From: an uncultured Planctomycetaceae bacterium | Lineage (GTDB): Bacteria; Planctomycetota; Planctomycetia; Pirellulales; Thermoguttaceae | Reading direction: 5' to 3' | NCBI GenBank assembly: GCA_964436865.1 | Contig: CAYTFK010000002.1 | Location: forward strand, 20,890 to 84,889 | Length of the DNA: 64,000 nucleotides | Shown here: piece after piece, positions 1 through 64,000 of the stretch | How the letters are laid out: each line of letters starts with the position of its first letter | How positions within the stretch are numbered: position 1 is the first letter of the stretch | The notes under the pieces: model-generated | What the model saw: the letters and a program-made list of their open reading frames with translations, nothing else | What the model was told of the DNA's origin: nothing | Database searches by the model: none | Translations under genes and position numbers: made by a program

Positions 1-330
1 GACTGGCAGTTGAGCCGTTCGCTTCCTGGCACCCAACTGTTGCGGTTCTCCTGCTGTGCTGCGGGCGGCTGAAAGACTCGCCGCCTGCAGCACCGGCAGA
101 ACCGCTTTTTTCGCCTTCGGCCAGGCCCGGCGGCGCCCGTTTCTCTGCGACTTCCTCCCCGACGGTGCTCTCCCAGACGCATTCTGATTCTGCTCCCGCC
201 GCACCAGAGCCGCTTTGAAAATCACAGCGGCCAGTCGCGCCCGGCGGCTGGGCATTCGGCCGCCTGCCTTCTACACTGGTCCGTAGAACCCGACCGGCGT
301 CATGGACAACGCGATCAGTCGAGGCTGAGA

Positions 331-1176
331 ATGAGCACCATCGGTTTTCTGAGCAATGCCTTGGTCTTGCTTGCTGCTTCGGCCGCACAGGCCGAGGGCG
401 AGTTGCAACCGCCTCGTGCGGCCCGATCCGTTCACCTGGGCTACCCGGCGCCGGAGGCCGTGGCGTTCTACAACGAGTTGACCGTCGAGAAGTCGGTCCC
501 CGGCAGCTACTTCATGGCCTGCGGATTCCGCCACGGCTACTTCGGTATTCAGGAATTAAGCGGCGGCCGCAAGGTGGTGATCTTCTCCGTTTGGGATCCG
601 ACTCAAGGCGACAATCCCAACGCCGTACCGGAGGACCAGCGCGTCGAGATCCTCTACAAGGATGAAGCGGTGGAGGCCCGCCGCTTTGGCGGCGAGGGAA
701 CCGGCGGCCAGAGCTTCTTCAAGTTCGACTGGAAGCCCGGCGAAACGTACCGTTTCCTCGTCACCGCCACCGCCACGCCCGGCAAAACGGCCTTCGCCGC
801 CTGGTTCTTCCTTCCGGAAACGAACCAGTGGAAGCACCTCGTGAACTTGCGCACCCGCACCGGCGGCGAGCCGCTCAAAGGGCTCTACTCGTTCATCGAA
901 GACTTCCGCCGCGACGGCCGCAGTGCCCAGGAGGTGCGGCGGGCCCTGTTCGGTAACGCCTGGGTCCGCGAGCCGGCCGGCCACTGGAGCCCCTTGACCA
1001 AGGCCCGCTTCACCGCCTCGGGCGCTGAGTGGGAAGCCAAAGGGACGATCGATGCCGGCGTCGTCGGTTCCCGCTTCTACCTCCAGACCGGCGGCGATAC
1101 CACCACGACGACCCCCTTGCGCACCATCATCAAGCGGCCGGGCGGCAACGAGCAGCCGCCGGAACTGCCTCAATGA
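331..1176 (+). CDS. secreted protein of unknown function, DUF3472/DUF5077-like
   Basis: ATG at 331 preceded by GAGG. N-terminal hydrophobic signal-like segment (LSNALVLLAASAAQA). Beta-rich body (SVWDP, FKFDWKPGETYRF). Family name recalled from memory, not searched. Confidence 0.65.
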   Translation: MSTIGFLSNALVLLAASAAQAEGELQPPRAARSVHLGYPAPEAVAFYNELTVEKSVPGSYFMACGFRHGYFGIQELSGGRKVVIFSVWDPTQGDNPNAVPEDQRVEILYKDEAVEARRFGGEGTGGQSFFKFDWKPGETYRFLVTATATPGKTAFAAWFFLPETNQWKHLVNLRTRTGGEPLKGLYSFIEDFRRDGRSAQEVRRALFGNAWVREPAGHWSPLTKARFTASGAEWEAKGTIDAGVVGSRFYLQTGGDTTTTTPLRTIIKRPGGNEQPPELPQ

Positions 1177-1179
1177 GCG

Positions 1180-2067
1180 TCACCTGCGCACGTTGCATCG
1201 CTCCAGCCGCCAGCCGAGCAGCCTCAGGACCAGAAGCACGCCGATCACCGTCGCACATTGGAGTACATTGAGGATGAAGTACATCATGAACAATCTTGCT
1301 TCCACCGGAGCACGCCAAACGGCAATGAAGACCAGGACTTCGAGTCCTGTGACCGCCGCGACATAGGCGAGCCAGCCGAGTGCCACTTGGCCGGCGATCT
1401 TCGGCCTCAAGAACGCCAGCCAGATGCAAGGGACCACGACCGCCAGGTTCACTACCAGCCCGACGGTTACGGGTGCCCAGGACCATCCCGATTCGACGAG
1501 ATTCTCCAGGCTGCCCGGCGGGAGCACCGTCCGTGCGGGTGCCAGGGCGGCCGAGAGAATCGCCATGCCGATCAGCATGTGCCGCAACTCGAACTGAAGT
1601 TGCTCGCCCTTCGCTGGCATCCCTTGCAGGTGCGCGGCGGTCAGCCGCCAGCCGGAACTCCGCGACGCGATCCAAAGCGGAATCTGCAGCACGACTGCCG
1701 CCCCCAGCAGCACCACTCCAAGCAGCACGGCATCATCCAGTTCCACCCGGCCCCATCGGCGCAGGCCCAACACAAGCGCATACCACATGAACACCGTCAG
1801 CAAGACCGACCACGGCAGCCTGAGCACGATGTTGCCGGGCCCCAGCGCCGCCCAGATGGCGATCAGGTTCAATTGGCCAATGCAGATGCCAAGAACGACC
1901 GCCTGAATCCAATCGCTGCTTTCACGCAAAGCCCACGGCGTGGCGTAATCAACCAGCAGCATGCCGCCGATGAGCGTCGAGAGCACAACCCACTGCTCGC
2001 GCGCCGACACCCGCACTTCTCCAGGTGGCGCAACAGACGGCCCTGAGTGGCCATCCTCCCGAGACAT
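1180..2067 (-). CDS. multi-pass integral membrane protein, unknown function
   Basis: Several long hydrophobic segments across the ORF. The first codon of the 313-aa track ORF (2121) is TTG; the first ATG is at 2067 (MSREDGH...). No recognisable catalytic motif. Confidence 0.55.
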   Translation of the reverse strand: MSREDGHSGPSVAPPGEVRVSAREQWVVLSTLIGGMLLVDYATPWALRESSDWIQAVVLGICIGQLNLIAIWAALGPGNIVLRLPWSVLLTVFMWYALVLGLRRWGRVELDDAVLLGVVLLGAAVVLQIPLWIASRSSGWRLTAAHLQGMPAKGEQLQFELRHMLIGMAILSAALAPARTVLPPGSLENLVESGWSWAPVTVGLVVNLAVVVPCIWLAFLRPKIAGQVALGWLAYVAAVTGLEVLVFIAVWRAPVEARLFMMYFILNVLQCATVIGVLLVLRLLGWRLERCNVRR

Positions 2068-2192
2068 GGCGGCTCGCCCCGATTGCTGACTGCGGCCAGT
2101 TCCGCGCCTCGCGGCAGCCAAGCCGCGACTCCGCCGATTATCGCCCTGCCACCGGTGCCGTCAAGCCGCTCGGAAACCGGCCTGGCCGCCGT

Positions 2193-3215
2193 TCACCCCA
2201 TCTGCCACACCGCCATCCGGAGCATGTCGCGGAGGTCGCGATTGGCGGCGAAGACCGCGGCCGGCTCGAAACCGCAGTGCACCATGCAGTGTTCGCACCG
2301 CGGGTCATTTCCCGGTCCGAGGCGATCCCAGTCGGTAGCCTCGACCAGCTCCTTGTACGTCCGGTAGTGCGCGTCGGTGATCAGGTAGCAGGGCCCCTTC
2401 CAGCCCTTGATGTTCCGCGTCGGATTGGCCCAGGCGGCGCAGCTTAGCTCGCGTTGGCCCGAAAGGAACTCAAGATACAATGGCGAGGTCGCCAGCCGGA
2501 ATCGCCCGAGCGATTCCCGCGCCGCGCGGAACTTGGCGGTGATCTCCTCGCGGGTCATGAAGATCTGCTCCGCGCCGCCAGGGTTGGCGGCGTGCACCGC
2601 CGCGTAACCGTAGGCCGGCGAGATCATAAACCCGTCGACGCCCAGTTCGGTGAGATACTCGTAGAGCACGGCGATCTCGTGCATGTCGGTCTCTTTATAG
2701 ACCGTGGTGTTCGTGCAAACCTGGAAACCGGCGGCCTTGGCGGCCTTGATCCCGGCGATCGCCTTGTCGAATACTCCGGCCCGCTCCACCGCCCGGTCGT
2801 GGCTCGCCTCCATCCCGTCCAGATGCACATTGATAAACAGCCGGCTCGACGCGCGGAACCCCGCGAGTCTCTTCTCGAGCATCACGCCGTTGGTGCACAG
2901 GTAAACGTGCCGGCGCCCCGCGATGATCCTCTCCACAAGCTCCTCAATTCCCCGGTAGATCAGCGGTTCGCCGCCGCAGACACTCACGATCGGCGCGCCG
3001 CACTCCTCCACCGAGGCCAGGCACTCCTCGACCGACAGCGTGTTCTTGATCGTGCTCACATACTCGCGGATCCGCCCGCAGCCGGTGCACGTGAGATTGC
3101 AGGCGTGCAGCGGTTCGAGCATCAGCACCAGCGGATAACGCCGCTCGCCGGCCAGCCGCTTCTTGAGCATGTAGCCGGTCATCGAACGCGTCAGGGAAAG
3201 CGGAAATCTCATCAT
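2193..3215 (-). CDS. hpnH: hopanoid-associated radical SAM protein HpnH (adenosylhopane synthase)
   Basis: Radical SAM CxxxCxxC motif (LEPLHACNLTCTGCGRIREY) near the N-terminus. Length of 340 aa and overall sequence are typical of HpnH. Lies directly downstream of shc on the same strand. Confidence 0.88.
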   Translation of the reverse strand: MMRFPLSLTRSMTGYMLKKRLAGERRYPLVLMLEPLHACNLTCTGCGRIREYVSTIKNTLSVEECLASVEECGAPIVSVCGGEPLIYRGIEELVERIIAGRRHVYLCTNGVMLEKRLAGFRASSRLFINVHLDGMEASHDRAVERAGVFDKAIAGIKAAKAAGFQVCTNTTVYKETDMHEIAVLYEYLTELGVDGFMISPAYGYAAVHAANPGGAEQIFMTREEITAKFRAARESLGRFRLATSPLYLEFLSGQRELSCAAWANPTRNIKGWKGPCYLITDAHYRTYKELVEATDWDRLGPGNDPRCEHCMVHCGFEPAAVFAANRDLRDMLRMAVWQMG

Positions 3216-3235
3216 CGCATCCGTGGATTATGTAT

Positions 3236-3369
3236 CTGGCACACTCCGTGTGCCGTCGCGCGTAATCCTCACGCTCCGCGTGAGGCAAATCCGTATTCCT
3301 CACACTCCGCGTGACACAAACCCGTGCTCCTCACGCTCCGCGTGAGGCATTTCAGCACACGGAGTGTGC
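3236..3369. repeat. array of five short palindromic units, core CACRCTCCGYGTG, in the shc-hpnH spacer
   Basis: Cores at 3240-3252, 3270-3282, 3301-3313 and 3332-3344 are direct copies with 30/31/31 bp spacing. The core at 3356-3368 is the exact reverse complement of the first. Each core is a 5-3-5 inverted repeat, extended to CCTCACG...CGTGAGG in units 2 and 4. Confidence 0.85.
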
Positions 3370-3380
3370 CCCGTACATTT

Positions 3381-5540
3381 TCACGTTCCCACCGCGACAC
3401 GCGGGTAAACCGCTTTCTCCGGTTCGGCTGTCGCCGCCGCCGGCGGCAAGGTCTCGACCATCGAAACCGCCGCCGTGGCCGCCCAACGCGAAAGCGCCAT
3501 CAGCGGGAAATAGATCGGGTAGAAGTGATAGCGCAGGTAGAACACCTGCGGGAACCCCGTGCCGGTAAACTCCGGCTCGTCCCACCGGCCGTCGTCCTCC
3601 TGCCGGTCCACGAGAAACTGGATTCCTCGGATCACCGCCTGATGATCGGCCAGGCCCGCCGCCACCAGTCCCATCACCGCCCAGGCCGTCTGCGAGGCCG
3701 TCGGTGTGCCTTGCCCGCGGAGCGTCGGATCGGCGTACGTGTCAGGTGATTCGCCCCACCCGCCGCACGGCTGCTGGTGCGCCAGGAGCCAGTTCGCGCC
3801 CGCGACGATCATCGGATCGGTCGTCGGCACCCCGACCTGCACCAGCCCGACCAGGGCCTGCCAGGTGCCGTAGACATAATTCACACCCCAGCGGCCGAAC
3901 CAGCTACCGTCGGCCTCCTGCGACGATCGCAGGTACGCCACGGCTCGATCGACAGCCGGGTCTCCCAACCGCTTCCCGAGCATCCCCAGTGCCTCGATCA
4001 CCCGTCCCGTCAGGTCGGGCGTGCTGGGATCGATCATCGCGTTGTGGTCGGCAAACGGCACGTGGCAGAGGAACCGGCGGTTGTTGTTGCGGTCAAACGC
4101 GCCCCAGCCGCCGTCGTCGTTCTGCATCGCCACCAGCCAGTCGAGCCCGCGGCGGATCGCCGTGGCCGTCCGATCCAGTTGCACTACGCGGCGGCGGGCC
4201 TGATCGGCCTCGCTCTCGCTGCTCTCACTCACCAGCCGAAGCTCCGGCGACGGCGGCGACTCGTCGAACTGCTCCCGAAGCGCCATCAGCACCATCGCCG
4301 TGTCGTCGTTATCCGGGTAGTAGTCGTTGTGGAACTCAAAGCACCAGCCGCCCGGCTCCGCATCGACCGTTTCCGACCAGTCGCCCGAGCGATACACTTG
4401 CTGGTCCAGAAGCCAGTCAACCGCCCGCCCGACGGCCGCATCGTTGGTCCCCAGGCCGTTGCCGCGAAGCGCCCGGACGGCAATCGCCGTGTCCCACACC
4501 GGCGACTTGCAGGGCTGCAACCGCGCCGCACCCGTTTCCGGATCCCGCAGCACCAGATCCTCCAGTTGCTTGCGGCAGTAGGCCACCTCGGGCGAGTCGT
4601 CGCGATAACCGAGGCATCGCAGCGCGATCAGGCTCCATACGATGGGCGGGTAGATGGCTCCGGGTCCGTCGCTCCGCTCGAAATGATCGAGCATCCAGCG
4701 CTTCGCCGCGTCCAGCGCGCGAAGGCGCAGCGGCAGGAGCCCCTTGCGCTGGCAGAACTTCAACCCCTTATCGACGGTGCGGAAAAAACGATCCCAACTC
4801 AGGAGCCCTGTGCCACCCTTCAATCCCGGACACCTCAGCGGCGGCCAGTTCTCGGGCTCGTTGAGAAACAACTCGCGGATGCCGCGGCCGGCCTCGATCT
4901 GCCGCACCGGCTGGTAGGCCGAAATGATCGACAGCGGCACGACCATCGTCCGCGACCACGCGCTCATCGCGTACAGGTTCAGCGGAAACCACTTCGGCAA
5001 TAGCACGATCTCTGCCGGAACCGCCGGGCACTGGTCGTAGGAAATCTGTCCCAACAGCGCAAGATAGAACCGCGTGAAACTGTTCACCGCGTCGGCGCCC
5101 CCGTGGGCCAGGATCGCCCGGCGGGCCCGCTGCATGTACTCGGCGCTCGGGCTGTGGCCGGTCAGCTTCAGCGCAAAATACGCCTTCACGCTGCCGCTGA
5201 TCTCGATGGCGCCGCCTGGATACATCGCCCAGCCCCCGTCGGGCAACTGCTGCTCGATGAGGTATTTCGCGGCGTGCTGTGCCAGTTCGCTTTGTTCCAA
5301 GCCCAGGTAGGCCAGGAGCAGAATCGTCTCGCTTTCCAGGATCGTGTCCCCTTCGAGTTCCGCGCACCAGTAGCCATCCTGGTGCTGCTGGCCCAACAGC
5401 CAGCGGCGCGTGCGATGTATCGCGCGGCGGACTGAACCTGCCAGGTTGCTCGCGAGGGGAGTGTCTTCGTCAGCAGCCACAACGCGGAAACGCGGTTGCT
5501 CGTCCCGGAAACGGACGGCACGATGGGCGAGAGAGTTCAT
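3381..5540 (-). CDS. shc: squalene-hopene cyclase
   Basis: DxDDTA catalytic motif (YYPDNDDTAMV). Multiple QW repeats (QQHQDGYW, QLPDGGW, QNDDGGWG, QEADGSWFGRWG, QQPCGGWG). The ATG at 5540 (MNSLAHR) is preferred over the GTG at 5663, whose 41-aa extension is Arg-rich and not protein-like. Confidence 0.92.
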   Translation of the reverse strand: MNSLAHRAVRFRDEQPRFRVVAADEDTPLASNLAGSVRRAIHRTRRWLLGQQHQDGYWCAELEGDTILESETILLLAYLGLEQSELAQHAAKYLIEQQLPDGGWAMYPGGAIEISGSVKAYFALKLTGHSPSAEYMQRARRAILAHGGADAVNSFTRFYLALLGQISYDQCPAVPAEIVLLPKWFPLNLYAMSAWSRTMVVPLSIISAYQPVRQIEAGRGIRELFLNEPENWPPLRCPGLKGGTGLLSWDRFFRTVDKGLKFCQRKGLLPLRLRALDAAKRWMLDHFERSDGPGAIYPPIVWSLIALRCLGYRDDSPEVAYCRKQLEDLVLRDPETGAARLQPCKSPVWDTAIAVRALRGNGLGTNDAAVGRAVDWLLDQQVYRSGDWSETVDAEPGGWCFEFHNDYYPDNDDTAMVLMALREQFDESPPSPELRLVSESSESEADQARRRVVQLDRTATAIRRGLDWLVAMQNDDGGWGAFDRNNNRRFLCHVPFADHNAMIDPSTPDLTGRVIEALGMLGKRLGDPAVDRAVAYLRSSQEADGSWFGRWGVNYVYGTWQALVGLVQVGVPTTDPMIVAGANWLLAHQQPCGGWGESPDTYADPTLRGQGTPTASQTAWAVMGLVAAGLADHQAVIRGIQFLVDRQEDDGRWDEPEFTGTGFPQVFYLRYHFYPIYFPLMALSRWAATAAVSMVETLPPAAATAEPEKAVYPRVAVGT

Positions 5541-5775
5541 CAGATCGATCGTCCTGGATCTTGCGGCGGTCTTCCTTGACACGCGAGCCGGCCGTGCACC
5601 GGCTGAGCTAGCATAGGCAATCCCCCGTCCCCGGGCAAGATCACTCGAGCCTCGCCTACGCACTCCGCGGGGGAAATGCTAGCTTCGGCTGCTTGTAATC
5701 TGATCCCACCCCAAACCGTTACCAGCCCGACTCTCAACCCGCTCCATCGACCCCTCCTTCCGCCCGCCGTCTCCG

Positions 5776-5836
5776 GTAGGACGGGTTTTCAACCCGTCTC
5801 TCTGTCCCTATCTCCTGTAGCACCGGTTTTCACCCC
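5776..5836. repeat. two degenerate copies of a REP-like palindromic element (GTAGGACGGGTTTTCAACCCGTC type)
   Basis: Perfect hairpin GACGGGT-TTTCA-ACCCGTC at 5780-5798. A related decayed copy, CTGTAGCACCGGTTTTCACCCC, starts at 5815. Lies in a 400-bp non-coding spacer upstream of shc. Confidence 0.5.
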
Positions 5837-6076
5837 ATATTAGCCGACCGCTTTCTTCATCGCCGGTTCGCGGCGGCAGGCGGAATGCTGCGAACATTTT
5901 GCTTCCTCTCGAAAAGCAGTGACTGGCAAAGGGGTCGTCGACGGGCAAAGCGGTTGGGAGCCGTTTCCGAGATGTCCTTACACGCTGCAGATCCCAGGGC
6001 AGCCTACGCCGTTTACCTTCTTCGTTCTTGCCGCGCCCGGTATCCTCGCTCGAACGCCGAACGAGTCCGGTGGTGA

Positions 6077-8011
6077 TCAAGGCCTCATTAACGTGCCGGG
6101 TTTCGGGGCTTGCGGCACGACTGGCAGAACGATGTGCGATGGGTGCTCCGCGTCATGATACACCGTGTTGACTGCCGTCACGCGGCGGCGATTGCCGTTC
6201 AGGGACTCACCCGTATTCGGATTCAAATCGAAACGCGGGAAATTGCTGCTCGATATGTCGACGCGGATGCGGTGGCCTTTCTTGAAGATGTTCGACGTGG
6301 GATAAAGCTTGATCGCCACGGGATAGATCTTGCCCGGCTCCATGAGCACCTCTTGCTTCAGGGACTCGCGGAACCGCATCCGGGCGATGCCATCGCCGAT
6401 GTTGAGGTCGAAGCCGCCGGGCCACGCGGCACTGGGGGGGGAGACGTCGATCAGCTTGGCGGTGAAGTCGGTATCGACTGCTGATGACGAAACCCACAAC
6501 CGCACCACCAGTTCGCCGGTCACCTCGAGATCCTCTGTCAGCGGCTCCGACTGGAACACGAGCACGTCGTTGCGCGCCGAGAGCGGCATCTTCTGCGGGA
6601 AGTTCCAGATATGTTCGCCGCCGCGCTGGTCCCATGCTCCCTGCAGCATGATCCCATCGTTCGACGACGTGTTGCCGCCAATAGTCGGCACCGGATCCGC
6701 CGGATCGAACTGGAAGCTTGTCGCTCCGCCTGCGGCCGCTGGTGGCTGAGTGCCGAGCCCACCGCCGGGCGAGAGGTAGTAATCCGTCGCCACGGCCCGT
6801 GCCAGCGGCCACTCGTTCTCGTCGCGCCAGAAACCGCCGTGCTGGAGCCGCCCTTTCTCGTCCTTGCCGCCATCGCCCGATCCCATCACGAAGATCCGCA
6901 CCTTGGTTCGGAACGGCTCGGCCTTGCCAACGCTGTTGTCGATCCCCTTGAGCCAGTGGTCGTACCACTCACACCGCCACGCCAGGGGATCGGCAATCGC
7001 GGCCGCCGCGCCGAAATTCACCTGGCCGTGTGCCGACTGCCCCTGCGCCCCATGGATCCACGGCCCCATGATCAGATACACCGGTCCGCGAATCGCCCTG
7101 GTCAGAGCCACAAAGTTGGCCGTAGTGTTGCTCGCCCATGAATCGTACCAGCCGCCGACAAGATACACGGGAATGTCTTTGTATTGCTCGGGATAATCGA
7201 CGATGTTGTTCTGCCGCCAGAAGTCATCGTTGATTCCGTGCCCCAGCGCTTCGATTAGCCACTCTTCGTACTCGGGCGCGAGCTTCAAGGGGGTGGTGCC
7301 CGCGCGTAGCGGCAACCGATCGAGATACTCGAGCCGCTCGGCCGCCATCTCCTGGAGCACGGCGGCGGTGCCCGGATCACGGGCGTGGCGGCTGCCGCGG
7401 CCTGCGTTGAGCATGATCCAGTTCCAGAATCGCAGCTCGAACGCGCCACCATTGCGCATGCTCGCGTAACCGAGATTCGACATCGCGTCGACCGGGATGA
7501 CCGTCGTCAGGTGCGGGCTGCCCGACATCGCCAGCGCATGCTGGGTTCCGCCAACGTACGACGTGCCGATCATGCCGATCTTGCCGTTCGACCAGCTCTG
7601 TTTGGCGATCCACTCCGCCGTGTCAAAGCCGTCGGGACCGTCGTCGACGAGCATGTGCCAGGCGCCTTCGGAATCGTAGCGCCCGCGCGTGTCCTGAAAG
7701 ACCACCGCGTAGCCGTGCCGGGCGAAATAGCGGCCGTCGGAGTGCCCCTTATCACCCTGACCCTTGCTGTACGGCAGCCGCATGAGAATCGTCGGCAGCC
7801 GTTCAGCCACTGGCTTGCCGTCGCGCGCCGGTAGATAGACGTCGGTCGCCAGCCTCACGCCGTCGCGCATCGGCACCATCACATTGTGTTCGAAGGCCAC
7901 GTCGTACGGCCCATCCGCGGCCGTGGACCAGGTTGCAGCGAGCAACAGGACCAGGATCGGGCTCATTCCCGCCCGGATTCGAGGGGCGGTCTGCAGGGGA
8001 GCGATCGACAT
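6077..8011 (-). CDS. CocE/NonD family hydrolase (X-Pro dipeptidyl-peptidase S15-like)
   Basis: N-terminal pattern (VMVPMRDGVRLATDVYLP...PTILMRLPY) and nucleophile elbow GTSYVGG. The ATG at 8011 has GGAGG 8 nt upstream and yields a signal peptide (MSIAPLQTAPRIRAGMSPILVLLLAATWSTA). The track start at 8080 is GTG. Confidence 0.82.
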   Translation of the reverse strand: MSIAPLQTAPRIRAGMSPILVLLLAATWSTAADGPYDVAFEHNVMVPMRDGVRLATDVYLPARDGKPVAERLPTILMRLPYSKGQGDKGHSDGRYFARHGYAVVFQDTRGRYDSEGAWHMLVDDGPDGFDTAEWIAKQSWSNGKIGMIGTSYVGGTQHALAMSGSPHLTTVIPVDAMSNLGYASMRNGGAFELRFWNWIMLNAGRGSRHARDPGTAAVLQEMAAERLEYLDRLPLRAGTTPLKLAPEYEEWLIEALGHGINDDFWRQNNIVDYPEQYKDIPVYLVGGWYDSWASNTTANFVALTRAIRGPVYLIMGPWIHGAQGQSAHGQVNFGAAAAIADPLAWRCEWYDHWLKGIDNSVGKAEPFRTKVRIFVMGSGDGGKDEKGRLQHGGFWRDENEWPLARAVATDYYLSPGGGLGTQPPAAAGGATSFQFDPADPVPTIGGNTSSNDGIMLQGAWDQRGGEHIWNFPQKMPLSARNDVLVFQSEPLTEDLEVTGELVVRLWVSSSAVDTDFTAKLIDVSPPSAAWPGGFDLNIGDGIARMRFRESLKQEVLMEPGKIYPVAIKLYPTSNIFKKGHRIRVDISSSNFPRFDLNPNTGESLNGNRRRVTAVNTVYHDAEHPSHIVLPVVPQAPKPGTLMRP

Positions 8012-8150
8012 GGTGGTGGCCTCCATGTTGGCGGGCAGATAGGTCGGCTTTCGATGCTGCATCGTACGCTGACGCAGCACCGCCGCACAAGCCGCCGGCG
8101 ATGGCCTGTATCTGCCGGCTCAGCACGGCCCCACCGGAGATCGCTTGAGC

Positions 8151-10148
8151 CTATTTCGCCTGCTTCCGGCCGCCTTTCCTGCCCGGCACCGGCCGCTGCT
8201 GGTGGACGGCGGCGACGTAGTTGGGGTTGTCGGCCTGCCCGGTGATCTCGTAAAGGAACCGGCTGGGGATCGTGGGCCGGTCCTTGCCCCATTTCTTGCG
8301 GCTCAGGGCCAACGAGAGGGTGAGCCGCCGCTGGGCCCGGGTGACGCCGACGTAGCACAGCCGCCGCTCCTCGTCGATCGCCGAATCGTCGCCCTCGATC
8401 GAGCGGCGGTGTGGAAGGAAGCCTTCCTCCATCCCCACCAGGTAAACCTCGGCGAACTCCAGCCCTTTGGCCGCGTGAAGCGTCATTAGCGCGACGGCGT
8501 TCCGCTCCAACTGCTTTTCCTTGTCATCGCTGTCGTCGTTGCTTCCCAAGGCGATGTCCTGCAGGAATCCGGGCAATGTCGGCGATTCGGCCCGCTTCAC
8601 GTAATTCGCCGCCGCGTTGACGACCTCCTCCACCGAGTTCCAGCGGGCCTGCTGCTCTTCGGCGTCGGGATAGAGGCGGGCAAGCTCGGCGCGGTAATTG
8701 ATCTCCGTCAACAGCCTGGTCACGAGGTCGGGCAGCGACTTCTTGTGGAGCTCCATGTGGAAATGGTGGACCAGCGTTTGGAAACCGTGAATGCCGCGAA
8801 GGGCCGGCCCCGGCACGTTGCCCAGAGAAGCGGCCTGCGACAAAAGCTCCCAGACAGGGATGCCGCGGCGGACAGCCTCCTCCACGAGCCGTGTGGCCGT
8901 TGTCTGGCCGATGCCGCGAGGCGGCGTGTTGATCACGCGTAACAGCGAGACCTCGTCGCGCGGATTGGCCAGCACCTTGAGATAGGCAATGATGTCGCGC
9001 ACTTCCTTGCGGTCGTAAAACGACTGACCGCCGACGAGTACGTAGGGCACTTTTGCCCGCCGCAGTTCCATTTCGAACTGCCGCGGCTGCTCATTGGTGC
9101 GGAAGAGGATGGCGATGTCACGCGGCTGACGTTTCGTGGTGCGGATCCGCGACTGGATCTCTTCGACAACCGTCTTGGCTTCTGTCTCCTCATCGGGAAG
9201 CTGCACAATTCGCGGGGGTTCGCCGCGGACGACCGCGCGGAGGATCTTGCCGTGCCGAACCTTGTTGAACGCGATCAGACGGTTGGCCCAGGCGACGATC
9301 TCCTGGGTCGAGCGGTAGTTCATCTCCAGGCGAACCACCCGTGCCTCCGGCCAATCCTCCTTGAACCGCAGGATATGGGTGACCTCGGCGCCTCGCCAGC
9401 CGTAGATCGACTGGTCGTCGTCTCCCACCACGCACAGATTGCGATGGCCGGCAGCCAGGGCTTTGACGATCCGATACTGGCTGGCATTGGTGTCCTGGTA
9501 CTCGTCGACCAGGAGATGGTCGAAGCGACCGGCCTCGTCGCGGCGGACGTCGGGGAAGCGTTCGAAGAGCTCCTCCGTGAGCAGGAGCAGATCGTCGAAA
9601 TCGACTGCACCGGAAGCCTTGAGCGTCTTCTGATAGCGTCGGTAGGCCGCCGCGGCAAGGTGTTCCTTGTCGGTCTCGGCGATTGTGGCCGCGCGGTCGG
9701 GGCGGATCGAGGCGGTCTTCCAACGGCTGATGAAATAGATCAAGTCGCCCGGCCGAAGCAGCGCGTCGGCGACTCGGATCTCGCGAAGCGCCGACCTGGC
9801 AACGCTCTCCTGATCGCCGCGATCGTAGATGGCAAACTGGCTCGGGTATCCCAGGTGGTTGATATGCCGCCGCAGGACGCGGACGCAGAGCGAGTGGAAC
9901 GTGGAGATCTCCGGCTTTTCATCCCGCTTCTTCTTGCCGATCAGCTCGGCTACCCGTTGCTGCATCTCGGCGGCCGCCTTGTTGGTGAAGGTCACCGCCA
10001 GAATGCGATTGGGCTTCGTGCCATGACGGATCAGCCGGGCGATGCGGTACGTAACAACGCGAGTCTTGCCGGTGCCGGCCCCAGCGAGCACCAGCAGTGG
10101 GCCGCTCAGTGTGCTCACCGCTTCGAGTTGGGCGGCGTTCAGATCCAT
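8151..10148 (-). CDS. uvrD: ATP-dependent DNA helicase, UvrD/PcrA/Rep family
   Basis: Walker A AGAGTGKT preceded by LNAAQLEAV. Motif II DEYQDT. Length is typical of the family. The ATG at 10148 (MDLNAAQ) gives a canonical N-terminus. The track start at 10364 is TTG, and an alternative ATG lies at 10295. Confidence 0.88.
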   Translation of the reverse strand: MDLNAAQLEAVSTLSGPLLVLAGAGTGKTRVVTYRIARLIRHGTKPNRILAVTFTNKAAAEMQQRVAELIGKKKRDEKPEISTFHSLCVRVLRRHINHLGYPSQFAIYDRGDQESVARSALREIRVADALLRPGDLIYFISRWKTASIRPDRAATIAETDKEHLAAAAYRRYQKTLKASGAVDFDDLLLLTEELFERFPDVRRDEAGRFDHLLVDEYQDTNASQYRIVKALAAGHRNLCVVGDDDQSIYGWRGAEVTHILRFKEDWPEARVVRLEMNYRSTQEIVAWANRLIAFNKVRHGKILRAVVRGEPPRIVQLPDEETEAKTVVEEIQSRIRTTKRQPRDIAILFRTNEQPRQFEMELRRAKVPYVLVGGQSFYDRKEVRDIIAYLKVLANPRDEVSLLRVINTPPRGIGQTTATRLVEEAVRRGIPVWELLSQAASLGNVPGPALRGIHGFQTLVHHFHMELHKKSLPDLVTRLLTEINYRAELARLYPDAEEQQARWNSVEEVVNAAANYVKRAESPTLPGFLQDIALGSNDDSDDKEKQLERNAVALMTLHAAKGLEFAEVYLVGMEEGFLPHRRSIEGDDSAIDEERRLCYVGVTRAQRRLTLSLALSRKKWGKDRPTIPSRFLYEITGQADNPNYVAAVHQQRPVPGRKGGRKQAK

Positions 10149-10398
10149 CTGACGGGGCGGTTTCCAGCACTGGAGGCAGACGCGAGACGGCGTCGAGACA
10201 GGGGAAGCCGTCGATGATACGGCGCTCGTTGTGGAGTTGAAAGGGGATGGCCATATCCCCTCGCCGGAGTCGCCCGGCTGTGGTGTGGTGCTCATCCGTT
10301 GGCAAAGTGTGACGGGGAGCGTCGAACGGCGTTCACCCAGCGAGTAGAATAGGCAAGACGGCAAACGATTCTATCTCGCAATCCGAGGAGATCAGGCT

Positions 10399-11763
10399 AT
10401 GGCGCTGCGGTCTTTGCTGTGCGCATTCGTGCTGTCGATCGTGTGCGGTCCGACAGCCATAGCTGACGAGAATCCGACATGGAAGGCCGGCGTCGCCGCA
10501 GCGAAGATCACCCCGAGCGAGCCACTCTGGATGGCTGGCTACGCTGCCCGGACGCGGCCGGCCGACGGCGCGACCCACGATCTCTGGCTTAAGGCGCTCG
10601 CGCTCGAGGCTGCCGACGGCCGCCGGGGCGTCGTGGTAACTTCCGACCTGCTAGGTTTCCCAGGTGCGATGTCGGAAAAGATCTGCCGCGAGTTGGAGAG
10701 CCGCTGCGGGTTGAAACGCGATCAGATCATGCTGACTGCCTCGCACACCCACTCCGGACCGGTGCTCAAGGACGCCCTTTATGACATCTATCCGCTCGAT
10801 GACCAGCAGCGGCAATTGATCGAGTCTTATTCCGCCGAGCTTGAGCGAACCGCTGTCGCGACCGTGGAAAAGGCATTGGCCGGGATGACGCCCGCGACCC
10901 TGTGGACTGGCGAAGGACGGGCCGGCTTTGCCGCCAACCGGCGCAACAACCGCGAGGCCGACGTGGTTCGCATCCGGCAGGAAGGGGGCGAGACGAAGGG
11001 CCCCTCAGATCATCGCGTGCCGGTGCTGGCAGTCCGCGGTCCCGACGGAAGCTTGCGGGCGGTCCTCTTCAGTTACGCGTGCCATGCCACGACGCTCGAC
11101 GGCCTCCAGTGGTGCGGCGACTATCCGGGTTTCGCCCAAATCGCTGTCGAGAGCGCTCATCCGGGCGCCGTGGCCATGTTTCATGCCGGCTGCGGAGCGG
11201 ACCAGAACCCGTTGCCGCGCCGATCGATGGAATTGTGCCGGCAGTACGGCGAGGAACTGGCGGAATCGGTGAAGGGTGTGCTCGAGCGGCCGCTGCACGG
11301 CGTCAGTCCACAGCTTGCGACTGCCTGGGAAACAATCGATATGCCGTTCGCCGAGCGTCCCGACCGGGCCAAACTGGCCGAGACCGCGTCGAAGGGTGGA
11401 TATGTCGGCCGCTGGGCCGAGCGGCTGTTGGCCGAGATCGACAGTGGCAAGACGCTGGCGACGTGCTACCCCTATCCGGTTCAGCTCTGGAGACTGGGCG
11501 AAGAGCAGTTGTGGATCGCGATGGGAGGCGAAGTGGTGGTCGACTACGCGCTCCGTTTCGCGAGAGAGCACGGAGCCAACATTTGGGTCACTGGCTACTC
11601 CAACGACGTCATGGCCTACATACCCTCGCAGCGAGTCTGGCAGGAAGGCGGATATGAAGCGGGGGCGTTCGCCGTGTATGGTCTGCCGGCAGAGACCTGG
11701 ACGCCGGACATCGAAGAGCGAATTTCCGCTGCCGTGGGGCGGCTTGTCGGGCAGGTGAAATAA
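10399..11763 (+). CDS. neutral/alkaline non-lysosomal ceramidase-like secreted hydrolase
   Basis: ATG with GAGGAG upstream and a signal peptide. N-terminal pattern (KAGVAAAKITP...PLWMAGYA...THDLWLKALAL) matches the ceramidase N-terminal domain as I remember it. Confidence 0.7.
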   Translation: MALRSLLCAFVLSIVCGPTAIADENPTWKAGVAAAKITPSEPLWMAGYAARTRPADGATHDLWLKALALEAADGRRGVVVTSDLLGFPGAMSEKICRELESRCGLKRDQIMLTASHTHSGPVLKDALYDIYPLDDQQRQLIESYSAELERTAVATVEKALAGMTPATLWTGEGRAGFAANRRNNREADVVRIRQEGGETKGPSDHRVPVLAVRGPDGSLRAVLFSYACHATTLDGLQWCGDYPGFAQIAVESAHPGAVAMFHAGCGADQNPLPRRSMELCRQYGEELAESVKGVLERPLHGVSPQLATAWETIDMPFAERPDRAKLAETASKGGYVGRWAERLLAEIDSGKTLATCYPYPVQLWRLGEEQLWIAMGGEVVVDYALRFAREHGANIWVTGYSNDVMAYIPSQRVWQEGGYEAGAFAVYGLPAETWTPDIEERISAAVGRLVGQVK

Positions 11764-11813
11764 TCCACCGGCAACCGGCGAAATTCCAGCCGTCTTTGCA
11801 GTAGCCCAGGATA

Positions 11814-11842
11814 TTGTACGGGACTTCCCACCACCCTATACT
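11814..11842 (+). promoter_or_regulatory. candidate sigma70-type promoter for the cold-shock gene (TTGTAC-N17-TATACT)
   Basis: -35 at 11814-11819 and -10 at 11837-11842 with a 17-nt spacer. It would give a roughly 80-nt 5' UTR, as is usual for csp genes. Confidence 0.35.
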
Positions 11843-11930
11843 GGCGGCGTCAACCAGCCCGAGTGCAGGTGTCGACGCGAGCCGAACCCGTTTCGGGCGA
11901 TGCGTGGTCGCGAGACGAGGAGTGGTTACG

Positions 11931-12158
11931 ATGCCGCAGGGTGTGATTAAGAAGATCGTTTTGGATCGCGGATTCGGATTCATCTCCGGGAACCCCGAGG
12001 ACGTGTTCTTCCATCACTCGACCGTCGAGGGGCACCGGTTCGACGATCTCCAGGAAGGGCAGAGCGTCGAATACGAACTGGAGACAGGCGAGCGGAGGCG
12101 CCAGGGCAAAGGGCCCCGTGCCGCATCGGTCCGCGTGGTTGAGTCGGCGGTGACGTAG
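11931..12158 (+). CDS. cold-shock domain protein
   Basis: RNP-1-like motif (DRGFGFI) and VFFHHS. ATG at 11931 preceded by GAGGAGTGG. The upstream part of the 114-aa track ORF is not protein-like. Confidence 0.85.
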   Translation: MPQGVIKKIVLDRGFGFISGNPEDVFFHHSTVEGHRFDDLQEGQSVEYELETGERRRQGKGPRAASVRVVESAVT

Positions 12159-12274
12159 CCACGGCGACGCGCCCGCCGGGCGCATGGACAATCGCCTGAC
12201 AGCGCGAGGCACGAGCGACGCCATCCGCCCTGGCGATGGCCGACGGGTGTCGTCAAGTGCGCTCGATCCGCATC

Positions 12275-14047
12275 TCAGTCGAGCATCACGTCGGCGAACT
12301 CGCTGCGCAATGCTTCGAGGGCTTGCTGGCCTTTGTCGCCGGCCACGACCACGTTCACCAGCATCTCGCTGGTGTTGATCATCTCGATATTGATGCCGGC
12401 CTTGGCAAGTGACTGGAAGAGTCGGCTGGCGACGGCAATGTGGGTTCGCATGCCGATGCCGGAAACGGAAAGCTTGGCCACCCGGGGTGAACTCGTCGGC
12501 CGCGGGCCGCTCAGCCCATCGGCGATCCGTTCGGCGACGGCGGCGCTCTTTGCAAGATCCGCGGCTGGCATAGTGAAGCTGATATTGGCCCGGCCTTCGC
12601 TGCCGACGCTCTGCACGATCATATCAACGACAACGCCGTTTTCCGCGACCTCATCGAATACCTGGGCGGCCAGGCCCGGAGTGTCGGGGATGCCCTTGAG
12701 CGTCACGCGGGCCTGAGACTCGTCGAGCGTAATGCCGCTGATGAACAGGCTCTCCATACCCCGGAGGCGCTTGACCAGTTCATCGCTGCTGGCGGCGCGG
12801 GTCGGCTTGCCGGATGGCTCGGCCGCTTCGGCGGGCGCCTGGTCCAGCCCGAACGTCTCGTGCACGGTTCGCAATGCTTCGACGCCGTGGCTTCGCTCAA
12901 CCACCACCGAGATCTTGATCTCGCTGGTGGTGATCATGAGGATGTTGATGCCTTTTTCGGCCAGCGCTCGGAACATCTTGTCGGCCACACCCGGTTGAGT
13001 GGCCATTCCAAGGCCGACGATCGAAACCTTCGACACGTCGTCGTCGTAGGTATAGCCTGCGGCGCCGAGTTCCTTGACCGCCTGATCCACCGCCTTGAGG
13101 GTGGTCGGCAACTCATCGCGGGACACCGTGAAGGAGATGTCTGCGCGGCCGTCTTCGGCCACGTTCTGCACAATCATGTCGACGGCGATGTTCTTGTCGG
13201 CCACTTTCTGAAACACGCCCATTGCCGCGCCTGGCCGGTCCGGTACGCCGAGCACGGTCACACGAGCTTCATTCTTCACCAGGGCCGCCCCACAGACGGG
13301 CTGATCGGGGGCTTCAGGATCGGCGACGATCATGGTGCCGGTCATATCGCTGAAGCTGCTGCGGACGTGGACCGGTACGTTGAACTTCTTGGCGAATTCA
13401 ATCGACCGGTTGTGCATCACGCCGGCGCCGGCGCTGGCCAGTTCGAGCATCTCGTCGTAGCTGATCTGCTTCACGCGGCGGGCCTCGGGCACCAGCCTCG
13501 GGTCGGTCGTATAGATGCCGTCGACGTCGGTATAGATCTCGCAAGCCTCGGCGCCCAGCGCGGCGGCCAGGGCTACGGCCGTGGTGTCGCTGCCGCCCCG
13601 GCCGAGGGTGGTGATGTCCTGTTCCTCGGTGATTCCCTGGAATCCGGCGGCGATGACGATCTTCCCCCCGTCGAGCGCTTCGCGGATGCGGCCGGCGGTG
13701 ATCGAGCGGATGCGAGCCTTGGTGTGGGTCCGGTCGGTCACGATACCCATCTGCGCACCGGTCATGCTGATGGCCTGATGCCCGAGCGAGTGGATGGCCA
13801 TCGCCATCAGGGCCACGCTCACCTGCTCGCCGGTGGCCAGGAGCATGTCCATTTCGCGCGCCGGCGGCTCGTCGGTGATCTGCCGGGCCAGGTCGACGAG
13901 GACGTCGGTAGTATGGCCCATTGCGCTGACGACCGTCACCACCTGGTGACCTTCTTTCTGGGCGCGAATGGCCTTGCGGGCCGCCGCCAGAATCTTCTCG
14001 CTGTCCGCAACACTTGTGCCGCCAAATTTTTGTACGAGGATCGACAT
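12275..14047 (-). CDS. lysC: aspartate kinase with duplicated regulatory region (four ACT-like modules)
   Basis: N-terminus KFGGTSV and the kinase core. Four ACT-like segments follow (VTVLGVPDRPGAA..., VSIVGLGMATQPG..., VTLKGIPDTPGLA..., LSVSGIGMRTHIA...). Confidence 0.92.
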   Translation of the reverse strand: MSILVQKFGGTSVADSEKILAAARKAIRAQKEGHQVVTVVSAMGHTTDVLVDLARQITDEPPAREMDMLLATGEQVSVALMAMAIHSLGHQAISMTGAQMGIVTDRTHTKARIRSITAGRIREALDGGKIVIAAGFQGITEEQDITTLGRGGSDTTAVALAAALGAEACEIYTDVDGIYTTDPRLVPEARRVKQISYDEMLELASAGAGVMHNRSIEFAKKFNVPVHVRSSFSDMTGTMIVADPEAPDQPVCGAALVKNEARVTVLGVPDRPGAAMGVFQKVADKNIAVDMIVQNVAEDGRADISFTVSRDELPTTLKAVDQAVKELGAAGYTYDDDVSKVSIVGLGMATQPGVADKMFRALAEKGINILMITTSEIKISVVVERSHGVEALRTVHETFGLDQAPAEAAEPSGKPTRAASSDELVKRLRGMESLFISGITLDESQARVTLKGIPDTPGLAAQVFDEVAENGVVVDMIVQSVGSEGRANISFTMPAADLAKSAAVAERIADGLSGPRPTSSPRVAKLSVSGIGMRTHIAVASRLFQSLAKAGINIEMINTSEMLVNVVVAGDKGQQALEALRSEFADVMLD

Positions 14048-14085
14048 GACACGAACACAGGGTTAAAGGATCGATCGAGCAATCA

Positions 14086-15297
14086 TCAGGACTCGGATCG
14101 GCCGAGGAAGTGCGACATCAGCCTCCAGCCCTCGTCGAAGACCAGTTCAGAGCGGGCGGCGGTTGGGTCGTCGTAGGTGCTCAGCGCATCCGCGGCAATG
14201 CCGGCGCCGGCCATGGCAAACGGCACATAGCCGTGGCTGTGGGTCTTGGTCCGCAGCGGAGTCGGATGGTCGGGCGAGATCAGAACACGGCCTTCGCCGT
14301 GGGCGGCAATCGCCTGCCAGAGCGGCGCGACAATGTGGCGGTCGATCTCTTCCAGGGCCTTGATTTTCGCTTCCAGGTCGCCTTCGTGCGAGGCCTCGTC
14401 GGTGGCCTCGACATGAACGCACACCAGATCGTAGTTGTTGAGTGCCTCGATGGCATAGCGGCCCTTGGCGGCATAGTCGGTGTCGGTGTAGCCGGTCGCG
14501 CCGGGAACGTCGATTCGTTGCCAGCCCAGAAGCACTGCCAGGCCGCGAAGCAAGTCGACCGCTGTAATCATGGCTCCCCGCACGCCGAAGCGTGCGGCAA
14601 AGGCAGGCAGACGCGGCGTGCTCCCCAGGCCCCAGAGCCAGATGTTCGTTGCCGGCAACTTGCCCTGCTCGCGCCGGGCCAAGTTCACCGGATGATCGGT
14701 GAAGATGGCGACGCTTTCGCCCATCAGACGGTTCAGCAGGTCGCTGCCCGGGCCGCGCGGATACGCATCAAGGACGGAGCGGTCGGTCAAGTCGTGGGGC
14801 GGTGTCGTTCGCGAGTCGGGGGAAAACGGTGCCGGCTGGCCCTTGCCTCGGTAGATGAGCAGGTTGCGGTAGCTCACGCCGGCATGAAACTCGAGTTGTT
14901 TGCTGCCGAGCCTTTCCTGGCAAGCGGCAATCAGTTGGGCCGCCTCTTCACTGGAAATGTGCCCGGCGGTGAAATCCCGCATGATCTGGTCTTGGATTGT
15001 GACCAGGTTGCAGCGGACGGCCCAGTCATCGGGACCAAGCTCGATCCCTTGGGCGGCGGCCTCCAGGGGCGCTCGGCCGGTGAAGTGCTCCAAAGGGCTG
15101 TAGCCCAGGAGGCTCAGGTTGGCTACATCGGAACCGGCCGGCAGCGAGACGGGTACGTTGTTTGCGCGGCCAACCACGCCTGCCGCCGCCACCGCGTCCA
15201 TGGCCGGCAGATGGGCCGCTTCCAGGGGCGTCTTGCCGCCAAGTGCTTCCTGCGGTTCGTCAGCGCATCCATCGGGAATGACGATCGCGTATTTCAT
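14086..15297 (-). CDS. cofactor-independent phosphoglycerate mutase homologue (archaeal ApgM type); proposed homoserine kinase
   Basis: MKYAIVIPDGCAD...TPLE N-terminus and metalloenzyme/alkaline-phosphatase-superfamily C-terminal part (HVEATDEASHEGD, SPDHPTP). Its start codon abuts the hom stop with 0 nt between them (15297/15298). Confidence 0.85.
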   Translation of the reverse strand: MKYAIVIPDGCADEPQEALGGKTPLEAAHLPAMDAVAAAGVVGRANNVPVSLPAGSDVANLSLLGYSPLEHFTGRAPLEAAAQGIELGPDDWAVRCNLVTIQDQIMRDFTAGHISSEEAAQLIAACQERLGSKQLEFHAGVSYRNLLIYRGKGQPAPFSPDSRTTPPHDLTDRSVLDAYPRGPGSDLLNRLMGESVAIFTDHPVNLARREQGKLPATNIWLWGLGSTPRLPAFAARFGVRGAMITAVDLLRGLAVLLGWQRIDVPGATGYTDTDYAAKGRYAIEALNNYDLVCVHVEATDEASHEGDLEAKIKALEEIDRHIVAPLWQAIAAHGEGRVLISPDHPTPLRTKTHSHGYVPFAMAGAGIAADALSTYDDPTAARSELVFDEGWRLMSHFLGRSES

Positions 15298-16602
15298 CTA
15301 GCAATCCCTGATCCGCATGCAGACCGTACCAGGGCGGACGCAGGCGTGCCCGCCAATGGCCTCAAGCGCGTCGCGAACGCCGCCCTCAGGCGCCGTGTGG
15401 GTCATGATTACCAACGGCACGATTCCGTCCGCCTCTTCGTCGGTTTCGTGTTGGATGACCGAGGCGATCGAAATCTCGTGCCGCCCGAGGATGCCGGCGA
15501 TCTCGGCGAGGACTCCGGGACGGTCTTCGACGTGGAATCGCAGGTAGAATCGCCCGGGAACCGTCGCGGGGTCGCGGAGGACGACCGACGTTTTCTGTTC
15601 GCGGCACCAGAGGTTGAGCGTCCGGAAAGTGATCGCGGTTCGCCCCACCAGCGTATCGATCACGTCGGCAACCACCGCGGAGGCGGTGGGCATCTGCCCC
15701 GCGCCGAGACCGTGGAAGAACACTCGGCCCACCGCGTCGCCGACGACTTCAACGGCGTTATAGGCCCCGCGGACTTCTGCCAGGGGAGTACCGTGGCGGA
15801 CGAGCGTCGGCGATACGTGCAGTTCCAGTCCTTCGGGTACATGGTTCGCGACGGCGAGCAGCTTGATGCGGTAGCCGAGTTCCTGCGCGTAGTGCAGGTC
15901 GGCCAACTCCACCGTGTCGATCCCGGCTCGGGGAATCTGCTTCCAATCGATCCGTGCACCGCAGGCGAGGTGGGCGAGGATCGCCAGTTTCTGCGCGGCA
16001 TCGCTGCCGTCGACGTCCATTGCCGGATTGGCCTCCGCGTAACCGAGCCGCTGGGCTTCGGCGACCGCCGCGGAGTACTCGGCTCCTTGCTCCTCCATCT
16101 GCGTGAGGATGAAGTTGCTCGTCCCATTGAGGATCGCGTGGATGCTCTGGATTCCGTTGGCAGCGAGCGACTCGCCGATTGCGGCGATGATGGGGATGCC
16201 GCCGCCGACGGCAGCTTCGAAAGCAATGGATCGTCCGAGCTTCCGCGCTTCAGCGAACAACTCCTCGCCATGTTCCGCCAGCAATGCCTTGTTTGCGGTC
16301 ACCACGTTCTTGCCGCTTCCAAGCAGCTGAAGCACAATAGACCGGGTGGGATTGACCCCCCCTATTAGCTCAACTGCCACCTCGATCTCGGGATCATCCA
16401 GAACGTCGGAGAGTTCTTGCGTCAGGAGGCCGGGCGGCAGGGCAACATTCCGTGCCCGACTTAGATCTTTATCCACTACTCTGACCAGTTCCACCTTACG
16501 CCCCACGCGGCGGGAGATTCGGTCTGCCTGCTCGACCAACAGCCTCGCGGTGCCGGAGCCAATAGTGCCGAAACCGACAATCGCGACCTTCGCAGTCTTC
16601 AT
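15298..16602 (-). CDS. hom: homoserine dehydrogenase
   Basis: NAD-binding N-terminus VAIVGFGTIGSG, catalytic-domain similarity and a C-terminal ACT-like region. 434 aa. Confidence 0.92.
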   Translation of the reverse strand: MKTAKVAIVGFGTIGSGTARLLVEQADRISRRVGRKVELVRVVDKDLSRARNVALPPGLLTQELSDVLDDPEIEVAVELIGGVNPTRSIVLQLLGSGKNVVTANKALLAEHGEELFAEARKLGRSIAFEAAVGGGIPIIAAIGESLAANGIQSIHAILNGTSNFILTQMEEQGAEYSAAVAEAQRLGYAEANPAMDVDGSDAAQKLAILAHLACGARIDWKQIPRAGIDTVELADLHYAQELGYRIKLLAVANHVPEGLELHVSPTLVRHGTPLAEVRGAYNAVEVVGDAVGRVFFHGLGAGQMPTASAVVADVIDTLVGRTAITFRTLNLWCREQKTSVVLRDPATVPGRFYLRFHVEDRPGVLAEIAGILGRHEISIASVIQHETDEEADGIVPLVIMTHTAPEGGVRDALEAIGGHACVRPGTVCMRIRDC

Positions 16603-16815
16603 GGGTGGACCCGGCTCCCGTTCACTGGTGCCAATCGAATCCGTTATGGTAGGTCACGCGGGCGGGAGCCGTCAAGCGTGGACAAGGCCGGCTTGCAGGA
16701 CCGATGACGACCGTGATACTTATGACATGCGACCGGCCGATGACGCCAGAACGGAGGGTCCGACTCGGCCGGAAGTTCACCCCCGCACATCGATTTGCCA
16801 TGCGAAGGAGCCCTG

Positions 16816-17874
16816 ATGGACGCTGATGCCCGCGCTTTCCTTGAACAGGTGCTGGAGACGCCCAGCCCTTCGGGTTATGAGAGCCCGATCCAGCAACTCG
16901 TTCGCGGCTATGCGCAGCAGTTTGCCGACGAGGTCCGCACCGACTTGCACGGCAATGTGATCGCGGTGCGCAATGCCGGGGCAAGCCGGAGAGTGATGCT
17001 GGCCGGCCACTGCGACCAGATCGGCCTTTACGTGCAATATGTCGACACTGAGGGGTTCGTTTACGTCCAGGCACTCGGCGGCTGGGATACGCAGGTTCTG
17101 TTAGGCCAGCGGATGACCGTCTGGGGCCGGCAGGGACCGGTGACAGGCGTTATCGCGCGGAAGGCGATTCATCTGCTTACGGAAGACGAGAAGAAGCAGG
17201 TGCCCAAGCTCAAGGACATGTGGCTCGATATCGGCTGCAAGAGCCGTGAGGAGGCCGAGGGGCTGGTTCGTGTGGGCGATCCGATCACGGTGGAGTTGGT
17301 CGCCCGCGAGCTCCGCAACGGTCTGATGGCCTCTCCCGCCATGGACGACAAGTGCGGCATGTGGGTTGTGCTGGAGGCGTTGAGGCGGGTCGACGCGGGA
17401 AGGCTCCAGTGGGCTGTCTACGCGGTGTCGACTGTCCAGGAGGAGGTCGGGCTGCGCGGCGCCAAGACAAGTGCTTACGGCATCGACCCGGAGGTGGGCA
17501 TCGCCGTGGACGTAACCCATGCCACCGACAGTCCAACCATGGACAAGAAACAGGATGGCGATGTGGCGCTGGGCCGCGGTCCGGTGGTCTACCGCGGTCC
17601 GAACATGAATCCGAAGCTGGTGGAACGTTTGATCGAAGCGGCCGGCACTCACCAGATTCCGTACCAGCTTGGCGCAAGCGGACGCCCGCCCGGAACCGAT
17701 GCCAATGTCATCCAGCTCAGCCGAGCGGGCGTCGCTACCGGACTGGTCAGCATTCCGAACCGCTACATGCACAGCCCCGTGGAGGTGATCTCGCTGGAGG
17801 ATATCGATCGGGCCGCGGACCTGCTGGCGAGGACGATCGAGGATCTGCCCGGCGATTTCGACTTCACCCCATAG
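16816..17874 (+). CDS. M42 family metallopeptidase (FrvX/CelM-like aminopeptidase)
   Basis: ATG at 16816 with GAAGGAG upstream. Family pattern (TPSPSGYE, LHGNVIA, MLAGHCDQIG, DDKCG, QEEVGLRGA, IPNRYMHSP). Confidence 0.85.
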   Translation: MDADARAFLEQVLETPSPSGYESPIQQLVRGYAQQFADEVRTDLHGNVIAVRNAGASRRVMLAGHCDQIGLYVQYVDTEGFVYVQALGGWDTQVLLGQRMTVWGRQGPVTGVIARKAIHLLTEDEKKQVPKLKDMWLDIGCKSREEAEGLVRVGDPITVELVARELRNGLMASPAMDDKCGMWVVLEALRRVDAGRLQWAVYAVSTVQEEVGLRGAKTSAYGIDPEVGIAVDVTHATDSPTMDKKQDGDVALGRGPVVYRGPNMNPKLVERLIEAAGTHQIPYQLGASGRPPGTDANVIQLSRAGVATGLVSIPNRYMHSPVEVISLEDIDRAADLLARTIEDLPGDFDFTP

Positions 17875-18073
17875 AATCGCTTGACCGGGGGATGACGACC
17901 AGTTCTCCATGGGCAGGCGATTGCGCCGCCACGCGCCCTTACCCGCCGAACTGCCTTTCGGCTGCCAAAATGGCACCACGACTGAGTGCAGTGCTGGGCT
18001 CGACTCCGGGTGCGATTCGGCAGTGCTGACGCAACTCATTGCGTCCCATGATATTCGGTTGACGATCCCCCGT

Positions 18074-18088
18074 TGGCACGCTGCTTGC
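18074..18088 (+). promoter_or_regulatory. candidate sigma54 (-24/-12) promoter upstream of groEL copy 1
   Basis: TGGCACG-CTGC-TTGC matches the TGGCAC-N5-TTGC consensus at all ten fixed positions. Correct orientation, about 147 nt upstream of the groEL start. Confidence 0.35.
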
Positions 18089-18234
18089 GAAATACGGCGA
18101 CAAATTCGGCCTCGGCTGTCAAACTCGGTCGGAGGTCAGAGGGGATCTCGCAGGCAAGCTATCGCCCAGTTGGGCCACGTCGGCGTGGCCATCGTCGGGC
18201 GCAGTCGTCTCGCCAACAACAGGAGGAATCCGCT

Positions 18235-19920
18235 GTGGCAAAACAGATGGTCTTTGAGGACTCGGCCCGGAAGCAATTGGCCGCCGGGGTGAGCAAGCTG
18301 GCGCGGGCCGTGTGCACCACGCTCGGTCCGCGCGGCCGGAATGCCGTGCTGGACAAGGGCTGGGGTTCGCCGAAGGTGACAAAGGACGGCGTGACCGTAG
18401 CCGAGGACATCAGTCTTGACGACCCCTACGAGAACCTTGGCGCCCAATTGGTGAAAGAAGCGGCCAGCAAGACCAACGACGTGGCCGGGGACGGCACCAC
18501 CACGGCGACGGTACTCGCCGAGGCGATCTACCGCGAGGGCCTGAAGATGGTCGCCGGCGGGGCCGACCCGATGGCCTTGTCGAGAGGCATTCACAAGGCC
18601 AAGGACGCTGTCGTCGAGAACATCCGCAAGATGGCGTCGTCGGTCGACGAGAAGAGCAAGAAAGAGATCGCCCAGGTGGCGACCATTGCCGGCAACAACG
18701 ACCCGTCGATCGGCACCGTGCTGGCCGACGCCTTCATCAAGGTGGGCAAGAACGGCGTCATCACGGTCGAGGAAGGGCGGCAAAGCGAGACGTACGTCGA
18801 CGTTGTCGAGGGCATGCAGTTCGATCGGGGTTACCTCTCCCCGCATTTCGTCACTGACCAGGAAGACATGAGCGTTGAGTTGGAGAACTGCCTTGTGCTG
18901 GTGCACGAGGAGAAGATCTCCAACGCGCGCACAATGGTCCCCCTGCTGGAAGCTGTTAGCAAGGCCGGCAAGCCGCTCTTGATTATCGCCGAGGACGTCG
19001 AAGGCGAGGCGCTGGCCACACTGGTCGTTAACAAGATGCGCGCCATCCTCAATGTCTGTGCAGTGAAGGCGCCGGGATACGGCGACCGCCGCAAGGCGAT
19101 GCTGGGCGACATCGCGACCCTGACGGGCGCCCAGGCGATCTTCAAGGACTTGGGAGTCTCGCTGGAGGCGATCAAGCTCAGCGACCTGGGCCAAGCCAAG
19201 AAAGTGATCGTCACGGCCAACGACACGACGATTGTCGGCGGCGCCGGTAAGAAGGACGCGATCGAAGGCCGAGCCGAGCAGATTCGCCGCGAAATCGAAA
19301 CCACCACGAGTGACTACGACCGCGAGAAACTCCAGGAACGACTGGCGAAGCTCGCCGGAGGCGTGGCGCAAATCAATGTCGGCGCCGTCACTGAGACGGA
19401 GATGAAAGAGCGCAAGGCGCTGTTGGAAGACGCTCGTGCGGCGACCCAGGCGGCACTGGAGGAGGGCATCGTGCCGGGCGGCGGCGTGGCGCTGTTGCGC
19501 AGCACAAAGGTCATCGACAAGCTCGAACTGCAGGGGGATGAAGCCCTCGGCGCTCAGATCGTGAAGAACGTGCTGGACGTGCCGTTGCGGGCGATCGCCG
19601 AGAACGCCGGCCAGTCCGGCGCCGTGGTTGTCAACCGCGTGCGCCAGATGAAGGGCAAGAACGACGGATACGACGCGGAAAAGGATCAGTACGGCGACCT
19701 GGTGGAAGCCGGAGTGATTGACCCTGCGAAGGTCGTGCGATCCGCGCTGCAAAACGCTGCCAGCGTCGCCTCGCTCCTGCTGACCACCTCGTGCCTCGTG
19801 ACCGACGTGCCCAAGGAAGAAGAGCCGGCCGGCGGGCCGGGCGGACACGGCGGCCATGGAGACATGGGCATGGGCGGAATGGGTGGCATGGGCGGAATGG
19901 GTGGCATGGGAGGGTTTTAG
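18235..19920 (+). CDS. groEL: chaperonin GroEL (copy 1, with GGM-repeat tail)
   Basis: GTG at 18235 with AGGAGG 8 nt upstream, giving (M)[24 protein letters not shown] motif. C-terminal [17 protein letters not shown] tail. Confidence 0.95.
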
Positions 19921-19989
19921 TCCCTTTCGCGGCCCCTTAATTGAATCTCAAGCACAACTTCACATCGACTAGACCAGAGGAACCTGACC

Positions 19990-20292
19990 ATGGCGAAGGA
20001 CCTGAACTTGAAGCCGTTGGATGATCGGATTGTGGTCGAGCCTGTTGAGGCCGAAGAGATGACGGCCGGCGGCATCGTGCTTCCCGACACGGCGAAAGAG
20101 AAGCCGCAGCGCGGCACCGTGCTGGCAGTGGGTCCGGGCAAGCTGCTCGACAATGGGGAACGCGGAGCGCTGTCGGTGGCGATCGGCGACGAGGTGATCT
20201 ACGGCAAGTATGCCGGCACGGACATCGAGATCGACGGGCGCGACGTGAAGATCCTCCGTGAAAGCGACGTCTTGGCCAAGGTGGTCAAGTAA
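19990..20292 (+). CDS. groES: co-chaperonin GroES
   Basis: 100 aa. [10 protein letters not shown]...[14 protein letters not shown] mobile-loop region. Confidence 0.95.
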
Positions 20293-20348
20293 TACCGGCG
20301 GCTTCCTACTGAACCGGAACCATCAGGACATACAAGGATACTTGAACC

Positions 20349-21968
20349 GTGGCTAAACAACTGTTGTTCGAGGAACAGGCCCGGAGACGAATGCTCCGCG
20401 GCGTCGACATCCTGGCCGACGCGGTCGCGGTGACGATGGGCCCGACGGGCCGGAACGTCATCGTCGACAAGTCGTTCGGCGGACCGACCGTCACCAAGGA
20501 CGGCGTGACGGTGAGCAAGGAAATCGAGCTGGAAGACCGCTTCGAGAACATGGGCGCCAAGCTCGTCAACGAGGTGGCGTCGAAGACGTCGGACGTGGCC
20601 GGCGACGGGACGACAACCGCAACTGTGCTGGCGCGGGCGCTGTTCCGCGAAGGGCTGCGGAACGTGACCGCCGGAAGCAACCCGACCGCGATCCGCCGGG
20701 GAATCGACAAGGCGGTGGATGCGGCGATCGGGCACCTTCAGTCGATGGCTCGCAAGGTCACCGGCAAGGAGGACATCGCCAGCGTGGGCGCCATCAGTGC
20801 CAACAACGACAAGGTGATCGGCAACTTGCTGGCCGACGCCATGGAAGCCGTGGGCAAAGATGGCGTGATCACGGTCGAGGAAGGCAAGACGGCCGAGACG
20901 AGCTACGAGGTCGTCGAGGGCATGCAGTTCGACAAGGGCTATCTCTCGCCCTACTTTATCAACCGCACGCCGGAAATGGATTGCGTGCTTGAGAACGCCT
21001 ACATTCTCATCCATGAGAAGAAGATCAGCAACCTGCGCGATCTGATCCCGCTGCTGGAGAAGACCAGCCAGAAGGCGGCGCCGCTGCTGATCATCGCCGA
21101 GGACGTCGACGGCGAAGCGCTGACGGCGCTGGTGGTCAACAAGCTCCGCGGCGTGCTCAACGTGTGCGCGGTCAAGGCGCCTGGTTTCGGCGACCGCCGC
21201 AAGGCAATGTTGGGCGACATCGCCATCCTCACCGGCGGCACGCTGATCAGTGAAGACCTGGGCATCAAGCTCGAGAACGTGACGCTCGAGCAGCTTGGCC
21301 GGGCCAAGAAGATCACCGTCGACAAGGACCACACCACGATCGTCGAAGGCGCCGGGAAGCGCGAGGATATCCAAAGCCGCATCCAGCAACTGCGCCGCAT
21401 GATCGAGGACACCGACAGCGATTATGATCGTGAGAAATACCAGGAACGGCTGGCGAAGCTGGCCGGCGGCGTGGCGGTGGTCAAGGTCGGGGCCAGCACC
21501 GAGGCCGAGATGAAGCAGAAGAAGGCCCGCATCGAGGACGCTCTGCACGCCACCCGTGCAGCGGCCGAAGAGGGCGTGCTTCCGGGCGGCGGGGTGGCTC
21601 TATTGCGGTGCCGGCCGGCCGTGGAGAAGGTCCGCGGCAGTGCGCGGGGCGACGAGAAGATCGGCGTCGACATCATCTATCGCGTGCTGACGAAGCCGCT
21701 GGAGCAGATTGTCGACAACACCGGTCTGCAGGGCGCGGTCGTGGCCGACGAAGTGGCCGGGAAGCCCGAGAATGTCGGCTTCGACGCCAACAGCGGCCAG
21801 TATGTCGACATGTTCAAGGCCGGCATCATCGACCCGCTCAAGGTGGTGCGGACCGCCCTGCAGAACGCCGCCAGCATCGCCGGGCTGATGCTGACCACGG
21901 AGACGCTCGTCACCGATCTGAAGAAAGAGGACAAGGACAAGCAGCGGGTGGAGGGAAGCGTCCGCTGA
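20349..21968 (+). CDS. groEL: chaperonin GroEL (copy 2, no GGM tail)
   Basis: (M)[12 protein letters not shown] and [12 protein letters not shown]. Ends [15 protein letters not shown] instead of Gly-Met repeats. GTG start. Confidence 0.95.
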
Positions 21969-22026
21969 GTGGCCTGCGTGCGCCGGTCGGATCGGCGTGG
22001 TGATCGTGGCCAACAAGCATTCCACC

Positions 22027-22060
22027 GGGCCACCCTGCACGCCAGGGTGGCCCGCTTTTT
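22027..22060 (+). terminator. rho-independent terminator after groEL copy 2
   Basis: 11-bp stem GGGCCACCCTG / CAGGGTGGCCC with loop CACGC, followed by GCTTTTT. Confidence 0.75.
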
Positions 22061-22144
22061 GCACCCTCGCCAGGAGGGGCCGAGTACGAGCCGCCCGGGC
22101 ATGGTACAATTGCTGGTTTCGAGCAACGAGCTTCTTCACTAACC

Positions 22145-23284
22145 ATGTCGACCATGGCCGGAAAACGCGACTACTACGAGATCCTCGGGGTCTCGCGGAC
22201 CGCCTCGGAGAAGGAGATCTCCGAAGCCTACCGGAAACTGGCGCTCAAGTACCATCCGGACCGAAATCCGGGCGACGAGGAGGCGGTCGGCCGATTCAAG
22301 GAAGCGGCCGAAGCCTTCGAAGTGCTGAGCAAATCCGACAAGCGGGCCCAGTACGACCGCTACGGGCATGCCGGTCTGGCCGGAGGCGCGCCGCAGTTTC
22401 GGGACGTCTCGGACATCTTCGACGCTTTCGGCGACGTGTTCGGCGAGGGGTTGTTCGGCGACTTCTTCGGCGGCGGTCGGCGCGGCCGACGAGCGCGGCG
22501 CGTGCACCGCGGAGCGGACGTCCAGTGCGAAGTATTGCTGGAACTCCGCGAAGCGGCGCAGGAAACCACGAAGACCATTGAGTTCGAACGGCATACCCAA
22601 TGCCCGACGTGCCACGGCACGGGGGCCAAGGCCGGCACCCAACCCGAGCGCTGCCAGTATTGCGGCGGCGCGGGGCATGTCGTGCAGCGGGCGGGCATTT
22701 TCTCGATGCAGTCGACCTGCCCGTCGTGCCAGGGGCGCGGCACGGTGATTCGCGAGGCCTGCCAGAAATGCCGCGGCGTGGGATTCGTCGGGGAGCGCGT
22801 TACGCGTGAAATCGCGATTCCGGCGGGCGTTGACTCGGGCACGCGACTGCGGCTGCAAGGAGAAGGCGAGCCGAGTCCAGACGGCGGCCCGCGCGGCGAC
22901 TGCTATGTGTTCATCAGGCTGACCGAGCATCCGCTGTTTCATCGCGACGGGCATGACCTTGCGTGCCAGGTGCCAATTCATTATGCGCAGCTAGCCCTGG
23001 GGGCAACCATTCAGGTGCCGACGCTTGACGGACCGGAGGACCTCACCATTCCACCGGGCACGCAAAGCGGCGAGATCTTTCGCCTTCGCGGCCGCGGGAT
23101 GCCCAGCCCCCGCAGCCGGTCCCGTGGCGATCTGTTGATCCAGGTTTATGTCGAGGTGCCCAAAAAACTGGATGAACGACACGAACGGGTGTTGCGGGAA
23201 CTGGCGGAGATTGAAAACACCAATGTGACTCCGGCGAGGACGAGTTTTTTCAGCAAGCTCAAGGACTATTTCCAGACGAGTTAG
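22145..23284 (+). CDS. dnaJ: molecular chaperone DnaJ
   Basis: J domain (DYYEILGV...HPD), G/F-rich linker and four CxxCxGxG zinc-finger repeats. An alternative ATG lies at 22154. Confidence 0.95.
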
Positions 23285-23311
23285 CGTGTATCGTGCGGTG
23301 GAGGAGGAGAA

Positions 23312-23932
23312 GTGGCAGCCAACGAAGAACAAGCCCGAGTTGATCCCGCGCCCCAGGCTGCGGAAGGGCCGCAGTCAGGCGGCGAGCCGACGGCGGAGCA
23401 GGCGGCCGCCGATCAGGTGTTCCAAATCGCCGAGGAGGGCGAATTGGATCAGCTTCGGGCCGATCTCGAGGAGATGAAGGAGCGTGCCCTGCGCAGCCAG
23501 GCGGAGTTGGAGAACTACCGCAAGCGAGTGGCCCGGCAGATTGACGAAGAGCGGCGTTACGCCGAGTTGCCGCTGGTGCACGACCTGCTTCCCGTGGTGG
23601 ACAACATCCAGCGGGCGATCGAGGCGGCCGAGAAGGCCGGGGAGGCGCCGGCACTACTCCAGGGTTTCCAGATGGTGGCCAGGCAGCTCGAGGATGTGCT
23701 CCAGAAGCACCACTGCAAACGGATTGAGGCGCTCCATCGGGCGTTCGATCCCCATTTCCACGCCGCGATCGCCCAGCAGCCTTCGGCCGAGCACGAGCCG
23801 ATGACCATCGTGCTCGTCACGCAGGAAGGATACACACTCCACGATCGGGTCGTGCGACCGAGCCAGGTGATTGTGGCGGCGCCGGCTGCGGAGAGTTCCG
23901 AAGCGGGGCCGGGGGCCGATCACGCGGCGTAG
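23312..23932 (+). CDS. grpE: nucleotide exchange factor GrpE
   Basis: GTG start after GGAGGAG. Family pattern (RSQAELENYRKR, LLPVVDNIQRA, GYTLHDRVVRPSQV). Confidence 0.9.
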   Translation: MAANEEQARVDPAPQAAEGPQSGGEPTAEQAAADQVFQIAEEGELDQLRADLEEMKERALRSQAELENYRKRVARQIDEERRYAELPLVHDLLPVVDNIQRAIEAAEKAGEAPALLQGFQMVARQLEDVLQKHHCKRIEALHRAFDPHFHAAIAQQPSAEHEPMTIVLVTQEGYTLHDRVVRPSQVIVAAPAAESSEAGPGADHAA

Positions 23933-23981
23933 CCCGCTGAGTTCTCACGGTCGATTCAGCATTCAATGAGGCGAGAGTCAT

Positions 23982-24284
23982 ATGCCTACCTACGACTATA
24001 GATGCGACGCTTGCGACCATCAGTTCGAGACCTTCCAGTCGATCACTGCCAATCCGCTCAAGAAATGTCCAGAGTGTGGACGGCTGAAGCTGCGGCGGCT
24101 GATCGGTCCGGGCGCGGCGATTGTGTTCAAGGGTTCCGGCTTCTACCAGACCGACTACCGCAGTTCATCGTACAAGAAAGCGGCTGCCTCGGAATCGAAA
24201 CCGGAAAGCAGCGGCTCGAACGGTTCTTCTTCAACTGCAAAATCGGAGGCGAAGAGCGAGACCAAGGCCGCCGCGAAAGAGTGA
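23982..24284 (+). CDS. FmdB-family zinc-ribbon protein
   Basis: MPTYDYRCDACDHQFE...CPECG is the CxxC...CxxC zinc ribbon typical of FmdB-like putative regulators. Ser/Lys-rich tail. Confidence 0.8.
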   Translation: MPTYDYRCDACDHQFETFQSITANPLKKCPECGRLKLRRLIGPGAAIVFKGSGFYQTDYRSSSYKKAAASESKPESSGSNGSSSTAKSEAKSETKAAAKE

Positions 24285-24354
24285 TTCAGAGCCTCCTGCC
24301 TCAGTCTGCCGAGCCCCCGTCGCGGAGCACTGAGGAAGAACTTCGCGGACCTCG

Positions 24355-24546
24355 ATGATGGCCGTGATCCGCTGCCCGATCTGTGGATCTTCATTCAACC
24401 CGGACGAGAGCCCGGCGATGCCGTTCTGCAGCGTGCGCTGCAAGCGAGCGGACCTCCAGCGGTGGCTGACAGAAGGCTATGGCTTGCCGCTCGATCCGGA
24501 AGAAGAGGACCAGCCCAACCCCAACGGCGATGCGGCGCCGTCCTGA
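24355..24546 (+). CDS. yacG: DNA gyrase inhibitor YacG-like zinc finger protein
   Basis: CPICG...PFCSVRCKRADLQRW matches the YacG zinc-finger signature. 63 aa. Confidence 0.78.
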   Translation: MMAVIRCPICGSSFNPDESPAMPFCSVRCKRADLQRWLTEGYGLPLDPEEEDQPNPNGDAAPS

Positions 24547-24571
24547 CGCACTCGGCCCCTTCCAGACTTTC

Positions 24572-24599
24572 TTGCATCAACCGGGTGGGTTCGTATAAT
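24572..24599 (+). promoter_or_regulatory. candidate sigma70-type promoter (TTGCAT-N16-TATAAT)
   Basis: -35 at 24572-24577 and -10 at 24594-24599. Immediately followed by the hairpin CCGGACT-GTGGCG-AGTCCGG (24601-24620). Upstream of the membrane protein gene at 24731. Confidence 0.45.
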
Positions 24600-24730
24600 G
24601 CCGGACTGTGGCGAGTCCGGCCTTCGATTCCTGCTCGGTAGCGGGCCCGCGCGCCGCTTGCCGGCCAGACGACCGATTATTGACGTGCCGGTGCTGCTGA
24701 GCAGGATGTTTCATCCGCGGGGACGCTTCC

Positions 24731-26017
24731 ATGAGGGATGGTGATAGCGAGATGGTGCGGGAAATCGTCTGGTTCGACGTGTTTCCCTGGATGAACCTGT
24801 TTCGCTGTTTCCGATTGGCGCTAGAAACCCGGCTGATGTTCCTCTCGGCGGTGGCTGTGGTGCTGATGCTGAGCGGTTGGGCTGTGCTTGGCTATGTTTT
24901 CTCCGGAGCGCCGGAGGTGGCGGACGAATTTGGCGGCGAGTACGGTTGCCCCTGGGTGTGGGCTTCGCATCACGTCTCCGATCGGCCGGGACTGCCGCCG
25001 CGGCTGGTTCCGGAGTGGCTCCAGCCGGCAACACGGCCGGCATTGGCGCGGAGCGAATCGTTCCTGGACCGGATGTGGGAGCCGATCCTCGGGACGTGGG
25101 AGCAGCTGACGCGGCCGTTCCGCTGGGTGCTCCGGCGGGGTGTGACGTTGAGCGAGGCGGTTTTCCTGCTACTGTCGGGGCTATGGGGGCTGGCGGTCTG
25201 GTCGTTTTTCGGCGCGGCGATCACGCGGGTCGCCGCGGTGGAGTTTGCTACCGGCGAGCGCGTGAGTTGGAGCGCCATGCTCGGCCATGCGGCACGAAAG
25301 TGGAGCGCGTATTTCTGGGCGCCGCTGGCGCCGTTGCTCCTCGTGCTGGGCTTTGCCGCGCTGATCTGGGTCTTCGGCTGGCTGCTGCGGGCGAACCTGG
25401 GAGTGCTTGTGGTGGGTACCATCTGGCCACTTCTGCTCCTGGCCGGACTGGCGATGGCGGTTCTGCTGCTGGGGCTGGGGTTTGGATGGCCCTTGATGTG
25501 GGCCACAATCAGCGCGGAAGGGAGCGACAGTTGGGACGCGCTGAGCCGCTCCTACGGCTATACATTCCAGCGACCGTTCCACTATTTCCTTTACGTGTTG
25601 CTGGCGGTCTTCGTCGGCATATTGTCGTGGATCATCGTCTTCAACTTCGCGGCTGCGGTGATCTACCTCACCGAGTCGGCAGCGGCTTGGAGTGCCGGAG
25701 CAGAGCGACTGGAGATGATCCGGTCGGGGTCGGAGGAATTGGGACCGTTGGGGATGGTCGGCGCCTGGTTGATGCGATTCTGGGGTCAATGCGTGAAGGT
25801 CTTTGCCGTCGGTTTCCTGTACAGCTTTTTCTGGACGGCAGCCACGGTGATGTACTTCCTGCTCCGCCGCGACGTTGACGCAGTGGAACTGGACGAAGTC
25901 TATCTGGATGAAGATGCCGAGCAGCCAGCTCGGGGCTTGCCGCCGCTAAAGACCGACAGCGCTGGAGCCCCGGTCATCGACAATGGAACCGCGGCTGATT
26001 CGCCCGACGCGAAATAG
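24731..26017 (+). CDS. polytopic membrane protein, unknown function
   Basis: 428 aa with at least 7 long hydrophobic segments and an acidic C-terminal tail. No recognisable motif. Confidence 0.65.
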   Translation: MRDGDSEMVREIVWFDVFPWMNLFRCFRLALETRLMFLSAVAVVLMLSGWAVLGYVFSGAPEVADEFGGEYGCPWVWASHHVSDRPGLPPRLVPEWLQPATRPALARSESFLDRMWEPILGTWEQLTRPFRWVLRRGVTLSEAVFLLLSGLWGLAVWSFFGAAITRVAAVEFATGERVSWSAMLGHAARKWSAYFWAPLAPLLLVLGFAALIWVFGWLLRANLGVLVVGTIWPLLLLAGLAMAVLLLGLGFGWPLMWATISAEGSDSWDALSRSYGYTFQRPFHYFLYVLLAVFVGILSWIIVFNFAAAVIYLTESAAAWSAGAERLEMIRSGSEELGPLGMVGAWLMRFWGQCVKVFAVGFLYSFFWTAATVMYFLLRRDVDAVELDEVYLDEDAEQPARGLPPLKTDSAGAPVIDNGTAADSPDAK

Positions 26018-26023
26018 CCCCCT

Positions 26024-26371
26024 CTAGGCTGCGCCCGGGCCGCGGAAGCCGTCGTTGATCTGGATGGCATCCAGGGTGGGAATGATAAAGATCTTGCCGT
26101 CGCCAATCGTCCCCTCCGGGCCGGTGCGAGCCACATTGGCAAGGGCTTCCAGTGTCCGTTCGAGAAAGTCGTCGTTGACTACGATTTCCAGAGCGATCTT
26201 CCGCAACAGGCGCGTCTTGTATTCCTGGCCCCGGTACAACTGGGTCCGCCCCCGCTGTTGGCCGAACCCCTGGGCATCGCAAACCGTCATCCGGGTGACT
26301 TCAATCTTTTGCAGGGCCTCACGGACCGCCTTGAGCTTGGTCGGCTGAATGATGGCGATCACGGTCTTCAT
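26024..26371 (-). CDS. glnB: nitrogen regulatory protein P-II family
   Basis: MKTVIAIIQP N-terminus. T-loop GFGQQRGRTQLYRGQEY with the conserved Tyr. The ATG at 26371 is used because the track start at 26374 is TTG. Confidence 0.88.
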   Translation of the reverse strand: MKTVIAIIQPTKLKAVREALQKIEVTRMTVCDAQGFGQQRGRTQLYRGQEYKTRLLRKIALEIVVNDDFLERTLEALANVARTGPEGTIGDGKIFIIPTLDAIQINDGFRGPGAA

Positions 26372-26457
26372 CAAACACCCTCCACCGCGTCGGCGCGACC
26401 TGATGACTACGGGAACATAGATAGCATACCGGCCTCTTTCATTCGGGCCTAGCCGTC

Positions 26458-27486
26458 ATGGATTTCAGAAGCGCCCCCTCCCGGGTCTTGCACGCCTATC
26501 CCGCCGATTGCCGATCGGAGCAGGTTGAGGGGCTCGGGGGGGCAGGTGGATTCAGCGGAGCGGAGTTCTGGCGAGTTCATGCACCGCGCGGTGCGTTGTG
26601 TTTGAGACGTTGGCCGCGGGAGCACCCGGCGCGCGAGGGACTGGATTTCATACACCTCGTGCTCGAATATGCCGCTCGGCGGGGGCTAAATACCATCCCG
26701 TTACCGATCCGAACTCTGGCGGGAACGAGTTGGGTATTCGAGCATGGCCACTTGTGGGACCTGACGCCATGGCTCCCGGGCGAATCGAGTTTTGAGCGCG
26801 AACCGAGCCGCGAGAAAGTTGAGGCGGGCCTCCGCGCGCTGGCTGAGTTTCACCTGGCGACGGCCGATTACCCGGCATCGGCGGGCGCGACGGGAGTAGC
26901 GCCGGGCATTCAACGGCGATTGGAGCAGTTGCGGCACTGGCTTGACGGCGGGCTGGAGGAATTATCAGAAGCAATCATGGACCGCGACTGGCCCGAGTTC
27001 GCCTCCCGGGCGCGCTCGATCCTCAATGAAGCCCGACAGACAGCCCCAGCGGTTTGGGGGAAGTTGAAAGAGGTGGCCTCGCTGGCTGTGCCGCTTCAAC
27101 CATGTATCCGCGACATCTGGCATGGGCACGTATTATTCATCGGGAGCCGAGTCACTGGCTTGGTTGATTTTGGCTCACTCGAGGTAGACAATGTGGCGAC
27201 CGACGTGGCCAGGCTGTTGGGGAGCATGGCCGGCGACCAAACCCTGTGGTGGAACGCCGGTGCGGCCGCATACGGGACCGTTCGGAGGCTGTCCCCCGAA
27301 GAGACCATGCTCGTAAGGGCTTACGACCTCAGCACGGTGGTGATATCGGGTTTGAATTGGGTCGACTGGGTCTTCTGCCAGCGACGACAGTTCGCCGATC
27401 GCCCGGCGGTGATCCGACGACTGGATGGCATTGTCGAACGCTTGCGGGTTCTGAGCCGTAGCAGGAAAGATTGGCTGTCGCGGTAA
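26458..27486 (+). CDS. phosphotransferase of the APH / protein-kinase-like fold
   Basis: Brenner-like catalytic segment IRDIWHGHVLF followed by GLVDFG (DFG-type metal-binding motif). N-terminal Gly-rich segment GGAGGFSGA. Confidence 0.68.
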   Translation: MDFRSAPSRVLHAYPADCRSEQVEGLGGAGGFSGAEFWRVHAPRGALCLRRWPREHPAREGLDFIHLVLEYAARRGLNTIPLPIRTLAGTSWVFEHGHLWDLTPWLPGESSFEREPSREKVEAGLRALAEFHLATADYPASAGATGVAPGIQRRLEQLRHWLDGGLEELSEAIMDRDWPEFASRARSILNEARQTAPAVWGKLKEVASLAVPLQPCIRDIWHGHVLFIGSRVTGLVDFGSLEVDNVATDVARLLGSMAGDQTLWWNAGAAAYGTVRRLSPEETMLVRAYDLSTVVISGLNWVDWVFCQRRQFADRPAVIRRLDGIVERLRVLSRSRKDWLSR

Positions 27487-27679
27487 CCCGCCGTTCGGGT
27501 GGTGTCGGTTCGATGGATGTAACGGCCATCGCGTGCAGCGCATCAAAATCTGGACCGGGCCGCAAGGCCTGGAATTGTGCCGTTCCGAGGAAATCGGTGG
27601 AGAGACCGGACTGGCTCTGCTGGCACCCGGTCGTCTATCATCCGGAACTGAATATCAGCACCAGAGGAAATTGACAGGG

Positions 27680-29800
27680 ATGCATACTCGGCTTTTCTAT
27701 CTGGCGATACTGACTGCGTTGACGGGGATCGGCTGGGGCAGTGTTTTGCCGAGGGCCAGTGCGCAGGGACTGCTGGACGGGTTTGGAGGCTTGGGCGGGC
27801 AGGACAGCCGCGAGCAGATTGTAACGCTGGAATCGCAGTTTACGCCTCCGTCGGGCGACCATCCGGGGCGATTGTTCATCAAGGCCAGTATCAAGCCGGG
27901 CTGGCACGTCTACTCGATCACCCAACCGCCGGGCGGTCCAGTTGCCACAAAGATAAAACTGGGCGAATCGACCGCCTACCAGTTGGCGGGCGAATTCCGG
28001 TCGTCGCCGAAGCCGGAAGTGAAGAAGGAGCCGGCCTTCAATAATCTCGAGGTTGAGTCGCATTCCGGCAGCGTGATCTGGCACGCGCCGTTGGCTTTGG
28101 CCCCGGGTGTCGATTCCACAAAACTGCGGATCCAGGGCACGGTTCAGGCGCAGCCTTGCGACGCGAGCAGTTGCCTGCCGCCGCGGACTTTCACCTTTGT
28201 CGCCGCGGTCGGACCAGGAATGGCATTGCCGAAAGAGGACAAGGATCAGCAGGATGCGGCTTCCGAACGAAGCGCGGCTGTTCCTCCGGTGGCCGCCCCT
28301 CAACTGCCAACGGGGACGACGGATACCTTGCCGCCACCAGCGGTCGTCGCTGCAAAACCCGACGAGTTGCCGTGGCGAGCGTTCTCCATGGCATCGTTCC
28401 AGCAGGCAGTCGGCCCGAAATTCGATCCGGAGTTGATGCAGGCCAGCGTGCGCCAGAAGCGCGACGACGGGTCGATCGTGCAGATGATTGGATTGGCATT
28501 CGTCGGCGGGTTGCTGTTGAATCTGATGCCGTGCGTACTGCCGGTGATCGGCCTGAAGATCCTGTCGTTTGTCGAGCAATCGGGGCATGACCGCCGACGG
28601 GCCCTGGCGCTCAACGTGTGGTACGCCGCGGGGTTGATGGCGGTCTTCCTGCTTCTCGCGTCACTGGCAGTGGGTTTCAATCTTGGCTGGGGGCATCTGT
28701 TCAAGTCGGCTGGCTTCAATGTGGCCATGGCCAGTGTCGTGTTCGTCATGGCGCTGAGTTTTCTGGGCGTGTGGGAGATTCCCATACCCGGCTTCGTAGG
28801 CCACGGCCGCGCCATCGATCTGGCCGAGAAGGAAGGCTACAGCGGAGCGTTTGCCAAGGGCGTGTTGACCACCATCCTCGCGACGCCATGTACCGGGCCC
28901 TTTATGGGAACGGCCTTGGCGTGGGCGGTGAATCAACCGGCAGGGAACACGTACGCGGTGTTTGCCAGCGTGGGGCTAGGCATGGCCAGCCCGTACCTGC
29001 TCATCGGAGCGTTTCCAGCGCTGATCCGATTCCTGCCGCGACCGGGGGCGTGGATGGACACATTCAAGCAGGTCATGGGCTTCGTCCTGCTGGCAACAGT
29101 CGTCTACATCTTCACGTTCCTGGAATCGACTTTTATCGTGCCCACGATCGGATTCCTGTTCGCTCTCTGGGGAGCGGCATGGTGGATTGGGCGGGTGTCG
29201 CCGGTCGCCGACCTGAACACGAAAGTTCGTGCGTGGGCCGGTGCCGCTGCGTTCGCCGGCGGTGCCTGGATCCTGCTCTTTCCGGGAATCGATGAATTTA
29301 CCACCGGTCGGTTCGCTTTCAGCGGGGTTCGCGAAATCATGGAAGGGCGATCGGAACAACGGTTCCAGCGACAACTGAACACACTGCTGAGCGAACGCAG
29401 TCTGCAGCTTGTCGCAGCGGATGAGACCGCCGCCATTCCCTTCGCAGGCGAACAGACGGTATTGCTCGACTTCACGGCTGATTGGTGTGCGACCTGCAAG
29501 ACGCTGGAGGCCCAGGTGCTCAACACGCCGGAGATTCGTGAGAGTATTCAGAAGAACGGCGTGGTGATGATGCAAGCCGACTGGACGGACGAAGCGCCGG
29601 AAGTCACCCGGTTCCTCGACTGGTTTGGTTTCCGCCAGGTTCCCGTCGTCGCGGTCTTCCCCGCCGGAAACCCCAACAACCCGATCTGGTTCACCGGTTG
29701 GTACACCCAGCGCGACATTCTTGATGCGCTTGTCAAAGCCGGACCGTCGGCTACCGCAGCCCGCACGACGACACTCACGGCGATGGGGGCCGGTCCATGA
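27680..29800 (+). CDS. dsbD: DsbD-like thiol:disulfide interchange protein
   Basis: Signal peptide from the ATG at 27680. N-terminal DsbD-alpha-like domain (GWHVYS...QPCDASSCLPP). Polytopic core with LLNLMPCVLPV and ATPCTGPF. C-terminal thioredoxin WCATC. Confidence 0.82.
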   Translation: MHTRLFYLAILTALTGIGWGSVLPRASAQGLLDGFGGLGGQDSREQIVTLESQFTPPSGDHPGRLFIKASIKPGWHVYSITQPPGGPVATKIKLGESTAYQLAGEFRSSPKPEVKKEPAFNNLEVESHSGSVIWHAPLALAPGVDSTKLRIQGTVQAQPCDASSCLPPRTFTFVAAVGPGMALPKEDKDQQDAASERSAAVPPVAAPQLPTGTTDTLPPPAVVAAKPDELPWRAFSMASFQQAVGPKFDPELMQASVRQKRDDGSIVQMIGLAFVGGLLLNLMPCVLPVIGLKILSFVEQSGHDRRRALALNVWYAAGLMAVFLLLASLAVGFNLGWGHLFKSAGFNVAMASVVFVMALSFLGVWEIPIPGFVGHGRAIDLAEKEGYSGAFAKGVLTTILATPCTGPFMGTALAWAVNQPAGNTYAVFASVGLGMASPYLLIGAFPALIRFLPRPGAWMDTFKQVMGFVLLATVVYIFTFLESTFIVPTIGFLFALWGAAWWIGRVSPVADLNTKVRAWAGAAAFAGGAWILLFPGIDEFTTGRFAFSGVREIMEGRSEQRFQRQLNTLLSERSLQLVAADETAAIPFAGEQTVLLDFTADWCATCKTLEAQVLNTPEIRESIQKNGVVMMQADWTDEAPEVTRFLDWFGFRQVPVVAVFPAGNPNNPIWFTGWYTQRDILDALVKAGPSATAARTTTLTAMGAGP

Positions 29801-29813
29801 GCAGGGGTGCGGT

Positions 29814-30098
29814 TCAGGACCAGATGAACCAGAGCAGACAGGGTAATCCGACGAGAAAGAACCACCCCAGCGCTGAGACGAGATACGGCGGCGTATCAGA
29901 ATCGATGTAGCCGCCGCGTCCCACGTAACCGGCAAAGCTTCCAACCTCATCTGGAAACCAGATCATTCCCAACGGGAGCAGAACAACCGCGGAGAATACC
30001 ACTATCGCCGGAGATAGACGCTGTTCGGCGACCACCGACCCGGCAAGATAGGCGAGAGCGACCAACAGGCTCAGGATTCTTCCGATTGTGATCGGCAT
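29814..30098 (-). CDS. small membrane protein, unknown function
   Basis: Three hydrophobic segments in about 94 aa. First ATG at 30098 (track start at 30125 is TTG). No SD seen. Confidence 0.4.
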   Translation of the reverse strand: MPITIGRILSLLVALAYLAGSVVAEQRLSPAIVVFSAVVLLPLGMIWFPDEVGSFAGYVGRGGYIDSDTPPYLVSALGWFFLVGLPCLLWFIWS

Positions 30099-30142
30099 TG
30101 GGGGATTTGCTGCAAGCCTGCACAACGGCCCATGCTTCTGCC

Positions 30143-31333
30143 TCAGTCCGGGGCTCCAAGGAAGCCTTCGTGAAAGAACACGGGCTTGTAGCCGTGTTCG
30201 GTGACCCAGCGAATCGCTGTGTCCAGACGTTGGGCATGATCCGGGATGTAGTTTCGATAGAACGGCCAGAAATACTGTTCATGGGTGAACAGGTCGAAGA
30301 TCTCCGCGGTGTTCGGGTCCTGGATCTGCGGCTCAAGCGTGGGAACCGTTCGGTCGACCGGCACGTTGTTGCAGATGATGTCCACCCGGGAAAAGACGAT
30401 CCCGGTGGAGAAATCCATCCAAGCATCGTGGCGCGAGAGATATTCTGAGACCACGTCGTCGAAGCGGTAGTTCACGTCGTAGACGCCGTTGATCTTCGCG
30501 AAGTAGCCACTGAGCGCTTTGACTCCGCGAGTCGTCAGCGGCTCGAGGGCCGACTGTCGCGTCATGCCCCAGTGGATCACAGTGGGCGGGGCGTACGTTT
30601 CCGGACCGGCGAAGCGATCGATCTCCGCGGCAACCTGGTCGAGGTCGGCCAGGAGCTTCTCCGCGGGCGCGTCCTGGTAGGGACGATCGGGATCATTGGC
30701 ATGGGCGTGGAAAGCCAGCTTGAGCCATCCCGACAGATCCTGCCACTGGCCCCGGTAGCGGTCGGGAAACTGCGGCAGGCTGAAGTCGTCGCCGGTTGTG
30801 TAGTAGATATTGACGGTGAATTTCACTCCGTATCGGGCGTTCAGGTCGCTCAGCATCTTGAGATACCAGCAGTCCAGGAGCGACCGGTAGTTCTTCTGCG
30901 CGATGTCGCGGAGGAAGAAGCTATTGTCGTCGATCGAGAAGCGGTAGCGCGGAAAGGAATGGCGGTCCCAGCGCACTCTTGCTTGGGCCTCGCTGCGGCC
31001 TGCCTCGCCTTCGGCCACGGCCGCGATGTCGGTCACTTTGTCGGTGAGCACCACATCGGCAAAGAAACGGTCATTTTCGCGCCGCGCGGGCTGGCCGTTA
31101 ACCGTCACGCGATCGCCGCTCGGGGCGGTGCCCGAAACGCGGATCTTCAAGCCGCTGTCGACCGCTTCGCCATGCCGCCGGTTGAGGACCGCGCCGGAGA
31201 AGGGCTCGGTAATCCGTATCCTGTTATCCGACTGGTCTAACATGGCAGCCATGGCGCGCAGCGGCACAGAATACGGAACACAACCGGCCATCGCAGCGGC
31301 TGCGGTCTGGAGAAAATGGCGACGTTGGAGCAT
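30143..31333 (-). CDS. Tat-signal exported protein, unknown function
   Basis: The internal ATG at 31333 gives MLQRRHFLQTAAAAMAG (twin-arginine motif). The longer track ORF would overlap purM and its extension is not protein-like. Confidence 0.62.
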   Translation of the reverse strand: MLQRRHFLQTAAAAMAGCVPYSVPLRAMAAMLDQSDNRIRITEPFSGAVLNRRHGEAVDSGLKIRVSGTAPSGDRVTVNGQPARRENDRFFADVVLTDKVTDIAAVAEGEAGRSEAQARVRWDRHSFPRYRFSIDDNSFFLRDIAQKNYRSLLDCWYLKMLSDLNARYGVKFTVNIYYTTGDDFSLPQFPDRYRGQWQDLSGWLKLAFHAHANDPDRPYQDAPAEKLLADLDQVAAEIDRFAGPETYAPPTVIHWGMTRQSALEPLTTRGVKALSGYFAKINGVYDVNYRFDDVVSEYLSRHDAWMDFSTGIVFSRVDIICNNVPVDRTVPTLEPQIQDPNTAEIFDLFTHEQYFWPFYRNYIPDHAQRLDTAIRWVTEHGYKPVFFHEGFLGAPD

Positions 31334-31466
31334 GCTGATTCTCCTGTTTTCAACACGATACCGCCGCCGGAGGGCGGCTGCAAGCGTGCCGGCGACGGGA
31401 CGCGAACGACTTCCGGGCGGTGCAACGCGCCCGACGTACATGGGCAATTGGCGTCGTGCCCGTCTG

Positions 31467-32531
31467 TCAGCAGTTAAAGACGACGCGTCGGGAACCTTCC
31501 ACAGCGCGGCCGATGGGCCAGCTTTCCACGCCGCAGGCAGCAAGCTGGCTGCGGATGCTCTCGGCAAAGAAGCGGCTGACCACCAGCACCATGCCGACGC
31601 CCATGTTGAAGACGCGATCCATTTCAGCCTGCTCGACGTCGCCGAGGCGCTGAAGCCAAGTGAACACCGGCAGCACGGGCCAGCTTCCACGATCGATGAC
31701 GATCTGCACGCCCTCGGGTACGATCCGCTCGAGGTTTTCGCACAGCCCGCCGCCCGTGATGTGTGCGATGCCGTGTACGACGTTTTTCACCGTGTAGTGG
31801 TTCAGCACGCTCCGCACCGGTCGGACGTAGATTCGCGTGGGCGTCAGCAGTGCTTCACCGGCCGTCGCACCGAGTTCATCCACAAAATCGTGGGGCTTGA
31901 GCCCGGCGATGTCGAAGACGATTTTCCGGGCGAGGCTGAAGCCGTTCGAATGCAGCCCCATCGAGGCCAGACCAAGCACAACGTCATCCGGCGCAATACT
32001 GGCGCCGTTGATCAAGTTGGAACGCTCGACCACCCCGACACAGAATCCGGCAAGGTCGTAGTCACCCGGAGCGTAGAGATCGGGCAGAATGGCCGTTTCG
32101 CCGCCGATCAAGGCGCAATCGCTCTCGAGGCATCCGGCGGCAACGCCCGCGACGATTTGTTCCAGAAGCGGCGGATCGTCTTTCGGCATGGCGACATAAT
32201 CGAGGAACAGCAGGGGCTCGGCCCCGCAGCAGAGGGCATCATTGACGCTCATCGCCACCAGATCGATGCCCACGGTGTTGTGAATGCCCACTGCCGCCGC
32301 CACCTTCAGTTTCGTGCCGACGCCGTCGGTGCAGGCCACCAGCACCGGTTGCCGGTAGTTGCGGGCGAAGAGCGGGCTGGCGAAGTCCAATTGAAACAAG
32401 CCCGCGAATCCTCCCTCAAGCGGCAACACACGAGGTGAGAACGTGCGGTGGATCAACCGCGGCAGACGCTCCATGGCGTCGCGGTACTGCTCGAGATCCA
32501 CACCGGCGTCTTTGTACGTCGCTTTGGCCAT
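31467..32531 (-). CDS. purM: phosphoribosylformylglycinamidine cyclo-ligase (AIR synthetase)
   Basis: YKDAGVD N-terminus, TDGVGTK, and the [23 protein letters not shown]-like motif. Confidence 0.92.
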
Positions 32532-33175
32532 AGGGACTCGCGGGCACTCCAACCGACTGCCAGTCAACAGAGAAGCCGGTTATTGAATCCGCCTATCAGG
32601 GGTCCACGCCTCTCCCTGACAGAGGTTTGACATCCACCCCTGAAGGCAGCGGCAAAGGCCGGTATTGTACCCGCTATTTGCAGCCGAGTGAAAGTGGCGA
32701 GGGCCATTCGAGGGGGGATAGTTATGGCTTCAACGACCGGGAACTGGACCATTAGCCGAGGAGAGAATACGAGCCCACCGCGAACGGTCGCAGCAAGATC
32801 TCCAGCTTGCCCAGTCGGGTGAATTTCCTTGACAGTGGGTGGTTCAGTTGGGAGACTGTTGACTTACGAGGCCGCCGCGGCAGGTCAGTGCCCCCTGAAC
32901 GCTTCGGCGACGGCCTGCCCGCCCCGACTTCACCCCACCTGATCGCGTTCTACGGCGCGAGCGGCCATCGAGCGAGAACCGCCTGGCCTGCACGATGCGT
33001 ACGGGGATCGGGTAGCGCGAGGTCGATCGGGGCAAATGTCGTGTAACGGCAAAGCGTGGTTATTGGTTCCGTGGTTAATCGTGCAACACTTTCCAGCGTT
33101 CTCGACCGGGAGACTTGGCTCGTCACTCGAGCCCTCGTTGCACACTCAGGCAGTAGATCGATAAAGGAGACTCGC

Positions 33176-33934
33176 ATGAAGTCAACGGTGGTGTGGAGCA
33201 TGCTGGCGACATTGGTGGCGTTGGCCACGGGGCTTGCCGCGGTGGCCGCGGATCCGCCAGCGGTGCCCAAGGTATCGACGTTCGCGCCGGCGGAGGATCT
33301 GGTTCCGCAGATCGACGAGTACATTAAGGGATTCGACGAAGCGGTAGCGAGCGAGGACGAATACAAGGATGCCGAGAGCACACTCAAGAAGGATGCCAAC
33401 GTGTTCGTGCTCATTGCCGTGGCTCTGGCCCTGCACGACGAGGACAATCAGTACAAACAGGCGGCGCCGGCGCTGATCGAGGCCGGCGAGAAACTGGCGG
33501 CGGCTCAAGGCTACGCCCAGGCCAAGGCGGCCGTGGCCGCGGTGAAGGCCGCCAAGACCGCCAAGGGCGACCCGGCGAAGATTGCCTGGTCGACGAAGCA
33601 CGGTGGCATGACCGAACTGATGCAAGCGGTTCCACTGATTCACAGCCGGCTGAAGCGCTACATGCGCGGCGCTCGGTTCGAGAAGAGTGCCGCTGAAAAT
33701 GCTCAGTACTCGGCGGTGATCGCCGTGGTCGGTCAAGGCTCGATGCCACACGCGGAGGACACCGACAAGCCGACGGAAGTCGCCAAGTGGTACGAATACT
33801 GCGCCCAGATGCGCGACGCTGCCGCGTCGGTCAATCAGGCCGTGCGGGCGAAGAAGCAGGCAGATGCCGAGAAGGCAATGGACGCATTGCAGAAGAGCTG
33901 CGACGACTGCCACTCGATATTCCATCCGGAATAG
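33176..33934 (+). CDS. class II (cytochrome c'-like) c-type cytochrome with long N-terminal extension
   Basis: ATG at 33176 after AAAGGAGA. Signal peptide. Ala/Lys-rich helical body. A single CxxCH (CDDCH) lies 7 residues from the C-terminus, as in four-helix-bundle class II cytochromes c. Confidence 0.6.
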   Translation: MKSTVVWSMLATLVALATGLAAVAADPPAVPKVSTFAPAEDLVPQIDEYIKGFDEAVASEDEYKDAESTLKKDANVFVLIAVALALHDEDNQYKQAAPALIEAGEKLAAAQGYAQAKAAVAAVKAAKTAKGDPAKIAWSTKHGGMTELMQAVPLIHSRLKRYMRGARFEKSAAENAQYSAVIAVVGQGSMPHAEDTDKPTEVAKWYEYCAQMRDAAASVNQAVRAKKQADAEKAMDALQKSCDDCHSIFHPE

Positions 33935-34028
33935 CCGGCACCGCCGAGACAATCGGCAAATTCGATAACGCGATCGTTCGTGGCGACTCCACGGGATCTC
34001 GTTTTCGTTCGACGGACGGCTCGACGAA

Positions 34029-34055
34029 GGGTGGCGGGCAACTGCCACCCTTTTT
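34029..34055 (+). terminator. rho-independent terminator after the cytochrome gene
   Basis: Stem GGGTGGC / GCCACCC, loop GGGCAACT, then TTTTT. Confidence 0.7.
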
Positions 34056-34348
34056 GATTGCGCTCACGGCGGACGCGCGATGATTGACCGCAGCCAGCCG
34101 AAACGAGGATCGTGCCAGCGGCGCTCGATTTTCCCGGCCCGCGGCCAGATGCCGGCGGCGGGAACTGCCAAAACTGTCGTTGCCGCCCGTCTTTGCGCCG
34201 CCGCCAGGACGCGCCTTCTGAGACTGCCGCTCGATATTTGACGCCCCGCGTTCCGAAACAAGGAACAAGCTTTCCATGCCCTCCCAGGGGATGCCACGTT
34301 CTCGCAGCGGGATTGCGGGACTGGCTGGATAAACAGCGGGGTTTGTAA

Positions 34349-36508
<2,160 letters not shown>

Positions 36509-36609
36509 CACCGCCGCCGGCCGCGCCCGTCAAGGCGGAGGCAACCGGCTTCCGCCGAGCGTGGTGCGAGAAGTCCAAGGCAACGACGTTGTCGGATTGC
36601 TGATCGATT

Positions 36610-36655
36610 GGCCGCCCCTGCCGAGCCTCCGCGACAGGGGCGGCCTATATTGTTT
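36610..36655 (+). terminator. terminator-like hairpin after glgX
   Basis: 11-bp stem GGCCGCCCCTG / CAGGGGCGGCC (36610-36645) followed by TATATTGTTT. The U-tract is imperfect. Confidence 0.5.
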
Positions 36656-36770
36656 GGCAAGGCCTACGGCTCGAGGCGCGGTCTTCCGGCAGTACCGCAC
36701 CGCAGACCGGAGGGTGAGTTGCCGAGGGTAACGGTTGTCGGTCATGGGGGGATGCGGTTAGGATAGTTCC

Positions 36771-39700
36771 GTGGGCAATCCTACCCGAAAGTCGCCGCCT
36801 CCCCTCCAGAATTCCATGGATGAATGCCGCCTCGGGCAGCGCCTTCACAGTTTAGCGATCTTCTCCTGCGCCATCTTTTGGGCCGCCGGTGCGGTTCTGG
36901 CGGCAGGGTCTGATGCATCCGCGCCGCAGTCGCCCGATTTCTTCGCCGCGTACGAGGACGACGAAACGAGTCCGGAAGAAAGCCGATTGCGCGAACTGCT
37001 CGAACCGGCGCAGGGCGAGCCTTTCGAAATCGGCAAAGATCGCCGGCGCGACCGCGAGATGAACCGTGTCGCGGGATTCGCCCGCCTGAAGGCCGGCTGG
37101 CCGGGCGGCAAGGCGTGGCGATTCTCCTTCTGGGAAGTCAAGGAACTCGTCTGGCACATTTGGAATGGAAACCGGGGGGTGAGCTTCCGCTACTATCCCG
37201 AGTTCAACCAGGCGTGGGCCGCGTATGCGACAAGCCGCGAAGGATCGGCTCCGCGGCCGGCCAGGTGGGTGTTTGCCGCAGGCGACGGCGATCGCTATCG
37301 GCGATCCGGGATTGGGACTGCGGAGTTGCACTACGCCGACGGTCGGTTGATCATGTCGCGCGGCGACCTTCAATTGCTGAGCGTCCCCTTCGCGGGTCCG
37401 CCCGATGAGGTCTACCTGGAGCTGAACGCATACGTTCGCGGCCTGGATCTGGTCCCTTCGGAGATTCCACCGGCACCACTGGAGCTACCGCCGAGGCCGT
37501 GGCCCCCGGCCAGACTGAACTGGCAACTGCGCGCCCCGGATCGGCGCCCCCAAGACCCGCCAGGTTACACCTGGGCTGAACTGCCCGACGGGACCGTGGA
37601 GCTGAAGGCCGACGCGCGGGCACGCTCTGTATTCGCAGCGACGGAAATCGGCGAGCCCGGATTTCGCGAATACCTGTTCGAAGTCGAAAATGCGACGCCG
37701 GGCACAGGCGTCTTTCTGGCGGATCGCGATGGCAAAGAACGGGCCCGCGTGGCCTTCTTTCGGCATCAGCAGTCGGGCGAGACGACGTTCGGTCTGCAAT
37801 GGCCCGGTGCGAACGACGTGAAGCAGTCGGTGGATGACAGGCGGCAGATCGTTCCGCGGGCCGGTGATCGCCGCTGGCTCCGCCTGGTGATGGCCGCCGG
37901 GGTGGTGAAGTGCTGGACGAGCCTCGACGGGCTCACGTGGAGCCAGGCTTCGCCCACAAGCGAAGGTTGGGAAGGCTCGCCAGGCCAGGCTGGAGTCTAC
38001 TGCTGTACGGCCGACGAGCCGCGATCGATCCGATTGAAGAATCTGGCCATTCGGCCGCTGCCGATCCTGTCGACGCTGGTTCCCGACTCGCTTGTCCGCG
38101 CAGTGCCCCCGTTGACCGGCGCGAGCGACGCCGCGGCATGGGACAAGCTTGTGGCCGATTCGCAACCGCCCGATGTTCCACCGCACCTTTGGCGGCGCGC
38201 GTCCTTGGTTCGCACGCTGATCGACAACGGCAAGCAGCCGATGTCGCAATCGCTGCTCGATGAGTTGATCGAAGATGTCGTCGAGACTTCGCGTGATGCC
38301 GAGTTCCTCGTTCGCTTCCTGACCGAGGTGGCGTTGATCCATTCGCTCAATCGCTGGGAAGACTGTGAACGCTACGAGCGGCATTGGGAGCGTCTGGGCA
38401 AACGATTGGCGCGGTTGGGGCATCCGTCGCCGTTCGCCGTGGTGAGCCCGGCAATGCTCCGCACCGATTTCTGGCACGGCCGCCGACTCTCGGCCTTTCC
38501 CTCTACGCTGCTCAGATATGACCTTTTCTGCCAGGCCGGACTGGAGAATTGGGCGGCCGTATCCGATTACGCCCGGCAAATGCTGTTCTGGAACCGCAGA
38601 AGCCACGAGCATTCGTTGGGGCTTGAATCAGCATGGCACGTGGTCGAGTGGGCCGAGGCGCAGGCGGCGATTCGGGCGCCCGAACATCGGGCAAGTCGGC
38701 GGTCGATCTCGCCGCTGTGGCAAGACGGACTTGTCGAGCACCTGAGCAAGGAGGGCTACAACACGCTGACCGAGTTGCACGCCGCCCTGGAAGGGCAGAC
38801 CTATCGCGAGGCGGCACAGATCATGGGAACGGCCGCGCAAAACACCGAGTTGGGCCTTCTGCCCGATCGGCACGATCCGCGCTTGACTGTCTCGCTGCCG
38901 TTGGCCTTCCAGCAGGCAATTGAACAGCATCCGGCACTACGCGCGGAAATGGAGACGAGTTTCGGGGCCGTGGGGTCGGTCCGGCTGAGCGAGGCCGCGG
39001 TGGCCGGCGACGCCGAGCGGATTGCCGCGATCACGATTCAACTCTACGGCACCTCGGCGGCGGCGGCGGCCCACCAGTGGCTTGGCGACCGGGCACTGGC
39101 TCGCGGCAAGTTCGCGGCCGCCGTGGACCACTTCAAGCAGGCACTGCGAGGCGCCTCGCCGGCCCAGCAAACCGATATCCTCGCGCGGATGCGATTGGCG
39201 GAAGCCTATCTGGGTGACGGGAGTAGCGGGCTGGCGGTGGAAAGTACCGTGCGAGTGGGTACTGGGAGTCTCTCGGCGGGGCAATTCGAGGAATTGGTGA
39301 GTCAGATTCACCAGCGTTGCCGGAAGCAAGCGGAATCGCTTCCCGAAACCTGTCCGAAACCCGGAGAATACATACTCCAGCCATGGGCGCGAATCGATGG
39401 CAGCCGCGTGAAACGCGCCGGCGGCTTGCCCGACCGCGGTCTCGACTGGGCCGCGCGCCAGTCGGGCGTCGTGATTGCCGGTCGTCACATGATCGTGAAC
39501 AACCAGGTTGATCAGGTGGCGTTCGATCTGGCCAGCGGGCGGCAGGCCTGGATTCAGCGGCCTTCGCTGGAGGACAAGGATCAGCAGTGGCCGCTTGTGG
39601 TGATGAAACCAGTGGCTCGCGGCGAAAGGGTGTACGTTCGCCGGCTGGCGAGTGGCGGCCCCGAGGTCGCCTGCCTGGAAACGGAGTCCGGAAGACCTCT

Positions 39701-40562
39701 TTGGGCCGCAAAGCCCGACAGTTACGTGGCATCCGACCCGCTGTTCATCGGCGATGAGCTGCTTGTGTTGTCGTGCACGGCAAGGCCAGGAGAGCGATTG
39801 ACGCTGGCCCTGGTGCACTTGGACGTCGACACGGGAGCCGCGATTGAGCGTTGGCCGATCGCCGACTTTCAGGACCTTTGGAACGGCAGGCTGCACTGTC
39901 CGGCGACAGTCGCAGACCGGCGGATTATCGTGGCGGCAGCCGGTCACGTACTGTGCTGCGATGGCGCAGGGCGGCTCGTTTGGCTGCGGCGGCAGACATG
40001 GATCCGCCCGCCGGGAAGCGACTACTCGCGTGCGCGGTGGTGGATGGAGCAGCACCACAGTCCGCCGCTGGCGTCGGCGGGGGCAGTCTATGTGCTGCAG
40101 CCGGGAAGCTGGGATGTAGAATGTATCGATTTGGAGACCGGCGGCCTGCGTTGGCGGCGGACGCTCGTCGAGCCCAATCGCCTGCTGGGCATCAGCTCAG
40201 GCCGACTGCTCGTGGAAACTGGCGACGGCCTGGAGGCAATGGACGCTGCCAGCGGAGAGCTCCTCTGGCACCGCGACCTGGATGGATTGTGTGGCGCGAT
40301 GCCCGGCCAGGATTCGAGAAACATTTGCTGCGCCACGCTCGTTAAGACCAAGGAAGGAGGCAAGCCTCCCCGGCTCGAACTGGTTTGGCTTGACGCAACC
40401 AGCGGCACGCCCGAACGGACGGCTGCCGTCGACCTGCTCGACTGGCCGGAACCGCTGGCCGGCCCCTTCATCGCGGCGGGCGGCCGAATGTGGGGCCTGT
40501 TTGCCGACCAGGCGGCGCCGGCCCAACGAGAAATCCGTCAACTGGCATTGACGGATGAGTAG
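36771..40562 (+). CDS. 1263-aa signal-anchored protein with C-terminal PQQ/BamB-like beta-propeller
   Basis: GTG start and N-terminal hydrophobic anchor. Two beta-sandwich-like N-terminal modules and a helical middle. C-terminal repeats of the PQQ-propeller type (SGRQAWIQ, ESGRPLWAA, ETGGLRWRR, ASGELLWHRD). Confidence 0.75.
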   Translation: MGNPTRKSPPPLQNSMDECRLGQRLHSLAIFSCAIFWAAGAVLAAGSDASAPQSPDFFAAYEDDETSPEESRLRELLEPAQGEPFEIGKDRRRDREMNRVAGFARLKAGWPGGKAWRFSFWEVKELVWHIWNGNRGVSFRYYPEFNQAWAAYATSREGSAPRPARWVFAAGDGDRYRRSGIGTAELHYADGRLIMSRGDLQLLSVPFAGPPDEVYLELNAYVRGLDLVPSEIPPAPLELPPRPWPPARLNWQLRAPDRRPQDPPGYTWAELPDGTVELKADARARSVFAATEIGEPGFREYLFEVENATPGTGVFLADRDGKERARVAFFRHQQSGETTFGLQWPGANDVKQSVDDRRQIVPRAGDRRWLRLVMAAGVVKCWTSLDGLTWSQASPTSEGWEGSPGQAGVYCCTADEPRSIRLKNLAIRPLPILSTLVPDSLVRAVPPLTGASDAAAWDKLVADSQPPDVPPHLWRRASLVRTLIDNGKQPMSQSLLDELIEDVVETSRDAEFLVRFLTEVALIHSLNRWEDCERYERHWERLGKRLARLGHPSPFAVVSPAMLRTDFWHGRRLSAFPSTLLRYDLFCQAGLENWAAVSDYARQMLFWNRRSHEHSLGLESAWHVVEWAEAQAAIRAPEHRASRRSISPLWQDGLVEHLSKEGYNTLTELHAALEGQTYREAAQIMGTAAQNTELGLLPDRHDPRLTVSLPLAFQQAIEQHPALRAEMETSFGAVGSVRLSEAAVAGDAERIAAITIQLYGTSAAAAAHQWLGDRALARGKFAAAVDHFKQALRGASPAQQTDILARMRLAEAYLGDGSSGLAVESTVRVGTGSLSAGQFEELVSQIHQRCRKQAESLPETCPKPGEYILQPWARIDGSRVKRAGGLPDRGLDWAARQSGVVIAGRHMIVNNQVDQVAFDLASGRQAWIQRPSLEDKDQQWPLVVMKPVARGERVYVRRLASGGPEVACLETESGRPLWAAKPDSYVASDPLFIGDELLVLSCTARPGERLTLALVHLDVDTGAAIERWPIADFQDLWNGRLHCPATVADRRIIVAAAGHVLCCDGAGRLVWLRRQTWIRPPGSDYSRARWWMEQHHSPPLASAGAVYVLQPGSWDVECIDLETGGLRWRRTLVEPNRLLGISSGRLLVETGDGLEAMDAASGELLWHRDLDGLCGAMPGQDSRNICCATLVKTKEGGKPPRLELVWLDATSGTPERTAAVDLLDWPEPLAGPFIAAGGRMWGLFADQAAPAQREIRQLALTDE

Positions 40563-40621
40563 ACCCGAAATCCCCCTCCCGCTCGTCGCTGGATGAGGCC
40601 CAACTCAGCATGACATGCGGC

Positions 40622-40650
40622 TTGACACTGGTTTCTGGCCTGACCACAAT
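40622..40650 (+). promoter_or_regulatory. candidate sigma70-type promoter (TTGACA-N17-CACAAT)
   Basis: Perfect -35 at 40622-40627 and -10 at 40645-40650, 35 nt upstream of the ATG at 40685. Confidence 0.4.
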
Positions 40651-40684
40651 CGCTCGGGGCTGCCTGCAAAACCGGAACAGTCAC

Positions 40685-41851
40685 ATGAGGCGAGATTCGG
40701 TCGCCGTGCCGGCGTTGGGCGCGCTGGTGGCGGTGTATTTCGCGTGCGCCGTGGCCCTCGGCGAGGGAGAATGGGAAATAACTGCCGAGAGCGAACGGGC
40801 GCTGGCGGTGGGCCTGGAGTGGATGGCCCGCAACCAGGGTCCCGAGGGGAACTGGACTTCCAACGACCTCGGGTTGGTGAGCACGGGGGCACTGGCTTTT
40901 CTTGCCGCCGGCCACATGCCCGGCCACGGGCGGTATGGCGACAACATTGATCGGGCATTGGATTATGTGCTCCGCAACAGCCGACCCTCGGGTTTGCTCA
41001 ACATCGCCGAAGAGCGCCGCGGTATGTACAACCATGGCCTCTCGACCTTTGTCTTGGGGCAGATCTACGGTACGACGAGCGATCCGCGGATCGGACCGGT
41101 GCTCGACCGTGCGTTGAGGCTTATCTGCCAGACGCAGGCGGGCGACGGCGGATGGGACTACGTTGCGCGGCGGCAGGACCGAGGGCACGACCTCAGTCTG
41201 GCCGTAATGCAGTCGCTCGCCTTGCGAAGCGCGGTCGACAGCGGCCTCGAGATTCCACCTGAAGTCGTGGAACTGGCCATTCAAAGCGTCCGCGAGCATT
41301 ACCTTCCGCAGGGATGCCCGCGCGATGCGGACGAGGAGACGCAACAGCGCCATCCCGGACAGTTCACCTATCAGAAAGGGGGCGGAAACGCCACTGTGGC
41401 GATGGCCGCCGCGGGCGTGGTCTGCCTGCAGGAATTCGGCCAGTACGGCGATTGGCGGATTGAGAAGAACATGGAGGTGATTGCCGAAGCAATCCGCAAG
41501 GACGCCGATCCGGAAAAATGCAGGAAGCAGCGCCGCCCGCCATTCGATGCCTATACGCTCTATTACGTCGCGCAGGCCCTGTACCAGGTTGGTGGAGAGC
41601 ACTGGCGCGAGCATTACCCCCGGCTTCGCGACAGCGTCGTTGCCAGCCAGATCGTCGACGATGATCGCGGCCAGCGCAACGGCATGTGGCAGGGAGAGTC
41701 GCGGGTACCCGGCCGGCCCGGCGATCTGTATCTGACCGCCGTTTGCTGTTTCACCCTGTCGATCCCTAATCGCTATCTGCCCATACTGCAGGAGGGCCAG
41801 ATCGACAGCCTGAAGAAGTTCGGCGGCGGAAACGAAACTGCCGGGGATTAA
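40685..41851 (+). CDS. prenyltransferase / squalene-cyclase-repeat (alpha/alpha-toroid) protein, exported
   Basis: N-terminal anchor/signal. QW-like repeats (RNQGPEGNW, QTQAGDGGWDY) and terpenoid-cyclase-type helical repeat pattern. No DxDD motif. Confidence 0.72.
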   Translation: MRRDSVAVPALGALVAVYFACAVALGEGEWEITAESERALAVGLEWMARNQGPEGNWTSNDLGLVSTGALAFLAAGHMPGHGRYGDNIDRALDYVLRNSRPSGLLNIAEERRGMYNHGLSTFVLGQIYGTTSDPRIGPVLDRALRLICQTQAGDGGWDYVARRQDRGHDLSLAVMQSLALRSAVDSGLEIPPEVVELAIQSVREHYLPQGCPRDADEETQQRHPGQFTYQKGGGNATVAMAAAGVVCLQEFGQYGDWRIEKNMEVIAEAIRKDADPEKCRKQRRPPFDAYTLYYVAQALYQVGGEHWREHYPRLRDSVVASQIVDDDRGQRNGMWQGESRVPGRPGDLYLTAVCCFTLSIPNRYLPILQEGQIDSLKKFGGGNETAGD

Positions 41852-41897
41852 CCCCGGGACACCAGGTACACGGCATAGAGATCCACCCCTTCGCACC

Positions 41898-44357
41898 ATG
41901 TTTCTTTCCCCCTGGTTTGCCATTGCGGGACTGGCGGCGGCGCTCGGGCCGGTGATTATTCACCTGCTCAATCGGCAGCGGTATCGCGTCGTCGAGTGGG
42001 CAGCCATGGATCTGTTGCGACAGGCGGCGACGCGCAACCGGCGGATCATGCGAATCCGCGACTTGCTCCTGCTGATCCTGAGGACCGCTGTGGTCGTGTT
42101 GTTTGGGCTGGCGATGGCACGGCCCTATCTCTCGACTGCAGCGAAGGCCGTTGAAGCCGATCAACCGGTGCACGCTGTGCTCCTGGTGGACAACAGCTTG
42201 AGCATGGGCTACCAGCGTCTCGAGGGCACTCTCCTGGACACGGCCAAGCAGAGGACCCGAGAGTTCATCGATCGATTGCCGCCGGGAAGCCGCATCTCGG
42301 TGCTGCCGATGTGCGGCCCGGCGGGCGAGTTTAGCCTGACCGGATATAGCACGGAGCAAGACGCCCTGGAAGCCCTCGACAGCATCAAATCGGTCGACCG
42401 CAGCGCACCGGCACTGGCGGCGATGGATCTGGCCCAAGAGGCCTGCCGCCGGGTGCCCACTCCGGTGGCGAAACAGATCGTGTTCATATCCGACCAGCAG
42501 GCGTCGAATTGGCCGGCCGAGATCAATCCAAGCCAGATCGAACGGTTGATGGCACCGGTGCAACTGGTCCAAGTGTCGCCCGATGAATGGGAGAACGCCT
42601 GGGTGGCAGGGTTGGAACTGCAGGACGGTATCGCCGATCTCTCCACGCCGGGCGTCTTCCTGGCCACGATCGCTTATCAAGGCCCCGCGCCGCGGCACGA
42701 CGTCCAGGTGACGCTTGCGCTCGACGGCCGGCCGGTAGCGGCGCAGACCATCGACCTCCATCCCGGCCAGGTCCGCGAGGTGCGGTTTCCCGACTGTGAG
42801 TTCGACACCACGGTGGAACCGGGGCGAGCGAACTTCGTGACGGCGGCGGTTTCTATCCCCCATGACCGCCTGCCGGGGGACGATGAGCGCGTGCTGTCGG
42901 TGCCGGTCGTGGCAGGGCTGCCGGTGGTGTTCGTCGATCAACTGGGCGATCGTGAAGATCGGCAGAGGAATCGGCTGGGAGAGACTTGCCGGCTGCGAAG
43001 GCTTTTGGCGCCAGGGACCGGCGCGGACAACGGCACGCGCCAACTGGTCCAGATCCGGCACCTGCGGATCGACCAGCTTGACCGACACGTGCTGCAAGAC
43101 GCTCGCCTGGTGGTGATTGCGGGCGTGGACGAGCCAGGCAATTCGGTCTCGCTGTTGCGGGAGTACCTTGAACAGGGAGGGTCGCTGGTCATCGGAGCGG
43201 GTGGAGACTTCAATCCGGCGGCATGGTCGGAGGCTGCCTGGCGCGAAGGGCTGGGCATTCTGCCGGCACCGCTCAAGCCGGTCGCCGTAGGGGGCGTACC
43301 GGGGGCTGCCGCCGGCGCGATCAAGCCGTTTCAGCTCGATACTCGTTCCATGATCCACGACTACTTCCAGCTTGAACAGACCTCGGCCAGCGAGCTGGAG
43401 GATCTCTACCGCCAGCCGTATTTCTTCAAGGCAGTGGAGGCCGATCTCAGCGAGTCGGTGATCGAAACGCTCGTCAGCCAGGTGAGTCGACAGGCCGCCG
43501 AGCGACGCAAGGTTCTGGACGACTGCTACGCAAGGCTGGAGGCGCTGGCTGAGCTCGAAGTGCGGCGTCCGCTCAGCGAGGAAGAACGCCACGAGCGGAC
43601 AACACTGGAATCGGAGCGCGACCAGACGCGGCCGCACTGGCTGCTGACCGGCGTGGCGGGCGGCCACGGCGACGGCTCGCTCTCGCCCGAGGAGACGGCC
43701 GAACGGTCGCGTCCGCGTGTGCTGGCACGTTTCAGCAACCAGGTGCCGTTCATGATCGAAAGGCAAATCGGTGCCGGCCGGGTGCTGTTCGTCTCCACCG
43801 GTGTGTACCGCGACTGGAACACCTTGACGACGACCCACGCCGTACTCATTCTCGACCGCATCTTCCGCCGCCTGCTCGAGATGACGCTGCCGGTGCGGAA
43901 CCTCGACACTGCAGGCCGGATCGTGCTGCCGGTGGCCGCCGAAGAGCGGCAGCACCAATTCCGGCTGGTGCAACCCGGCGGCAAGGAGTCGCCGTTGTCG
44001 GTCGACGCGCTCGGCCCGGAACGCTATGGCGTCATGGTAGAGAACCCCTCTGAACGAGGCGTTTACCAGGTCCAGGCACGGCCGGCGCAAGATACGCCAG
44101 GCGAGTCGTGGCAGGTTCGGCTTGCCGTGAACGGCCCGGCGTATGAATCGGATCTCACGCCCCTCGACGAGCAGGATCTCACCGAGCGGCTGGCCGGTTT
44201 CCGTTGGACCGCGACCGGTCAGATGATCACGCTCGCCGCGGCTCCGCGGGAAGGGCGCGATTTCTGGAAATGGCTCATCGTCGCCGTGATTGCCGGCCTG
44301 CTTGGTGAGCTGCTGTTCGTCGCCTGGCCATCGCTGCGCGGAGGGCGGGCGCCATGA
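41898..44357 (+). CDS. BatA-N-terminal-domain / vWA membrane protein
   Basis: Aerotolerance-regulator N-terminal signature (FLSPWFAIAGLAAALGPVIIHLLNRQR...). vWA MIDAS DxSxS (VDNSLS). C-terminal TM segment. Confidence 0.85.
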   Translation: MFLSPWFAIAGLAAALGPVIIHLLNRQRYRVVEWAAMDLLRQAATRNRRIMRIRDLLLLILRTAVVVLFGLAMARPYLSTAAKAVEADQPVHAVLLVDNSLSMGYQRLEGTLLDTAKQRTREFIDRLPPGSRISVLPMCGPAGEFSLTGYSTEQDALEALDSIKSVDRSAPALAAMDLAQEACRRVPTPVAKQIVFISDQQASNWPAEINPSQIERLMAPVQLVQVSPDEWENAWVAGLELQDGIADLSTPGVFLATIAYQGPAPRHDVQVTLALDGRPVAAQTIDLHPGQVREVRFPDCEFDTTVEPGRANFVTAAVSIPHDRLPGDDERVLSVPVVAGLPVVFVDQLGDREDRQRNRLGETCRLRRLLAPGTGADNGTRQLVQIRHLRIDQLDRHVLQDARLVVIAGVDEPGNSVSLLREYLEQGGSLVIGAGGDFNPAAWSEAAWREGLGILPAPLKPVAVGGVPGAAAGAIKPFQLDTRSMIHDYFQLEQTSASELEDLYRQPYFFKAVEADLSESVIETLVSQVSRQAAERRKVLDDCYARLEALAELEVRRPLSEEERHERTTLESERDQTRPHWLLTGVAGGHGDGSLSPEETAERSRPRVLARFSNQVPFMIERQIGAGRVLFVSTGVYRDWNTLTTTHAVLILDRIFRRLLEMTLPVRNLDTAGRIVLPVAAEERQHQFRLVQPGGKESPLSVDALGPERYGVMVENPSERGVYQVQARPAQDTPGESWQVRLAVNGPAYESDLTPLDEQDLTERLAGFRWTATGQMITLAAAPREGRDFWKWLIVAVIAGLLGELLFVAWPSLRGGRAP

Positions 44358-46801
44358 GTGTGTCCTCGCTCTTTGGCCGGCTGCTGGGACTGGAACAGGC
44401 GGAAGCGATCGAGCGAGTCGAGCCGTCTCTGGCGGCGCCGTGGGCTCGGGAATCGCCGGCATGGCTGGTGCTTGGCGGGATCGCGATGGCGGCGCTGGCA
44501 GTGGCTGTCTACGCCCGGTACCAGCCTACGCGGCGGCATCGTGCCCGGTGGGCGCTGGCGGTGGTGCGTGCGAGCCTGCTGTTGCTGTTGCTGATCATCC
44601 TCGCCGAGCCAGTGCTTGCGGTCCGCACGGTAAACCGCCTCCGTCCGGCGCTGTGGCTGCTGGTGGACGGCTCCGAGAGCATGTCAATCAGTGACGATCT
44701 GCCGGAGAGCGACCGCCTGCGGCTGGCCGCGGCGGCCGGCCTGGGGCAGGCATCGCGGCCCGAACGTGCCGCCGGGACCCCTTCGCGAATGGATTACCTG
44801 AAAGCCATGCTCCAGAGGCCGGACAGGAATGTGCTCCAGAGGCTGGAGGAGAGATTCCGCCTGCGAATCTTCCTGTTTGACCGCAACGACGGGGTGCGGG
44901 GGCTGGAATTGTCGAGCGGCAACGACCCCCGCCTTGATCCGGCACACATTGCCTCGCAGCTAACCGCGGTCGGCGACGTCACCGCGTTGGGCGCGGCAAT
45001 GGAGGATCTGGGCCGGCGCCAGAGCACGAGCAATGTCGCGGGTCTGGTTGTGTTCAGCGATTTCAACCAGAACTCGGGGCTTTCTCCGCTCGACGCGGCC
45101 AGGCGACTTGGCGTGAGCGTCTACACGGTGGGCATCGGTCCGGTGGCGGCGTTGGATCTGGCGGTCGATCTTCAGGTGCCGCCGCTGTTGAAGAAAGACG
45201 AACGGTCCCCGCTGACGGCGACCGTGCGTCAAGACGGGCTCGCCGGGCAAAGCGTGACGGTGAGATTCTTCAGCCGGGAACTGACGGCTGCCGGCAGCGA
45301 TGCACCGGCGATCGAAATCGGTCAACGTACAATCGACTTGCACGACGCGGTCGAAACGATCGAAATGCCGTACGTTCCGGCGACGACGGGACGCTATGTT
45401 CTGAGCGCCGAGATCGACGCGATTGAAGGCGAGGTGGTCGGGGAAAACAATCGCGCGTCCCGCGAGACGACCGTCCGCGACGACTATCTGCGGCTGCTGT
45501 ATGTGGAATACGAGCCTGCCTGGGAATGGCGCTTTGTCAAAGAGGTCTTCCATCGCGACAAGCTCGTCGGCCAGCGCGGTTTCCGGACCTTCCTCCGTTC
45601 GGCCGACCCCCGGGTGCGCGCGGCGAATGAGCTGTTTCTGACAACACTCACGCCGCCGCGAAGCGAGTTCTTCGCGCACGACGTGATCATCCTCGGCGAC
45701 ATGCCGGCATCAGCCCTGAGCCCCGGCTTCTGCCGTATGACCAGGGAGTACGTCGATCAGTTTGGCGGCGGGCTGGTGGTCGTCGCGGGGTCGCGATACG
45801 GACCTGGAGAGCTGGCCGGCACGCCGCTGGGCGATCTTCTGCCGGTGAAAGTCGATCCACACGCGAGGCGTCGGGATCGCCAGCCGTTCGAAATCGCACG
45901 GACGGCCGACGCCGCACAATACGATTTCATGCAGTTGGGTGCGAGCGATGCGGAGAATGCCAAGGCGTGGGGAAATCTGGGCCCGCTGGCGTGGTATCAG
46001 CCGATCGAACAACTGCGACCACTGGCCACCGCGCTCGCCGTACACCCGACCGACAAGTGTGGCGACGGTCAACAACCGCAGCCGATCATCGCCGCACAGT
46101 ACTACGGGCGCGGCGAGGTAGTCTACATCGGTTTCAACGAACTGTGGCGTCTGCGCAAGAAGTACGGGGAACAGTACTATCGCCAGTTCTGGGGCCAGTT
46201 GATCCACCGCCTTGCACTGCGACACGCCTTGGGAATCCAAAAACGGTTCGTGGTGCGAACCGATCGCAAGCAGTATCGGGCCGACGATCACGCGCTGGTT
46301 ACCGTTGAAGCCTATGACGCCGACTTCCGGCCGCTGGGGGAAGAGAAGCTCCCTGATGGCAAGCTGGAGGCGGAACTCATTCTGCCGTCGCGAAACTCGA
46401 TTGACGAGTCGGGCGCGCGCCCGCTGGCGGTGAGCCAGCTTCGCGAGGGAATCTATGAAGCCAGGGTTCCCGTCTTCGCGGGGGGCGAACATCGAATCCG
46501 TGTGCGGGACCCCATCACCGGCGAACCGGTAGAAGCGAGCTTCCGCGTGGTCAGCACTTCGATCGAGCGGCAGAGGGCGGTCCGCGACACCGCGCTGGCC
46601 GAGAGCCTGGCCAGTGCCACCGGAGGCCGAAGCTATGACCTGACGACGCTCGATCGGCTGCCGGACGAGATCGGCGCGTCAGCCAGGACGGAAACCAGCG
46701 TGGAAGTAGTGCCGCTCTGGAACACTTGGCTGACGTTTGTCGCCGTGGTCGGTTTGATGCTGGGCGAATGGTTCGGACGGAAATGGGTGAACCTGCCATG
46801 A
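44354..46801 (+). CDS. vWA-domain membrane protein with GATase1-like C-terminal region
   Basis: ATGA overlap with the upstream gene. Two N-terminal TM segments. MIDAS VDGSES. DVIILGD...GGGLVVVAG segment. C-terminal TM. Confidence 0.8.
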   Translation: MSVSSLFGRLLGLEQAEAIERVEPSLAAPWARESPAWLVLGGIAMAALAVAVYARYQPTRRHRARWALAVVRASLLLLLLIILAEPVLAVRTVNRLRPALWLLVDGSESMSISDDLPESDRLRLAAAAGLGQASRPERAAGTPSRMDYLKAMLQRPDRNVLQRLEERFRLRIFLFDRNDGVRGLELSSGNDPRLDPAHIASQLTAVGDVTALGAAMEDLGRRQSTSNVAGLVVFSDFNQNSGLSPLDAARRLGVSVYTVGIGPVAALDLAVDLQVPPLLKKDERSPLTATVRQDGLAGQSVTVRFFSRELTAAGSDAPAIEIGQRTIDLHDAVETIEMPYVPATTGRYVLSAEIDAIEGEVVGENNRASRETTVRDDYLRLLYVEYEPAWEWRFVKEVFHRDKLVGQRGFRTFLRSADPRVRAANELFLTTLTPPRSEFFAHDVIILGDMPASALSPGFCRMTREYVDQFGGGLVVVAGSRYGPGELAGTPLGDLLPVKVDPHARRRDRQPFEIARTADAAQYDFMQLGASDAENAKAWGNLGPLAWYQPIEQLRPLATALAVHPTDKCGDGQQPQPIIAAQYYGRGEVVYIGFNELWRLRKKYGEQYYRQFWGQLIHRLALRHALGIQKRFVVRTDRKQYRADDHALVTVEAYDADFRPLGEEKLPDGKLEAELILPSRNSIDESGARPLAVSQLREGIYEARVPVFAGGEHRIRVRDPITGEPVEASFRVVSTSIERQRAVRDTALAESLASATGGRSYDLTTLDRLPDEIGASARTETSVEVVPLWNTWLTFVAVVGLMLGEWFGRKWVNLP

Positions 46802-48510
46802 GCGAGCTGTCGATCCTCCATCGGCGACTGCGGCGGCTTCTGCGCCGTCGGCGCTGGATGCGCCGCGGCCTGGTAGCGGCAACCGCAGGGCTCGTGCTCC
46901 TATCGGTAACGGCGGCTCTCTTTCTGGCCGACTGGCTGCTCGAAATGAGCCGTCTCGAGCGGATGCTCGCCATGGCCGGAGCGGTGTTGCTCTCCGTTTT
47001 GGCCGTTCGTCGTTCTGTACGGCAGTGGCTCGGAAAGCGAGAAACAGAACTCGACGCGGCTTTGTGGGTGGAGAGACAGCAACAGATCGACAGCGAACTG
47101 GTGGCCGCACTGCAGTTCGAGTCGCCGCAGGCGGCCCAATGGGGCTCCGTCGAACTGGAACAGGCGGTGATTGGCCGCGCCGCCGCTATCGGCGCGAAAA
47201 TCGATGTGATGCAGGGCGTCTCCATCCGGCCGCTGGTTCGCCGGGGGCTCTGGCTGGCAGCGAGCGTTGCGGCGGCGGCGGCAGGGGTGTGGTTCTTTCC
47301 GCAACATGCGGCGACTTTTGCGGATCGCGTCCTGCTCGGAACGAACCGCTATCCGACCGCAACGAAGATCGATGCGCTGCGAATCAACGGCCAGTCGATC
47401 GCGCTTCGAGATGCTCAAGTGCGCGTGAAATGCCCGTATGGCCAGCCGGTTGACTTCGAGGCCGAGTGTTCCGGGCGATTGCCGCTCGCCGGGCGCGCCG
47501 AGCTGCGCACGCGGGTCGGAGGCACAATTTCGCTCGCCCTGGAACCCGGGTCGGCCGAACATGTGTATCGCGGGCTGCTTCCCCGGCTGGTGGAGAGTGT
47601 GGAATACGAGTTGTACCTGGGCGATGCCCGGACCGATCCCGGATCGCTGGATGTGGTGCCGCTGCCGGTGATTGATTTGGAACTGGTGGTGACACCGCCA
47701 CCCTATTCCGGGGCCAATGCGCCGCCCGCCGTGTTGGGCGGCCTGCGCCAAGCCGCGGTTTTGGAGGGCTCCCAGGTTGAATTGCGAATCGCCTCCGACA
47801 AGCCGCTCCGCCAGGCGACTCTGATGCTCGACGATCAGCCGTTCGAATTGACGTACCGTGAAGCCCGAGCGGAAGTGGCGACGGGCGAAGCGGGCGGGGT
47901 CTCGGCACTCCAGCGACGGAAGCATTGGACCCTCGCGACGGCCGGCACTCCCCTGGAAGCCGTCACGAATCCGGTACGGTACTCGATCCAGGTGACTGAC
48001 ACGGACGGGTTGGGACTCGAACGGCCGCTTAGCGGAGTGATTCGCATCAAGCCCGACGATCCGCCACGAATTGTCGCCAGCGCGGTGACGCGGCACGTAT
48101 TGCCGGCGGCGAGGCCGACGATCCTGTTCGAGGCCGACGACGATCATGGTTTGGCTCGCGTAGTGGTCCGGCCTGAGGTCACGCGGGCCGACGGCCAGGT
48201 CGTGGCGACGGAGGTTCTGCCCGTATTCGTCCACGAGGAGAGTAGTGCATTGAGGACATCGATCCAGGAATCCTATCGCCTCGATCTTGCGCCGCTGGAA
48301 CTTGCCAAGGGGGACCAGGTGAAGATTGTCCTGGAGGCCGCAGACTATCGTGGATCGCGGCAGGGGAAGGTTGCTCAGACGGAACCGATCGTGTTCGAGG
48401 TCACTGACGAACAGGGGATTCTGGCGGCGCTCAGCGAATCGGACCGCGAGTCGGCCCGACAACTGCAGACGATGATTGACCGGCAACTCGATGTGGGAGA
48501 AGAACCATGA
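46798..48510 (+). CDS. membrane-anchored protein, unknown function (beta-rich extracytoplasmic region)
   Basis: ATGA overlap with the upstream gene. Arg-rich N-terminus followed by two TM segments. No catalytic motif. Confidence 0.7.
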   Translation: MSELSILHRRLRRLLRRRRWMRRGLVAATAGLVLLSVTAALFLADWLLEMSRLERMLAMAGAVLLSVLAVRRSVRQWLGKRETELDAALWVERQQQIDSELVAALQFESPQAAQWGSVELEQAVIGRAAAIGAKIDVMQGVSIRPLVRRGLWLAASVAAAAAGVWFFPQHAATFADRVLLGTNRYPTATKIDALRINGQSIALRDAQVRVKCPYGQPVDFEAECSGRLPLAGRAELRTRVGGTISLALEPGSAEHVYRGLLPRLVESVEYELYLGDARTDPGSLDVVPLPVIDLELVVTPPPYSGANAPPAVLGGLRQAAVLEGSQVELRIASDKPLRQATLMLDDQPFELTYREARAEVATGEAGGVSALQRRKHWTLATAGTPLEAVTNPVRYSIQVTDTDGLGLERPLSGVIRIKPDDPPRIVASAVTRHVLPAARPTILFEADDDHGLARVVVRPEVTRADGQVVATEVLPVFVHEESSALRTSIQESYRLDLAPLELAKGDQVKIVLEAADYRGSRQGKVAQTEPIVFEVTDEQGILAALSESDRESARQLQTMIDRQLDVGEEP

Positions 48511-51500
48511 ACCCGCGGGGCCGAGCCATGCTGTTATTGCTGGCAGCGCTGATCTGCGCGCCGGCTTTGGGTCAGGTGGATCGGCGTGGCACGGCGAAGC
48601 AGGAGTTGCAGGCCCAGGTGCGGCGGATGGCCCGCGACCTGGTAGGCGGGGTGCTCGACGTGCAAATCCTGCAGCTCGAGGAAAACGGGCTCACCGGGCT
48701 GGATCTCTATCGCGACATCCGCGACATGCGCGCGCATCTCGACGAATTGATCGAAGCAGAAATGCCCGAGGTGATCGCGATTCTGGACCGCATCGAGCCG
48801 TCCCCCGCGGCCGAGCGCGACAAACTTCTGCAGGCGGCGCGGCAGCAGAGCCGCGAGATCCTCGTCCGATTGCTGGCCGAGCGTCAGAATCTGCTTCGAC
48901 GGCTGCGGATCGCGGAGATGGCGGCGCAGGTGCTGCGGCTGATCGAAATGCAGAGCGCGGTGCTGGAGGCTACGCGTTCGCTGCCCGAGCGGGCCGCATC
49001 CGAGCGCGAGGCGACGGTGGTGGCGGCGATCGAGGATTCTCGCGACATCAAGGTGGTCTATCTGGGGCTCAAGCAGACGCTGCATGACGTGAGCACCTGG
49101 GGGGGCCCGGTGGCGGGCGAGGCCGCGGAAGGGTTGCGGCTCCTGGAACGAGGGCGCGTCGACGCAGAGATGAATGCCGCCGCGCAAGCGCTCGGCAATG
49201 CCGATTTTGCGGCGTCGGCCGCCAGTCAGGAGGCGGTGATCCGCGGCTTGAGATCGCTTCTGGAGACACTTCGGCGGGCTCAAGGGCTTGTGGAAGGCGA
49301 CCAGAACGCCATGCGGAACATGCTGCGGTCGATCTCCCAGCGACAGGAGGAGATTCGGCAGGCGACCAGCCAACCGGATCTCGCTCCGACGGAGATAGAA
49401 AGACTGGTCGAAGAGCAGTCGCAAGTCCGTTCCAGCCTGGCCGAGGCTGCCGAGGAGCTCGGGGCGTCAGAAGCCCGGCAATCGCTCCAACGGGCAGAAG
49501 CCGCTGCCGCCGAGGCCGCCGCCCGGCTGTTTGAAGACCAGCCCCAGGATGCTTTGTCCCAGCAGGACCAGGTGCTCGCCGAGTTGGCCCGCGTGGAACA
49601 GCAATTGAATGAGGCGGGAGTCGACACGCCGCCTGCAGAGTCAGTTGCTTCCCGTGAGTGGAACGAGCGTGCCGGCGATCTGGCTGCGGCCAAGGAAGAT
49701 GTCGAACGAATTCGAAAACAGCAGGAGGGAGCATCCCTGGCGGTTCACGACAAGCCGGTGGAGGCCGCAAAGCAGGAAGAACAGATTGCCGCCGGACTGG
49801 CCGAGGTGCCGTCAAACCGGCAATTGCCTGCACAGGTCGACGCCGCCTTGGCTGCCGCCGAGCGGGCCGCGCGCGATGCGGCCGGCCGCATGGACCAACC
49901 GCAGCAGCAACGCGCGGAGGCTGCCAGGCGGGCCGAACGGGCCATCCAGCAGGCTGCCTCCGAGATCGACGCCGCGCTGGCCGACGCCCAGCGTCAAGAG
50001 ATCGCCAGCCGGATTGGCGAACTGGCCCAGGCGGCGGCTGCGCTAGACCATGCCGCAGCCCAGCAACGCGGCATCGCCGGTGAGGCCCATGTGGCCGCAG
50101 AAGGGACCGGCCTGAAAGCCAGCCAGGCCCAAGAGCTGGGCGAGCAGCAATCAGAAGTCCGGGAGAACGTCGAGGCGACAGCGAAAGGTCTCATTGAGAC
50201 GGCCCCGACAGCGGCCGCAAAGGCCCAGGCGGCCCAGCCGATGATGCAAGCGACCCAAGATCAATTGGCCGCAGCCAGCCGGCAGCCGGGCGAACCATCG
50301 AAACCGGCGGCTCGGCAATCGGCTGAACATGCAAGCCAGGCGGCGAGCCTCTTGCACGAGGCGGCCCGCGAAGTCCGCCGGGTGATGCAGGAGCAGGCAC
50401 GCCAGTTGGCCGCGTTGAGCGGTGAACAACTGGATGTGGCCAACGACGCCCGGCGAGCGGTCGAACAGGCCGTGGATCAACGAACCGAGTCGATTGGCAA
50501 ACGGCTCGAACAGTTGTCGGCGGCTTCCCGCAAGGTGCGCGAGGCTTCCGCCGAGCAGCAGCGCGCCGGCGGTCGCCCGGACGCGGCCCGAGCAATGGAA
50601 CTGGCGGCGGCGATTGAAGAGGCACTGCGGCAACAAGAGCAGGCCGACCGAGCGGCAAGTGAAATGGAGGCCTCCGAGAGCAGGTCGCCGCTGGATGCTA
50701 TCGGCGCGCAGCAAGCGGTCGCCGATGCCGCGCAGAACCTTGCCGAGCAGGCCGGCGGGGAGCGGCCGGAGACGACTGCACTTCGCCACGCCCGGCAGGC
50801 AGCAGACGACGCGGTCCGCGGCTTGCTCGACTCGCGTCCTTCCGAGGCCCAGGCGGCTCGGAGTCTGGCCCGCCGGTCGCTCGAGACGGCGATTGAGGCA
50901 GCCCGGGCGGCCGTGGCGGAGGCGACGAAGAAGCCACCGGGCGAGGTCGATCCTTCCGCGCAGCAGCGCGTGAGCAAATCGGCGGCCGAGGCTGGCGAAT
51001 TGGCCGCTCAAGACGCCCCCGCTGCCGCCGGCACACTGGCCGAGGCGCAACAACATTCCGACGACGCGCGGCGGACGGCCAGCAACGGAGACGTCGACAC
51101 CGCGCGGCAGTCGCAGGCCGAGACGGCAGGGCTCCTGGAAAGGGCAGCACGAGAAATTGCCGAGGCCGAACAACGACTGGCCGAGCAGGCCGCGCTCCAG
51201 CTAGCCAACCAAGCCGTACAGTCGAGACAACTGGCCGACCGCAGCCTGCCGGTTGACCCGGCAGCGCATGCAGCGCTGCAGTCGGCCGAAAGGCAGGCAC
51301 AAACGGCCGCCGGACGCGTGCCTCAGGCGCCCCAGCAGGCGCTGCCGGCCGAGAAAGCCACCGCCGAGGCATTCGACCGCGCCGTGGGAGAATTGGCGGC
51401 CCGCGAGCAGGAACTTGCTCGCGACAAGAGCCTCGCCGAGCAACTGGCCCTTCTTCTCGAGCAACTGCTCGATCCCACGACGGCCCAATCCACGGCGACC

Positions 51501-51923
51501 TATCCGCCTCTCAGCGATTCCGAACAGACAATGCTCCAGCAGCTTCTGGCGGCGCTATTGCAACAAGCGGCTCCTCCCGGCTTGTCTGCGGCTACCGAAA
51601 ACACCGACTCGCCGACGCCGCAATCTGCCGACGGCGCTCAGGCGATGGCGGCGGACGCGAACCGGCCGTCCAGTGCAATGCCGCCAGCCGCAGCGAACCT
51701 TCCGGCGACGTCGGCATCCGCCATGGCGAACGGAGCGCGACAGGCGTCCGCCGCTGGACAAGGAAGCGGCGACGCGGACGCCAGCGGGCCGCCGTTTGCC
51801 GATGAGCCGTGGTTCCTCGAGCTGCCACCGGAGGTTCGCAATGCGATGCGCGCCAACGCCCAGCAGCGCCCGCCGCGCGGATACGAAGAAAAGCTCCAAC
51901 GCTACTTCAGAAACATCGATTGA
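48507..51923 (+). CDS. 1138-aa exported Ala/Gln/Glu-rich coiled-coil protein
   Basis: ATGA overlap with the upstream gene. Signal peptide MLLLLAALICAPALG. Nearly continuous low-complexity helical sequence. Conserved-looking C-terminal end (PPRGYEEKLQRYFRNID). Confidence 0.7.
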   Translation: MNPRGRAMLLLLAALICAPALGQVDRRGTAKQELQAQVRRMARDLVGGVLDVQILQLEENGLTGLDLYRDIRDMRAHLDELIEAEMPEVIAILDRIEPSPAAERDKLLQAARQQSREILVRLLAERQNLLRRLRIAEMAAQVLRLIEMQSAVLEATRSLPERAASEREATVVAAIEDSRDIKVVYLGLKQTLHDVSTWGGPVAGEAAEGLRLLERGRVDAEMNAAAQALGNADFAASAASQEAVIRGLRSLLETLRRAQGLVEGDQNAMRNMLRSISQRQEEIRQATSQPDLAPTEIERLVEEQSQVRSSLAEAAEELGASEARQSLQRAEAAAAEAAARLFEDQPQDALSQQDQVLAELARVEQQLNEAGVDTPPAESVASREWNERAGDLAAAKEDVERIRKQQEGASLAVHDKPVEAAKQEEQIAAGLAEVPSNRQLPAQVDAALAAAERAARDAAGRMDQPQQQRAEAARRAERAIQQAASEIDAALADAQRQEIASRIGELAQAAAALDHAAAQQRGIAGEAHVAAEGTGLKASQAQELGEQQSEVRENVEATAKGLIETAPTAAAKAQAAQPMMQATQDQLAAASRQPGEPSKPAARQSAEHASQAASLLHEAAREVRRVMQEQARQLAALSGEQLDVANDARRAVEQAVDQRTESIGKRLEQLSAASRKVREASAEQQRAGGRPDAARAMELAAAIEEALRQQEQADRAASEMEASESRSPLDAIGAQQAVADAAQNLAEQAGGERPETTALRHARQAADDAVRGLLDSRPSEAQAARSLARRSLETAIEAARAAVAEATKKPPGEVDPSAQQRVSKSAAEAGELAAQDAPAAAGTLAEAQQHSDDARRTASNGDVDTARQSQAETAGLLERAAREIAEAEQRLAEQAALQLANQAVQSRQLADRSLPVDPAAHAALQSAERQAQTAAGRVPQAPQQALPAEKATAEAFDRAVGELAAREQELARDKSLAEQLALLLEQLLDPTTAQSTATYPPLSDSEQTMLQQLLAALLQQAAPPGLSAATENTDSPTPQSADGAQAMAADANRPSSAMPPAAANLPATSASAMANGARQASAAGQGSGDADASGPPFADEPWFLELPPEVRNAMRANAQQRPPRGYEEKLQRYFRNID

Positions 51924-51948
51924 ACCGAACTCAGCGAGAGAACAGACC

Positions 51949-52989
51949 ATGAGCAACAACGATGTCCCGTCCGATGACGTGGCCGCCGTCGAGGAGTGCC
52001 GCCAGGCCTATGAGCGGATACGGAGCGAACTGGCGAAGGTGATCGTCGGCCAGGAGAACGTGATCGAGCAGGTGCTCATCGCGATTCTGGCCCGTGGTCA
52101 CGCGCTTCTGGAGGGTGTGCCGGGACTGGCCAAGACGTTGCTCGTCAGTTCGCTGGCCGAGGCGACTCACCTGAGCTTCAAACGGATCCAGTTCACCCCC
52201 GACCTCATGCCCAGCGACGTGACAGGAACCGAGATCATTCAGGAAGACATTGAGACGGGGCACCGGAATTACAAGTTCCTGCCCGGCCCGATATTCGCCA
52301 ACATGATTCTGGCCGATGAAATCAATCGCACGCCCCCCAAGACGCAGGCCGCGATGCTGGAAGCGATGCAGGAACGGCAGGTGACTTCCGGAGGAACCGT
52401 GCATCGGCTGCCCGAGCCTTTCTTCGTTCTCGCCACGCAGAACCCGCTCGAGCAGGAAGGAACCTACCCTTTGCCCGAGGCGCAGCTCGACCGCTTCCTC
52501 CTCTACATCAAGGTGGAGTATCCCACCGGTGCGGAGGAATGGGAGATCGCCCGACGTGTGACAACCGGGCAACAAGGCAAGATCGCTCCGCTGATGACGG
52601 GCAAGGAGATCCTCGGCTTTCAGGATCTGGTGACGCGCGTGCCCGTCAGCGACCAGGTGCTCGGCTACGCCTGGGCGCTGGTGCGGGCGTCGCGACCCGG
52701 AACGTCGGAAGCCCCCGAGTTCGTCGACCACTGGGTATCGTGGGGAGCCGGGCCGCGCGGGGTGCTCACCCTGGTGACGTGCGCCAAGGCTCGCGCGATC
52801 CTCCACGGCCGCTATCACGCCGCCCTGGGCGATGTGCAGGCGATCGCCAAGCCGGCGCTGCGGCATCGCATCGCCGGCAATTACGCGGCCCAAGCCAACA
52901 ACCTCACCGGCGATCGTCTCGTGGAGATGCTGATGGAGGCGCTGCCAGCCGATCGGCGCTACGATAAGCCCGCAGCCGTCGCCGGTTAA
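51949..52989 (+). CDS. moxR: MoxR-family AAA+ ATPase
   Basis: Walker A region LLEGVPGLAKT. Walker B ILADEINR. ATQNP sensor motif. The ATG at 51949 gives the typical length of about 346 aa. Confidence 0.92.
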   Translation: MSNNDVPSDDVAAVEECRQAYERIRSELAKVIVGQENVIEQVLIAILARGHALLEGVPGLAKTLLVSSLAEATHLSFKRIQFTPDLMPSDVTGTEIIQEDIETGHRNYKFLPGPIFANMILADEINRTPPKTQAAMLEAMQERQVTSGGTVHRLPEPFFVLATQNPLEQEGTYPLPEAQLDRFLLYIKVEYPTGAEEWEIARRVTTGQQGKIAPLMTGKEILGFQDLVTRVPVSDQVLGYAWALVRASRPGTSEAPEFVDHWVSWGAGPRGVLTLVTCAKARAILHGRYHAALGDVQAIAKPALRHRIAGNYAAQANNLTGDRLVEMLMEALPADRRYDKPAAVAG

Positions 52990-53003
52990 TAGAAAGCGAT
53001 CCC

Positions 53004-53912
53004 GTGGCCAAGAGCATCCTTTCCCGCTATCTCGACCCGGCCGTCCTGAGCCGCATCGCCGCGCGGCGAATCGAGCCCCGCGGCCTGGTGCTGGGCAACC
53101 TGGCCGGAGCACACCGGTCACCGATGGCGGGATTCGCCGTCGAATTTGCCGGGCATCGGCCCTATGTCTGGGGCGATGATCCGAAACACATCGACTGGCG
53201 AATCTATTTCAACCGCCAGCGGTATATGATCAAGCAGTATGAGATGGAGACGAACTTTGTCTGCCACCTCGTGCTCGACACCAGCGCGTCGATGCGCTAC
53301 GGCGAAGGCGACGGGCAGAAGTTGCTGTATGCCGCGCGGATGATCACTACGCTGGCGTATGCCGTATTGCGGCAGAGCGATAAGGTCTCGCTCACCACAT
53401 TTGACGAGCGATTGCGAGGCTTTTTGCCGCCGAGCAACTCGATGGCCCAGGTGGTCCGCATGACCGGGCACCTTGACCAGACGCGGCCGGTTCACAAGAC
53501 CAACATGGCCGACTGCCTGATGGAACTCGCCGGACGGATGCGGCGGCGCGAGATCGTCATGATTTTCAGCGACTTCTTCACCGATCTGGACGTCCTGGAA
53601 AAAGCCATACAGCGGTTCCGCTATCACCGTCACGAGGTGGTGCTCTTCCAGGTCTTGCACCACGATGAGTGGGACTTCGACTTCGAGGGCTCAGTGAAAT
53701 TCGTCGGCCTCGAAATACCCGAGGAACTGCTCACCAGACCCGAAGAACTCCGACGGTCCTACTTGGCAGCCCTGGACGAGTTCAATGGTCGCTTCGACGC
53801 GATCTGCCAGCGGAATCGCGTGGAGCGGGTACCAGTCGACACCAGCCGCGATTTGGCCGGGACATTCATCGATTACCTCAACCAGCGCAGCCTGCTGAAC
53901 CGGGGCCGATAG
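53004..53912 (+). CDS. DUF58 domain protein (MoxR partner)
   Basis: GTG start 14 nt after moxR. Signature (G.H.S...G.GVEFAGHRPY..GDD.K.IDW) and DTSASM. Confidence 0.9.
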   Translation: MAKSILSRYLDPAVLSRIAARRIEPRGLVLGNLAGAHRSPMAGFAVEFAGHRPYVWGDDPKHIDWRIYFNRQRYMIKQYEMETNFVCHLVLDTSASMRYGEGDGQKLLYAARMITTLAYAVLRQSDKVSLTTFDERLRGFLPPSNSMAQVVRMTGHLDQTRPVHKTNMADCLMELAGRMRRREIVMIFSDFFTDLDVLEKAIQRFRYHRHEVVLFQVLHHDEWDFDFEGSVKFVGLEIPEELLTRPEELRRSYLAALDEFNGRFDAICQRNRVERVPVDTSRDLAGTFIDYLNQRSLLNRGR

Positions 53913-54190
53913 GCTGAATCCTCCAACAGCGGGGTACATGTCACTAGAACCGGCAAATTCTTCCTATTCTTCCCGGACTTCTTCATTTTGCTCGCCGCCG
54001 TGATATAGTGAGGCTAACATTGGACCGGCCGGCGGTTCGATAGACCTCATATATCCCCCCTTTTCCTAATGTTGCGTCTATTGGTATTCGCTCGGGAAGC
54101 AAAAGGCGAGGCGGCATTCGTTCCCAATTGCATGTGGGCAACGGCACCAGACTGGCTTCCAGCGCAAACCTCAAAAGTCCGAGCGGTCCG

Positions 54191-55456
54191 ATGCCACCAG
54201 AAGAAGTCGTCATCACGGGTGTGGGCGTAGTCAGCCCCATCGGCATCGGCAAGGATTGCTACTGGCAACAGATGTCCGCTGGGCGAAGCGGCGTGGGACC
54301 GGTCGGTTCCATTGACTCGGGTACTATTCCAGTGGCGGCGGCCGGCGAAGTGCGCGACTTCGATGCGAAGAAGTTCGTGACGCCGCGAAAGAACCTGAAG
54401 GTGATGGTCCGCGACTCGGAGTTGGGCGTGGCCGCCTCGGTGCTGGCCTGCCAGGATGCCAGGTTGAATCCGGGCGACGTCGACCCCGAGCGCTTCGGCG
54501 TCGTGCTGGGCGCCGACCGCATCAGCGGCCCGTTGAGCGATAGCGAGGAGCCGCATCGGCGGTGCATTGTCGACGGGCGGTTCGACTTCAGCCGCTGGGC
54601 CACCGACGGGATGTCGGTGGCGTTTCCTTTGGCTTTTCTCAAGGTGCTGCCCAACATGATCGCCTCGCACGTGTCGATCGCTCACGACGCGCGAGGCCCC
54701 AATAACACGATCCATCAGGGAGATGTGTCGGGGCTCTTGGCCATGGCCGAGGCGACGCGACTGATCCAGCGTGGGATGGCCGAAGCGGTGCTTGCCGGCG
54801 GCGCGAGTTCGATGCTGAAACCTTACGACTGGGTATGCCACTGCGTGGTTGGCCGAGTCTCGATGCGGCAGGCCGAACCGGAATCGATATGCCGGCCCTT
54901 TGATGCCGACCGTGACGGAGAAGTCAAAGGAGAAGGGGCGGCACTGCTTGTGCTCGAGAGCCGGCGCCATGCGGAAGCTCGCGGCGCCACAATCCTCGCG
55001 CGGATTCTCGGCTGCGCTTCGTCGTACGAGATCCAGAACGGCTCACCACGCAAGGGGGAAGGACTGCGGCGCGCCATCGGCGGGGCGATGCGCGAGGCCG
55101 CCGTCGAACCTCGCGGCGTGGGGCACGTCAACGCCCACGGTGCCAGCACGATCTTCGACGATGAGATCGAAGCCCGCGTCATCCGGGCTGTGCTGGGCGA
55201 CGTGCCGGTTACCGCACCGAAGAGCTACTTCGGCAATTTGGGGGCGGCCGCCGGAGCAGTGGAAATGGTCGCCAGCGTAATGTCGCTCCACACGGGACTG
55301 CTGCCGGTGACGCTCAACTACCGGCGTCCCGATCCGGCGTGCGCCGTCCGCGTGGTCCACGGCGAGCCGTGGAAATCGCCGGCCCCGGCGGCAGTGGTCG
55401 TCAACATGACTCGGGCCGGTCAGGCTGTGGCGATTGTGCTGTCGGCCGCGGAGTGA
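54191..55456 (+). CDS. beta-ketoacyl-ACP synthase (FabF/KAS II)-like protein lacking the catalytic Cys
   Basis: KAS fold (VVITGVGVVSPIG, VNAHGAST, GAAGAVE). The ACxSG position reads GDVSG (Asp178, 54722-54724). The second catalytic His reads Asn349 (GNLGAAAG, 55235-55237). Confidence 0.85.
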   Translation: MPPEEVVITGVGVVSPIGIGKDCYWQQMSAGRSGVGPVGSIDSGTIPVAAAGEVRDFDAKKFVTPRKNLKVMVRDSELGVAASVLACQDARLNPGDVDPERFGVVLGADRISGPLSDSEEPHRRCIVDGRFDFSRWATDGMSVAFPLAFLKVLPNMIASHVSIAHDARGPNNTIHQGDVSGLLAMAEATRLIQRGMAEAVLAGGASSMLKPYDWVCHCVVGRVSMRQAEPESICRPFDADRDGEVKGEGAALLVLESRRHAEARGATILARILGCASSYEIQNGSPRKGEGLRRAIGGAMREAAVEPRGVGHVNAHGASTIFDDEIEARVIRAVLGDVPVTAPKSYFGNLGAAAGAVEMVASVMSLHTGLLPVTLNYRRPDPACAVRVVHGEPWKSPAPAAVVVNMTRAGQAVAIVLSAAE

Positions 55457-56043
55457 CTCGGCGCGGCCGCGGGCTGGGCACTGGCGGTGGCCTTGACGGC
55501 GAATTCATAACGCCCCCACGCCATAAGCAGCAGCAGGATCGCGACGAGTATCGCTGCCAGCGAGATCCCCAGCAATACCGTGTCGAGACTTGCCTGCTGA
55601 AGTTTGCCCACAAGACCCTCGCCCGGCTCCCGCGGCTTCTTCACTTTTTTCGGCTTGGCGGCCGGTTCCTCTGCCACATCGGACACGCCCTCAGCGGCAA
55701 GAACCTCGCCCACCCCGGCTTGAGCAGGCTCGCCCGGCAAAGGCGTGGGCTCGACGACCGCCGCCTCACCCGTAGCGTCCACTAACGGGTCGCCGGTCGG
55801 CAGGGAGAAATCATCTTCCGGGAGGTCAAATTCGTTGCGTTCTGGGGTCTTGCCATCAGACACGGCGTGCTCTCCGGGCTCTGAACCCGCGGATAACCAG
55901 GCGAAAGTACTTCCCCCTCCATTATAATTCGAGGCTTTCGGACTGCCACGAAAAACACGAAGCGGGACCGCCGAGTCACCCCCCTCTACGGATGGGTCGC
56001 AATAATCCGTGCCGCGCGACTGCGCCGCGGAGCGTCGCACCAA
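55420..56043 (-). CDS. hypothetical acidic/Pro-rich protein with C-terminal TM anchor
   Basis: Only plausible frame in this interval and GC3-rich. One TM (VLLGISLAAILVAILLLLMAW). The start is uncertain: TTG at 56043, or a GTG preceded by GGAG further in (VSDGK...). Confidence 0.4.
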   Translation of the reverse strand: MVRRSAAQSRGTDYCDPSVEGGDSAVPLRVFRGSPKASNYNGGGSTFAWLSAGSEPGEHAVSDGKTPERNEFDLPEDDFSLPTGDPLVDATGEAAVVEPTPLPGEPAQAGVGEVLAAEGVSDVAEEPAAKPKKVKKPREPGEGLVGKLQQASLDTVLLGISLAAILVAILLLLMAWGRYEFAVKATASAQPAAAPSHSAADSTIATA

Positions 56044-56065
56044 GACCTGTCCGGTGGCGGGATGG

Positions 56066-56251
56066 CTAGCGGCTGGAGAGGTTCCAGTTGTTTAGCACGT
56101 CTTCAGAGCCGGGCGTCAGGTTGCGGACCTTCTCGACGATCACCGACTTCTCCGAAACAGTCGCCTTGGCCAGCCGCTTCTCAAGTCGAGCCAGTTTCTG
56201 GCGGCGGTGACGCCGGCGCTTGAGTTCCTTCTTACGCTCGCTGATCGACAC
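56066..56251 (-). CDS. small basic protein, unknown function
   Basis: GTG at 56251 with AAGGAG about 8 nt upstream, giving a 61-aa Lys/Arg-rich helical peptide (SERKKELKRRRHRRQKLARLEKRL...). The track ORF extends to 56311. Confidence 0.5.
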   Translation of the reverse strand: MSISERKKELKRRRHRRQKLARLEKRLAKATVSEKSVIVEKVRNLTPGSEDVLNNWNLSSR

Positions 56252-56323
56252 GGCAAGGGCTCCTTGACGGGTGCTGGTCTCTGGATGGGAAACCAGTATT
56301 TTTATCACCAACCGGCAAGGAGG

Positions 56324-57460
56324 TCAATCGTCACTCTCGGCGGGGTCGCGCAGCGTCACCGTGAATGTGCTCCCTGCGTCCGGCCGGCTATCGACCGTCA
56401 CGGAGCCCCGGTAGAGCGCGGCGAGTTTCTGGACGATGGAAAGGCCCAGGCCGCTGCCAAGAATTTCGCGCGTCTTGTCGTTCCGGATGCGAACGAATTC
56501 ATGAAACAGTTGCGATCGTTCGTCGTCAGTCATGCCGATACCCGTATCGGTCACCGTGAGGCGCACCGTGTCGCCTTGACGTTCGATCCCTATCTCGACC
56601 GACCCGCCGTCGCGGTTGTACTTCACCGCGTTTGAGACCAGATTGTTGAGAATCATCTGCAACTCGCCGCGATCGGCCGCTAGTGTAACCGCCGGTTCGT
56701 CGAGCAGTCGGATGGTGATCCCGCGTCCGGCGGCCTGCGCGGCCACGGTCTCGATCGCCGATTGGGCCGCCGCCTTGAGGCACACCGGTTCGATCTGCCG
56801 GTTCTTGCGGCCCGACTCGATGTGTGTCAGATCCAGCAAGTCGTCGATGAGCTTCCGCATGCCGTCTAGCCGGGCATGGCAACGGCCGAGGGCTTGGGAG
56901 TAGGCAGCCAGTTCGTTGCCCATCGCACGATCGTCAAGCATCGCGAGATAGCCGTCGATGGCGTTCAGTGGGGCCTTGAGTTCATGGCCGAGCACGCGGA
57001 TGAACTCGAAGCGGACTTGTCGCTTCTCGTCGGCCAGGCGCCGAGTCTGCTTGGCGAGTATCAGGCGGGCCGCCGCCTTGCGGACCGTGCTGCGAAGTTC
57101 GTCCGGCGTGAAAGGCTTGGCGAGAAAATCGTAGGCCCCGCGCTTGGTGGCGGTCACGGCAGTCTCGATCGAGGCGTACGCCGTGATCATGATCACGAGC
57201 ATGTCGAGCTTCATGCCTGCCAGGCGGTCAAGCACGTCGAGCCCGCTGATGCCCGGCATCTTGTGATCCAGCAGCAGGATGTCGGGCGGTTCGGTCTGGA
57301 TCTTCTCCAGCGCCGCTTCGCCCGACTCCGCCTGATCGACGGCGAAGCCGATCGGGCCGGCAATGTCGGGCATAGTGAAACTGAACTCTCGGAGCGTCCG
57401 CTCGACGCCCCGCCGCATGCCGAATTCGTCGTCGGTAACCAGAACGCGGAGCGTTTCCAT
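56324..57460 (-). CDS. hybrid receiver-histidine kinase (REC-HisKA-HATPase)
   Basis: REC domain (VLVTDDE...LLLDHKMPG...KP). H-box LGHELKAPLN. N box LVSNAVKYN. G boxes DTGIGM and GSGLGLS. Confidence 0.88.
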   Translation of the reverse strand: METLRVLVTDDEFGMRRGVERTLREFSFTMPDIAGPIGFAVDQAESGEAALEKIQTEPPDILLLDHKMPGISGLDVLDRLAGMKLDMLVIMITAYASIETAVTATKRGAYDFLAKPFTPDELRSTVRKAAARLILAKQTRRLADEKRQVRFEFIRVLGHELKAPLNAIDGYLAMLDDRAMGNELAAYSQALGRCHARLDGMRKLIDDLLDLTHIESGRKNRQIEPVCLKAAAQSAIETVAAQAAGRGITIRLLDEPAVTLAADRGELQMILNNLVSNAVKYNRDGGSVEIGIERQGDTVRLTVTDTGIGMTDDERSQLFHEFVRIRNDKTREILGSGLGLSIVQKLAALYRGSVTVDSRPDAGSTFTVTLRDPAESDD

Positions 57461-57466
57461 GGCGGT

Positions 57467-57979
57467 TCAATTCGTCAACAGCCGCTCGATCTCGGTGCTG
57501 AGCTGCTCGAAGCGGATCGGCTTGGTGAGAAAGGCGTCGGCCTTGATCCAGGACCGTTCCTCCGCCGTCGCCGTATCGAACTCCAGGCCCGTCTCGCGGT
57601 TCACCGAGCTCACGAGGATGATGGGGATCGACGGATCTTTCTTCTTGATATGATAGCAGAGCGTGAAGCCGCCGTCAGGATTCTCCATCATCAGGTCGAC
57701 CACTGCCAGGTCGGGCCGGCGGTGCGAGAGGATCTCCTCGGCCCGGCTCTCCCCTTCGGCGATGATCACCTCGAAGCCCGCGGCCTCGAGCCGCGTCTTC
57801 TGCTGGAAAAGGAAATCGGCGTCGTCGTCGACCAGCAGGACGATCTTGTTGGCTTGTTCGATGCTCATGGCTTCGTGCTTTCTCGGAGACGGGTTGATAC
57901 GTTCTTGCAGCATTTCCAGCCGGTAGGCGATCACGGGCGCTGCCTGGATGGACGGGATAATTGGGGTGCGGGGGATCAT
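57467..57979 (-). CDS. single-domain response regulator (CheY-like receiver, no output domain)
   Basis: REC motifs (LLVDDD, DLAVVDLMM, LVSS, LTKP). The ATG at 57979 forms an ATGA overlap with the upstream kinase stop. An alternative ATG at 57868 (MSIEQANK) gives a minimal 133-aa receiver. Confidence 0.85.
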   Translation of the reverse strand: MIPRTPIIPSIQAAPVIAYRLEMLQERINPSPRKHEAMSIEQANKIVLLVDDDADFLFQQKTRLEAAGFEVIIAEGESRAEEILSHRRPDLAVVDLMMENPDGGFTLCYHIKKKDPSIPIILVSSVNRETGLEFDTATAEERSWIKADAFLTKPIRFEQLSTEIERLLTN

Positions 57980-59955
57980 TCGCGGCGGGGCAAGGTTACG
58001 GTGAACGCGGTCCAGGTCGGCCCCACGGCCGGATCGGGCTGCGAATCCACGCGGATATCGCCGCAGTGCATCTTGATGATCCCGTAGCTCACCGCCAGCC
58101 CCAGGCCCGTTCCCTTGCCCGATTCCTTGGTCGTGAAGAACGGCTCAAAGATCTTGGCGAGATTCTGCTTCGGGATGCCGACGCCCGTGTCGCTCACCTG
58201 CACCGATACGCGCTGGGCGTCGCCGCTGGTGCGGATCGTCAGGCGGCCGCCGTGGACCATGGCGGCCATCGCATTGGTGACCAGGTTGGTGAGCACCTGG
58301 ATGATCTGGTCGCCGTCCACCTCGACGATCGGGTCGTCAAGGTCGTGGCGGACGTCAATTGAAATGTCGTCCGGCACCCTGGTCGCGTTCAGGGTCCGAT
58401 CGATGAGGTTTCGCAGATCGACCGGTTGCCGGACGACTTTGTGCTGGCGGGCGAAATGGAGCAGCCCCGCGACGATTTTCTTGCAGCGATCAGCCTGCTC
58501 GGTAATCATCGTCAGGTCGTCGCGAATCCGCGGATCCTGGCACTCATCGAGCAGGAGGTGTGCATACATCAGGACCACGCCAAGCGGGTTGTTCACTTCA
58601 TGGGCAATCCCTGCCGCCAACTGCCCCATGCTGGCCATCTTCTCCGACTGCATGAGGGCTTCCTGGGTGCGGGCGAGCTGCCGGTTCGAGGCCTCGATGT
58701 CGGCCAGCGCGCACTGGAGCTGATCGATCATGAATGGCAGGCACATCTCGTTTTCTGCCAGCCCCTTATAGATCGCCACGGCATGCTCGCGGCAGGAATC
58801 GTATCCGCAGGCTCCGCAATTCAACTCGTCATCGGGGGAGTACTTCCCCATCCCGGCCATGATCTCGGTCAGCTCCTCCGGCGCCGGAAGCGGGATCCGC
58901 TGGTCGTTGGGCTGGAACGTCCGCCGCAGATCGAGATCGCTGAAGCGGTCCATGTCGCCCTGCCACTGCTCGATGTCGAGGGCCGCCATGCGGCGGTTGA
59001 CATGCACGCGGACATGGCGGCGGCGGTTGAACAGCGGCAGATCGTTGTTGATCCCGGCCCCCATGATGCAGCCTTCGCAGCACAGGGCTTCGAGCAGCTT
59101 CGCCCCCAGATCGCCGTCGGAGAACTCCTTGATCGCCTCGATCATGTGGGCGCGGCCCTGCGTCGAGACGACTTCGCCGTTCATCAAGTCTTCTTCAATC
59201 TCGGCGGCCTGGAGGATGCCGCGGCTGATGGGGAACAAGCCGCCAGCGGCGCCGTGGGGCGGGTCGAAATGGCTCGGATCTATCGCGCCGGGCCGGATGC
59301 CTTGCTCCTGGCACATGCGGCGAAATTCAGCAAAGGTCAGCACGCCGTCGATCTCGGCCGCTACTTCCTCCGCCTCCGCTTCACACTTCTTCGCGATGCA
59401 CGGCCCGATGAAGACCACGTTGACCTCGCGGCCGTGCAACGCGCGGATGACGCGTGCCGTTGCAATCATCGGCGATACGACCGGGGCAAGCGACCCAACC
59501 ATCTGCGGATAGTACTTCTGGACGTAACTGGCGACCGCCGGACAGGTGGTGGCGATATGGCGATGGCCGTTCGTGTTCCCCACCAGCCGGCGATACTGCC
59601 GGGCAACCAGGTCGGCGCCAAACGACACCTCGTGGACAAGGTGGAAGCCCAACGCGCGGGCCATGCCCGCCACTTCCTCCGCCGAGGCATCGATGAATTC
59701 GGCAGGGAAACTGGGGGCGAAGCACGCCGCCACCCGCTCTCCCGACTGGATGAGCTCCCTTACTTGCGGAACGGTGTCACGGATCTGCTTGGCTCGCTGC
59801 GAGCACACGCGGACGCAGTTTCCGCACGCGATGCATCGGTCCCCAATCACCTCGGCCTGCCCGGCGACTATGCGAATCGCCTTGGCCGGACACTCGCGGA
59901 CGCACGTGTAGCACATGCGGCAGCGTTCGCCGATAGTGGTGATGTAGGCGTTCAT
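57976..59955 (-). CDS. [FeFe]-hydrogenase-like sensory domain fused to a histidine kinase
   Basis: Two N-terminal 4Fe-4S motifs ([24 protein letters not shown]). H-cluster-type motifs in variant form ([19 protein letters not shown]). Cys-rich CGACGYDSC module. Then H-box AHEVNNP and HATPase boxes ([21 protein letters not shown]). Confidence 0.88.
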
Positions 59956-60022
59956 GGCAGGCAGGGCTCTCTCGACTCCTCACGCTCCCAACGAGACACT
60001 CGCCTGGAGCACGGCAGGCGCC

Positions 60023-61807
60023 TCAGACCAGGGCCTCACGTCTCACGTAATGGGTATGCAGCAGGTGGTGGCTCTTCTCGCCGAGCGGCACGCCCAGATA
60101 CTCATTGTACAAGCGCTGGACGGCCTCATTGGCGTGCGAGGTTCGGACGCTCTCGCGATCGTCGATCTCATACAGGGCCTGCATCCGCGACCTCACCGCA
60201 CTGGAATCGGTGCCGATCGGCTGGCCGCCGCCGTTGATGCAGCCGCCGGGGCAGGTCATCACCTCGATGAAGTGCAGATCCTTGCGTTTGCCCGCCCGCA
60301 ATTCGTCCAGCAGTCGCCGGGCGTTGCCCAGACCGCTCACCACGGCGACCCCCAGTTCGATGCCGTTGACCGCCACGCGGGCTTCTTTCACGCCCTCCAG
60401 GCCACGCACCGCTTGCACATGAAGATCGGGCAGTTCCTGGCCGGTGACCAGGTAATGCGCCGTGCGGATCGCCGCCTCCATCACGCCGCCCGATGCCCCA
60501 AACAGCTTGCCCGCCGTGGTCCGTTCGCCAAATGGCGTGTCGGCCGTGTCGGGGGCGAGTTCCCGCAGGTCGATGCTTCGCATGCGAATCAGCTTGGCGA
60601 GTTCCCGAGTGGTGAGCACCGCGTCGACGTCGGCCACCCCGTTGTGGGTCAGCTCGCTGCGGCCGGCTTCAAACTTCTTCGCCGTGCAGGGCATGATGCT
60701 GACGGTGAAGATCTTGTCGCGATCAATCCCCTCGCGCTCGGCGAAGTAGCTCTTGATCACCGCGCCCATCATCTGCTGAGGGCTCTTGCAGGTGGAGAGG
60801 TTCTCGATGAAGTTGGGATAGAACGTCTCGACGGTCTTGATCCAGCCCGGCGAGCAACTGGTCATCATCGGCAGCTTCAGGCCGTTGGTCAGCCGGTGGA
60901 CAAACTCGGAGGCCTCCTCCATGATCGTCAGATCGGCGGTGAAGCCGGTGTCGAACACGCGCTTGAAACCGAGCCGCCGCAGGGCGGCCGTCATCGCTCC
61001 GACGACGTCCATGCCGGCCGGCAACCCGAATTCCTCGCCCAGTGTCACCGACACCGCGGGGGCGTGCTGCACGACGACGAACTTCTCGGGGTTTTCCAGC
61101 GCCGCAAGCACATCCTTCAAATGGCTCTGCTCGCTCAGCGCCCCGGTCGGGCAGGCCATGATGCACTGCCCGCAGTTGATGCAACTCGATATGTTCAGGC
61201 CTTCGTCGAACGCGGTGCCGACCTTGGTCTTTGACCCTCGGCCGATGAAGTCGATGGCGGCGATCCCCTGGACCTCCTCGCAGACGCGGACGCACTTGCC
61301 GCAGAGGATGCATTTCGCCGGGTCGCGGCTGATCGAGGGGCTGGAATTGTCGAGGAAATGCCGGCTCTTCTCCCCCGCGAAACGGCGGCTGCGGACGCCC
61401 AGCTCCTCGGCCATCCCCTGCAGGTCGCAGCGCCCGTTGCGGACGCAGTACAGGCAATCGTCGGGGTGGTTGGCCAGGAGCAATTCGATGATCGTCTTGC
61501 GGGCGTCGACGGCGCGCTTGGAATGCGTCTGAACCTTCATTCCCTCGGCGACCGGGTAGGCACAGCTCGGCACCAGCCCGCGCTGCCCCTCGACCTCGAC
61601 CACGCACATCCGACAAGCGCCGGTGGCCGGCAGGCCGTCGATGTTGCACAGTGTGGGCACCTTGATTCCCACGCGACGCAGCGCGGTCAGGAGCATCTCC
61701 CCTTTTTCGGCCTGGACGGACCGCCCGTTGACTTCAATGGTGACCATGGGCTTGCTTACCTCTTCTTGGTATTCGCTGGGACAACCGAACCCGGCCCCGA
61801 CCACCAT
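60023..61807 (-). CDS. hydA: [FeFe]-hydrogenase catalytic subunit HydA-like (M3 architecture plus small-subunit-like tail)
   Basis: N-terminal 2Fe-2S fold, HxxxCxxCxxxxxC, two 4Fe-4S motifs and H-domain motifs TSCSPGW / MPCTAKKFE / EVMTCPGGCINGGGQP. The ATG at 61807 has GGGAGG 5 nt upstream. An alternative ATG at 61747 gives MVTIEVNG. Confidence 0.9.
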   Translation of the reverse strand: MVVGAGFGCPSEYQEEVSKPMVTIEVNGRSVQAEKGEMLLTALRRVGIKVPTLCNIDGLPATGACRMCVVEVEGQRGLVPSCAYPVAEGMKVQTHSKRAVDARKTIIELLLANHPDDCLYCVRNGRCDLQGMAEELGVRSRRFAGEKSRHFLDNSSPSISRDPAKCILCGKCVRVCEEVQGIAAIDFIGRGSKTKVGTAFDEGLNISSCINCGQCIMACPTGALSEQSHLKDVLAALENPEKFVVVQHAPAVSVTLGEEFGLPAGMDVVGAMTAALRRLGFKRVFDTGFTADLTIMEEASEFVHRLTNGLKLPMMTSCSPGWIKTVETFYPNFIENLSTCKSPQQMMGAVIKSYFAEREGIDRDKIFTVSIMPCTAKKFEAGRSELTHNGVADVDAVLTTRELAKLIRMRSIDLRELAPDTADTPFGERTTAGKLFGASGGVMEAAIRTAHYLVTGQELPDLHVQAVRGLEGVKEARVAVNGIELGVAVVSGLGNARRLLDELRAGKRKDLHFIEVMTCPGGCINGGGQPIGTDSSAVRSRMQALYEIDDRESVRTSHANEAVQRLYNEYLGVPLGEKSHHLLHTHYVRREALV

Positions 61808-61874
61808 GCCTGCCTCCCGCGGTCGGCTCCGCGACGCTCCGCCTGGCTCGTTGCCAATACAGGCTTCAAACGGA

Positions 61875-63851
61875 CTAAGCTTTCATGACCGCGCCCAGCC
61901 GGCAGGCATCCAGACAGGATCCGCAGCCGATGCAACGGTCTTCGATGATGTAATGGGGATTCTTCGGCGAGCCGATGATCGCATCGGCGGGGCACTTCTT
62001 GGCGCACAGCGTGCAGCCCTTGCATTTCTCCGCATTGATCGAGTACGTCACCAGTTCGGCGCAGGCCCCGGCCGGACAGCGCCGGTCGTACACGTGGGCC
62101 TCGTACTCGTGGCGGAACCACCTGAGCGTGCTCAGCACCGGGTTGGGGGCCGTCTGCCCCAGGCCGCAGAGGCTCGTGTCGCGGATCGTCTCCGCCAGCC
62201 GCTGCAGGTGGAGCACGCTCTGGAACCGCTCCAGGGCCTCCAGCTCCTTCTCGTGCCGGCGCCCCCGGGTGATCCGCTTGAGGATCTCCAGCATCCGCCG
62301 CGTTCCCTCGCGGCAGGGAATGCATTTGCCGCAGCTCTCGCGCTGGATGAAGTCCATGAAGAACTTGGCCACGTCGACCATGCAGGTCTCTTCATCCATC
62401 ACCACCAGGCCGCCGGAGCCCATCATCGCACCGACGGTCTTCAGCGACTCGTAGTCGACGTCGATGTCGAGGTGCTGCTCCGGAATGCAGCCGCCCGACG
62501 GCCCGCCGATCTGCACCGATTTGTACTTCTTGCCGTAGGGGATGCCGCCGCCGATGTCGAACACGATCTGGCGGACCGTTGTTCCCATCGCCACCTCGAC
62601 CAGGCCCGTCCGGGCGACCTTCCCCGACAGTGCGAAGACCTTCGTCCCCTTGCTGGTCTTGGTCCCCAGAGCGCTGAACCACTCGTGGCCGCGGTCGATG
62701 AGCATCGGCACGTTGGCCAGCGTCTCGACGTTGTTGATAATCGTCGGCTTCGCAAATAGGCCGCTCACCGCGGGGAACGGCGGACGCGGACGCGGCATGC
62801 CGCGTTTTCCCTCGATACTGTTGATCAGCGCCGTCTCCTCCCCGCAGACAAACGCCCCGGCTCCCTGCTTGATCACGATGTGCAGCGAGAAACCGGTGCC
62901 CAGCATGCTGTCGCCCAGCAGTCCGTACGACTCGGCCTGGCCGATGGCGATCTTGAGCCGCTCGATGGCCAGCGGATACTCCGCCCGGATGTAAACGTAG
63001 GCCTTCGAGGCGCCGATCGCATAGGCGGCGATCGCCATGCCTTCCAGCAGCCGGTGCGGGTCCCCTTCGATCACCGCCCGATCCATGAACGCGCCGGGGT
63101 CTCCCTCGTCGGCGTTGCAGACGAGATACTTCTGGCCGGCCTGCGAGGCACGGGCGAACTTCCACTTCTTGCCGGTCGAAAAGCCGCCGCCCCCCCGGCC
63201 GCGAAGCCCGCTCCGTTCAACCGTGTCGCAAACCTCGTCGGGCGTCTGCTTGCGGAGCACCTTGGCCAATGCCGCGTAGCCGCCGCGGGCGATGTACTCA
63301 TCGATCGAATTCGGATCGATCAGGCCGCAGTTGGCCAGCACCCACCGGGTTTGCGGAGCGAAGAACGGATGCTCGTCGAGGTACGGCACCTCGCTCCAGG
63401 GGTTGAGGCCGCTTGATCGATGCTGGCCGAGTACGCTGTCGCGCGGCACGTCGCCGCGAAATACGCCGTCCAGCACGGCGTCGACCTCTTTCCTCGAAAT
63501 CCTCTCGAAGGCCAGTCGCGTCCGGCCGGGCATCTGCACTTCGACGATCGGTTCGGCCGAACAGAGGCCGATGCAGCCGACCTCGACGACATCGGCCTCG
63601 ATGCCGTGCCGCTGAAGGTACTCGCGCACCGCCGCGATCGTCCCCTTCGCCCCCGCGCCCAGGCCGCAGGTGCCCGCGCCGATGAAGATGGCCGGACGAA
63701 CCAACTGCTCGCGCCGCAACTCGCCAAAGCGCCGCTCGCGCTCCGCGCGGTCCTGGCCGTTGCCGTCCGGCCCATCGGCCAAAACCCAGTCGAGAATCTG
63801 CCGGCCGGCCTCGGGAGCGGCCAGGGTGCTGTCTGCGTCAGGCTGCTTCAT
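61875..63851 (-). CDS. hydB: NuoF-like flavoprotein subunit (HydB/HndC type) of an NAD(P)-linked hydrogenase
   Basis: N-terminal thioredoxin-like 2Fe-2S (GTCGLGAGA...CIGLCSAEP). FMN/NADH motifs (GRGGGGFSTGKKW, GAGAFVCGEETAL). N3 cluster CGKCIPCREG. Two C-terminal 4Fe-4S motifs. ATG at 63851 with GGAGG upstream. Confidence 0.9.
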   Translation of the reverse strand: MKQPDADSTLAAPEAGRQILDWVLADGPDGNGQDRAERERRFGELRREQLVRPAIFIGAGTCGLGAGAKGTIAAVREYLQRHGIEADVVEVGCIGLCSAEPIVEVQMPGRTRLAFERISRKEVDAVLDGVFRGDVPRDSVLGQHRSSGLNPWSEVPYLDEHPFFAPQTRWVLANCGLIDPNSIDEYIARGGYAALAKVLRKQTPDEVCDTVERSGLRGRGGGGFSTGKKWKFARASQAGQKYLVCNADEGDPGAFMDRAVIEGDPHRLLEGMAIAAYAIGASKAYVYIRAEYPLAIERLKIAIGQAESYGLLGDSMLGTGFSLHIVIKQGAGAFVCGEETALINSIEGKRGMPRPRPPFPAVSGLFAKPTIINNVETLANVPMLIDRGHEWFSALGTKTSKGTKVFALSGKVARTGLVEVAMGTTVRQIVFDIGGGIPYGKKYKSVQIGGPSGGCIPEQHLDIDVDYESLKTVGAMMGSGGLVVMDEETCMVDVAKFFMDFIQRESCGKCIPCREGTRRMLEILKRITRGRRHEKELEALERFQSVLHLQRLAETIRDTSLCGLGQTAPNPVLSTLRWFRHEYEAHVYDRRCPAGACAELVTYSINAEKCKGCTLCAKKCPADAIIGSPKNPHYIIEDRCIGCGSCLDACRLGAVMKA

Positions 63852-64000
63852 GGCCGTTTCCCTCCGCCGCCTTCCTGTAAGAATCAAGAATCTTGCTTAC
63901 CTTCTGTGTGGTGACCCCGGCGTGAAACTCGCCATTGATGGCGATTACCGGGGCCAAACCGCACGCGCCGATGCAGGCGACCACTTCCAGACTGAACATG
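63838..64000 (-). CDS. hydC: NuoE-like [2Fe-2S] subunit (HydC/HndA type), 3' end only
   Basis: Minus-strand frame reads ...FSLEVVACIGACGLAPVIAINGEFH...GNGHEAA*, matching the NuoE C-terminal CxxxC...AP motif. It runs off the window edge and overlaps the hydB start by 14 nt. Confidence 0.78.
   Translation of the reverse strand, partial: MFSLEVVACIGACGLAPVIAINGEFHAGVTTQKVSKILDSYRKAAEGNGHEAA

Follow-up and report, generated by a model that had tools for sequence, protein, structure and literature searches.

Gene content and layout of the locus

The window, a stretch of 64,000 nucleotides from contig CAYTFK010000002.1 of an uncultured Planctomycetaceae bacterium, harbours eight plus-strand open reading frames, g1 to g8, at the positions where they had been predicted (Table 1). 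dN/dS values of 0.03-0.26 across all eight against a relative with 90% identity (L058) document purifying selection and identify them as real genes. The ATGA start/stop overlaps at 44354-44357, 46798-46801 and 48507-48510 are present as originally described and link the four membrane or periplasmic genes g3 to g6, and the other junctions, expected at 14-46 nt, measure 46, 25 and 14 nt. Pfam families are matched by g1 (PQQ_2), g3 (BatA and VWA_2), g4 (DUF7408), g5 (DUF4175, weakly), g7 (AAA_3) and g8 (DUF58), and the predicted DxSxS motifs are found in g3 (D98), g4 (D105) and g8 (D92). Upstream, the boundary of the cluster is a terminator-like hairpin about 90 nt 3′ of the stop of an alpha-amylase/CBM48 gene; none of 200 shuffled sequences folded equally well.

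Table 1. Positions of the genes and candidate signals of the cluster in the window.
Feature	Position	Strand	Predicted product or type	Length (aa)	Match, score or remark
Hairpin	36597..36660	+	terminator-like, with U-rich tract		RNA fold -37.4 kcal/mol, z -4.5
g1	36771..40562	+	propeller giant, exported or anchored	1263	PQQ_2 E 1e-18
Promoter candidate	40622..40650	+	sigma-70-like, TTGACA-N17-CACAAT		g1-g2 spacer
g2	40682..41851	+	secreted single-domain alpha/alpha toroid	389	counted from ATG 40682
g3	41898..44357	+	BatA_N-vWA protein	819	BatA E 1e-14, VWA_2 E 1.6e-10, TIGR02226 E 1.7e-18
g4	44354..46801	+	vWA/GATase1-like protein	815	DUF7408 E 1.9e-8; start overlaps g3 stop (ATGA)
g5	46798..48510	+	DUF4175-type membrane protein	570	start overlaps g4 stop
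g6	48507..51923	+	secreted helical protein	1138	start overlaps g5 stop
g7	51949..52989	+	MoxR AAA+ ATPase, cytoplasmic	346	AAA_3 E 4.5e-62, AAA_lid_2
g8	53004..53912	+	DUF58 (vWA-like), cytoplasmic	302	DUF58 E 5e-37, VWA_2 E 8e-9

The bulk of g1 to g6 is predicted to lie outside the cytoplasm, with MoxR and DUF58 inside. Arg-rich loops separate the paired N-terminal TM segments, and C-terminal TM segments close g3 and g4. A signal peptide or TM anchor had been claimed for every non-ATPase component; this fails for g8, in which neither was found nor any hydrophobic segment. g7 likewise has no hydrophobic segment. This cytoplasmic pair is the slowest-evolving part of the cluster, with mean identities across orthologues of 78% (g7, dN/dS 0.03) and 71% (g8, dN/dS 0.065), and by dN/dS the periplasmic components evolve 3-8 times faster. 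The Walker A motif of g7 reads GVPGLAKT. By bit score this MoxR is of the AAA_3 type (208, versus 46.6 for bpMoxR) and by analogy may be assigned to the MRP group; g8 is its presumed adaptor.

Since MoxR, vWA and beta-propeller genes adjoin here, since g7 does match bpMoxR (Pfam, E 2.8e-12) and since the periplasmic components evolve fast, the locus could be thought a MoxR-vWA-beta-propeller ternary conflict system directed against invaders (Kaur, Burroughs, Iyer and Aravind 2020; PMC7159879). This is close to refuted. AAA_3 far outscores bpMoxR, VMAP and effector domains are absent, the eight proteins gave 0 matches to PADLOC families, and the propeller, which belongs to the PQQ/BamB type, is missing from 60% of loci. 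The present locus behaves as a syntenic, vertically inherited core of fixed order and not as a mobile one, with every dN/dS below 0.3.

Conservation of the cluster in planctomycetes

Synteny was investigated across Pirellulales, Thermoguttaceae and Planctomycetales, 80 loci altogether, and the counts refer to those whose sequence extends far enough. In 90-97% of these the toroid gene is followed by those for BatA_N-vWA, vWA-GATase1-like, the Ig-repeat membrane protein, the long helical protein, MoxR and DUF58 (g2 in 50/54, g3 in 58/60, g5 in 62/66, g6 in 52/55, g7 in 38/41 and g8 in 36/40). All eight genes were also found in a complete 10.2-Mb genome, and MAGs classified as Schlesneria, Planctomicrobium and Blastopirellula have the operon too. 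The accessory genes are thus conserved beside the MoxR core in relatives; non-conservation, which was to count against the original prediction, was not what the synteny counts returned. An in-frame start overlapping the upstream stop occurs in orthologous loci at g3/g4 (38/71), g4/g5 (29/69) and g5/g6 (39/60), but in only 0-1 loci at the g2/g3, g6/g7 and g7/g8 junctions. g2 to g8 form a real seven-gene operon, in the same order in most sampled planctomycetes. Physical linkage is not obligatory, as the cluster is split in a few genomes (L056, L063, L066, L075 and L020).

Of the eight-gene cluster originally proposed this operon stands, while the propeller giant g1 is attached only loosely and is a facultative member. 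A g1 homologue was present in 18 of the 45 loci with room for it (about 40%); counted over all loci, 16 have it on the same strand and upstream of the operon, 2 have it behind g8 and 1 has it inverted. No flanking gene other than g1 was recurrent in the locus neighbourhoods. Although the reading frame of g2 is open from 40610, the start first assigned to it, the first 24 codons are not conserved (identity 0.09) and other gene calls for the g2 cluster give 388-389 aa, so ATG 40682 is the likely start. The promoter-like site consequently falls inside a 119-nt spacer between g1 and g2. g1 is probably transcribed separately. The site, proposed as a promoter in the original prediction, exists and is the sole sigma-70-like match in 36-55 kb, although 1.9 such matches are expected by chance. 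L058 retains it in full, with variation at the spacer positions on either side. The site counts as a candidate, since one contig from an RNA run already begins at 40593, upstream of the motif. Every gene is covered by contigs of RNA-labelled metagenome runs, at a depth of 0-20, without strand information and with possible DNA carry-over; they cross the g2/g3, g6/g7 and g7/g8 junctions but, at this depth, span neither the end of g1 nor the spacer 3′ of g8.

These RNA data are too thin to prove a single transcript, and together with the spacer carrying a promoter-like site and the occasional splitting of the cluster they would suit the view that the eight genes are mere neighbours with several unrelated functions. 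That is most improbable, and for g2 to g8 it is contradicted by synteny: the order is kept across two Planctomycetia orders, the stop/start overlaps are conserved, and the same component families occur together in Gemmatimonadota and on a planctomycete plasmid.

Domain architecture and proposed working

g1 (dN/dS 0.16 against L058) consists of an N-terminal hydrophobic segment, about 850 aa without a recognisable family, with weak TPR hints only, and a BamB-like eight-bladed beta-propeller from about residue 900 to 1263. The PDB profile match to BamB (E 1.7e-12) is confined to this C-terminal part, and g1 is far larger than BamB by those N-terminal residues of unrecognised fold.

The QW-repeat toroid described for g2 was borne out by four Q-x(2-5)-G-x-W motifs and by its profile, which matches PDB proteins with the squalene-hopene cyclase domain SQHop_cyclase_C (E 2e-4). 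Its fold class would accordingly be that of terpene cyclases and prenyltransferases. It shares QW-type repeats and the profile match with squalene-hopene cyclase and class II terpene cyclases but consists of one exported toroid only, some 360 aa long, and its orthologue consensus has no conserved DxDD motif. A hydrophobic signal-like segment follows M25, counted from the longer frame. With a mean column identity of 63% in 24 orthologues and a dN/dS of 0.07 against L058, g2 is the best conserved of the non-cytoplasmic components. The genome's true two-domain squalene-hopene cyclase (SHC) lies at 3381-5678.

g3 comprises a BatA_N double-TM hairpin (TM segments 3-24 and 56-74, with an Arg-rich loop between them), a periplasmic vWA domain with the DxSxS motif, an Ig-like (CARDB) domain, a GATase1-like domain and a C-terminal TM segment (792-810). 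CARDB was matched in 5 of 22 orthologues and DUF4350/GATase1_like in a few, and conservation peaks in the hairpin and loop (0.61-0.70 versus 0.39-0.49 elsewhere). In g4, two TM segments are followed by a periplasmic vWA domain with a MIDAS motif and an Ig-like domain; after these come the alpha/beta (GATase1-like/DUF7408) domain, another Ig-like domain and, at the C-terminus, a further TM segment. Its AF2 model (pLDDT 77) gave Foldseek domain matches to CARDB and complement MG domains. About 1000 homologues have identities of 54-93%. D105, S109 and D236 are invariant and T204 nearly so, and the alpha/beta domain is best conserved (0.69). For the BatA-type protein BB0173, experiments placed the vWA domain in the periplasm (PMC5700661).

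g5 had been taken for a two-TM protein, but its AF2 model (pLDDT 85) has a third TM segment. Ahead of this segment lie an Arg-rich N-terminus, a TM hairpin and a conserved helical domain of some 70 aa on the cytoplasmic side; beyond it the chain continues with about four Ig-like domains in tandem and ends in a helix. Foldseek matched titin Ig and alpha-2-macroglobulin/complement MG arrays. The cytoplasm-exposed segments are better conserved than the Ig part. A public gene call for the window's contig uses an alternative start, GTG 46783. PF13779 scores 25.6 bits on g5 against a cut-off of 27.3, orthologues carry the DUF4175 annotation, and hhalign aligned g5 to the N-terminal 500 aa of the DUF4175 protein of Gemmatirosa kalamazoonensis (probability 98%, E 7e-14); by these comparisons g5 is the N-terminal part of a split DUF4175, in a family of 8853 50%-identity clusters at E<=1e-3. 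g6 is rich in Ala, Glu, Gln, Leu and Arg and poor in Pro and Gly, which fits a long helical protein, and has a signal-like N-terminus. Its orthologues measure 885-1455 aa and are conserved in the N-terminal third (0.46) and the last 48 aa (0.55), where the motif PWF..LPPE.R..I...RPPRGYEE.L.RYF resembles PPGY..LV..YF at the C-terminus of the Gemmatirosa protein. From this short terminal motif g6 probably represents the C-terminal half of DUF4175, detached as a separate protein; the profile comparison with that half was not significant.

Such domains could also serve a periplasmic machine that captures or processes macromolecules (polysaccharide, protein or lipid-linked), in which the toroid, GATase1-like domains and Ig/macroglobulin-like arrays bind or trap cargo and MoxR resets the machine. 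The fold matches of g4 and g5 to CARDB, MG arrays and glycosidase accessory domains point this way, as do the toroid fold, found also in macroglobulin thioester domains and polysaccharide-active enzymes, and a TPR/Peptidase_MA protein in the Gemmatirosa cluster. We consider it unlikely: no domain has a catalytic motif or a family assignment that indicates such a role, g2 matched no TED family and has no conserved DxDD, the Ig-like matches are generic, and the neighbourhood contains no conserved gene for a transporter or hydrolase.

The best-supported reading, by analogy, is an assembly in the envelope that MoxR and DUF58 would service from the cytoplasmic side. Inner-membrane g3, g4 and g5 and exported g6, g2 and, where present, g1 would form a stoichiometric periplasmic assembly, composed of two vWA domains with MIDAS motifs, GATase1-like domains, stalks of Ig-like domains, the long helical protein, toroid and propeller. 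In the cytoplasm a MoxR hexamer, with vWA-like DUF58 as adaptor, would grip the few cytoplasm-exposed and unusually conserved pieces, namely the BatA_N loop of g3 and the N-terminal tail and helical domain of g5, and its ATP may be spent on assembling, resetting or switching the periplasmic complex. We infer this working from the topology and from other MoxR-vWA pairs (CbbQO, NorQD, RavA-ViaA and midasin). That the Planctomycetia-wide operon g2 to g8, with its often linked g1, is a lineage-specific enlargement of a widespread bacterial AAA_3 MoxR/DUF58/BatA_N-vWA envelope module working in this manner has a probability of roughly 0.55.

Relation to known MoxR-vWA systems

Much of the seemingly unusual gene set appears, from homology searches, outside the Planctomycetia lineage as well. 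Of the accessory features, g5 recurs elsewhere; the exported toroid resembling terpene cyclases, the giant with its BamB-like propeller and the splitting of DUF4175 are probably lineage-specific. The closest relatives are BatA_N/GATase1-like/DUF4175 clusters of Gemmatimonadota and a planctomycete plasmid and the alphaproteobacterial operon of cmdABCD layout, and cyclic permutation of their gene order yields the present one. Plasmid 1 of G. kalamazoonensis carries g4-like, TPR/peptidase, DUF4159, MoxR, DUF58, BatA_N-vWA-GATase1_like and DUF4175 genes, and plasmid pPL62-3 of Planctomyces sp. SH-PL62 carries MoxR, DUF58, g3-, g4- and g5-like genes followed by one for a secreted helix-rich protein. 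Both have full-length homologues of g3 (E 1e-45 to 1e-60), g4 (E 4e-54 to 2e-80), g5 (the hhalign match above; HMM E 1e-23), g7 and g8, and, as here, the Ig part is succeeded by a long protein or region that is helix-rich or of low complexity. They differ in being rotated, with MoxR-DUF58 first or mid-cluster, and in having neither toroid nor propeller giant; in Gemmatirosa DUF4175 is one protein of 1268 aa rather than g5 and g6, and DUF4159 and the TPR/Peptidase_MA protein are extra.

The g7, g8, g3 and g4 profiles also match four consecutive genes in Shinella and Paracoccus, ordered MoxR, DUF58, g3-like, g4-like. Via Shinella, also of the Rhizobiaceae, these would be equivalent to cmdABCD (RL3499-RL3502) of Rhizobium leguminosarum. 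The shared layout consists of an MRP-type MoxR, DUF58 and two membrane proteins, a large one with BatA_N and a g4-like one of the DUF7408/GATase1-like kind. It has four genes only, with MoxR first; the membrane proteins are remotely similar to those here (E 1e-5 to 3e-14), and genes for a toroid, DUF4175, a helical protein or a propeller were absent from the neighbourhoods examined. The Rhizobium operon is reported to have a phenotype of envelope integrity and morphology defects with poorer growth on complex medium (Vanderlinde 2011; PMC5700661, PMC3893208, PMC5118466). On account of this operon, the likeliest physiological role of the planctomycete cluster would by analogy be the building or upkeep of cell-envelope architecture. 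As counterpoints, Bat-type loci of Leptospira biflexa are described as without any phenotype (PMC3557215) and the Riemerella phenotypes as stress-related, not structural (PMC11834572).

The resemblance to Bat operons that was first pointed out holds for the core, as the Bacteroides fragilis BatI operon and spirochaete bat loci share an AAA_3/MRP MoxR, DUF58 and a BatA_N inner-membrane protein with periplasmic vWA domain. A classical Bat system would protect against oxidative stress or confer aerotolerance, for example by supplying reducing power to the periplasm, and the host looks anaerobic, with [FeFe]-hydrogenase genes in the window and occurrence in anaerobic digester and wastewater runs. 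Survival of oxidative and heat stress is altered in Riemerella batA and moxR mutants (PMC11834572). Against this, the operon also occurs in the MAGs of Schlesneria, Planctomicrobium and Blastopirellula mentioned above, which are aerobic genera. No redox domain was found in any of the eight proteins, and deletion of all bat genes left the oxidative-stress tolerance of L. biflexa unaltered (PMC3557215). The cluster is not a classical Bat operon: BatD and a BatC/BatE-type TPR/SH3 protein are absent, MoxR is last but one instead of first, the vWA proteins, enlarged by Ig and GATase1-like domains, have about 800 aa as against about 330 aa, and the toroid, DUF4175 and propeller components are additional. 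A Bat-type function is therefore improbable, and the envelope assembly is preferred.

CbbQ-CbbO, NorQ-NorD, RavA-ViaA and midasin/Rea1 each combine a MoxR-clade AAA+ ring with a vWA/MIDAS adaptor. In such pairs the adaptor docks the target via an acidic residue and ATP is spent on remodelling (PMC3495828, PMC3893208). Their likeness to the present cluster is one of probable working mode, not of family membership: adaptor and target share one compartment there, whereas here the candidate adaptor DUF58 is cytoplasmic and the presumed client would lie for the greater part in the periplasm, two more MIDAS domains among it.

Gene content, conservation and expression

Family searches and ORF reading resolved the cluster into eight large plus-strand ORFs (g1 to g8, see table), and no credible minus-strand gene was seen in the same interval. 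All eight gave dN/dS values of 0.03-0.26 against the closest relative, the Thermoguttaceae MAG locus L058, and are therefore taken as real, constrained genes. On re-reading the sequence, the three ATGA overlaps and the gaps of 46, 25 and 14 nt agreed exactly with the original prediction, and DxSxS motifs stand at D98 of g3, D105 of g4 and D92 of g8. The alignment of g4 added two further MIDAS positions, D236 being invariant and T204 nearly so.

Features of the window and variants of g1 at homologous loci in other genomes (L numbers)
Feature	Position	Strand	Length (aa)	Assignment
Cluster g1-g8	36771-53912	+		
g1, propeller giant		+	1263	PQQ_2/BamB-type propeller, C-terminus only
g2, toroid		+	413 as read	No Pfam family
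g3		+	819	BatA_N (TIGR02226) and VWA_2
g4		+	815	DUF7408
g5		+	570	DUF4175, slightly below threshold
g6		+	1138	No family match
g7		+	346	AAA_3 MoxR, E 4.5e-62
g8		+	302	DUF58, E 5e-37
g1 variants	L007 3-5992; L015 19320-22460; L053 18294-22355; L069 2-3514			Tandem duplicate (L007), after DUF58 (two), inverted (one)
KAS gene	54128-55456	+		FabF-like ketoacyl synthase
Hydrogenase-kinase fusion	57976-59955	-		[FeFe]-hydrogenase large-subunit-like domain (Fe-S modules), HisKA, HATPase_c
Neighbours of the fusion	57467-57979, 56324-57460, 60023-61882, 61875-63896	-		See text
Cpn60/GroEL-family genes	18052-19920, 20346-21968	+		
Ceramidase-like gene	10348-11763	+		Neutral/alkaline ceramidase N-terminal domain, E 6e-12
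DsbD-type gene	27455-29800	+		DsbD_N, DsbD_TM, thioredoxin-like
Squalene-hopene cyclase	3381-5678	-		SQHop_cyclase_N/C, E 1e-112 and 6e-132

As read, g2 begins with 24 unconserved codons, and other gene calls give 388-389 aa, so that ATG 40682 is the likely start, leaving a 119-nt g1-g2 spacer that holds TTGACA-N17-CACAAT. This candidate promoter is the sole sigma-70-like match in 19 kb, where 1.9 are expected by chance, and the site is identical in L058. A strong hairpin with a U-rich tail lies 3' of the amylase gene, upstream of g1, and searches within the window for regulatory RNA or tRNA found none.

With one genome taken per species, the g4 alignment retrieved 363 relatives; the 80 best of these loci, from Thermoguttaceae, Pirellulales/Pirellulaceae and Planctomycetales (Schlesneria, Planctomicrobium), were kept. 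Mapping by tblastn and HMM found the order g2-g3-g4-g5-g6-g7-g8 nearly everywhere among them, a few genomes splitting the cluster at differing points. Where a locus had enough sequence, g2 was present in 50/54, g3 in 58/60, g5 in 62/66, g6 in 52/55, g7 in 38/41 and g8 in 36/40, and independent gene calls gave the same eight genes in a complete 10.2-Mb genome. Chance adjacency of the eight genes is thus very improbable, synteny excluding it for g2-g8. Among flanking genes g1 alone recurs, found at 18 of the 45 loci with room for it (about 40%). Counted over all loci, it is upstream and co-directional in 16, stands immediately behind g8 in 2 and has the opposite orientation in 1, and so moves around the operon yet stays attached to it.

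An in-frame start overlapping the upstream stop occurred at g3/g4 in 38/71, at g4/g5 in 29/69 and at g5/g6 in 39/60 orthologous loci, and essentially never at the remaining junctions. Because the overlaps recur at these three junctions only, g3-g6 form a tightly coupled core, with the toroid gene ahead of it and the cytoplasmic pair behind; the overlaps of the membrane genes suggest translational coupling. Across 34349-55456, divergence from L058 was very uneven: amino-acid identity was 99.4% for the amylase, 98% for MoxR, 96% for g2 and 85-90% for g1 and g3-g6, at similar dS throughout (0.23-0.34), and this lower identity at similar dS places the exported and membrane proteins under clearly weaker constraint. 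In the same comparison MoxR, DUF58 and g2 evolved most slowly (dN/dS 0.03-0.07, others 0.16-0.26).

Contigs from four RNA-labelled runs covered every gene at low depth and run across g2/g3, g6/g7 and g7/g8; none of them crosses 40414-40592 or 53994-54277, and one begins at 40593, upstream of the candidate -35 box. These contigs, which are thin, unstranded, possibly affected by DNA contamination and too sparse for transcript ends or promoter validation, fit g2-g8 as a unit of its own, apart from g1 and from the KAS gene that comes after it. The organism is present in wastewater, sludge and anaerobic-digester metagenomes.

Several observations concern the surroundings and the compared genomes. 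The KAS gene follows DUF58 here and in L010, L058 and L084 only, and was rejected as a cluster member since it recurs solely in these close relatives. Loci L032 and L075 belong to the same MAG, CAYWNA01, which has a full g2-g8 set plus a second copy made up of g2-g5, with g6-g8 absent from the surrounding 10 kb; this reflects paralogy, or else a mixed bin. Loci L014 and L070, titled Candidatus Nealsonbacteria and Candidatus Kuenenia, also carry operon copies typical of planctomycetes, and these contigs are probably mis-binned. Elsewhere in the window, the hydrogenase-kinase fusion is a candidate H2- or redox-sensing histidine kinase, beside which a response regulator, a receiver-histidine-kinase hybrid, a HydA-type hydrogenase and a NuoF-like flavoprotein are encoded. 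The two Cpn60/GroEL-family genes are about 400 nt apart on the same strand, and the ceramidase family is unusual for a bacterium. The DsbD-type thiol:disulfide interchange gene lies 7 kb upstream of the cluster and is not conserved beside it in relatives.

Domain architecture of the encoded proteins

In the propeller giant g1 a BamB-like propeller (matching BamB at E 1.7e-12) comes after about 850 residues without a detectable family; TPR hints in g1 are sub-threshold (E 0.04-0.5). From its sequence features g2 is predicted to be secreted: a signal-like segment precedes about 360 aa that form a single alpha/alpha toroid, and four QW-type motifs are present. It is the best conserved exported component, with a column identity of 63%, and its profile matches squalene-hopene-cyclase C-domains in the PDB over about 90 residues (E 2e-4) and Pfam SQHop_cyclase_C at E 0.023. 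Squalene-hopene and class II terpene cyclases have two domains (beta-gamma) and a catalytic DxDD, whereas g2 has a single domain and no DxDD conserved in its alignment consensus. A genuine two-domain squalene-hopene cyclase is encoded elsewhere in the window, so that the organism makes hopanoid-type lipids independently of the toroid.

The vWA protein g3 matches PF07584 (E 1e-14), VWA_2 (E 1.6e-10) and TIGR02226 (E 1.7e-18), its motif at residue 98 reading DNSLS. It shares a common plan with g4, namely two N-terminal TM segments flanking an Arg-rich loop, a vWA domain and an Ig-like (CARDB) domain, then a GATase1-like alpha/beta domain, more beta-sandwich and a C-terminal TM segment. When the two were compared by profile, only the GATase1-like region matched, and marginally (probability 8%); the case for their paralogy is the parallel order of domains rather than sequence. 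Both vWA domains are predicted to be periplasmic by the positive-inside rule, which agrees with the experimentally mapped vWA topology of the Borrelia BatA-type protein BB0173 (PMC5700661).

Originally predicted as a two-TM protein, g5 shows a third TM segment in an AF2 model (pLDDT 85): an Arg-rich N-terminus, a TM hairpin and a cytoplasmic helical domain of about 70 residues precede it, and about four Ig-like domains, resembling titin and macroglobulin Ig arrays in Foldseek, and a terminal helix follow. Whole-chain Foldseek with the g4 and g5 models returned generic Ig/MG/CARDB and glycosidase-accessory matches with TM scores of 0.1-0.2, usable for naming predicted domains, not for function. 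Against PF13779 g5 scored 25.6 bits (cut-off 27.3), and several of its orthologues have precomputed PF13779 matches and the NCBI name DUF4175. Aligned by hhalign, its profile (18-528) matched residues 27-502 of a 1268-aa Gemmatirosa protein with 98.1% probability (E 7e-14), a protein which itself matches PF13779 at profile positions 621-766. Since the profile aligns to the first 500 residues, g5 corresponds to the N-terminal part of a split DUF4175 protein.

The remainder of the Gemmatirosa protein is helical and of low complexity and ends in PPGY..LV..YF; g6 is similar in composition to this C-terminal half and ends in RPPRGYEE.L.RYF. The g6 profile gave no significant match to that half, nor did g6 match Pfam including PF13779, and g6 is probably, not demonstrably, the C-terminal part of the split protein. 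Concatenation of g5 and g6, tried for a full DUF4175 Pfam match, made the match vanish, probably through composition filtering. With a signal-like N-terminus, 62% Ala/Glu/Gln/Leu/Arg and no tandem repeats of note, g6 is conserved in its N-terminal third and C-terminal motif, and its orthologues range from 885 to 1455 aa. Searches with g5 against plasmids (tblastn) and of its profile against PDB sequences gave no match, and a search of 1.84 billion proteins showed the g5 family to be large, with 8853 50%-identity clusters at E<=1e-3, the best 150 entries all being close orthologues.

The MoxR protein g7 also matches AAA_lid_2 (E 1.4e-13), and its assignment to the MRP subfamily is putative, by analogy. 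The DUF58 protein g8 (PF01882, E 5.4e-37), encoded 14 nt downstream, lacks a hydrophobic segment, contrary to the earlier claim that every non-ATPase component is exported or anchored.

Related clusters and proposed working

Gene order differs between related clusters. In Gemmatirosa (Gemmatimonadota) a g4 homologue, TPR/Peptidase_MA, DUF4159, MoxR and DUF58 are followed by a BatA_N-vWA-GATase1_like g3 homologue and the 1268-aa DUF4175 protein, and a Planctomyces plasmid has, in order, MoxR, DUF58, g3-, g4- and g5-like genes and a secreted helix-rich protein. Shinella has four consecutive ORFs matching g7 (E 1e-108), g8 (E 2e-8), g3 (E 6e-5) and g4 (E 3e-14), and Paracoccus the same four genes with Pfam BatA and DUF7408/GATase1_like, which is the layout of cmdABCD (RL3499-RL3502) of Rhizobium leguminosarum. 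Given these orders, that of the window is a cyclic permutation of a modular set. The Paracoccus operon is followed by fabZ-lpxA-lpxI-lpxB (L081 10631-14038); such neighbours, like the KAS gene, may point to surroundings concerned with lipids or the envelope, or be coincidence.

By predicted compartment g7 and g8 are cytoplasmic and the bulk of g1-g6 lies outside, and in g3 and g5 the cytoplasm-exposed parts (BatA_N hairpin/loop and cytoplasmic domain, respectively) are more conserved than the periplasmic domains. From the established behaviour of MoxR-vWA pairs we infer that a MoxR ring, with DUF58 as MIDAS adaptor, would grip the cytoplasm-exposed segments of g3 and g5. ATP would be spent on assembling or switching a periplasmic complex of g3, g4, g5 and g6 with g2 and sometimes g1, whose two periplasmic MIDAS sites may engage a partner. 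Its likeliest role, in envelope integrity, is carried over from the alphaproteobacterial homologues. That the complex captures a substrate in the periplasm is doubtful, generic folds being the sole pointer. A MoxR-vWA-beta-propeller ternary conflict system is extremely improbable: g7 scores 46.6 bits as bpMoxR against 208 as AAA_3, no VMAP or effector families were found, and synteny is core-like with the propeller in 40% of loci. A defence-system reading was likewise rejected, the eight proteins giving no PADLOC match.

Planctomycetes of this kind lack FtsZ, bud and have an unusual envelope architecture, and their division is unexplained. The proposed envelope complex could, with a probability of roughly one in ten, be a Planctomycetia-specific, periplasm-spanning structural machine (g2-g8) that sets envelope architecture or takes part in division. 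The inner membrane would then anchor an Ig-domain stalk and a helical protein of >1000 residues, and MoxR-DUF58 would act from the cytoplasm to switch MIDAS adhesion sites, formally like the "inside-out" control of integrin activation. Hints for it are the alphaproteobacterial morphology phenotype, conservation across two orders and AdvA, a DUF4175-domain protein described as an essential division protein in Acinetobacter baumannii (PMC7481262). In the literature searched DUF4175 appeared only as the AdvA domain, and neither DUF4159, DUF7408 or TIGR02226 in a functional context nor a MoxR linked to a model planctomycete was found. The cluster would gain greatly in interest should the complex turn out to have a structural part in the envelope or the division of planctomycetes.

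Comparison with Bat operons

AAA_3/MRP-type MoxR/DUF58/BatA operons are among the most widespread bacterial clusters lacking a known molecular function, and to our knowledge no molecular mechanism has been established for Bat-type systems. The planctomycete form is the richest among the clusters compared, with seven fixed genes partitioned topologically into two cytoplasmic, three membrane and two or three exported proteins. It supplies the whole family with an explicit list of components and an architecture that can be tested, and would offer planctomycete cell biology a conserved envelope complex that is still unannotated, every component being "hypothetical" in public records.

Phenotypes reported for such operons disagree across species. 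They comprise aerotolerance in Bacteroides (as cited in PMC5700661, PMC11834572), defects in envelope integrity and morphology with growth impairment on complex medium in R. leguminosarum (Vanderlinde 2011, by its title and as cited in PMC5700661, PMC3893208, PMC5118466), stress survival and virulence in Riemerella (PMC11834572) and no phenotype for the Leptospira biflexa bat loci (PMC3557215).

The Bat operon has MoxR AAA+, DUF58 beside MoxR and BatA (BatA_N and vWA with MIDAS), and all three are present here, whereas Pfam and family searches found neither BatD nor the BatC/BatE TPR/SH3 proteins among the eight. A redox or aerotolerance role of the classical Bat kind is unlikely, since these partners and a redox domain are missing in all eight proteins and the operon is kept in lineages held to be aerobic. 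Were the cluster only a Bat-like stress module, the family would still be better defined, with DUF4175 and GATase1-like proteins as regular partners. MoxR stands "at the forefront" of Bat operons (PMC11834572), whereas MoxR and DUF58 are here genes 7 and 8 of 8. The underlying family is widespread and already known, its function unsolved, and the novelty is its Planctomycetia-specific form, with the toroid, the split DUF4175, the rotated order and the facultative propeller giant.

Follow-up and report, generated by a model that had tools for sequence, protein, structure and literature searches.

A putative H2-sensing [FeFe]-hydrogenase-histidine kinase encoded with a HydABC-type hydrogenase in a planctomycete, and its possible link to an NtrC-type activator

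What does a histidine kinase encoded behind hydrogenase genes sense, and where does its signal go? Both questions are raised by the end of the window, that is, the whole 64,000-nt stretch of DNA analysed here from an uncultured Planctomycetaceae bacterium. The original prediction placed there a string of seven minus-strand ORFs, read as a bifurcating-type hydrogenase followed by a multi-step phosphorelay. The ORF listing confirmed all seven at the predicted positions and extended the string, with gaps of at most 67 nt, to hydC-hydB-hydA-kinase-receiver-only-receiver-kinase plus two small ORFs, with the following features:

55420-56043, minus strand: tail ORF of 207 aa, last gene of the string (ORF listing)
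56066-56311, minus strand: small basic DUF6800 protein, 81 aa from a TTG (PF20607, E 3e-16)
56324-57460, minus strand: second kinase, 378 aa, with N-terminal receiver, HisKA and HATPase (Pfam)
57467-57979, minus strand: receiver-only protein, 170 aa (Pfam REC 47-164)
57976-59955, minus strand: HydS-type sensory [FeFe]-hydrogenase fused to a histidine kinase (HydS-kinase), 659 aa (Pfam)
57982-58629, minus strand: NtrB/AtoS/ZraS-like transmitter of the sensor, HisKA plus HATPase, residues 443-658 (NCBIfam)
58735-58824, minus strand: Cx2Cx4Cx16C cluster motif of the sensor, residues 378-407 (PF04060)
59056-59736, minus strand: H-cluster domain of the sensor, residues 74-300 (Pfam and residue alignment to CpI)
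60023-61807, minus strand: hydA, catalytic [FeFe]-hydrogenase subunit (NCBIfam NF040763 and Pfam)
61875-63887, minus strand: hydB, NuoF-like flavoprotein subunit (Pfam Complex1_51K, NADH_4Fe-4S and a C-terminal Fer4 pair)
63838-64000, minus strand: hydC, NuoE-like subunit, 3' part (PF01257)

The hydC and hydB genes overlap, and the intergenic gaps from the ORF at 56066 up to hydB measure 12, 6, -4, 67 and 67 nt. The negative value corresponds to the predicted ATGA coupling, evident in the sequence, in which the ATG of the receiver-only gene overlaps the stop of the HydS-kinase gene. The string originates beyond the window end, at a σ54 promoter described below, and runs one ORF past 56066, down to 55420, where it converges with a plus-strand KAS-like gene (54128-55456) that the tail ORF overlaps. 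This last ORF, 22 nt past the DUF6800 gene, has no Pfam match and no family, and is conserved in the congener L030 only (87%). The DUF6800 gene, which encodes the small basic protein of the original prediction, likewise occurs at this position only in L030 and thus falls outside the conserved cassette. From this layout, we infer co-transcription of hydC-hydB-hydA-hydS(kinase)-REC-REC/kinase as one operon.

The predicted group A3-like enzyme type was borne out by alignment: bifurcating enzymes of solved structure, from T. kivui, A. woodii and T. maritima, match HydA and HydB over their full length. HydA scored 836 bits against NF040763 (cut-off 765), 621 against T. kivui HydA1 and 591 against A. 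woodii HydA1, and combines Fer2_4, NADH-G_4Fe-4S_3, two Fer4, Fe_hyd_lg_C and Fe_hyd_SSU domains. HydB matched its A. woodii and T. kivui counterparts with 745 and 681 bits, respectively. Its homology to full-length HydB of the solved enzymes begins at residue ~64 and therefore includes the N-terminal thioredoxin-like domain; this alignment spans the predicted N-terminal [2Fe-2S] domain, and Pfam verified the C-terminal 2x[4Fe-4S] extension. The probable starts are M21 at 61747 for hydA and the ATG at 63851 for hydB. The complete hydC ORF (L001:8728-9357) continues past the window end on the same contig and, in its longer form, overlaps the σ54 promoter; its true start probably lies at L001:9216 (GTG) or L001:9264 (ATG), window-equivalent 64326 or 64374. 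Inspection beyond position 64000 thus recovered the rest of hydC but no hydE, hydF or hydG in what is left of the contig (4.1 kb); these maturase genes are also missing from the window, as originally noted. A profile search of the genome placed hydE and hydG on contig C55 and hydF on C210, all scoring over cut-off. These homologies support a HydABC-type, putatively NAD(H)/ferredoxin-linked [FeFe] hydrogenase, group A3-like, as the product of the locus.

The protein first labelled a sensor kinase is indeed a kinase, and its input domain could now be specified as a HydS-type (group C) H-cluster module, so that its signal is likely H2. Pfam delimits Fer4 (9-54), Fe_hyd_lg_C (74-300), PF04060 FeS (378-407), HisKA (443-504) and HATPase (547-658) domains, the input comprising a PF02906 H-cluster domain (E 3e-44), 2x[4Fe-4S] and, C-terminally, a Cx2Cx4Cx16C motif. 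When the predicted structure was compared with the PDB, the top matches were without exception [FeFe] hydrogenases (~430 aligned columns, E 1e-15). Nearly all scored candidates (7,999 of 8,000) proved to be related, and the fusion is common to the best 120. Pfam finds no PAS domain between the Cx2Cx4Cx16C motif and HisKA; the motif, whose C380, C383, C388 and C405 are invariant among the 36 homologs aligned, runs straight into the kinase helical linker.

Residue alignment to CpI revealed that the sensor keeps the cysteine equivalents of C300, C355, C499 and C503, and also K358, E361, P324 and A230-P231-S232. On the other hand, its proton path is gone (C299 to Thr, E279 to a gap, S319 to Ala, R286 to Leu), M353 and M497 are replaced by Gly and Leu, and its third H-cluster motif has CxxC instead of the canonical CxxxC spacing. 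This shortened motif, together with the report, in a 2024 Hydrogenedentota study, that standard motifs could not be located in its group C1 proteins (PMC11406978), makes H-cluster binding uncertain. The sensor might then read the cellular redox state (the ferredoxin/NADH pool) rather than H2, its FeS chain being reduced by ferredoxin or HydABC and its H-domain serving as a Narf/Nar1-like scaffold devoid of a working [2Fe] site. The CxxC motif, the lost proton path, the three accessory clusters, the published doubt over the C1 motifs and a regulon that includes an Hdr/Flx-like NAD(P)H/ferredoxin complex (see below) would all suit such a redox sensor. We nevertheless regard it as unlikely: C138, C186, C293 and C296, the four H-cluster cysteines, do not vary among 36 homologs, nor do the Lys and Glu holding the [2Fe] site, maturases are present in the genome and in relatives are encoded right behind the relay genes, and the substitutions match those of TmHydS, the putative sensory hydrogenase of Thermotoga maritima (group C, subclass M2f), which binds an H-cluster (PMC8163306).

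The likeness to TmHydS extends to the N-terminal 2x[4Fe-4S], the H-domain cluster cysteines, the C-terminal Cx2Cx4Cx16C motif, loss of Cys299 and of the proton pathway, the M353 to Gly replacement and a gene position beside a HydABC-type hydrogenase (PMC8163306). However, TmHydS has at its end a PAS domain for which no output partner is known, whereas the PAS-less HydS-kinase carries a complete HisKA-HATPase and a third H-cluster motif one residue shorter. TamHydS of Thermoanaerobacter mathranii (group D, M2e), which shares the Cx2Cx4Cx16C motif with TmHydS, is likewise a PAS-less sensory type; its gene adjoins those of a bifurcating HydABC, and a kinase-like ATPase and a transcription factor are encoded on its flanks (PMC8163306); there, however, M353 is a Ser and the kinase-like gene is separate, in contrast to the Gly (group C pattern) and the fused kinase found here. 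The same genome also encodes, on contig C44, a phosphatase-linked type of locus with HydA, a PAS-type HydS and a PP2C/SpoIIE phosphatase. Its sensor module is paralogous to that of the HydS-kinase (41% identity over residues 7-410) and similarly lies downstream of a hydA, but its output is a PAS domain plus a Ser/Thr phosphatase rather than a histidine kinase with receivers.

Kinase-linked group C hydrogenases have already been catalogued. HydDB lists [FeFe] group C1 as 'histidine kinase-linked (putative)' (PMC5037454), and PMC11406978 (2024) describes a kinase-domain BfuT in sub-type V BfuABC clusters of Hydrogenedentota and Caldithrix abyssi; the relatives that we found include loci from Hydrogenedentota and Calditrichota. 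Both works depict a group C H-domain protein that carries or is linked to histidine-kinase domains beside group A3 genes, as here, and concern classification; their searched text makes no mention of conserved receiver or receiver-kinase partners, promoter, enhancer or DNA-binding regulator. We label our protein group C. The literature searched yielded no biochemical study of any kinase-fused HydS. Its residues and domains make the HydS-kinase a probable H2 sensor.

Gene neighbourhoods then informed on the partners of this sensor. The hydCBA/hydS-kinase/REC/REC-kinase cassette is kept across about ten phyla in dozens of loci, a recurrence that rules against a chance string. The hydCBA genes lie upstream of the HydS-kinase in 41 of 53 loci, the second kinase follows within 2.5 kb downstream in 64 of 68, a receiver-only gene is adjacent in 55 of 68, and hydG/hydE come after the second kinase in 24 of 61. 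The signalling genes hence belong to the hydrogenase locus, as proposed. That they are unrelated, independently expressed neighbours is highly improbable: the 67-nt gaps preceding hydA and hydS do leave room for promoters, but the constant gene order, the hydrogenase-derived nature of the sensor itself, the maturase genes behind the relay genes, and the occurrence of the same enhancer and promoter directly 5' of hydS where hydABC is absent all speak against it.

The second kinase has the predicted REC-HisKA-HATPase architecture (Pfam 6-126, 152-217 and 263-372) with its catalytic residues present, namely the acceptor Asp, the phospho-His (GHELKAPL) and the N, G1 and G2 boxes. The closest paralog of its receiver in the genome is the receiver of an NtrC-type regulator on contig C29; its transmitter is PhoR-like, unlike the sensor's subfamily, and has no clear partner in the genome (best paralog 118 bits, generic). 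The receiver-only protein, possibly started internally at M38, has the acceptor Asp, Ser/Thr and Lys, and carries an unusual insertion after beta-4. As anticipated, Pfam detected no HTH, σ54 AAA+ or enzymatic output domain in the three signalling proteins at E<=0.001, and no Hpt domain either. A multi-step phosphorelay lacks support, given that a transfer domain of the Hpt or Spo0B type is missing and that the second protein, besides its N-terminal receiver, has all the parts of a kinase; a stand-alone receiver together with a second kinase gated by its own receiver is the better reading.

The output could also be post-translational, with the phosphorylated receiver-only protein binding HydABC or another protein and altering its activity; the H2 response would then need no DNA-binding protein. 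Its gene is translationally coupled to the sensor (ATGA) and occurs in 49 of 50 loci with an adjacent hydA, against 1 of 10 without, and the protein combines its post-beta-4 insertion with the lack of an output domain. However, this co-occurrence may stem from inheritance of one cassette, the related loci not being independent, and stand-alone receivers are often phosphate sinks, so we consider such an output quite improbable.

Upstream of hydC, beyond the window end, we located two regulatory elements:

64408-64422 (window-equivalent; L001:9298-9312 = C2:85297-85311), minus strand: σ54 promoter of hydC, TGGCACaccacTTGC, an exact match to TGGCAC-N5-TTGC
64625-64649 (window-equivalent; C2:85514-85538), minus strand: enhancer ATACA-S-TGTAY-N9-RTACA, ATACAGTGTACGGGTCGATCATACA (motif match)

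The exact σ54 motif occurs only 24 times in the genome, that of hydC included, and rpoN and about 25 σ54 activators are encoded. The enhancer, which begins about 227 nt upstream of the first promoter base, occurs just twice in the genome, one copy belonging to hydC and the other to a REC-GcvH/Hdr-Flx-like operon on C146. All 13 of the closest loci keep the promoter, though the spacers differ, and the enhancer is present with at most one mismatch in 14 of 14; paired elements with variable spacers were found in 18 related planctomycete loci, five loci that lack hydABC having the pair directly upstream of the hydS-kinase gene. Reversed-pattern enhancer controls gave 0 matches. Cassettes from other phyla showed neither promoter nor enhancer, and the transcriptional part may be limited to planctomycetes.

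In relatives, the divergent neighbour of hydC is an NtrC-type regulator, which adjoins the enhancer in 10 hydC-containing loci as well as in L057, L060 and L061; in G009 it lies directly 5' of enhancer, promoter and REC-GcvH, and in 11 loci an Hdr operon occupies its opposite side. Its ortholog here (64-76% identity vs 54-59% for the next paralog) is the C29 regulator, with REC, Sigma54_activat and HTH_8 domains. The window itself indeed holds no DNA-binding output, but the terminal target is not beyond reach as first stated, since promoter, enhancer and regulator adjacency in relatives make a DNA-binding output identifiable by comparison. Direct coupling to the sensor involves the receiver-only and receiver-kinase genes, not the gene of the NtrC-type regulator.

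The C29 regulator is adjoined by its own Cache-HAMP kinase, so that its control can be explained without the HydS-kinase. The relay may bypass this activator, the HydS-kinase signalling through the receiver of the second kinase and its PhoR-like transmitter to another regulator elsewhere while the Cache kinase/NtrC pair acts independently. We hold this as a tentative, less probable possibility. It accords with the REC-kinase being the sensor's most constant partner, with an NtrC-type receiver that suits an NtrB-type sender, with the intact transmitter of another subfamily and with the regulator having its own kinase here. Against it, the second kinase has no candidate partner beyond its generic paralog, and in 9 related loci the NtrC-type regulator has no Cache kinase within 10 kb, the clusters' only kinases being HydS-kinase and REC-kinase. 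Moreover, the sensor transmitter, which scores 209 bits against NCBIfam AtoS and 164 against ZraS (both under cut-off) and has ZraS as best PDB match, finds its closest paralogs in the genome in kinases beside NtrC-type regulators (C111, 174 bits; C29, 172 bits; third-ranked paralog, 135 bits).

Taken together, we somewhat favour an H2-sensing HydS-kinase encoded in the hydCBA operon and converging on an NtrC-type activator at the σ54 promoter/enhancer. In this circuit, we infer H2 as the signal, the sign of the response and the phosphotransfer partners. H2 would reduce the H-cluster and the FeS chain, and the reduced sensor would shift the autokinase/phosphatase balance of the fused transmitter. 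Phosphoryl signal would then reach both the stand-alone receiver encoded alongside and, through its NtrC-like receiver, the second kinase. The signal would most probably converge on the C29 σ54 activator, paired with the Cache-HAMP kinase, which at ATACA-S-TGTAY-N9-RTACA would drive the hyd operon and the REC-GcvH/HdrCBA/Flx-like operon.

Such a scheme recalls Cupriavidus necator, where the regulatory [NiFe] hydrogenase HoxBC, the kinase HoxJ and the NtrC-type HoxA act with σ54 promoters (PMC10073562). In HoxBC-HoxJ-HoxA, as in HupUV-HupT-HupR, a slow hydrogenase is the H2 sensor controlling a histidine kinase, and an NtrC-family regulator acts at σ54 promoters of hydrogenase operons (PMC10073562). 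The sensors are not homologous, however, the Hox sensor being [NiFe] and the HydS-kinase [FeFe], and here sensor and kinase form one polypeptide, accompanied by two further receiver proteins, and the regulator is linked to a second kinase, of the Cache type. What the present locus would add to the catalogued kinase-linked group C hydrogenases, as judged from comparative genomics, are candidate relay partners and a regulon. The circuit would act as a feedback in which the H2 level controls synthesis of the hydrogenase, its sensor and a second flavin-based electron-bifurcating complex.

Comparison of the hydrogenase locus with its relatives revealed its anatomy, conserved control elements, a regulator adjacent in three different arrangements among the relatives and a two-operon regulon defined by motif. 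The host genome (G000) is a 7.1-Mb metagenome-assembled genome (MAG) of 64% GC in 467 contigs, 94% complete with 7.8% contamination, in which the window occupies positions 20890–84889 of contig C2. Although this draft is contaminated, a congener (genome G001) carries both target loci on a single contig. Among named genomes, the closest is that of a Thermoguttaceae MAG (Planctomycetota, Pirellulales) recovered from an anaerobic membrane bioreactor, with a sensor protein 97% identical to the one here. ORF calling and Pfam/NCBIfam searches recovered every minus-strand ORF and domain of the original prediction at 56066–64000, listed here with the adjoining genes.

Genes at the hydrogenase end of the window
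54128–55456, plus strand: stand-alone KAS-like gene (Pfam ketoacyl-synt N and C)
55420–56043, minus strand: tail ORF with no assignable family, 22 nt past the DUF6800 gene
56066–56311, minus strand: DUF6800 protein (Pfam domain)
56324–57460, minus strand: REC-HisKA-HATPase protein, the second kinase
57467–57979, minus strand: receiver-only (REC) protein, its gene in ATGA overlap with the sensor gene
57976–59955, minus strand: sensor kinase, a HydS module with HisKA and HATPase
60023–61807, minus strand: HydA (NF040763)
61875–63887, minus strand: HydB, a NuoF core with a thioredoxin-like N-terminal domain and a C-terminal 2x[4Fe-4S]
63838–64000, minus strand: 3' end of the NuoE-like hydC

Successive gaps from the DUF6800 gene to hydB are 12, 6, −4 (ATGA), 67, and 67 nt, and scanning of the string for terminators and sigma-70 promoters, uninformative at 64% GC, returned a single weak hairpin within hydB and nothing at the junctions. 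The contig extends 4.1 kb beyond the window and completes hydC there, as anticipated; hydE, hydF, and hydG, correctly described as missing from the window, are likewise absent from these 4.1 kb. The DUF6800 protein and the 207-aa tail ORF were rejected as parts of the system, being conserved in the congener alone. The tail ORF and the KAS-like gene are convergent, with the latter overlapping the end of the string by 37 nt, and a 307-aa minus-strand ORF was discarded as a shadow of this plus-strand gene.

The assignment of the structural genes to a HydABC set of group A3 type was borne out by the architecture of the three subunits and by the maturases found over curated cut-offs elsewhere in the genome (hydE and hydG on contig C55, hydF on C210). 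HydA scored above the cut-off for NF040763, a model whose name reads 'NADH-dependent, group A6' only; it combines the H-cluster motifs with N-terminal [2Fe-2S] and [4Fe-4S] domains and aligns over its full length to two solved HydA1 proteins, scoring 621 bits with that of T. kivui and 591 bits with that of A. woodii. HydB (745 bits against A. woodii HydB) aligns from residue ~64 through its end with its A. woodii, T. kivui, and T. maritima counterparts, so it possesses a thioredoxin-like domain at the N terminus as well as 2x[4Fe-4S] at the C terminus, and HydC is NuoE-like. By this subunit composition the complex is of group A3 type, with a putative NADH/ferredoxin-coupled H2 chemistry, either bifurcating or confurcating. 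In HydA, TSCSPGW stands in place of TSCCP as the first H-cluster motif (window 60848–60862), placing Ser at the position of C300 in the reference hydrogenase CpI; a TSCSP-type motif has been noted once, in Melainabacteria (PMC3787301). We rejected this substitution as the mark of a dead enzyme: TSCSPGW is common to all 58 cassette-linked HydA orthologs and to HydA1 of the bifurcating A. woodii HydABCD (PDB 7q4v), which makes it a trait of the clade, not damage.

The protein predicted to be a sensor kinase is indeed a kinase, and Pfam searches together with alignment to CpI specified its input as a HydS-type H-domain fused to the transmitter within a single 659-aa protein.

Domains of the sensor kinase (residues; gene on the minus strand)
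9–54: two [4Fe-4S] motifs (Fer4, Pfam)
74–300: [FeFe]-hydrogenase H-domain (PF02906, E 3e-44)
378–407: FeS motif Cx2Cx4Cx16C (PF04060, Pfam)
443–504: HisKA (Pfam)
547–658: HATPase (Pfam)

The combination of an N-terminal 2x[4Fe-4S] and a C-terminal Cx2Cx4Cx16C is a HydS feature (PMC8163306), and over 400 residues the sensor part shares 41% identity with this genome's PAS-type HydS. It departs from the HydS proteins studied to date in two respects: by Pfam it lacks a PAS domain, HisKA following the FeS motif through a ~35-residue helical linker, and it has a shortened third H-cluster motif. The latter (residues 293–296, window 59068–59079) reads E-x-L-x-C-x-x-C, and CxxC, one residue short of the canonical ExMxCxxxC, occurs throughout the kinase-fused clade, whereas the PAS-type HydS of this genome keeps CxxxC. 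This spacing could account for the failure of other authors to detect standard motifs in group C1 proteins. In the CpI alignment the sensor keeps the H-cluster cysteines equivalent to C300, C355, C499, and C503, along with K358, E361, P324, and the A-P-S loop. Its proton path is gone by comparison with CpI (C299 to Thr, a gap at E279, S319 to Ala, R286 to Leu), and M353 is Gly, as reported for T. maritima HydS (PMC8163306). Across 36 homologs, C138, C186, C293, and C296, the C-terminal C380, C383, C388, and C405, the phospho-His and the ATP-lid glycines are all invariant. These features place the sensor in group C (HydS-type, putative sensory), and we predict for it H-cluster binding and a slow reaction with H2. 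That it reads redox, not H2, is an unlikely alternative; the missing proton path speaks for it, the preserved H-cluster ligands against it.

An AlphaFold model of the sensor kinase (mean pLDDT 70.5) reached 85–95 in the H-domain and was weak in the loop of the third motif, in the linker and across the DHp helices. Its best PDB matches were [FeFe] hydrogenases only (~430 aligned columns, E 1e-15), so that the model confirms the hydrogenase fold and is silent on signal transmission.

The multi-step phosphorelay of the original prediction was not supported by domain analysis, as Pfam detected no Hpt in any of the three signaling proteins. The second His protein is instead a complete kinase that carries a receiver at its N terminus and has H, N, G1, and G2 boxes; judged by domain content, the cassette (hydCBA, the hydS-kinase gene, REC and REC-kinase) is not a classical His-Asp-His-Asp phosphorelay. 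The sensor transmitter is NtrB/AtoS/ZraS-like (HEVNNPL) and that of the second kinase PhoR-like (HELKAPL). Within this genome, the closest paralogs of the former are the kinases beside two NtrC-type regulators (174 and 172 bits, the next at 135), and one of these two regulators has the receiver most similar to that of the second kinase.

The sensor fusion belongs to a very large family: 7,999 of 8,000 scored candidates were related, and the best 120 of them share its architecture at 63–71% identity. We examined 80 genome loci; related loci are not independent, and the cassette counts are therefore descriptive. These loci come from Planctomycetota, Hydrogenedentota, Fermentibacteria, Calditrichota, KSB1, Marinimicrobia, Lentisphaerota/Victivallales, Elusimicrobia, Eisenbacteria, and Myxococcota. 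Of 68 informative loci, 64 have a REC-kinase within 2.5 kb 3' of the sensor and 55 have a receiver-only gene adjoining the sensor, and hydC-hydB-hydA precede the sensor in 41/53. Radical-SAM maturases are the next genes in 24/61 loci, and hydF in 10 loci. Viewed against these counts, the explanation that the signaling genes are independent neighbors of the hydrogenase is very unlikely.

The two receiver proteins follow different partners among the related loci. The REC-kinase tracks the sensor, whereas the receiver-only gene tracks hydA, being present in 49/50 loci with hydA adjoining the sensor versus 1/10 without it (L030–L109); in four loci (L068, L070, L097, and L107) it even lies between hydA and hydS. 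This association speaks for an output at the protein level, the stand-alone receiver acting as a phosphorylation-dependent direct regulator of HydABC in parallel to a sigma-54 loop, a reading that we nonetheless hold to be decidedly unlikely. If true, this would be a case of post-translational throttling of an electron-bifurcating hydrogenase by an H2 sensor kinase.

Two elements located 5' of hydC bear on transcriptional control.

Control elements 5' of hydC
L001:9298–9312 (L001, a stretch of C2), equivalent to window 64408–64422, past the window end: sigma-54 element TGGCACaccacTTGC, an exact match
C2:85514–85538, equivalent to window 64625–64649: enhancer ATACA-S-TGTAY-N9-RTACA, 5' of the hydC promoter

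The genome contains rpoN on contig C271 and ~25 sigma-54 activators. Exact copies of TGGCAC-N5-TTGC number 24, versus ~16 expected from base composition. A sigma-54 element lies within ~150 nt of hydC in all 13 of the closest planctomycete loci, 11 being exact and two reading CGGCAC, with variable spacers. The enhancer, with at most one mismatch, occurs in 14/14 loci (this one and 13 relatives), starting 144–238 nt 5' of the first base of the promoter. Enhancer and promoter were paired in 18 loci, while the reversed pattern gave no match in 1.32 Mb of related loci; in five loci devoid of hydABC, the pair stands directly 5' of the hydS-kinase gene. These patterns returned no such pair in non-planctomycete cassettes, and this promoter/enhancer logic was observed in planctomycete-type loci only. 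We propose that the hyd operon is sigma-54-dependent and enhancer-activated, its transcription start and activator dependence being predictions. A second exact TGGCAC-N5-TTGC in the window (18074–18088, plus strand; C2:38963) has no enhancer motif nearby. The 2.8 kb from the 5' side of the hydC control region to the contig end (L001:9358–12161) contain no ORF with a Pfam family, and an NtrC-type regulator occupies the corresponding position in most relatives.

Indeed, a divergent REC/sigma-54 AAA+ regulator adjoins the enhancer in 10 hydC-bearing loci and also in L057, L060, and L061. The best match of every one of these proteins in our genome is the product of C29:35647–37143 (64–76% identity), the next paralog reaching 54–59% and others ~40%. 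The C29 protein comprises REC, Sigma54_activat, an AAA lid and HTH_8, and is preceded by a Cache-HAMP histidine kinase gene; an orphan response regulator as the output is therefore rejected in that form, this best candidate having a kinase beside it. Sigma-54 activators 3' of the cassette in five loci of other phyla (L076, L078, L079, L081, and L107) were dismissed as C29 orthologs, with 35–45% identity and inconsistent best matches. Separately, contig C111 (L142, ~C111:14650–17130, minus strand) carries a paralogous pair of kinase and NtrC-type regulator, the latter sharing 54–59% identity with the regulators linked to hyd in relatives. After it come an exact sigma-54 motif (C111:14691) and then a second sigma-54 activator gene. 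In nine loci the regulator has no Cache kinase within 10 kb, and the only kinases of the cluster are the two of the cassette. The main competing explanation gives weight to the Cache kinase next to the C29 regulator: the cassette relay would end at another regulator, and the NtrC pair would control expression only. We regard this as possible, if rather unlikely.

This genome has exactly two copies of the full enhancer, one upstream of hydC and one on contig C146, the latter ~275 nt 5' of another exact sigma-54 motif. The operon behind this second pair is the following.

L140:92–8860 (L140, a stretch of C146), minus strand: REC-GcvH-like protein, HdrC-, HdrB-, and HdrA-like proteins, two FeS proteins (a 415-aa protein and an AsrA/sulfhydrogenase-beta-like protein) and an NAD/FAD gamma-like subunit

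Its HdrA-like product scored 776 bits with the HdrA2 model, and the operon looks like one for a flavin-based complex of Hdr/Flx type, as judged by gene content. Its first product (521 aa) joins a receiver, a GcvH-like (lipoyl-carrier-like) domain and a C-terminal half without family, an unusual fusion to head an Hdr/Flx-like operon. Among 30 relatives, the enhancer pattern was found only in the congener and the three genomes below; the reversed control gave none.

Layouts in relatives' genomes
G009: a regulator ortholog (72%), followed in order by the enhancer, the promoter, and REC-GcvH
G011: the enhancer, followed by the promoter and REC-GcvH
G010: hydBC with promoter and enhancer to one side, the Cache kinase with the regulator to the other

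In 11 loci, REC-GcvH lies just past the regulator, on the strand opposite to hyd, followed by HdrC in six and HdrB in five of them, several loci ending at a contig edge. The ancestral order was likely flx/hdr, REC-GcvH, promoter, enhancer, regulator (with or without the Cache kinase), enhancer, promoter, hydCBA, hydS-kinase, REC, REC-kinase. In this genome and its congener the supercluster is split over three places, and the hyd operon on C2 and the hdr/flx operon on C146 keep the control elements.

From these data we infer, as slightly more likely than not, a scheme leading from H2 through the sensor and the receivers to the NtrC-type regulator. H2 would reduce the H-cluster and FeS chain of the sensor, and the C-terminal cluster and helical linker would in turn alter transmitter activity. 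Both the stand-alone receiver and that of the second kinase would accept phosphate, and the signal would converge on the NtrC-type regulator directly or via the second kinase; in some genomes this regulator may also listen to the Cache kinase.

Parts of this system have been described before. HydDB includes a group C1 'histidine kinase-linked (putative)' class (PMC5037454), and a 2024 Hydrogenedentota study reports a kinase-domain 'BfuT' beside BfuABC, with the same organization in Caldithrix abyssi, and in the text searched mentions neither response regulators nor sigma factors (PMC11406978). The HydS-kinase fusion beside HydABC is thus already catalogued; new here are its conserved receiver partners, together with the promoter and enhancer, the regulator and a second target operon. 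Our search, thin on subscription journals, found no paper on the control of [FeFe] hydrogenases by sigma-54/NtrC, nor any on the biochemistry of kinase-fused HydS. The closest functional system is HoxBC-HoxJ-HoxA of C. necator, which also has a sigma-54 promoter (PMC10073562). Within this genome, which has seven H-domain matches in all, contig C44 (L026:8666–12557, minus strand) carries a hydA that is truncated at the contig edge and has a NuoE-like extension at its C terminus, then the PAS-type HydS (629 aa) and a PP2C/SpoIIE phosphatase. This HydS thus has a PAS domain and a phosphatase neighbor, whereas the cassette sensor has a fused kinase.

Group C [FeFe] hydrogenases have been labeled 'putative sensory' for about a decade. 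To our knowledge, the HydS members characterized to date terminate in a PAS domain lacking any measurable output; H2 sensing by this group is therefore still unproven. A kinase-fused HydS gives a direct biochemical readout, that is, autophosphorylation with and without H2. In planctomycetes, candidate receivers, a candidate DNA-binding regulator, the enhancer, the sigma-54 promoter and a second target operon are on hand, and together these parts make a testable circuit or reporter that would be the [FeFe] counterpart of HoxBC-HoxJ-HoxA. Uncultured anaerobes from at least 10 phyla commonly carry the cassette, and its logic therefore bears on the setting of H2 production by fermenters and syntrophs in sediments and digesters.

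What the first reader, a model, noticed from the sequence alone, without database searches (positions are those of the whole stretch)
57976..59955. Hydrogenase-like H-cluster domain fused directly to a histidine kinase (candidate one-protein H2 sensor)
- Domain order: two ferredoxin-type 4Fe-4S motifs, then an [FeFe]-hydrogenase H-domain, then a Cys-rich CGACGYDSC module, then a DHp H-box (AHEVNNP) and HATPase boxes. No intervening PAS domain is visible.
- H-cluster motifs are divergent. L1 is ATTCP instead of TSCCP, so the proton-relay Cys position reads Thr while the cluster-ligand Cys is kept. L2 is [10 protein letters not shown]3 is CCEGC with Leu in place of the conserved Met.
- Loss of the proton relay is the hallmark of putative sensory (group C) [FeFe]-hydrogenases.
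- As far as I know the characterised sensory examples carry a PAS domain, and kinase-fused ones are known only from sequence classification.
- It sits immediately downstream of a trimeric hydrogenase, in what looks like a planctomycete.
Basis: partly seen in the sequence, partly recalled or inferred. Interest (0 to 1): 0.72.

Follow-up and report, generated by a model that had tools for sequence, protein, structure and literature searches.

The report
Hydrogenase-like sensor fused to histidine kinase
This gene encodes a hydrogenase-like iron-sulfur sensor domain joined by a rigid helix to a histidine kinase. It is a real but already catalogued, widespread and never tested type of candidate hydrogen sensor, sitting just after the hydrogenase genes it probably regulates.

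Summary
ORF 57976-59955 (-) encodes 659 aa in this order: 2x[4Fe-4S], [FeFe]-hydrogenase H-domain, Cx2Cx4Cx16C cluster, about 35-aa helix, HisKA, HATPase_c. There is no PAS domain.

All four H-cluster Cys ligands are invariant in relatives, as are K358, E361 and the APS motif (CpI numbering). The proton-relay Cys is Thr here and never Cys in 74 relatives.

One correction to L3. The conserved ligands are C293 and C296, spaced Cx2C, one residue shorter than the canonical CxxGC. No enzyme with this spacing has been characterised, as far as I know.

The protein is not rare. Full-length relatives occur in at least 575 species genomes across many phyla. HydDB lists a "histidine kinase-linked" group C1, and a 2024 Hydrogenedentota paper describes kinase-domain-bearing group C hydrogenases beside bifurcating hydrogenases.

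The module hydC-hydB-hydA-[this gene]-REC-[REC-HK] is conserved. In the closest planctomycete relatives a sigma-54 promoter precedes hydC, usually with a divergent NtrC-type regulator.

The distance from the last cluster Cys to the phospho-His varies in steps of seven, which indicates a coiled-coil transmitter.

Verdict: a new member of a known, uncharacterised kind. It is a good experimental handle, not a surprise.

The parts
57976..59955 (-). hydS-HK: 659-aa hydrogenase-like sensor histidine kinase (the finding)
   Evidence: ORF. Pfam domains. More than 120 full-length clusters at 64-71% identity and one at 99%.
59794..59931 (-). N-terminal 2x[4Fe-4S] ferredoxin-like domain (aa 9-54; Cys 12, 15, 18, 22 and 41, 44, 47, 51)
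   Evidence: Fer4_10/Fer4_9/Fer4 hits. The Cys are invariant or nearly so in alignment A1.
59056..59736 (-). H-domain (aa 74-300). Contains APS80-82, L1 ATTC138P, SPM161-163, L2 GPC186IAK189KCE192, and L3 L291-C-C293-E-G-C296.
   Evidence: PF02906 E 3.4e-44. Alignment to TmHydA and to the window HydA. Invariant columns. Foldseek hits to TmHydA, TkHydA and CpI.
58735..58824 (-). C-terminal [4Fe-4S] module, Cx2Cx4Cx16C (C380, C383, C388, C405)
   Evidence: PF04060. The motif is as described for M2e/M2f HydS. All four Cys are invariant.
58630..58740 (-). Signalling helix / coiled-coil linker (aa 406-442) from the last cluster ligand C405 to the DHp
   Evidence: AF2 helix 406-431. The C405-to-H452 distance is 47 and varies in relatives as 33/40/47/54/68. 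Hydrophobic period is 3.4-3.5.
58444..58629 (-). HisKA/DHp domain (aa 443-504) with phospho-acceptor H452 (AHEVNNP)
   Evidence: PF00512 E 1.1e-13. H452 is invariant. Best PDB match is ZraS, 9jfj.
57982..58317 (-). HATPase_c catalytic domain (aa 547-658) with N, G1 (DxGxG), F and G2 boxes
   Evidence: PF02518 E 1.5e-25. Invariant N557, N561, D589, G591, G593, F606, F607 and G615-L620.
57467..57979 (-). Single-domain response regulator (REC). Its start overlaps the hydS-HK stop by 4 nt (ATGA).
   Evidence: PF00072. A homologue is adjacent in 58/70 relatives' loci.
56324..57460 (-). REC-HisKA-HATPase hybrid (relay kinase), 6 nt after the REC gene
   Evidence: Pfam. A homologue lies less than 1 kb downstream in 65/67 loci.
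60023..61807 (-). hydA, catalytic subunit of a group A trimeric [FeFe]-hydrogenase, 67 nt upstream of hydS-HK
   Evidence: NCBIfam FeFe_hydrog_A6 836 bits, above the 765 cut-off. PDB 8a6t/7q4v E<=1e-176. A homologue lies upstream in 55/67 loci.
61875..63887 (-). hydB (NuoF-like flavoprotein subunit)
   Evidence: Complex1_51K, NADH_4Fe-4S and Fer4. A homologue lies upstream in 48/58 loci.
63853..64000 (-). 3' end of hydC (NuoE-like). The gene runs off the window end.
   Evidence: tblastn gives 82% identity to HydC residues 110-159 of locus L004.

Best explanation
**What it is.** The gene encodes a cytoplasmic, probably dimeric, one-polypeptide redox and H2 sensor kinase of the putative sensory [FeFe]-hydrogenase lineage (HydS-like, HydDB group C type).

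**Shown by sequence.**
- The N-terminal half has every element of a HydS-type sensory hydrogenase: two relay [4Fe-4S] clusters, an H-domain with all four H-cluster Cys ligands and the CN-binding Lys, no proton-relay Cys, and the C-terminal Cx2Cx4Cx16C cluster.
- The last Cys ligand of that cluster sits at the start of an amphipathic helix. The helix runs in fixed heptad register into the DHp helix that carries the phospho-acceptor His.
- The C-terminal half is a complete HisKA-type kinase.

**Inferred mechanism.**
1. The H-domain is matured with a [2Fe] subcluster by the HydEFG machinery that the neighbouring HydA also needs.
2. H2 is bound and slowly oxidised. The lack of a proton relay makes turnover slow, which stabilises reduced states as in TmHydS and TamHydS.
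3. The resulting redox or conformational change in the H-domain and C-terminal cluster region is passed through the coiled coil as a rotation or piston.
4. That movement shifts the kinase/phosphatase balance.
5. Phosphoryl groups go to the co-encoded single-domain REC protein and/or to the REC domain of the co-encoded REC-HK relay kinase.
6. In the closest planctomycete relatives, the endpoint is probably a divergently encoded NtrC-type activator at a sigma-54 promoter in front of hydCBA-hydS-HK. Hydrogenase expression would then track H2.

Functionally this is the [FeFe] counterpart of the [NiFe] HoxBC-HoxJ-HoxA circuit, with sensor and kinase in one chain.
For: - **Architecture and motifs:**
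- **Residues that matter only if a [2Fe] subsite is present are invariant.** K189 (=K358), A80-P81-S82 (=A230-S232) and S161-P162 (=S323-P324), together with C138, C186, C293 and C296.
- **The C299 position is never Cys.** It is T/S/N/A/P in 74 relatives, as in characterised HydS enzymes that do bind an H-cluster (PMC8163306).
- **The same sensor module is fused directly to other signalling outputs.** These include sigma-54 AAA+ activators, GGDEF, MCP and PAS. That is the behaviour of an input domain, not of a metabolic enzyme.
- **Gene linkage across phyla:** hydA upstream in 55/67 loci, REC-HK downstream in 65/67, REC adjacent in 58/70.
- **Operon packing in the window:** 67-nt, -4-nt and 6-nt gene junctions.
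- **Linker length is quantised in sevens.** Values are 33, 40, 47, 54 and 68. Hydrophobic period is 3.4-3.5 and the AF2 model has a helix at 406-431.
- **The kinase core is closest to AtoS, ZraS and NtrB-type kinases,** which partner NtrC-type regulators.
- **Sigma-54 promoter.** TGGCAC-N5-TTGC (9-11 of 11 positions) lies upstream of hydC in the 11 closest loci tested, and in no locus from another phylum or on the opposite strand.
- **A divergent REC-Sigma54_activat-HTH_8 gene** is present in most of those close loci.
Against: - No member of this kinase-fused clade has been expressed or assayed. H-cluster binding is inferred from relatives at about 35-40% identity.
- The two distal ligands are spaced C-x-G-C, not C-x-x-G-C. 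I know of no characterised [FeFe]-hydrogenase with this spacing.
[quoted passage not shown] Its authors say this appears to refute reduction of that cluster as the signalling step (PMC13104023). The trigger is therefore probably conformational, and it is not known.
- The terminal output regulator and the promoter are not in this window. The sigma-54/NtrC link was seen only in relatives at 64-70% identity and is absent in other phyla.
- No hydE, hydF or hydG lies in the window.
- The AF2 model is of modest quality (pLDDT 67, below 50 around L3).
Confidence: 0.6

Rival explanations
1. It is a redox or Fe-S status sensor kinase without a [2Fe] subcluster. The H-domain holds only a [4Fe-4S] cluster, as in Nar1/NARFL-type hydrogenase-like proteins. 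It would report the ferredoxin/NADH redox poise, O2 or NO rather than H2, and would still regulate the hydrogenase operon.
For: - The L3 ligand spacing is non-canonical, Cx2C.
- C299, M353 and M497 are all replaced.
- The literature doubts H-cluster motifs in group C1.
- Nine accessory Fe-S ligating motifs make the protein intrinsically redox-sensitive.
Against: - Residues needed only to hold the diiron site's CN ligands (K358, S232, P231 and P324 equivalents) are invariant.
- TmHydS and TamHydS carry comparable substitutions and do bind an H-cluster.
- Linkage is specifically to hydABC in 82% of loci.
Confidence: 0.2
2. It is a regulatory subunit docked on HydABC (the 'BfuT' idea). Its N-terminal clusters would exchange electrons with the bifurcating enzyme, so the kinase reads the redox state or flux of HydABC rather than free H2. 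The single-domain REC might feed back on the enzyme by protein-protein contact.
For: - The gene lies immediately downstream of hydA in most loci.
- PMC11406978 treats the group C protein as a T subunit of BfuABC gene clusters.
- Relay clusters are retained at the N-terminus.
- Single-domain REC proteins commonly act through binding partners (general knowledge of two-component systems).
Against: - 12 of 67 loci with enough flank lack an adjacent hydA, but nearly all keep REC-HK. The invariant partner is therefore the phosphorelay, not the enzyme.
- Solved HydABC complexes (7p5h, 8a6t, 7q4v) contain no such subunit.
- An intact H-cluster pocket would not be needed for a pure electron tap.
Confidence: 0.12
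3. It is a working catalytic hydrogenase whose kinase half is vestigial or unrelated to H2.
For: The H-domain fold and its ligands are present.
Against: - The proton-relay Cys is absent in every relative.
- All kinase catalytic boxes and the phospho-His are invariant under purifying selection.
- Dedicated REC partners are conserved.
- Characterised HydS-type enzymes turn over slowly.
Confidence: 0.03

Closest known systems
Putative sensory [FeFe]-hydrogenase HydS of Thermotoga maritima (group C, M2f)
   Same: - N-terminal 2x[4Fe-4S], H-domain with four Cys ligands, and C-terminal Cx2Cx4Cx16C cluster.
- No proton-relay Cys, and M353->Gly.
- Encoded with a group A hydrogenase.
   Different: - TmHydS ends in a PAS domain and has no kinase. 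Here the helix after the cluster runs straight into a DHp/CA kinase.
- PAS-only relatives keep the C-x-G-G-C spacing. This clade has C-x-G-C.
- Identity to PAS-only representatives is about 33-40%.
HydDB [FeFe] group C1 'histidine kinase-linked (putative)', and the HATPase/His-kinase-bearing group C hydrogenases of Hydrogenedentota (PMC11406978)
   Same: - An H-domain protein associated or fused with a histidine-kinase ATPase domain.
- Frequently next to group A3 hydABC.
- Divergent P1-P3 motifs.
- Hydrogenedentota homologues of the window protein (55-62% identity, full length) were recovered, including one from a genome used in that paper.
   Different: - The class is defined only by sequence clustering. 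No member has been characterised.
- I could not run HydDB, so the C1 versus C3 label is unassigned.
- The window copy comes from a planctomycete-like genome.
TamHydS of Thermoanaerobacter mathranii (group D, M2e)
   Same: - No PAS domain and M497->Leu.
- Same cluster complement.
- Gene next to a bifurcating hydrogenase and a histidine-kinase-like ATPase gene.
   Different: - The kinase-like protein is a separate gene there.
- The M2e hallmark M353->Ser/Thr is not present here (Gly).
[NiFe] regulatory hydrogenase circuit HoxBC-HoxJ-HoxA (Cupriavidus necator) and HupUV-HupT-HupR (HydDB [NiFe] group 2b)
   Same: - The logic is the same: a slow, sensor-type hydrogenase controls a histidine kinase, which controls an NtrC-family regulator of hydrogenase genes.
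- A sigma-54 promoter and an NtrC-type regulator are present in the closest relatives (established knowledge of the Hox system).
   Different: - The metal centre and fold are unrelated.
- Sensor and kinase are separate proteins there, joined through a PAS domain in HoxJ. Here they are one polypeptide joined by a coiled coil, with an extra REC and REC-HK relay.
Coiled-coil-coupled sensor kinases (for example FixL and the engineered YF1) and hybrid REC-HK relays such as Leptospira LvrA/LvrB
   Same: - A heptad-phased helical linker joins the sensor to the DHp.
- A kinase feeds a REC-HisKA-HATPase relay protein.
   Different: - The input is an Fe-S/H-cluster domain instead of PAS or LOV.
- Similarity to LvrB and FixL is limited to the generic kinase core and lies below family cut-offs.

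Membership tests
[FeFe]-hydrogenase, putative sensory group C (HydS/M2f type) | H-domain (Fe_hyd_lg_C) with the four Cys that ligate the H-cluster | tested here: met
   PF02906 E 3.4e-44. C138, C186, C293 and C296 are invariant. The spacing of the last two is Cx2C instead of Cx3C.
[FeFe]-hydrogenase, putative sensory group C (HydS/M2f type) | Proton-relay Cys (C299) not conserved | tested here: met
   Thr137 aligns to C299. The position is T/S/N/A/P and never Cys in 74 relatives.
[FeFe]-hydrogenase, putative sensory group C (HydS/M2f type) | N-terminal two [4Fe-4S] motifs and C-terminal Cx2Cx4Cx16C motif | tested here: met
   Fer4 families 9-54. C380-x2-C383-x4-C388-x16-C405. The definition is from PMC8163306.
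[FeFe]-hydrogenase, putative sensory group C (HydS/M2f type) | PAS domain C-terminal of the extra cluster (as group C is described in PMC8163306, PMC11216029 and PMC13104023) | tested here: not met
   No PAS family at E<=0.01. Only 35 aa lie between the FeS module and HisKA, and the AF2 model is helical there. PAS is detected in relatives with the same search.
[FeFe]-hydrogenase, putative sensory group C (HydS/M2f type) | Binds an H-cluster and reacts with H2 | not testable with these tools
   This needs maturation followed by FTIR, EPR and activity assays.
HydDB [FeFe] group C1 (histidine kinase-linked, putative) | Association of the H-domain protein with a histidine kinase | tested here: met
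   It is fused in one ORF to HisKA + HATPase_c.
HydDB [FeFe] group C1 (histidine kinase-linked, putative) | Assignment by HydDB k-NN or sequence-similarity clustering to C1 rather than C2 or C3 | not testable with these tools
   No HydDB classifier or labelled reference set was available. The supplements of PMC11406978 gave no gene-level labels.
HisKA-family two-component sensor histidine kinase | DHp H-box His plus N, G1, F and G2 ATP-binding boxes | tested here: met
   H452, N557, N561, D589xGxG593, F606-F607 and G615-L620 are invariant. PF00512 and PF02518 score above cut-off. ZraS 9jfj E 3e-33.
HisKA-family two-component sensor histidine kinase | Cognate receiver partner(s) | tested here: met
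   REC and REC-HK genes lie directly downstream and are conserved in 58/70 and 65/67 loci. Phosphotransfer itself was not tested.
[FeFe]-hydrogenase group D (M2e, TamHydS type) | M353 replaced by a hydroxyl residue (Ser/Thr) | tested here: not met
   Gly184 aligns to M353. The GPC motif is invariant. The criterion is from PMC8163306.
[NiFe] regulatory hydrogenase / HoxJ system (HydDB [NiFe] 2b) | [NiFe] large and small subunits plus a separate PAS-containing kinase | tested here: not met
   No NiFe hydrogenase family was hit. The sensor is an [FeFe] H-domain. This system is a functional analogue only.

The most novel reading that the evidence does not exclude
The kinase-fused clade, together with its sisters fused to sigma-54 activators and GGDEF, could be a distinct and portable H2-input module. 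Its marks are the shortened C-x-G-C distal ligand pair and a Ser/Thr at the proton-relay position. In this module the last Cys ligand of the C-terminal cluster anchors a heptad-phased coiled coil that drives the output domain directly. If so, this protein would give the first direct biochemical readout, H2-dependent autophosphorylation, of how a sensory [FeFe]-hydrogenase signals. It would do so without having to find an unknown interaction partner. [quoted passage not shown]
Probability: 0.45. Interest if true: 0.7.

Novelty: new member of a known kind. Interest (0 to 1): 0.4.

Why it matters
How putative sensory [FeFe]-hydrogenases pass a signal on is an open question.

- The two characterised enzymes, TmHydS and TamHydS, have no assayable output.
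[quoted passage not shown] It calls for identification of interaction partners (PMC13104023).
- A protein in which the same sensor module is wired through about 35 helical residues into a canonical kinase, with its receivers encoded next door, turns that question into a standard autophosphorylation and phosphotransfer experiment.
- The family is ecologically widespread in anaerobic Planctomycetota, Hydrogenedentota, Myxococcota, Acidobacteriota and others. It is nearly always tied to bifurcating hydrogenases, so it probably sets H2 production or consumption in many uncultured fermenters.

This window adds one more example, not a new concept.

Tried and rejected
- **Hidden PAS domain (aa 300-442).** Rejected. 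No Pfam PAS hit, although the same search finds PAS in relatives. The AF2 secondary structure is helical.
- **Missing H-cluster ligands.** Rejected.
- **Pfam census of all 150 representatives in one call.** I replaced it with local HMM/phmmer typing plus two 10-protein Pfam samples. About 48 PAS-only assignments are therefore extrapolated from a sample.
- **AF2 model.** Only moderate quality (pLDDT 67, below 50 for aa 1-58 and 238-300). I did not use it for cluster geometry. Foldseek only re-found the kinase and hydrogenase halves.
- **Maturases, rpoN or an NtrC-type regulator in the window.** None found.
- **Sigma-54 motif in the window.** Four matches, at chance level, and none near the hyd genes. 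The relevant promoter would lie beyond base 64000.
- **Sigma-70 promoter and terminator scan of 55300-60200.** Nothing informative.
- **Cultured hosts or accession links.** The listing of cluster members returned only MAG or unnamed entries.
- **C1/C3 label from the supplements of PMC11406978.** No gene-level data were held.
- **NJ tree of sensor modules.** It is star-like. It supports only a coarse split between PAS-only and effector-fused proteins.
Full report
**1. Observation**

The window has an ATG-initiated ORF at 57976..59955 on the minus strand, 659 aa. Pfam places a two-[4Fe-4S] ferredoxin-like domain at residues 9-54 and the [FeFe]-hydrogenase H-domain (Fe_hyd_lg_C) at 74-300 (E 3.4e-44). 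The 'putative Fe-S cluster' family PF04060 lies at 378-407, HisKA at 443-504 and HATPase_c at 547-658. No PAS family appears at E<=0.01.

NCBIfam agrees. The N-half matches a [FeFe]-hydrogenase model and the C-half matches AtoS, ZraS and NtrB-like kinases. None of these matches reaches an equivalog cut-off.

PDB sequence and fold searches split the protein the same way. ZraS, HK853 and CckA match the C-half. T. maritima and T. kivui HydA and CpI match the N-half.

These matches are far beyond chance, and the architecture recurs in more than 120 full-length clusters at 64-71% identity.

**2. Motifs**

The phmmer alignment to T. maritima HydA (7p5h) and a MAFFT alignment with the window's own group A HydA give the following:

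- **L1.** ATTCP lies on TSCCP. Thr137 replaces the proton-relay C299 and Cys138 keeps the ligand C300.
- **L2.** GPCIAKKCE lies on MPCTAKKFE. M353 becomes Gly, and C355, K358 and E361 are kept.
- **L3.** EALCCEGC lies on EVMTCPGGC, with Leu291 on M497.

In a 33-sequence alignment the following are invariant:

- C138, C186, K189, E192, C293 and C296.
- A80-P81-S82 (CpI A230-S232) and S161-P162 (S323-P324).
- The four Cys of C380-x2-C383-x4-C388-x16-C405, the exact HydS-type C-terminal motif.
- H452 and the N, G1, F and G2 kinase boxes.

One refinement is needed. The first Cys of the 'CC' pair (C292) is A/S/F/L in relatives. The conserved pair is C293/C296, spaced C-x-G-C. This is one residue shorter than the canonical C-x-x-G-C that PAS-only relatives keep.

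Across 74 scored relatives the C299 position is Thr (38), Ser (27), Asn (4), Ala (4) or Pro (1), and never Cys.

**3. No PAS, but a phased helix**

Only about 35 residues separate the last cluster ligand region from HisKA, and AF2 predicts a helix at 406-431.

The distance from the last cluster Cys to the phospho-His was measured in three sets:

| Set | In register (7n+5) | Out of register |
|---|---|---|
| 121 close family members | 47 (all) | none |
| 80 species loci | 47 (73), 40 (5) | 49 (1) |
| More distant kinase-fused representatives | 33 (2), 40 (4), 47 (15), 54 (4), 68 (1) | 38, 48, 49, and 71 (a likely false H-box match) |

Mean hydrophobicity along the linker peaks at a period of 3.4-3.5 residues, with a/d-like positions at +1, +5, +8, +12, +15, +22 and +29. 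This is the signature of a continuous coiled-coil signalling helix that begins at the cluster ligand C405.

**4. Surroundings**

On the same strand, reading downstream, the genes are:

- a hydC fragment that runs off the window (63853-63999);
- hydB (61875-63887);
- hydA (60023-61807; group A, NCBIfam A6 model above cut-off);
- a 67-nt gap;
- the sensor kinase;
- a single-domain REC gene that overlaps its stop by 4 nt (57467-57979);
- a 6-nt gap;
- a REC-HisKA-HATPase hybrid (56324-57460).

The rest of the window is housekeeping: hopanoid genes, chaperones, a Bat/MoxR operon and others. It contains no hydEFG, rpoN or NtrC-type gene.

**5. Relatives elsewhere**

The best 80 are full-length at 51-69% identity. 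Their record titles name Planctomycetota, Hydrogenedentota, Myxococcota, Acidobacteriota, Lentisphaerae, Fermentibacteria, Eisenbacteria, Nitrospiraceae, Brocadiia and others. A few are labelled Alphaproteobacteria, Hyphomicrobiales, Bacteroidales, Clostridia or Thermoleophilia. All are MAGs.

In those loci:

- hydA lies less than 1 kb upstream on the same strand in 55/67;
- hydB lies upstream in 48/58;
- the REC-HK hybrid lies less than 1 kb downstream in 65/67;
- a REC gene is adjacent in 58/70. In 8 of these it sits between hydA and the sensor.

Annotated contigs of four planctomycete relatives show the same six-gene order.

In the 11 closest loci tested, a near-consensus sigma-54 element TGGCAC-N5-TTGC lies 60-220 nt upstream of hydC. 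It is absent in other phyla and on the opposite strand. Most of those close loci also carry a divergent REC-Sigma54_activat-HTH_8 regulator.

In this window that region lies beyond base 64000.

**6. The sensor module as a portable input**

An exhaustive HMMER search with residues 1-420 found 4777 cluster representatives at E<=1e-3 and 911 at E<=1e-30.

Of the best 150, the output domains were typed as follows:

- about 38 are direct kinase fusions;
- 12 are fused directly to sigma-54 AAA+ activators, making one-component regulators;
- 5 are PAS-sigma-54 fusions;
- 4 are fused directly to GGDEF;
- others carry MCP, GAF-HK, PAS-HK or HK-REC;
- about 48 have PAS-only-sized tails, as in classic HydS. 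Pfam-checked samples were mostly PAS, with one MCP and some without a hit.

The effector-fused forms share the C-x-G-C spacing and cluster apart from the PAS-only forms in a crude NJ tree.

**7. Comparison with what is known**

- HydDB already lists [FeFe] group C1 as 'histidine kinase-linked (putative)'.
- PMC11406978 reports group C1 proteins with a HATPase_c domain, and group C3 'BfuT' proteins with a His-kinase domain, next to bifurcating hydrogenase genes in Hydrogenedentota. It notes that the C1 motifs are hard to recognise.
- One of my recovered loci (L056) comes from a genome used in that paper.
- TmHydS (PAS) and TamHydS (no PAS; a kinase-like gene nearby) are the only characterised relatives.
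- For TamHydS the C-terminal cluster is not reduced by H2, and the authors call partner identification critical.

The window protein meets every sequence criterion of the sensory lineage except the PAS domain. It lacks the group D hallmark (M353->Ser/Thr). I could not test its HydDB subgroup.

**8. Mechanism and rivals**

The best-supported reading (confidence 0.6) is an H-cluster-bearing, slow-turnover H2 sensor. Its conformational or redox change is carried by the coiled coil to the kinase. The kinase feeds REC and the REC-HK relay, and in the planctomycete clade probably an NtrC-type activator of a sigma-54 hyd promoter.

- **Shown:** the architecture, the motif conservation, the gene linkage, the linker phasing, and the promoter and regulator in relatives.
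- **Inferred:** cofactor insertion, the H2 response, the direction of regulation and the phosphotransfer route.

The rivals are:

- a redox or Fe-S sensor with no diiron site (0.2), favoured by the odd L3 spacing;
- a regulatory subunit that reads HydABC's redox state (0.12);
- a catalytic enzyme with a vestigial kinase (0.03).

**9. Verdict**

The novelty is low: this is a new member of a catalogued, widespread and uncharacterised class.

Its value is as a tractable system for an open question. The added details from this work are the heptad-phased linker, the Cx2C distal pair, the conserved REC/REC-HK module and the sigma-54 link.

Interest is 0.4.

Noticed in passing
window 60023-61807 (-), HydA residues ~311-319: The catalytic HydA has P1 motif TSCSPGW, with Ser where the textbook TSCCP has the second Cys. 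The solved HydA1 chain of PDB entry 7q4v carries the same variant (ITSCSPGWIK), whereas the 8a6t chain (T. kivui HydA1) has TSCCPSW.
   Followed up: partly
proteins P0161, P0165, P0153, P0189, P0142, P0175 (relatives): The same 2x[4Fe-4S] + H-domain + Cx2Cx4Cx16C module is fused directly to other outputs in other organisms. These are sigma-54 AAA+/HTH_8 activators (one-component candidate H2-responsive transcription factors), GGDEF and MCP domains. I did not find the sigma-54 and GGDEF fusions described in the papers I read.
   Followed up: partly
loci L004/L005 1-5157, L086 1-5359, L087 1-5260: Upstream of hydC and divergent from it, close planctomycete relatives encode an NtrC-type regulator, a REC-GcvH fusion protein and Hdr-like genes (CCG, Fer4, FAD). 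L087 also has a second, oppositely oriented hydABC cluster about 5 kb downstream of the module.
   Followed up: partly
window 18074-18088 (+): An exact TGGCAC-N5-TTGC sigma-54-type element lies about 200 nt before the Cpn60 domain of the first groEL-like gene. The window-wide match count is at chance level (4 found, 4.8 expected with <=1 mismatch).
   Followed up: no
window 18073-23932 (+): A chaperone cluster with two GroEL paralogues flanking GroES (18073-19920, 19990-20292, 20349-21968), followed by DnaJ and GrpE.
   Followed up: no
window 41898-53912 (+): A Bat/MoxR-type 'aerotolerance' operon (BatA/VWA, DUF7408, MoxR AAA+, DUF58). It includes a 1138-aa Ala/Gln/Glu-rich protein (48507-51923). 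That protein has no Pfam hit on record for its near-identical homologue in L001, and GC is locally higher there (0.685).
   Followed up: no
window 2193-5663 (-): Hopanoid genes: squalene-hopene cyclase (3381-5663) and a radical-SAM/DUF3463 protein (2193-3215).
   Followed up: no
window 56066-56311 (-): A small DUF6800 ORF lies directly after the REC-HK gene. It is present in the 99%-identical contigs (L001-L003) but was not detected (tblastn, E<=1e-8) in any of the other loci.
   Followed up: partly

Follow-up and report, generated by a model that had tools for sequence, protein, structure and literature searches.

The L1 (P1) motif of CpI, the prototypical group A [FeFe]-hydrogenase of C. pasteurianum, is TSCCP, with C299 serving as the proton relay and C300 as a ligand of the [4Fe-4S] subcluster of the H-cluster, [4Fe-4S]H. 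CpI (PDB 4XDC, 3C8Y) is a monomeric, ferredoxin-dependent enzyme. T. kivui HydA1 (PDB 8A6T, 8BEW) also has the canonical TSCCP, with Cys299 as the cluster ligand. By contrast, HydA1 of the Gram-positive acetogen A. woodii (PDB 7Q4V, 7Q4W, 8A5E), a subunit of the electron-bifurcating HydABC(D), harbors TSCSP, and Katsyv et al. (2023; PMC10021017) describe its Ser301 as replacing T. kivui Cys299 as ligand of [4Fe-4S]H (cluster A1), an assignment that derives from the cryo-EM map. According to the same study, the A. woodii TSCSP enzyme has a typical H-cluster FTIR signature and its activity is similar to that of the T. kivui TSCCP enzyme. Kertess et al. (2017; PMC5855289), who number the L1 ligand C115 and the relay C114, found serine at the ligand position in ~20% of putative hydrogenase sequences. 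They also found that the engineered C115S variant of CrHydA1 from Chlamydomonas reinhardtii loses most of its [4Fe-4S] cluster, does not take up [2Fe] and is inactive. Thus, serine at the L1 ligand position was already known, from about a fifth of sequences by 2017 and as a ligand in a solved, active enzyme by 2023. Further examples come from Melainabacteria, whose confurcating hydrogenases contain TSCSPGW (Di Rienzi et al. 2013), and from a 2024 study of Hydrogenedentota (PMC11406978), where four of the five A3 subtypes commonly have serine at position 5 of P1. Motif screens have been run with the strict form TSCCPxW, discarding all else (PMC6085437). Here we describe a TSCSP-containing HydA encoded by an uncultured planctomycete and compare it with these systems.

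A HydABC-type operon in a planctomycete genome

The window analyzed is a 64,000-nucleotide stretch of a contig from an uncultured Planctomycetaceae bacterium (GCA_964436865.1, CAYTFK010000002.1:20890-84889). Its source genome is a 7.1-Mb MAG that is 94% complete, with 7.8% estimated contamination, and homologue searches identify Thermoguttaceae and other Planctomycetota as the nearest named relatives. The genes considered here are as follows.

63838..64000, minus strand: hydC, NuoE-like 2Fe-2S subunit (NuoE, 8.4e-46; PF01257 in the orthologous operon); this is the 3' end of a gene that runs past the window on the contig
61875..63851, minus strand: hydB, NuoF-like FMN/NAD subunit, extended at its N terminus and carrying a 2x[4Fe-4S] domain at its C terminus (Complex1_51K, NADH_4Fe-4S, SLBB, two Fer4; nuoF_fam, 9.4e-148)
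60023..61807, minus strand: hydA, catalytic subunit of a HydABC-type [FeFe]-hydrogenase; 594-aa ORF with an M3-type F-domain and an H-domain
57976..59955, minus strand: HydS-like fusion of a group C putative sensory [FeFe]-hydrogenase domain with a histidine kinase (PF02906, 3.4e-44; FeS, HisKA, HATPase_c)
57467-57979, minus strand: receiver-only protein, downstream of hydS
56324-57460, minus strand: REC-HisKA-HATPase hybrid kinase, downstream of hydS

The hydC and hydB genes lie directly upstream of hydA on the same strand, with the hydC stop at 63838, and the same hydCBA arrangement is found on contigs of a sister species. Comparison with a 658-aa orthologue suggests that hydB likely starts at the ATG at 63851 rather than at the TTG at 63887 where the listed ORF begins. 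Similarly, hydA probably starts at Met21 (61747), because its homologues are ~573 aa long and residues 1-17 have pLDDT values below 50 in the predicted structure.

HydA matches the PF02906 (Fe_hyd_lg_C) H-domain over its full length (1-245/245, E 1.7e-93) and ends in a small-subunit-like C terminus (Pfam Fe_hyd_SSU). The F-domain contains Pfam matches to Fer2_4 (20-96), NADH-G_4Fe-4S_3 (103-142) and Fer4_Nqo3/Fer4_7 (157-224), corresponding to 2Fe-2S, NuoG-type 4Fe-4S and 2x[4Fe-4S] accessory domains, and the cysteine columns of these domains are conserved in the alignment. Against NCBIfam NF040763, "NADH-dependent [FeFe] hydrogenase, group A6", the protein scores 836.5 bits (cut-off 765) and covers 1-571/571 of the model. 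The genome, with its 7.8% contamination, also encodes the maturases HydE (314.6 bits, cut-off 254.6), HydG (501.8 bits, cut-off 312) and HydF (563 bits, cut-off 325.6). It contains three further catalytic HydA paralogues, two with TSCSP and one, on contig C82, with TSCCP, as well as a second HydS-like gene.

Ser319 aligns with the [4Fe-4S]H ligand of CpI

The H-cluster motifs of HydA are located at the following positions.

60848..60862, minus strand: L1 (P1) motif TSCSP, placed by sequence and by ungapped alignment to 8a6t, 7q4v and CpI
60668..60694, minus strand: L2 motif MPCTAKKFE, residues 372-380 (Met372, Cys374 and Lys377 correspond to CpI M353, C355 and K358)
60218..60265, minus strand: L3 motif EVMTCPGGCINGGGQP, residues 515-530 (Met517, Cys519 and Cys523 correspond to CpI M497, C499 and C503)

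L1 is encoded on the minus strand by ACC (60862-60860), AGT (60859-60857), TGC (60856-60854), TCG (60853-60851) and CCG (60850-60848), giving T316, S317, C318, S319 and P320 within PMMTSCSPGW (ORF stretch LPMMTSCSPGWIK). The codons and coordinates given for this motif in the original prediction are exact. The motif fits the documented TSC[CS]PxW form and does not fit the strict TSCCP form. As had also been predicted, L2 and L3 are canonical, except that L3 carries a threonine at the CpI A498 position. Threonine is the norm there in this clade; A. woodii has alanine instead (ELMACPGGC). The L2 sequence MPCTAKKFE is identical in 120 of 120 near homologues.

In phmmer alignments to solved structures, L1 and the 100 residues flanking it on each side align without gaps. 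The aligned L1 regions are LPMMTSCSPGWIKTVE in the HydA described here, FPMFTSCCPSWILAVE in T. kivui HydA1 (8a6t_A, E 2.1e-185), LPMITSCSPGWIKFIE in A. woodii HydA1 (7q4v_A, E 1.7e-176) and FPMFTSCCPGWVRQAE in CpI. Residue 319 aligns with T. kivui Cys299, A. woodii Ser301 and CpI C300. Because the alignment to CpI C300 is ungapped, Ser319 is placed at the ligand position and not at the relay position. Thus, the prediction that serine takes the cluster-ligand position while the relay cysteine is kept stands, on the ungapped alignments to CpI, T. kivui and A. woodii and on the findings of Katsyv et al. (2023). The proton pathway is also kept: C318, E298, E301, R305 and S338 correspond to CpI C299, E279, E282, R286 and S319, and most of the proton-pathway residues are invariant in the sequence alignment. 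An AlphaFold2 model of HydA, computed without cofactors, has a mean pLDDT of 87, rising to 93-95 over L1. It superposes on A. woodii 7q4w_A with a TM score of 0.93 and an rmsd of 2.0 Å, on T. kivui HydA with a TM score of 0.91 and on CpI with a TM score of 0.89.

The comparison with A. woodii HydA1 extends well beyond the serine. Both proteins combine an M3-type F-domain with an H-domain and a small-subunit-like C terminus; both carry L1 as (L)PM(I/M)TSCSPGWIK with serine at the [4Fe-4S]H ligand position, a cysteine in S(S/T)CKSPQ and L2 as MPCTAKK; and both have HydB and HydC partners. However, there are differences between the two systems. The proteins are ~47-55% identical, their hosts are an acetogen and a planctomycete, and A. 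woodii has an extra HydD subunit and no HydS-histidine kinase adjacent to its hydrogenase genes. T. kivui HydA1 is the best sequence match among the solved structures and shares the architecture and proton pathway of HydA, differing in its canonical L1. CpI, though ~40% identical and different from HydA in its L1, its monomeric state and its ferredoxin dependence, shares the fold, L2, L3 and the proton-pathway residues.

A HydS-like histidine kinase adjoins hydA

The HydS-like protein encoded next to hydA has ATTCPAV as its L1, in which the relay cysteine is missing and the ligand cysteine is kept, and GPCIAKK as its L2, with glycine at the CpI M353 position. Deviation of this type in L1 and L2 is a known hallmark of the group C sensory hydrogenases. 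Thermotoga maritima HydS likewise lacks the relay cysteine, having Ala131 where the protein here has threonine, and has glycine (Gly177) at the M353 position, as do ~51% of sensory enzymes. The two proteins differ in that the one described here is a HisKA/HATPase_c fusion (histidine-kinase-linked, C1-type), whereas T. maritima HydS has a PAS domain. The original prediction noted that both hydrogenase homologues of this locus have a non-canonical L1; this is true of TSCSP and of ATTCPAV, yet each is typical of its class. The receiver protein and the REC-HisKA-HATPase kinase (56324..57979) may form a phosphorelay with the HydS-kinase. By homology, such a phosphorelay adjoining hydCBA could possibly regulate hydrogenase expression.

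TSCSP is widespread among HydABC-type hydrogenases

Two surveys bear on how common the motif is. The less biased one used the 150 50%-identity clusters nearest the query, 121 of which have a recognizable L1; 25 of these 121 representatives (~21%) carry [TS]SCSP and 89 carry [TS]SCCP, in agreement with the published ~20%. The other took the best 80 related loci in species-representative genomes and found TSCSP in 70, a proportion that overstates the family-wide frequency because the loci were ranked by similarity to a TSCSP query. Among the 70 are loci from Planctomycetota (one of them in a Kuenenia MAG), Calditrichota, Bacteroidota, Verrucomicrobiota, Marinimicrobia, Fermentibacteria, Deltaproteobacteria (Smithella, Syntrophus), many Firmicutes, Armatimonadota and Melainabacteria, and named Firmicutes isolates with TSCSP include Holdemania massiliensis AP2 and Desulfotruncus alcoholivorax DSM 16058. 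Every one of the six serine codons occurs at the site (AGC 18, TCT 13, TCA 12, AGT 12, TCG 10 and TCC 5). In this same query-biased sample, a HydB gene lies within 3 kb of 68 of the 70 TSCSP loci and of 10 of the 10 TSCCP loci. Judging from these sequences, most HydABC-type relatives of the HydA described here appear to have serine at the position.

The two states have also exchanged repeatedly. On a maximum-likelihood tree of 192 H-domains the minimum number of Cys/Ser changes is 15 when nodes with support below 0.9 are collapsed, and it falls to 10 with a threshold of 0.95 and to 5 with 0.99; these are soft-polytomy parsimony lower bounds on the collapsed trees. A 117-sequence tree gave 15 changes.

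These data do not agree with the implication of the original prediction that TSCSP is unusual. With 25 of 121 representatives here, the proportion reported by Kertess et al. (2017) and the A. woodii enzyme, TSCSP proves to be common in active, well-characterized hydrogenases, which is the outcome that the prediction had itself set down as counting against it. As a natural variant, TSCSP is long established and maintained by selection; roughly one [FeFe]-hydrogenase in five carries it, as do most of the close HydABC relatives. The finding is therefore an ordinary one, since the swap is conserved, widespread and published, including in an active A. woodii enzyme.

Alternative explanations for the serine

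Were TCG an artefact of sequencing or assembly at a true TGC codon, two changes would be needed to produce it. A sister species, the hydA of which is 92.6% identical to the gene here in nucleotides and 98% in amino acids (~131 nucleotide differences, ~2% of residues), has TGC TCG at the same site in three independent assemblies (ENA ERZ4756920 and ERZ4756921, NCBI GCA_023382995.1). The nearest database homologues, at 75-98% identity, carry [TS]SCSP in 120 of 120 cases, and two further TSCSP paralogues are present within the same genome. The sister-species assemblies and the homologues together effectively refute an artefact, leaving it a negligible chance, and they bear out the earlier view that a sequencing error is unlikely. 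One argument offered for that view, that two changes separate TGC from TCG, is correct as a count but uninformative over evolutionary time, as a single change converts TGY to either TCY or AGY.

The serine could be genuine and still not bind iron, if a ligand swap or register shift made Cys318 or Cys340 the fourth ligand. Kertess et al. (2017; PMC5855289) proposed a neighboring cysteine as a stand-in ligand in the C115A variant, and the poor cluster binding of CrHydA1 C115S points the same way. Cys340, located in STCKSPQ at the CpI A321 position, is present in A. woodii and in the HydA described here and not in T. kivui or CpI, and cysteine at this position occurs somewhat more often in the Ser class than in the Cys class (82% vs 54%). 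However, Cys340 is found in 49 of 88 TSCCP representatives (56%) and is missing from 5 of 25 TSCSP representatives (20%), which rules it out as an obligatory substitute ligand. Moreover, a scan of every alignment column found no cysteine that the Ser class has and the Cys class lacks, and thus no compensating cysteine that varies together with the serine. A swap to Cys318 would require another route for proton delivery, while the retention of the full C299-type pathway argues that Cys318 keeps its relay role, and Ser301 itself is modeled as the ligand in A. woodii (PMC10021017). On this evidence, we consider that a swap is very unlikely. The inactivity of CrHydA1 C115S might instead suggest that serine marks loss of the H-cluster and that HydA is an impaired or non-catalytic paralogue, for example one with a regulatory or electron-transfer role only, and the genome does contain other HydA copies, including the TSCCP one on contig C82. 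Yet all other H-cluster and proton-pathway residues of HydA are conserved, hydA is under strong purifying selection, the hydCBA operon is complete and HydEFG are encoded in the genome. In addition, TSCSP leaves the A. woodii enzyme fully active, and serine is the apparent majority state in HydABC-type relatives from many phyla. We therefore judge a pseudogene or inactive paralogue to be highly improbable, given the conserved catalytic residues, the selection, the operon and the maturases.

Proposed role of Ser319 and implications

Our preferred reading, to which we assign a probability of roughly 85%, is that HydA is the catalytic subunit of a NAD(H)/ferredoxin-linked hydrogenase from a Thermoguttaceae-like planctomycete, that this enzyme is an ordinary and functional one of the HydABC type (group A3, NCBIfam "A6") and that Ser319 is most likely a ligand of [4Fe-4S]H. 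By homology with A. woodii Ser301, Ser319 would most likely bind one iron of the cluster through its oxygen, as a serinate, with Cys374, Cys519 and Cys523 as the predicted other three ligands. Cys318 would pass protons to the azadithiolate amine, and the HydABC complex would most likely couple H2 to NAD(H) and ferredoxin. As the A. woodii enzyme illustrates, TSCSP can go together with a normal H-cluster and with normal activity.

The same Cys-to-Ser swap at the L1 ligand position thus has opposite outcomes. In engineered CrHydA1 C115S it is inactivating, whereas the enzymes that carry TSCSP naturally are conserved, and that of A. woodii is active. Because the algal variant is dead and the A. 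woodii enzyme is active, tolerance of serine depends on the protein context. A bolder proposal is that the choice between cysteine and serine is an adaptive tuning knob of HydABC-type enzymes. We regard this as speculative and rather unlikely. If true, the choice might alter the potential of [4Fe-4S]H, the bias of catalysis or the robustness to oxidation and might hinge on second-shell residues, and it would explain the exchanges between serine and cysteine (at least 5-15), the presence of TSCSP and TSCCP paralogues in one genome and the dead algal swap.

For surveys of hydrogenase diversity, the consequence is that screens for strict TSCCPxW, such as that of PMC6085437, will overlook the majority of HydABC-type hydrogenases in Planctomycetota and in many other phyla. 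The HydABC family, where cysteine and serine each recur on comparable backgrounds, would be well suited to studying why natural TSCSP scaffolds tolerate serine and CrHydA1 C115S does not.

Start codons and the L3 motif

The open reading frame of hydA, which encodes the catalytic subunit of the HydABC-type [FeFe]-hydrogenase, is listed as follows.

From 61807, minus strand: hydA, start codon ATG, 594 aa

Almost every homologue has a length of 573-574 aa. Because these proteins align only from hydA residue 21 onward (MVTIEVNG), and pLDDT is below 50 at residues 1-17 of the predicted model, translation probably begins at Met21 (61747). Similarly, the adjoining hydB probably starts at ATG 63851 and not at TTG 63887, given the 658-aa length of its orthologue. 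The L3 motif of hydA reads EVMTCPGGC, which places Thr518 (60254-60256) at the position of A498 in CpI, the Clostridium pasteurianum reference enzyme. Alanine occupies this site in CpI and most enzymes; most members of the planctomycete clade have threonine.

Cysteine and serine states of L1

Besides the hydA described here, the source MAG encodes three more HydA paralogues of the catalytic type. Two of these have TSCSP, and the paralogue on contig C82 has TSCCP. The MAG also contains a second HydS-like gene with STACP as L1 and GPCVAKK as L2. The further HydA and HydS-like loci are as follows.

C93:15581-16489, locus L001
C74:162-1013, locus L003
C82:36-683, locus L004
C44:28668-29342, locus L005

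Since the paralogues include both TSCSP and TSCCP, one genome holds both the cysteine and the serine state of L1, unless contamination (7.8%) is the source. Among the TSCSP loci within the 80 best species-genome loci (L012-L091), the serine is encoded by AGY in 30 and by TCN in 40. The cysteine codon TGY is a single-step bridge between AGY and TCY, and the presence of both codon families, together with this bridge, fits repeated Cys/Ser exchanges on the tree.

Another L1 variant was seen in P0121, a predicted protein of 4122 aa among the 50%-identity cluster representatives. It contains seven tandem, near-identical [FeFe]-hydrogenase H-domains with a period of 444 aa, each with FTSCCASW (alanine replacing proline) as L1 and MPCTVKKTE as L2. 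P0121 could be a real polyprotein, read-through of a tandem gene array, or an assembly artefact.

A published census of bifurcating enzymes required a strict TSCCPxW L1 of HydA/HytA homologues and discarded the rest (PMC6085437). Such a filter would lose the HydABC-type enzymes with TSCSP, which are the majority among those found here.
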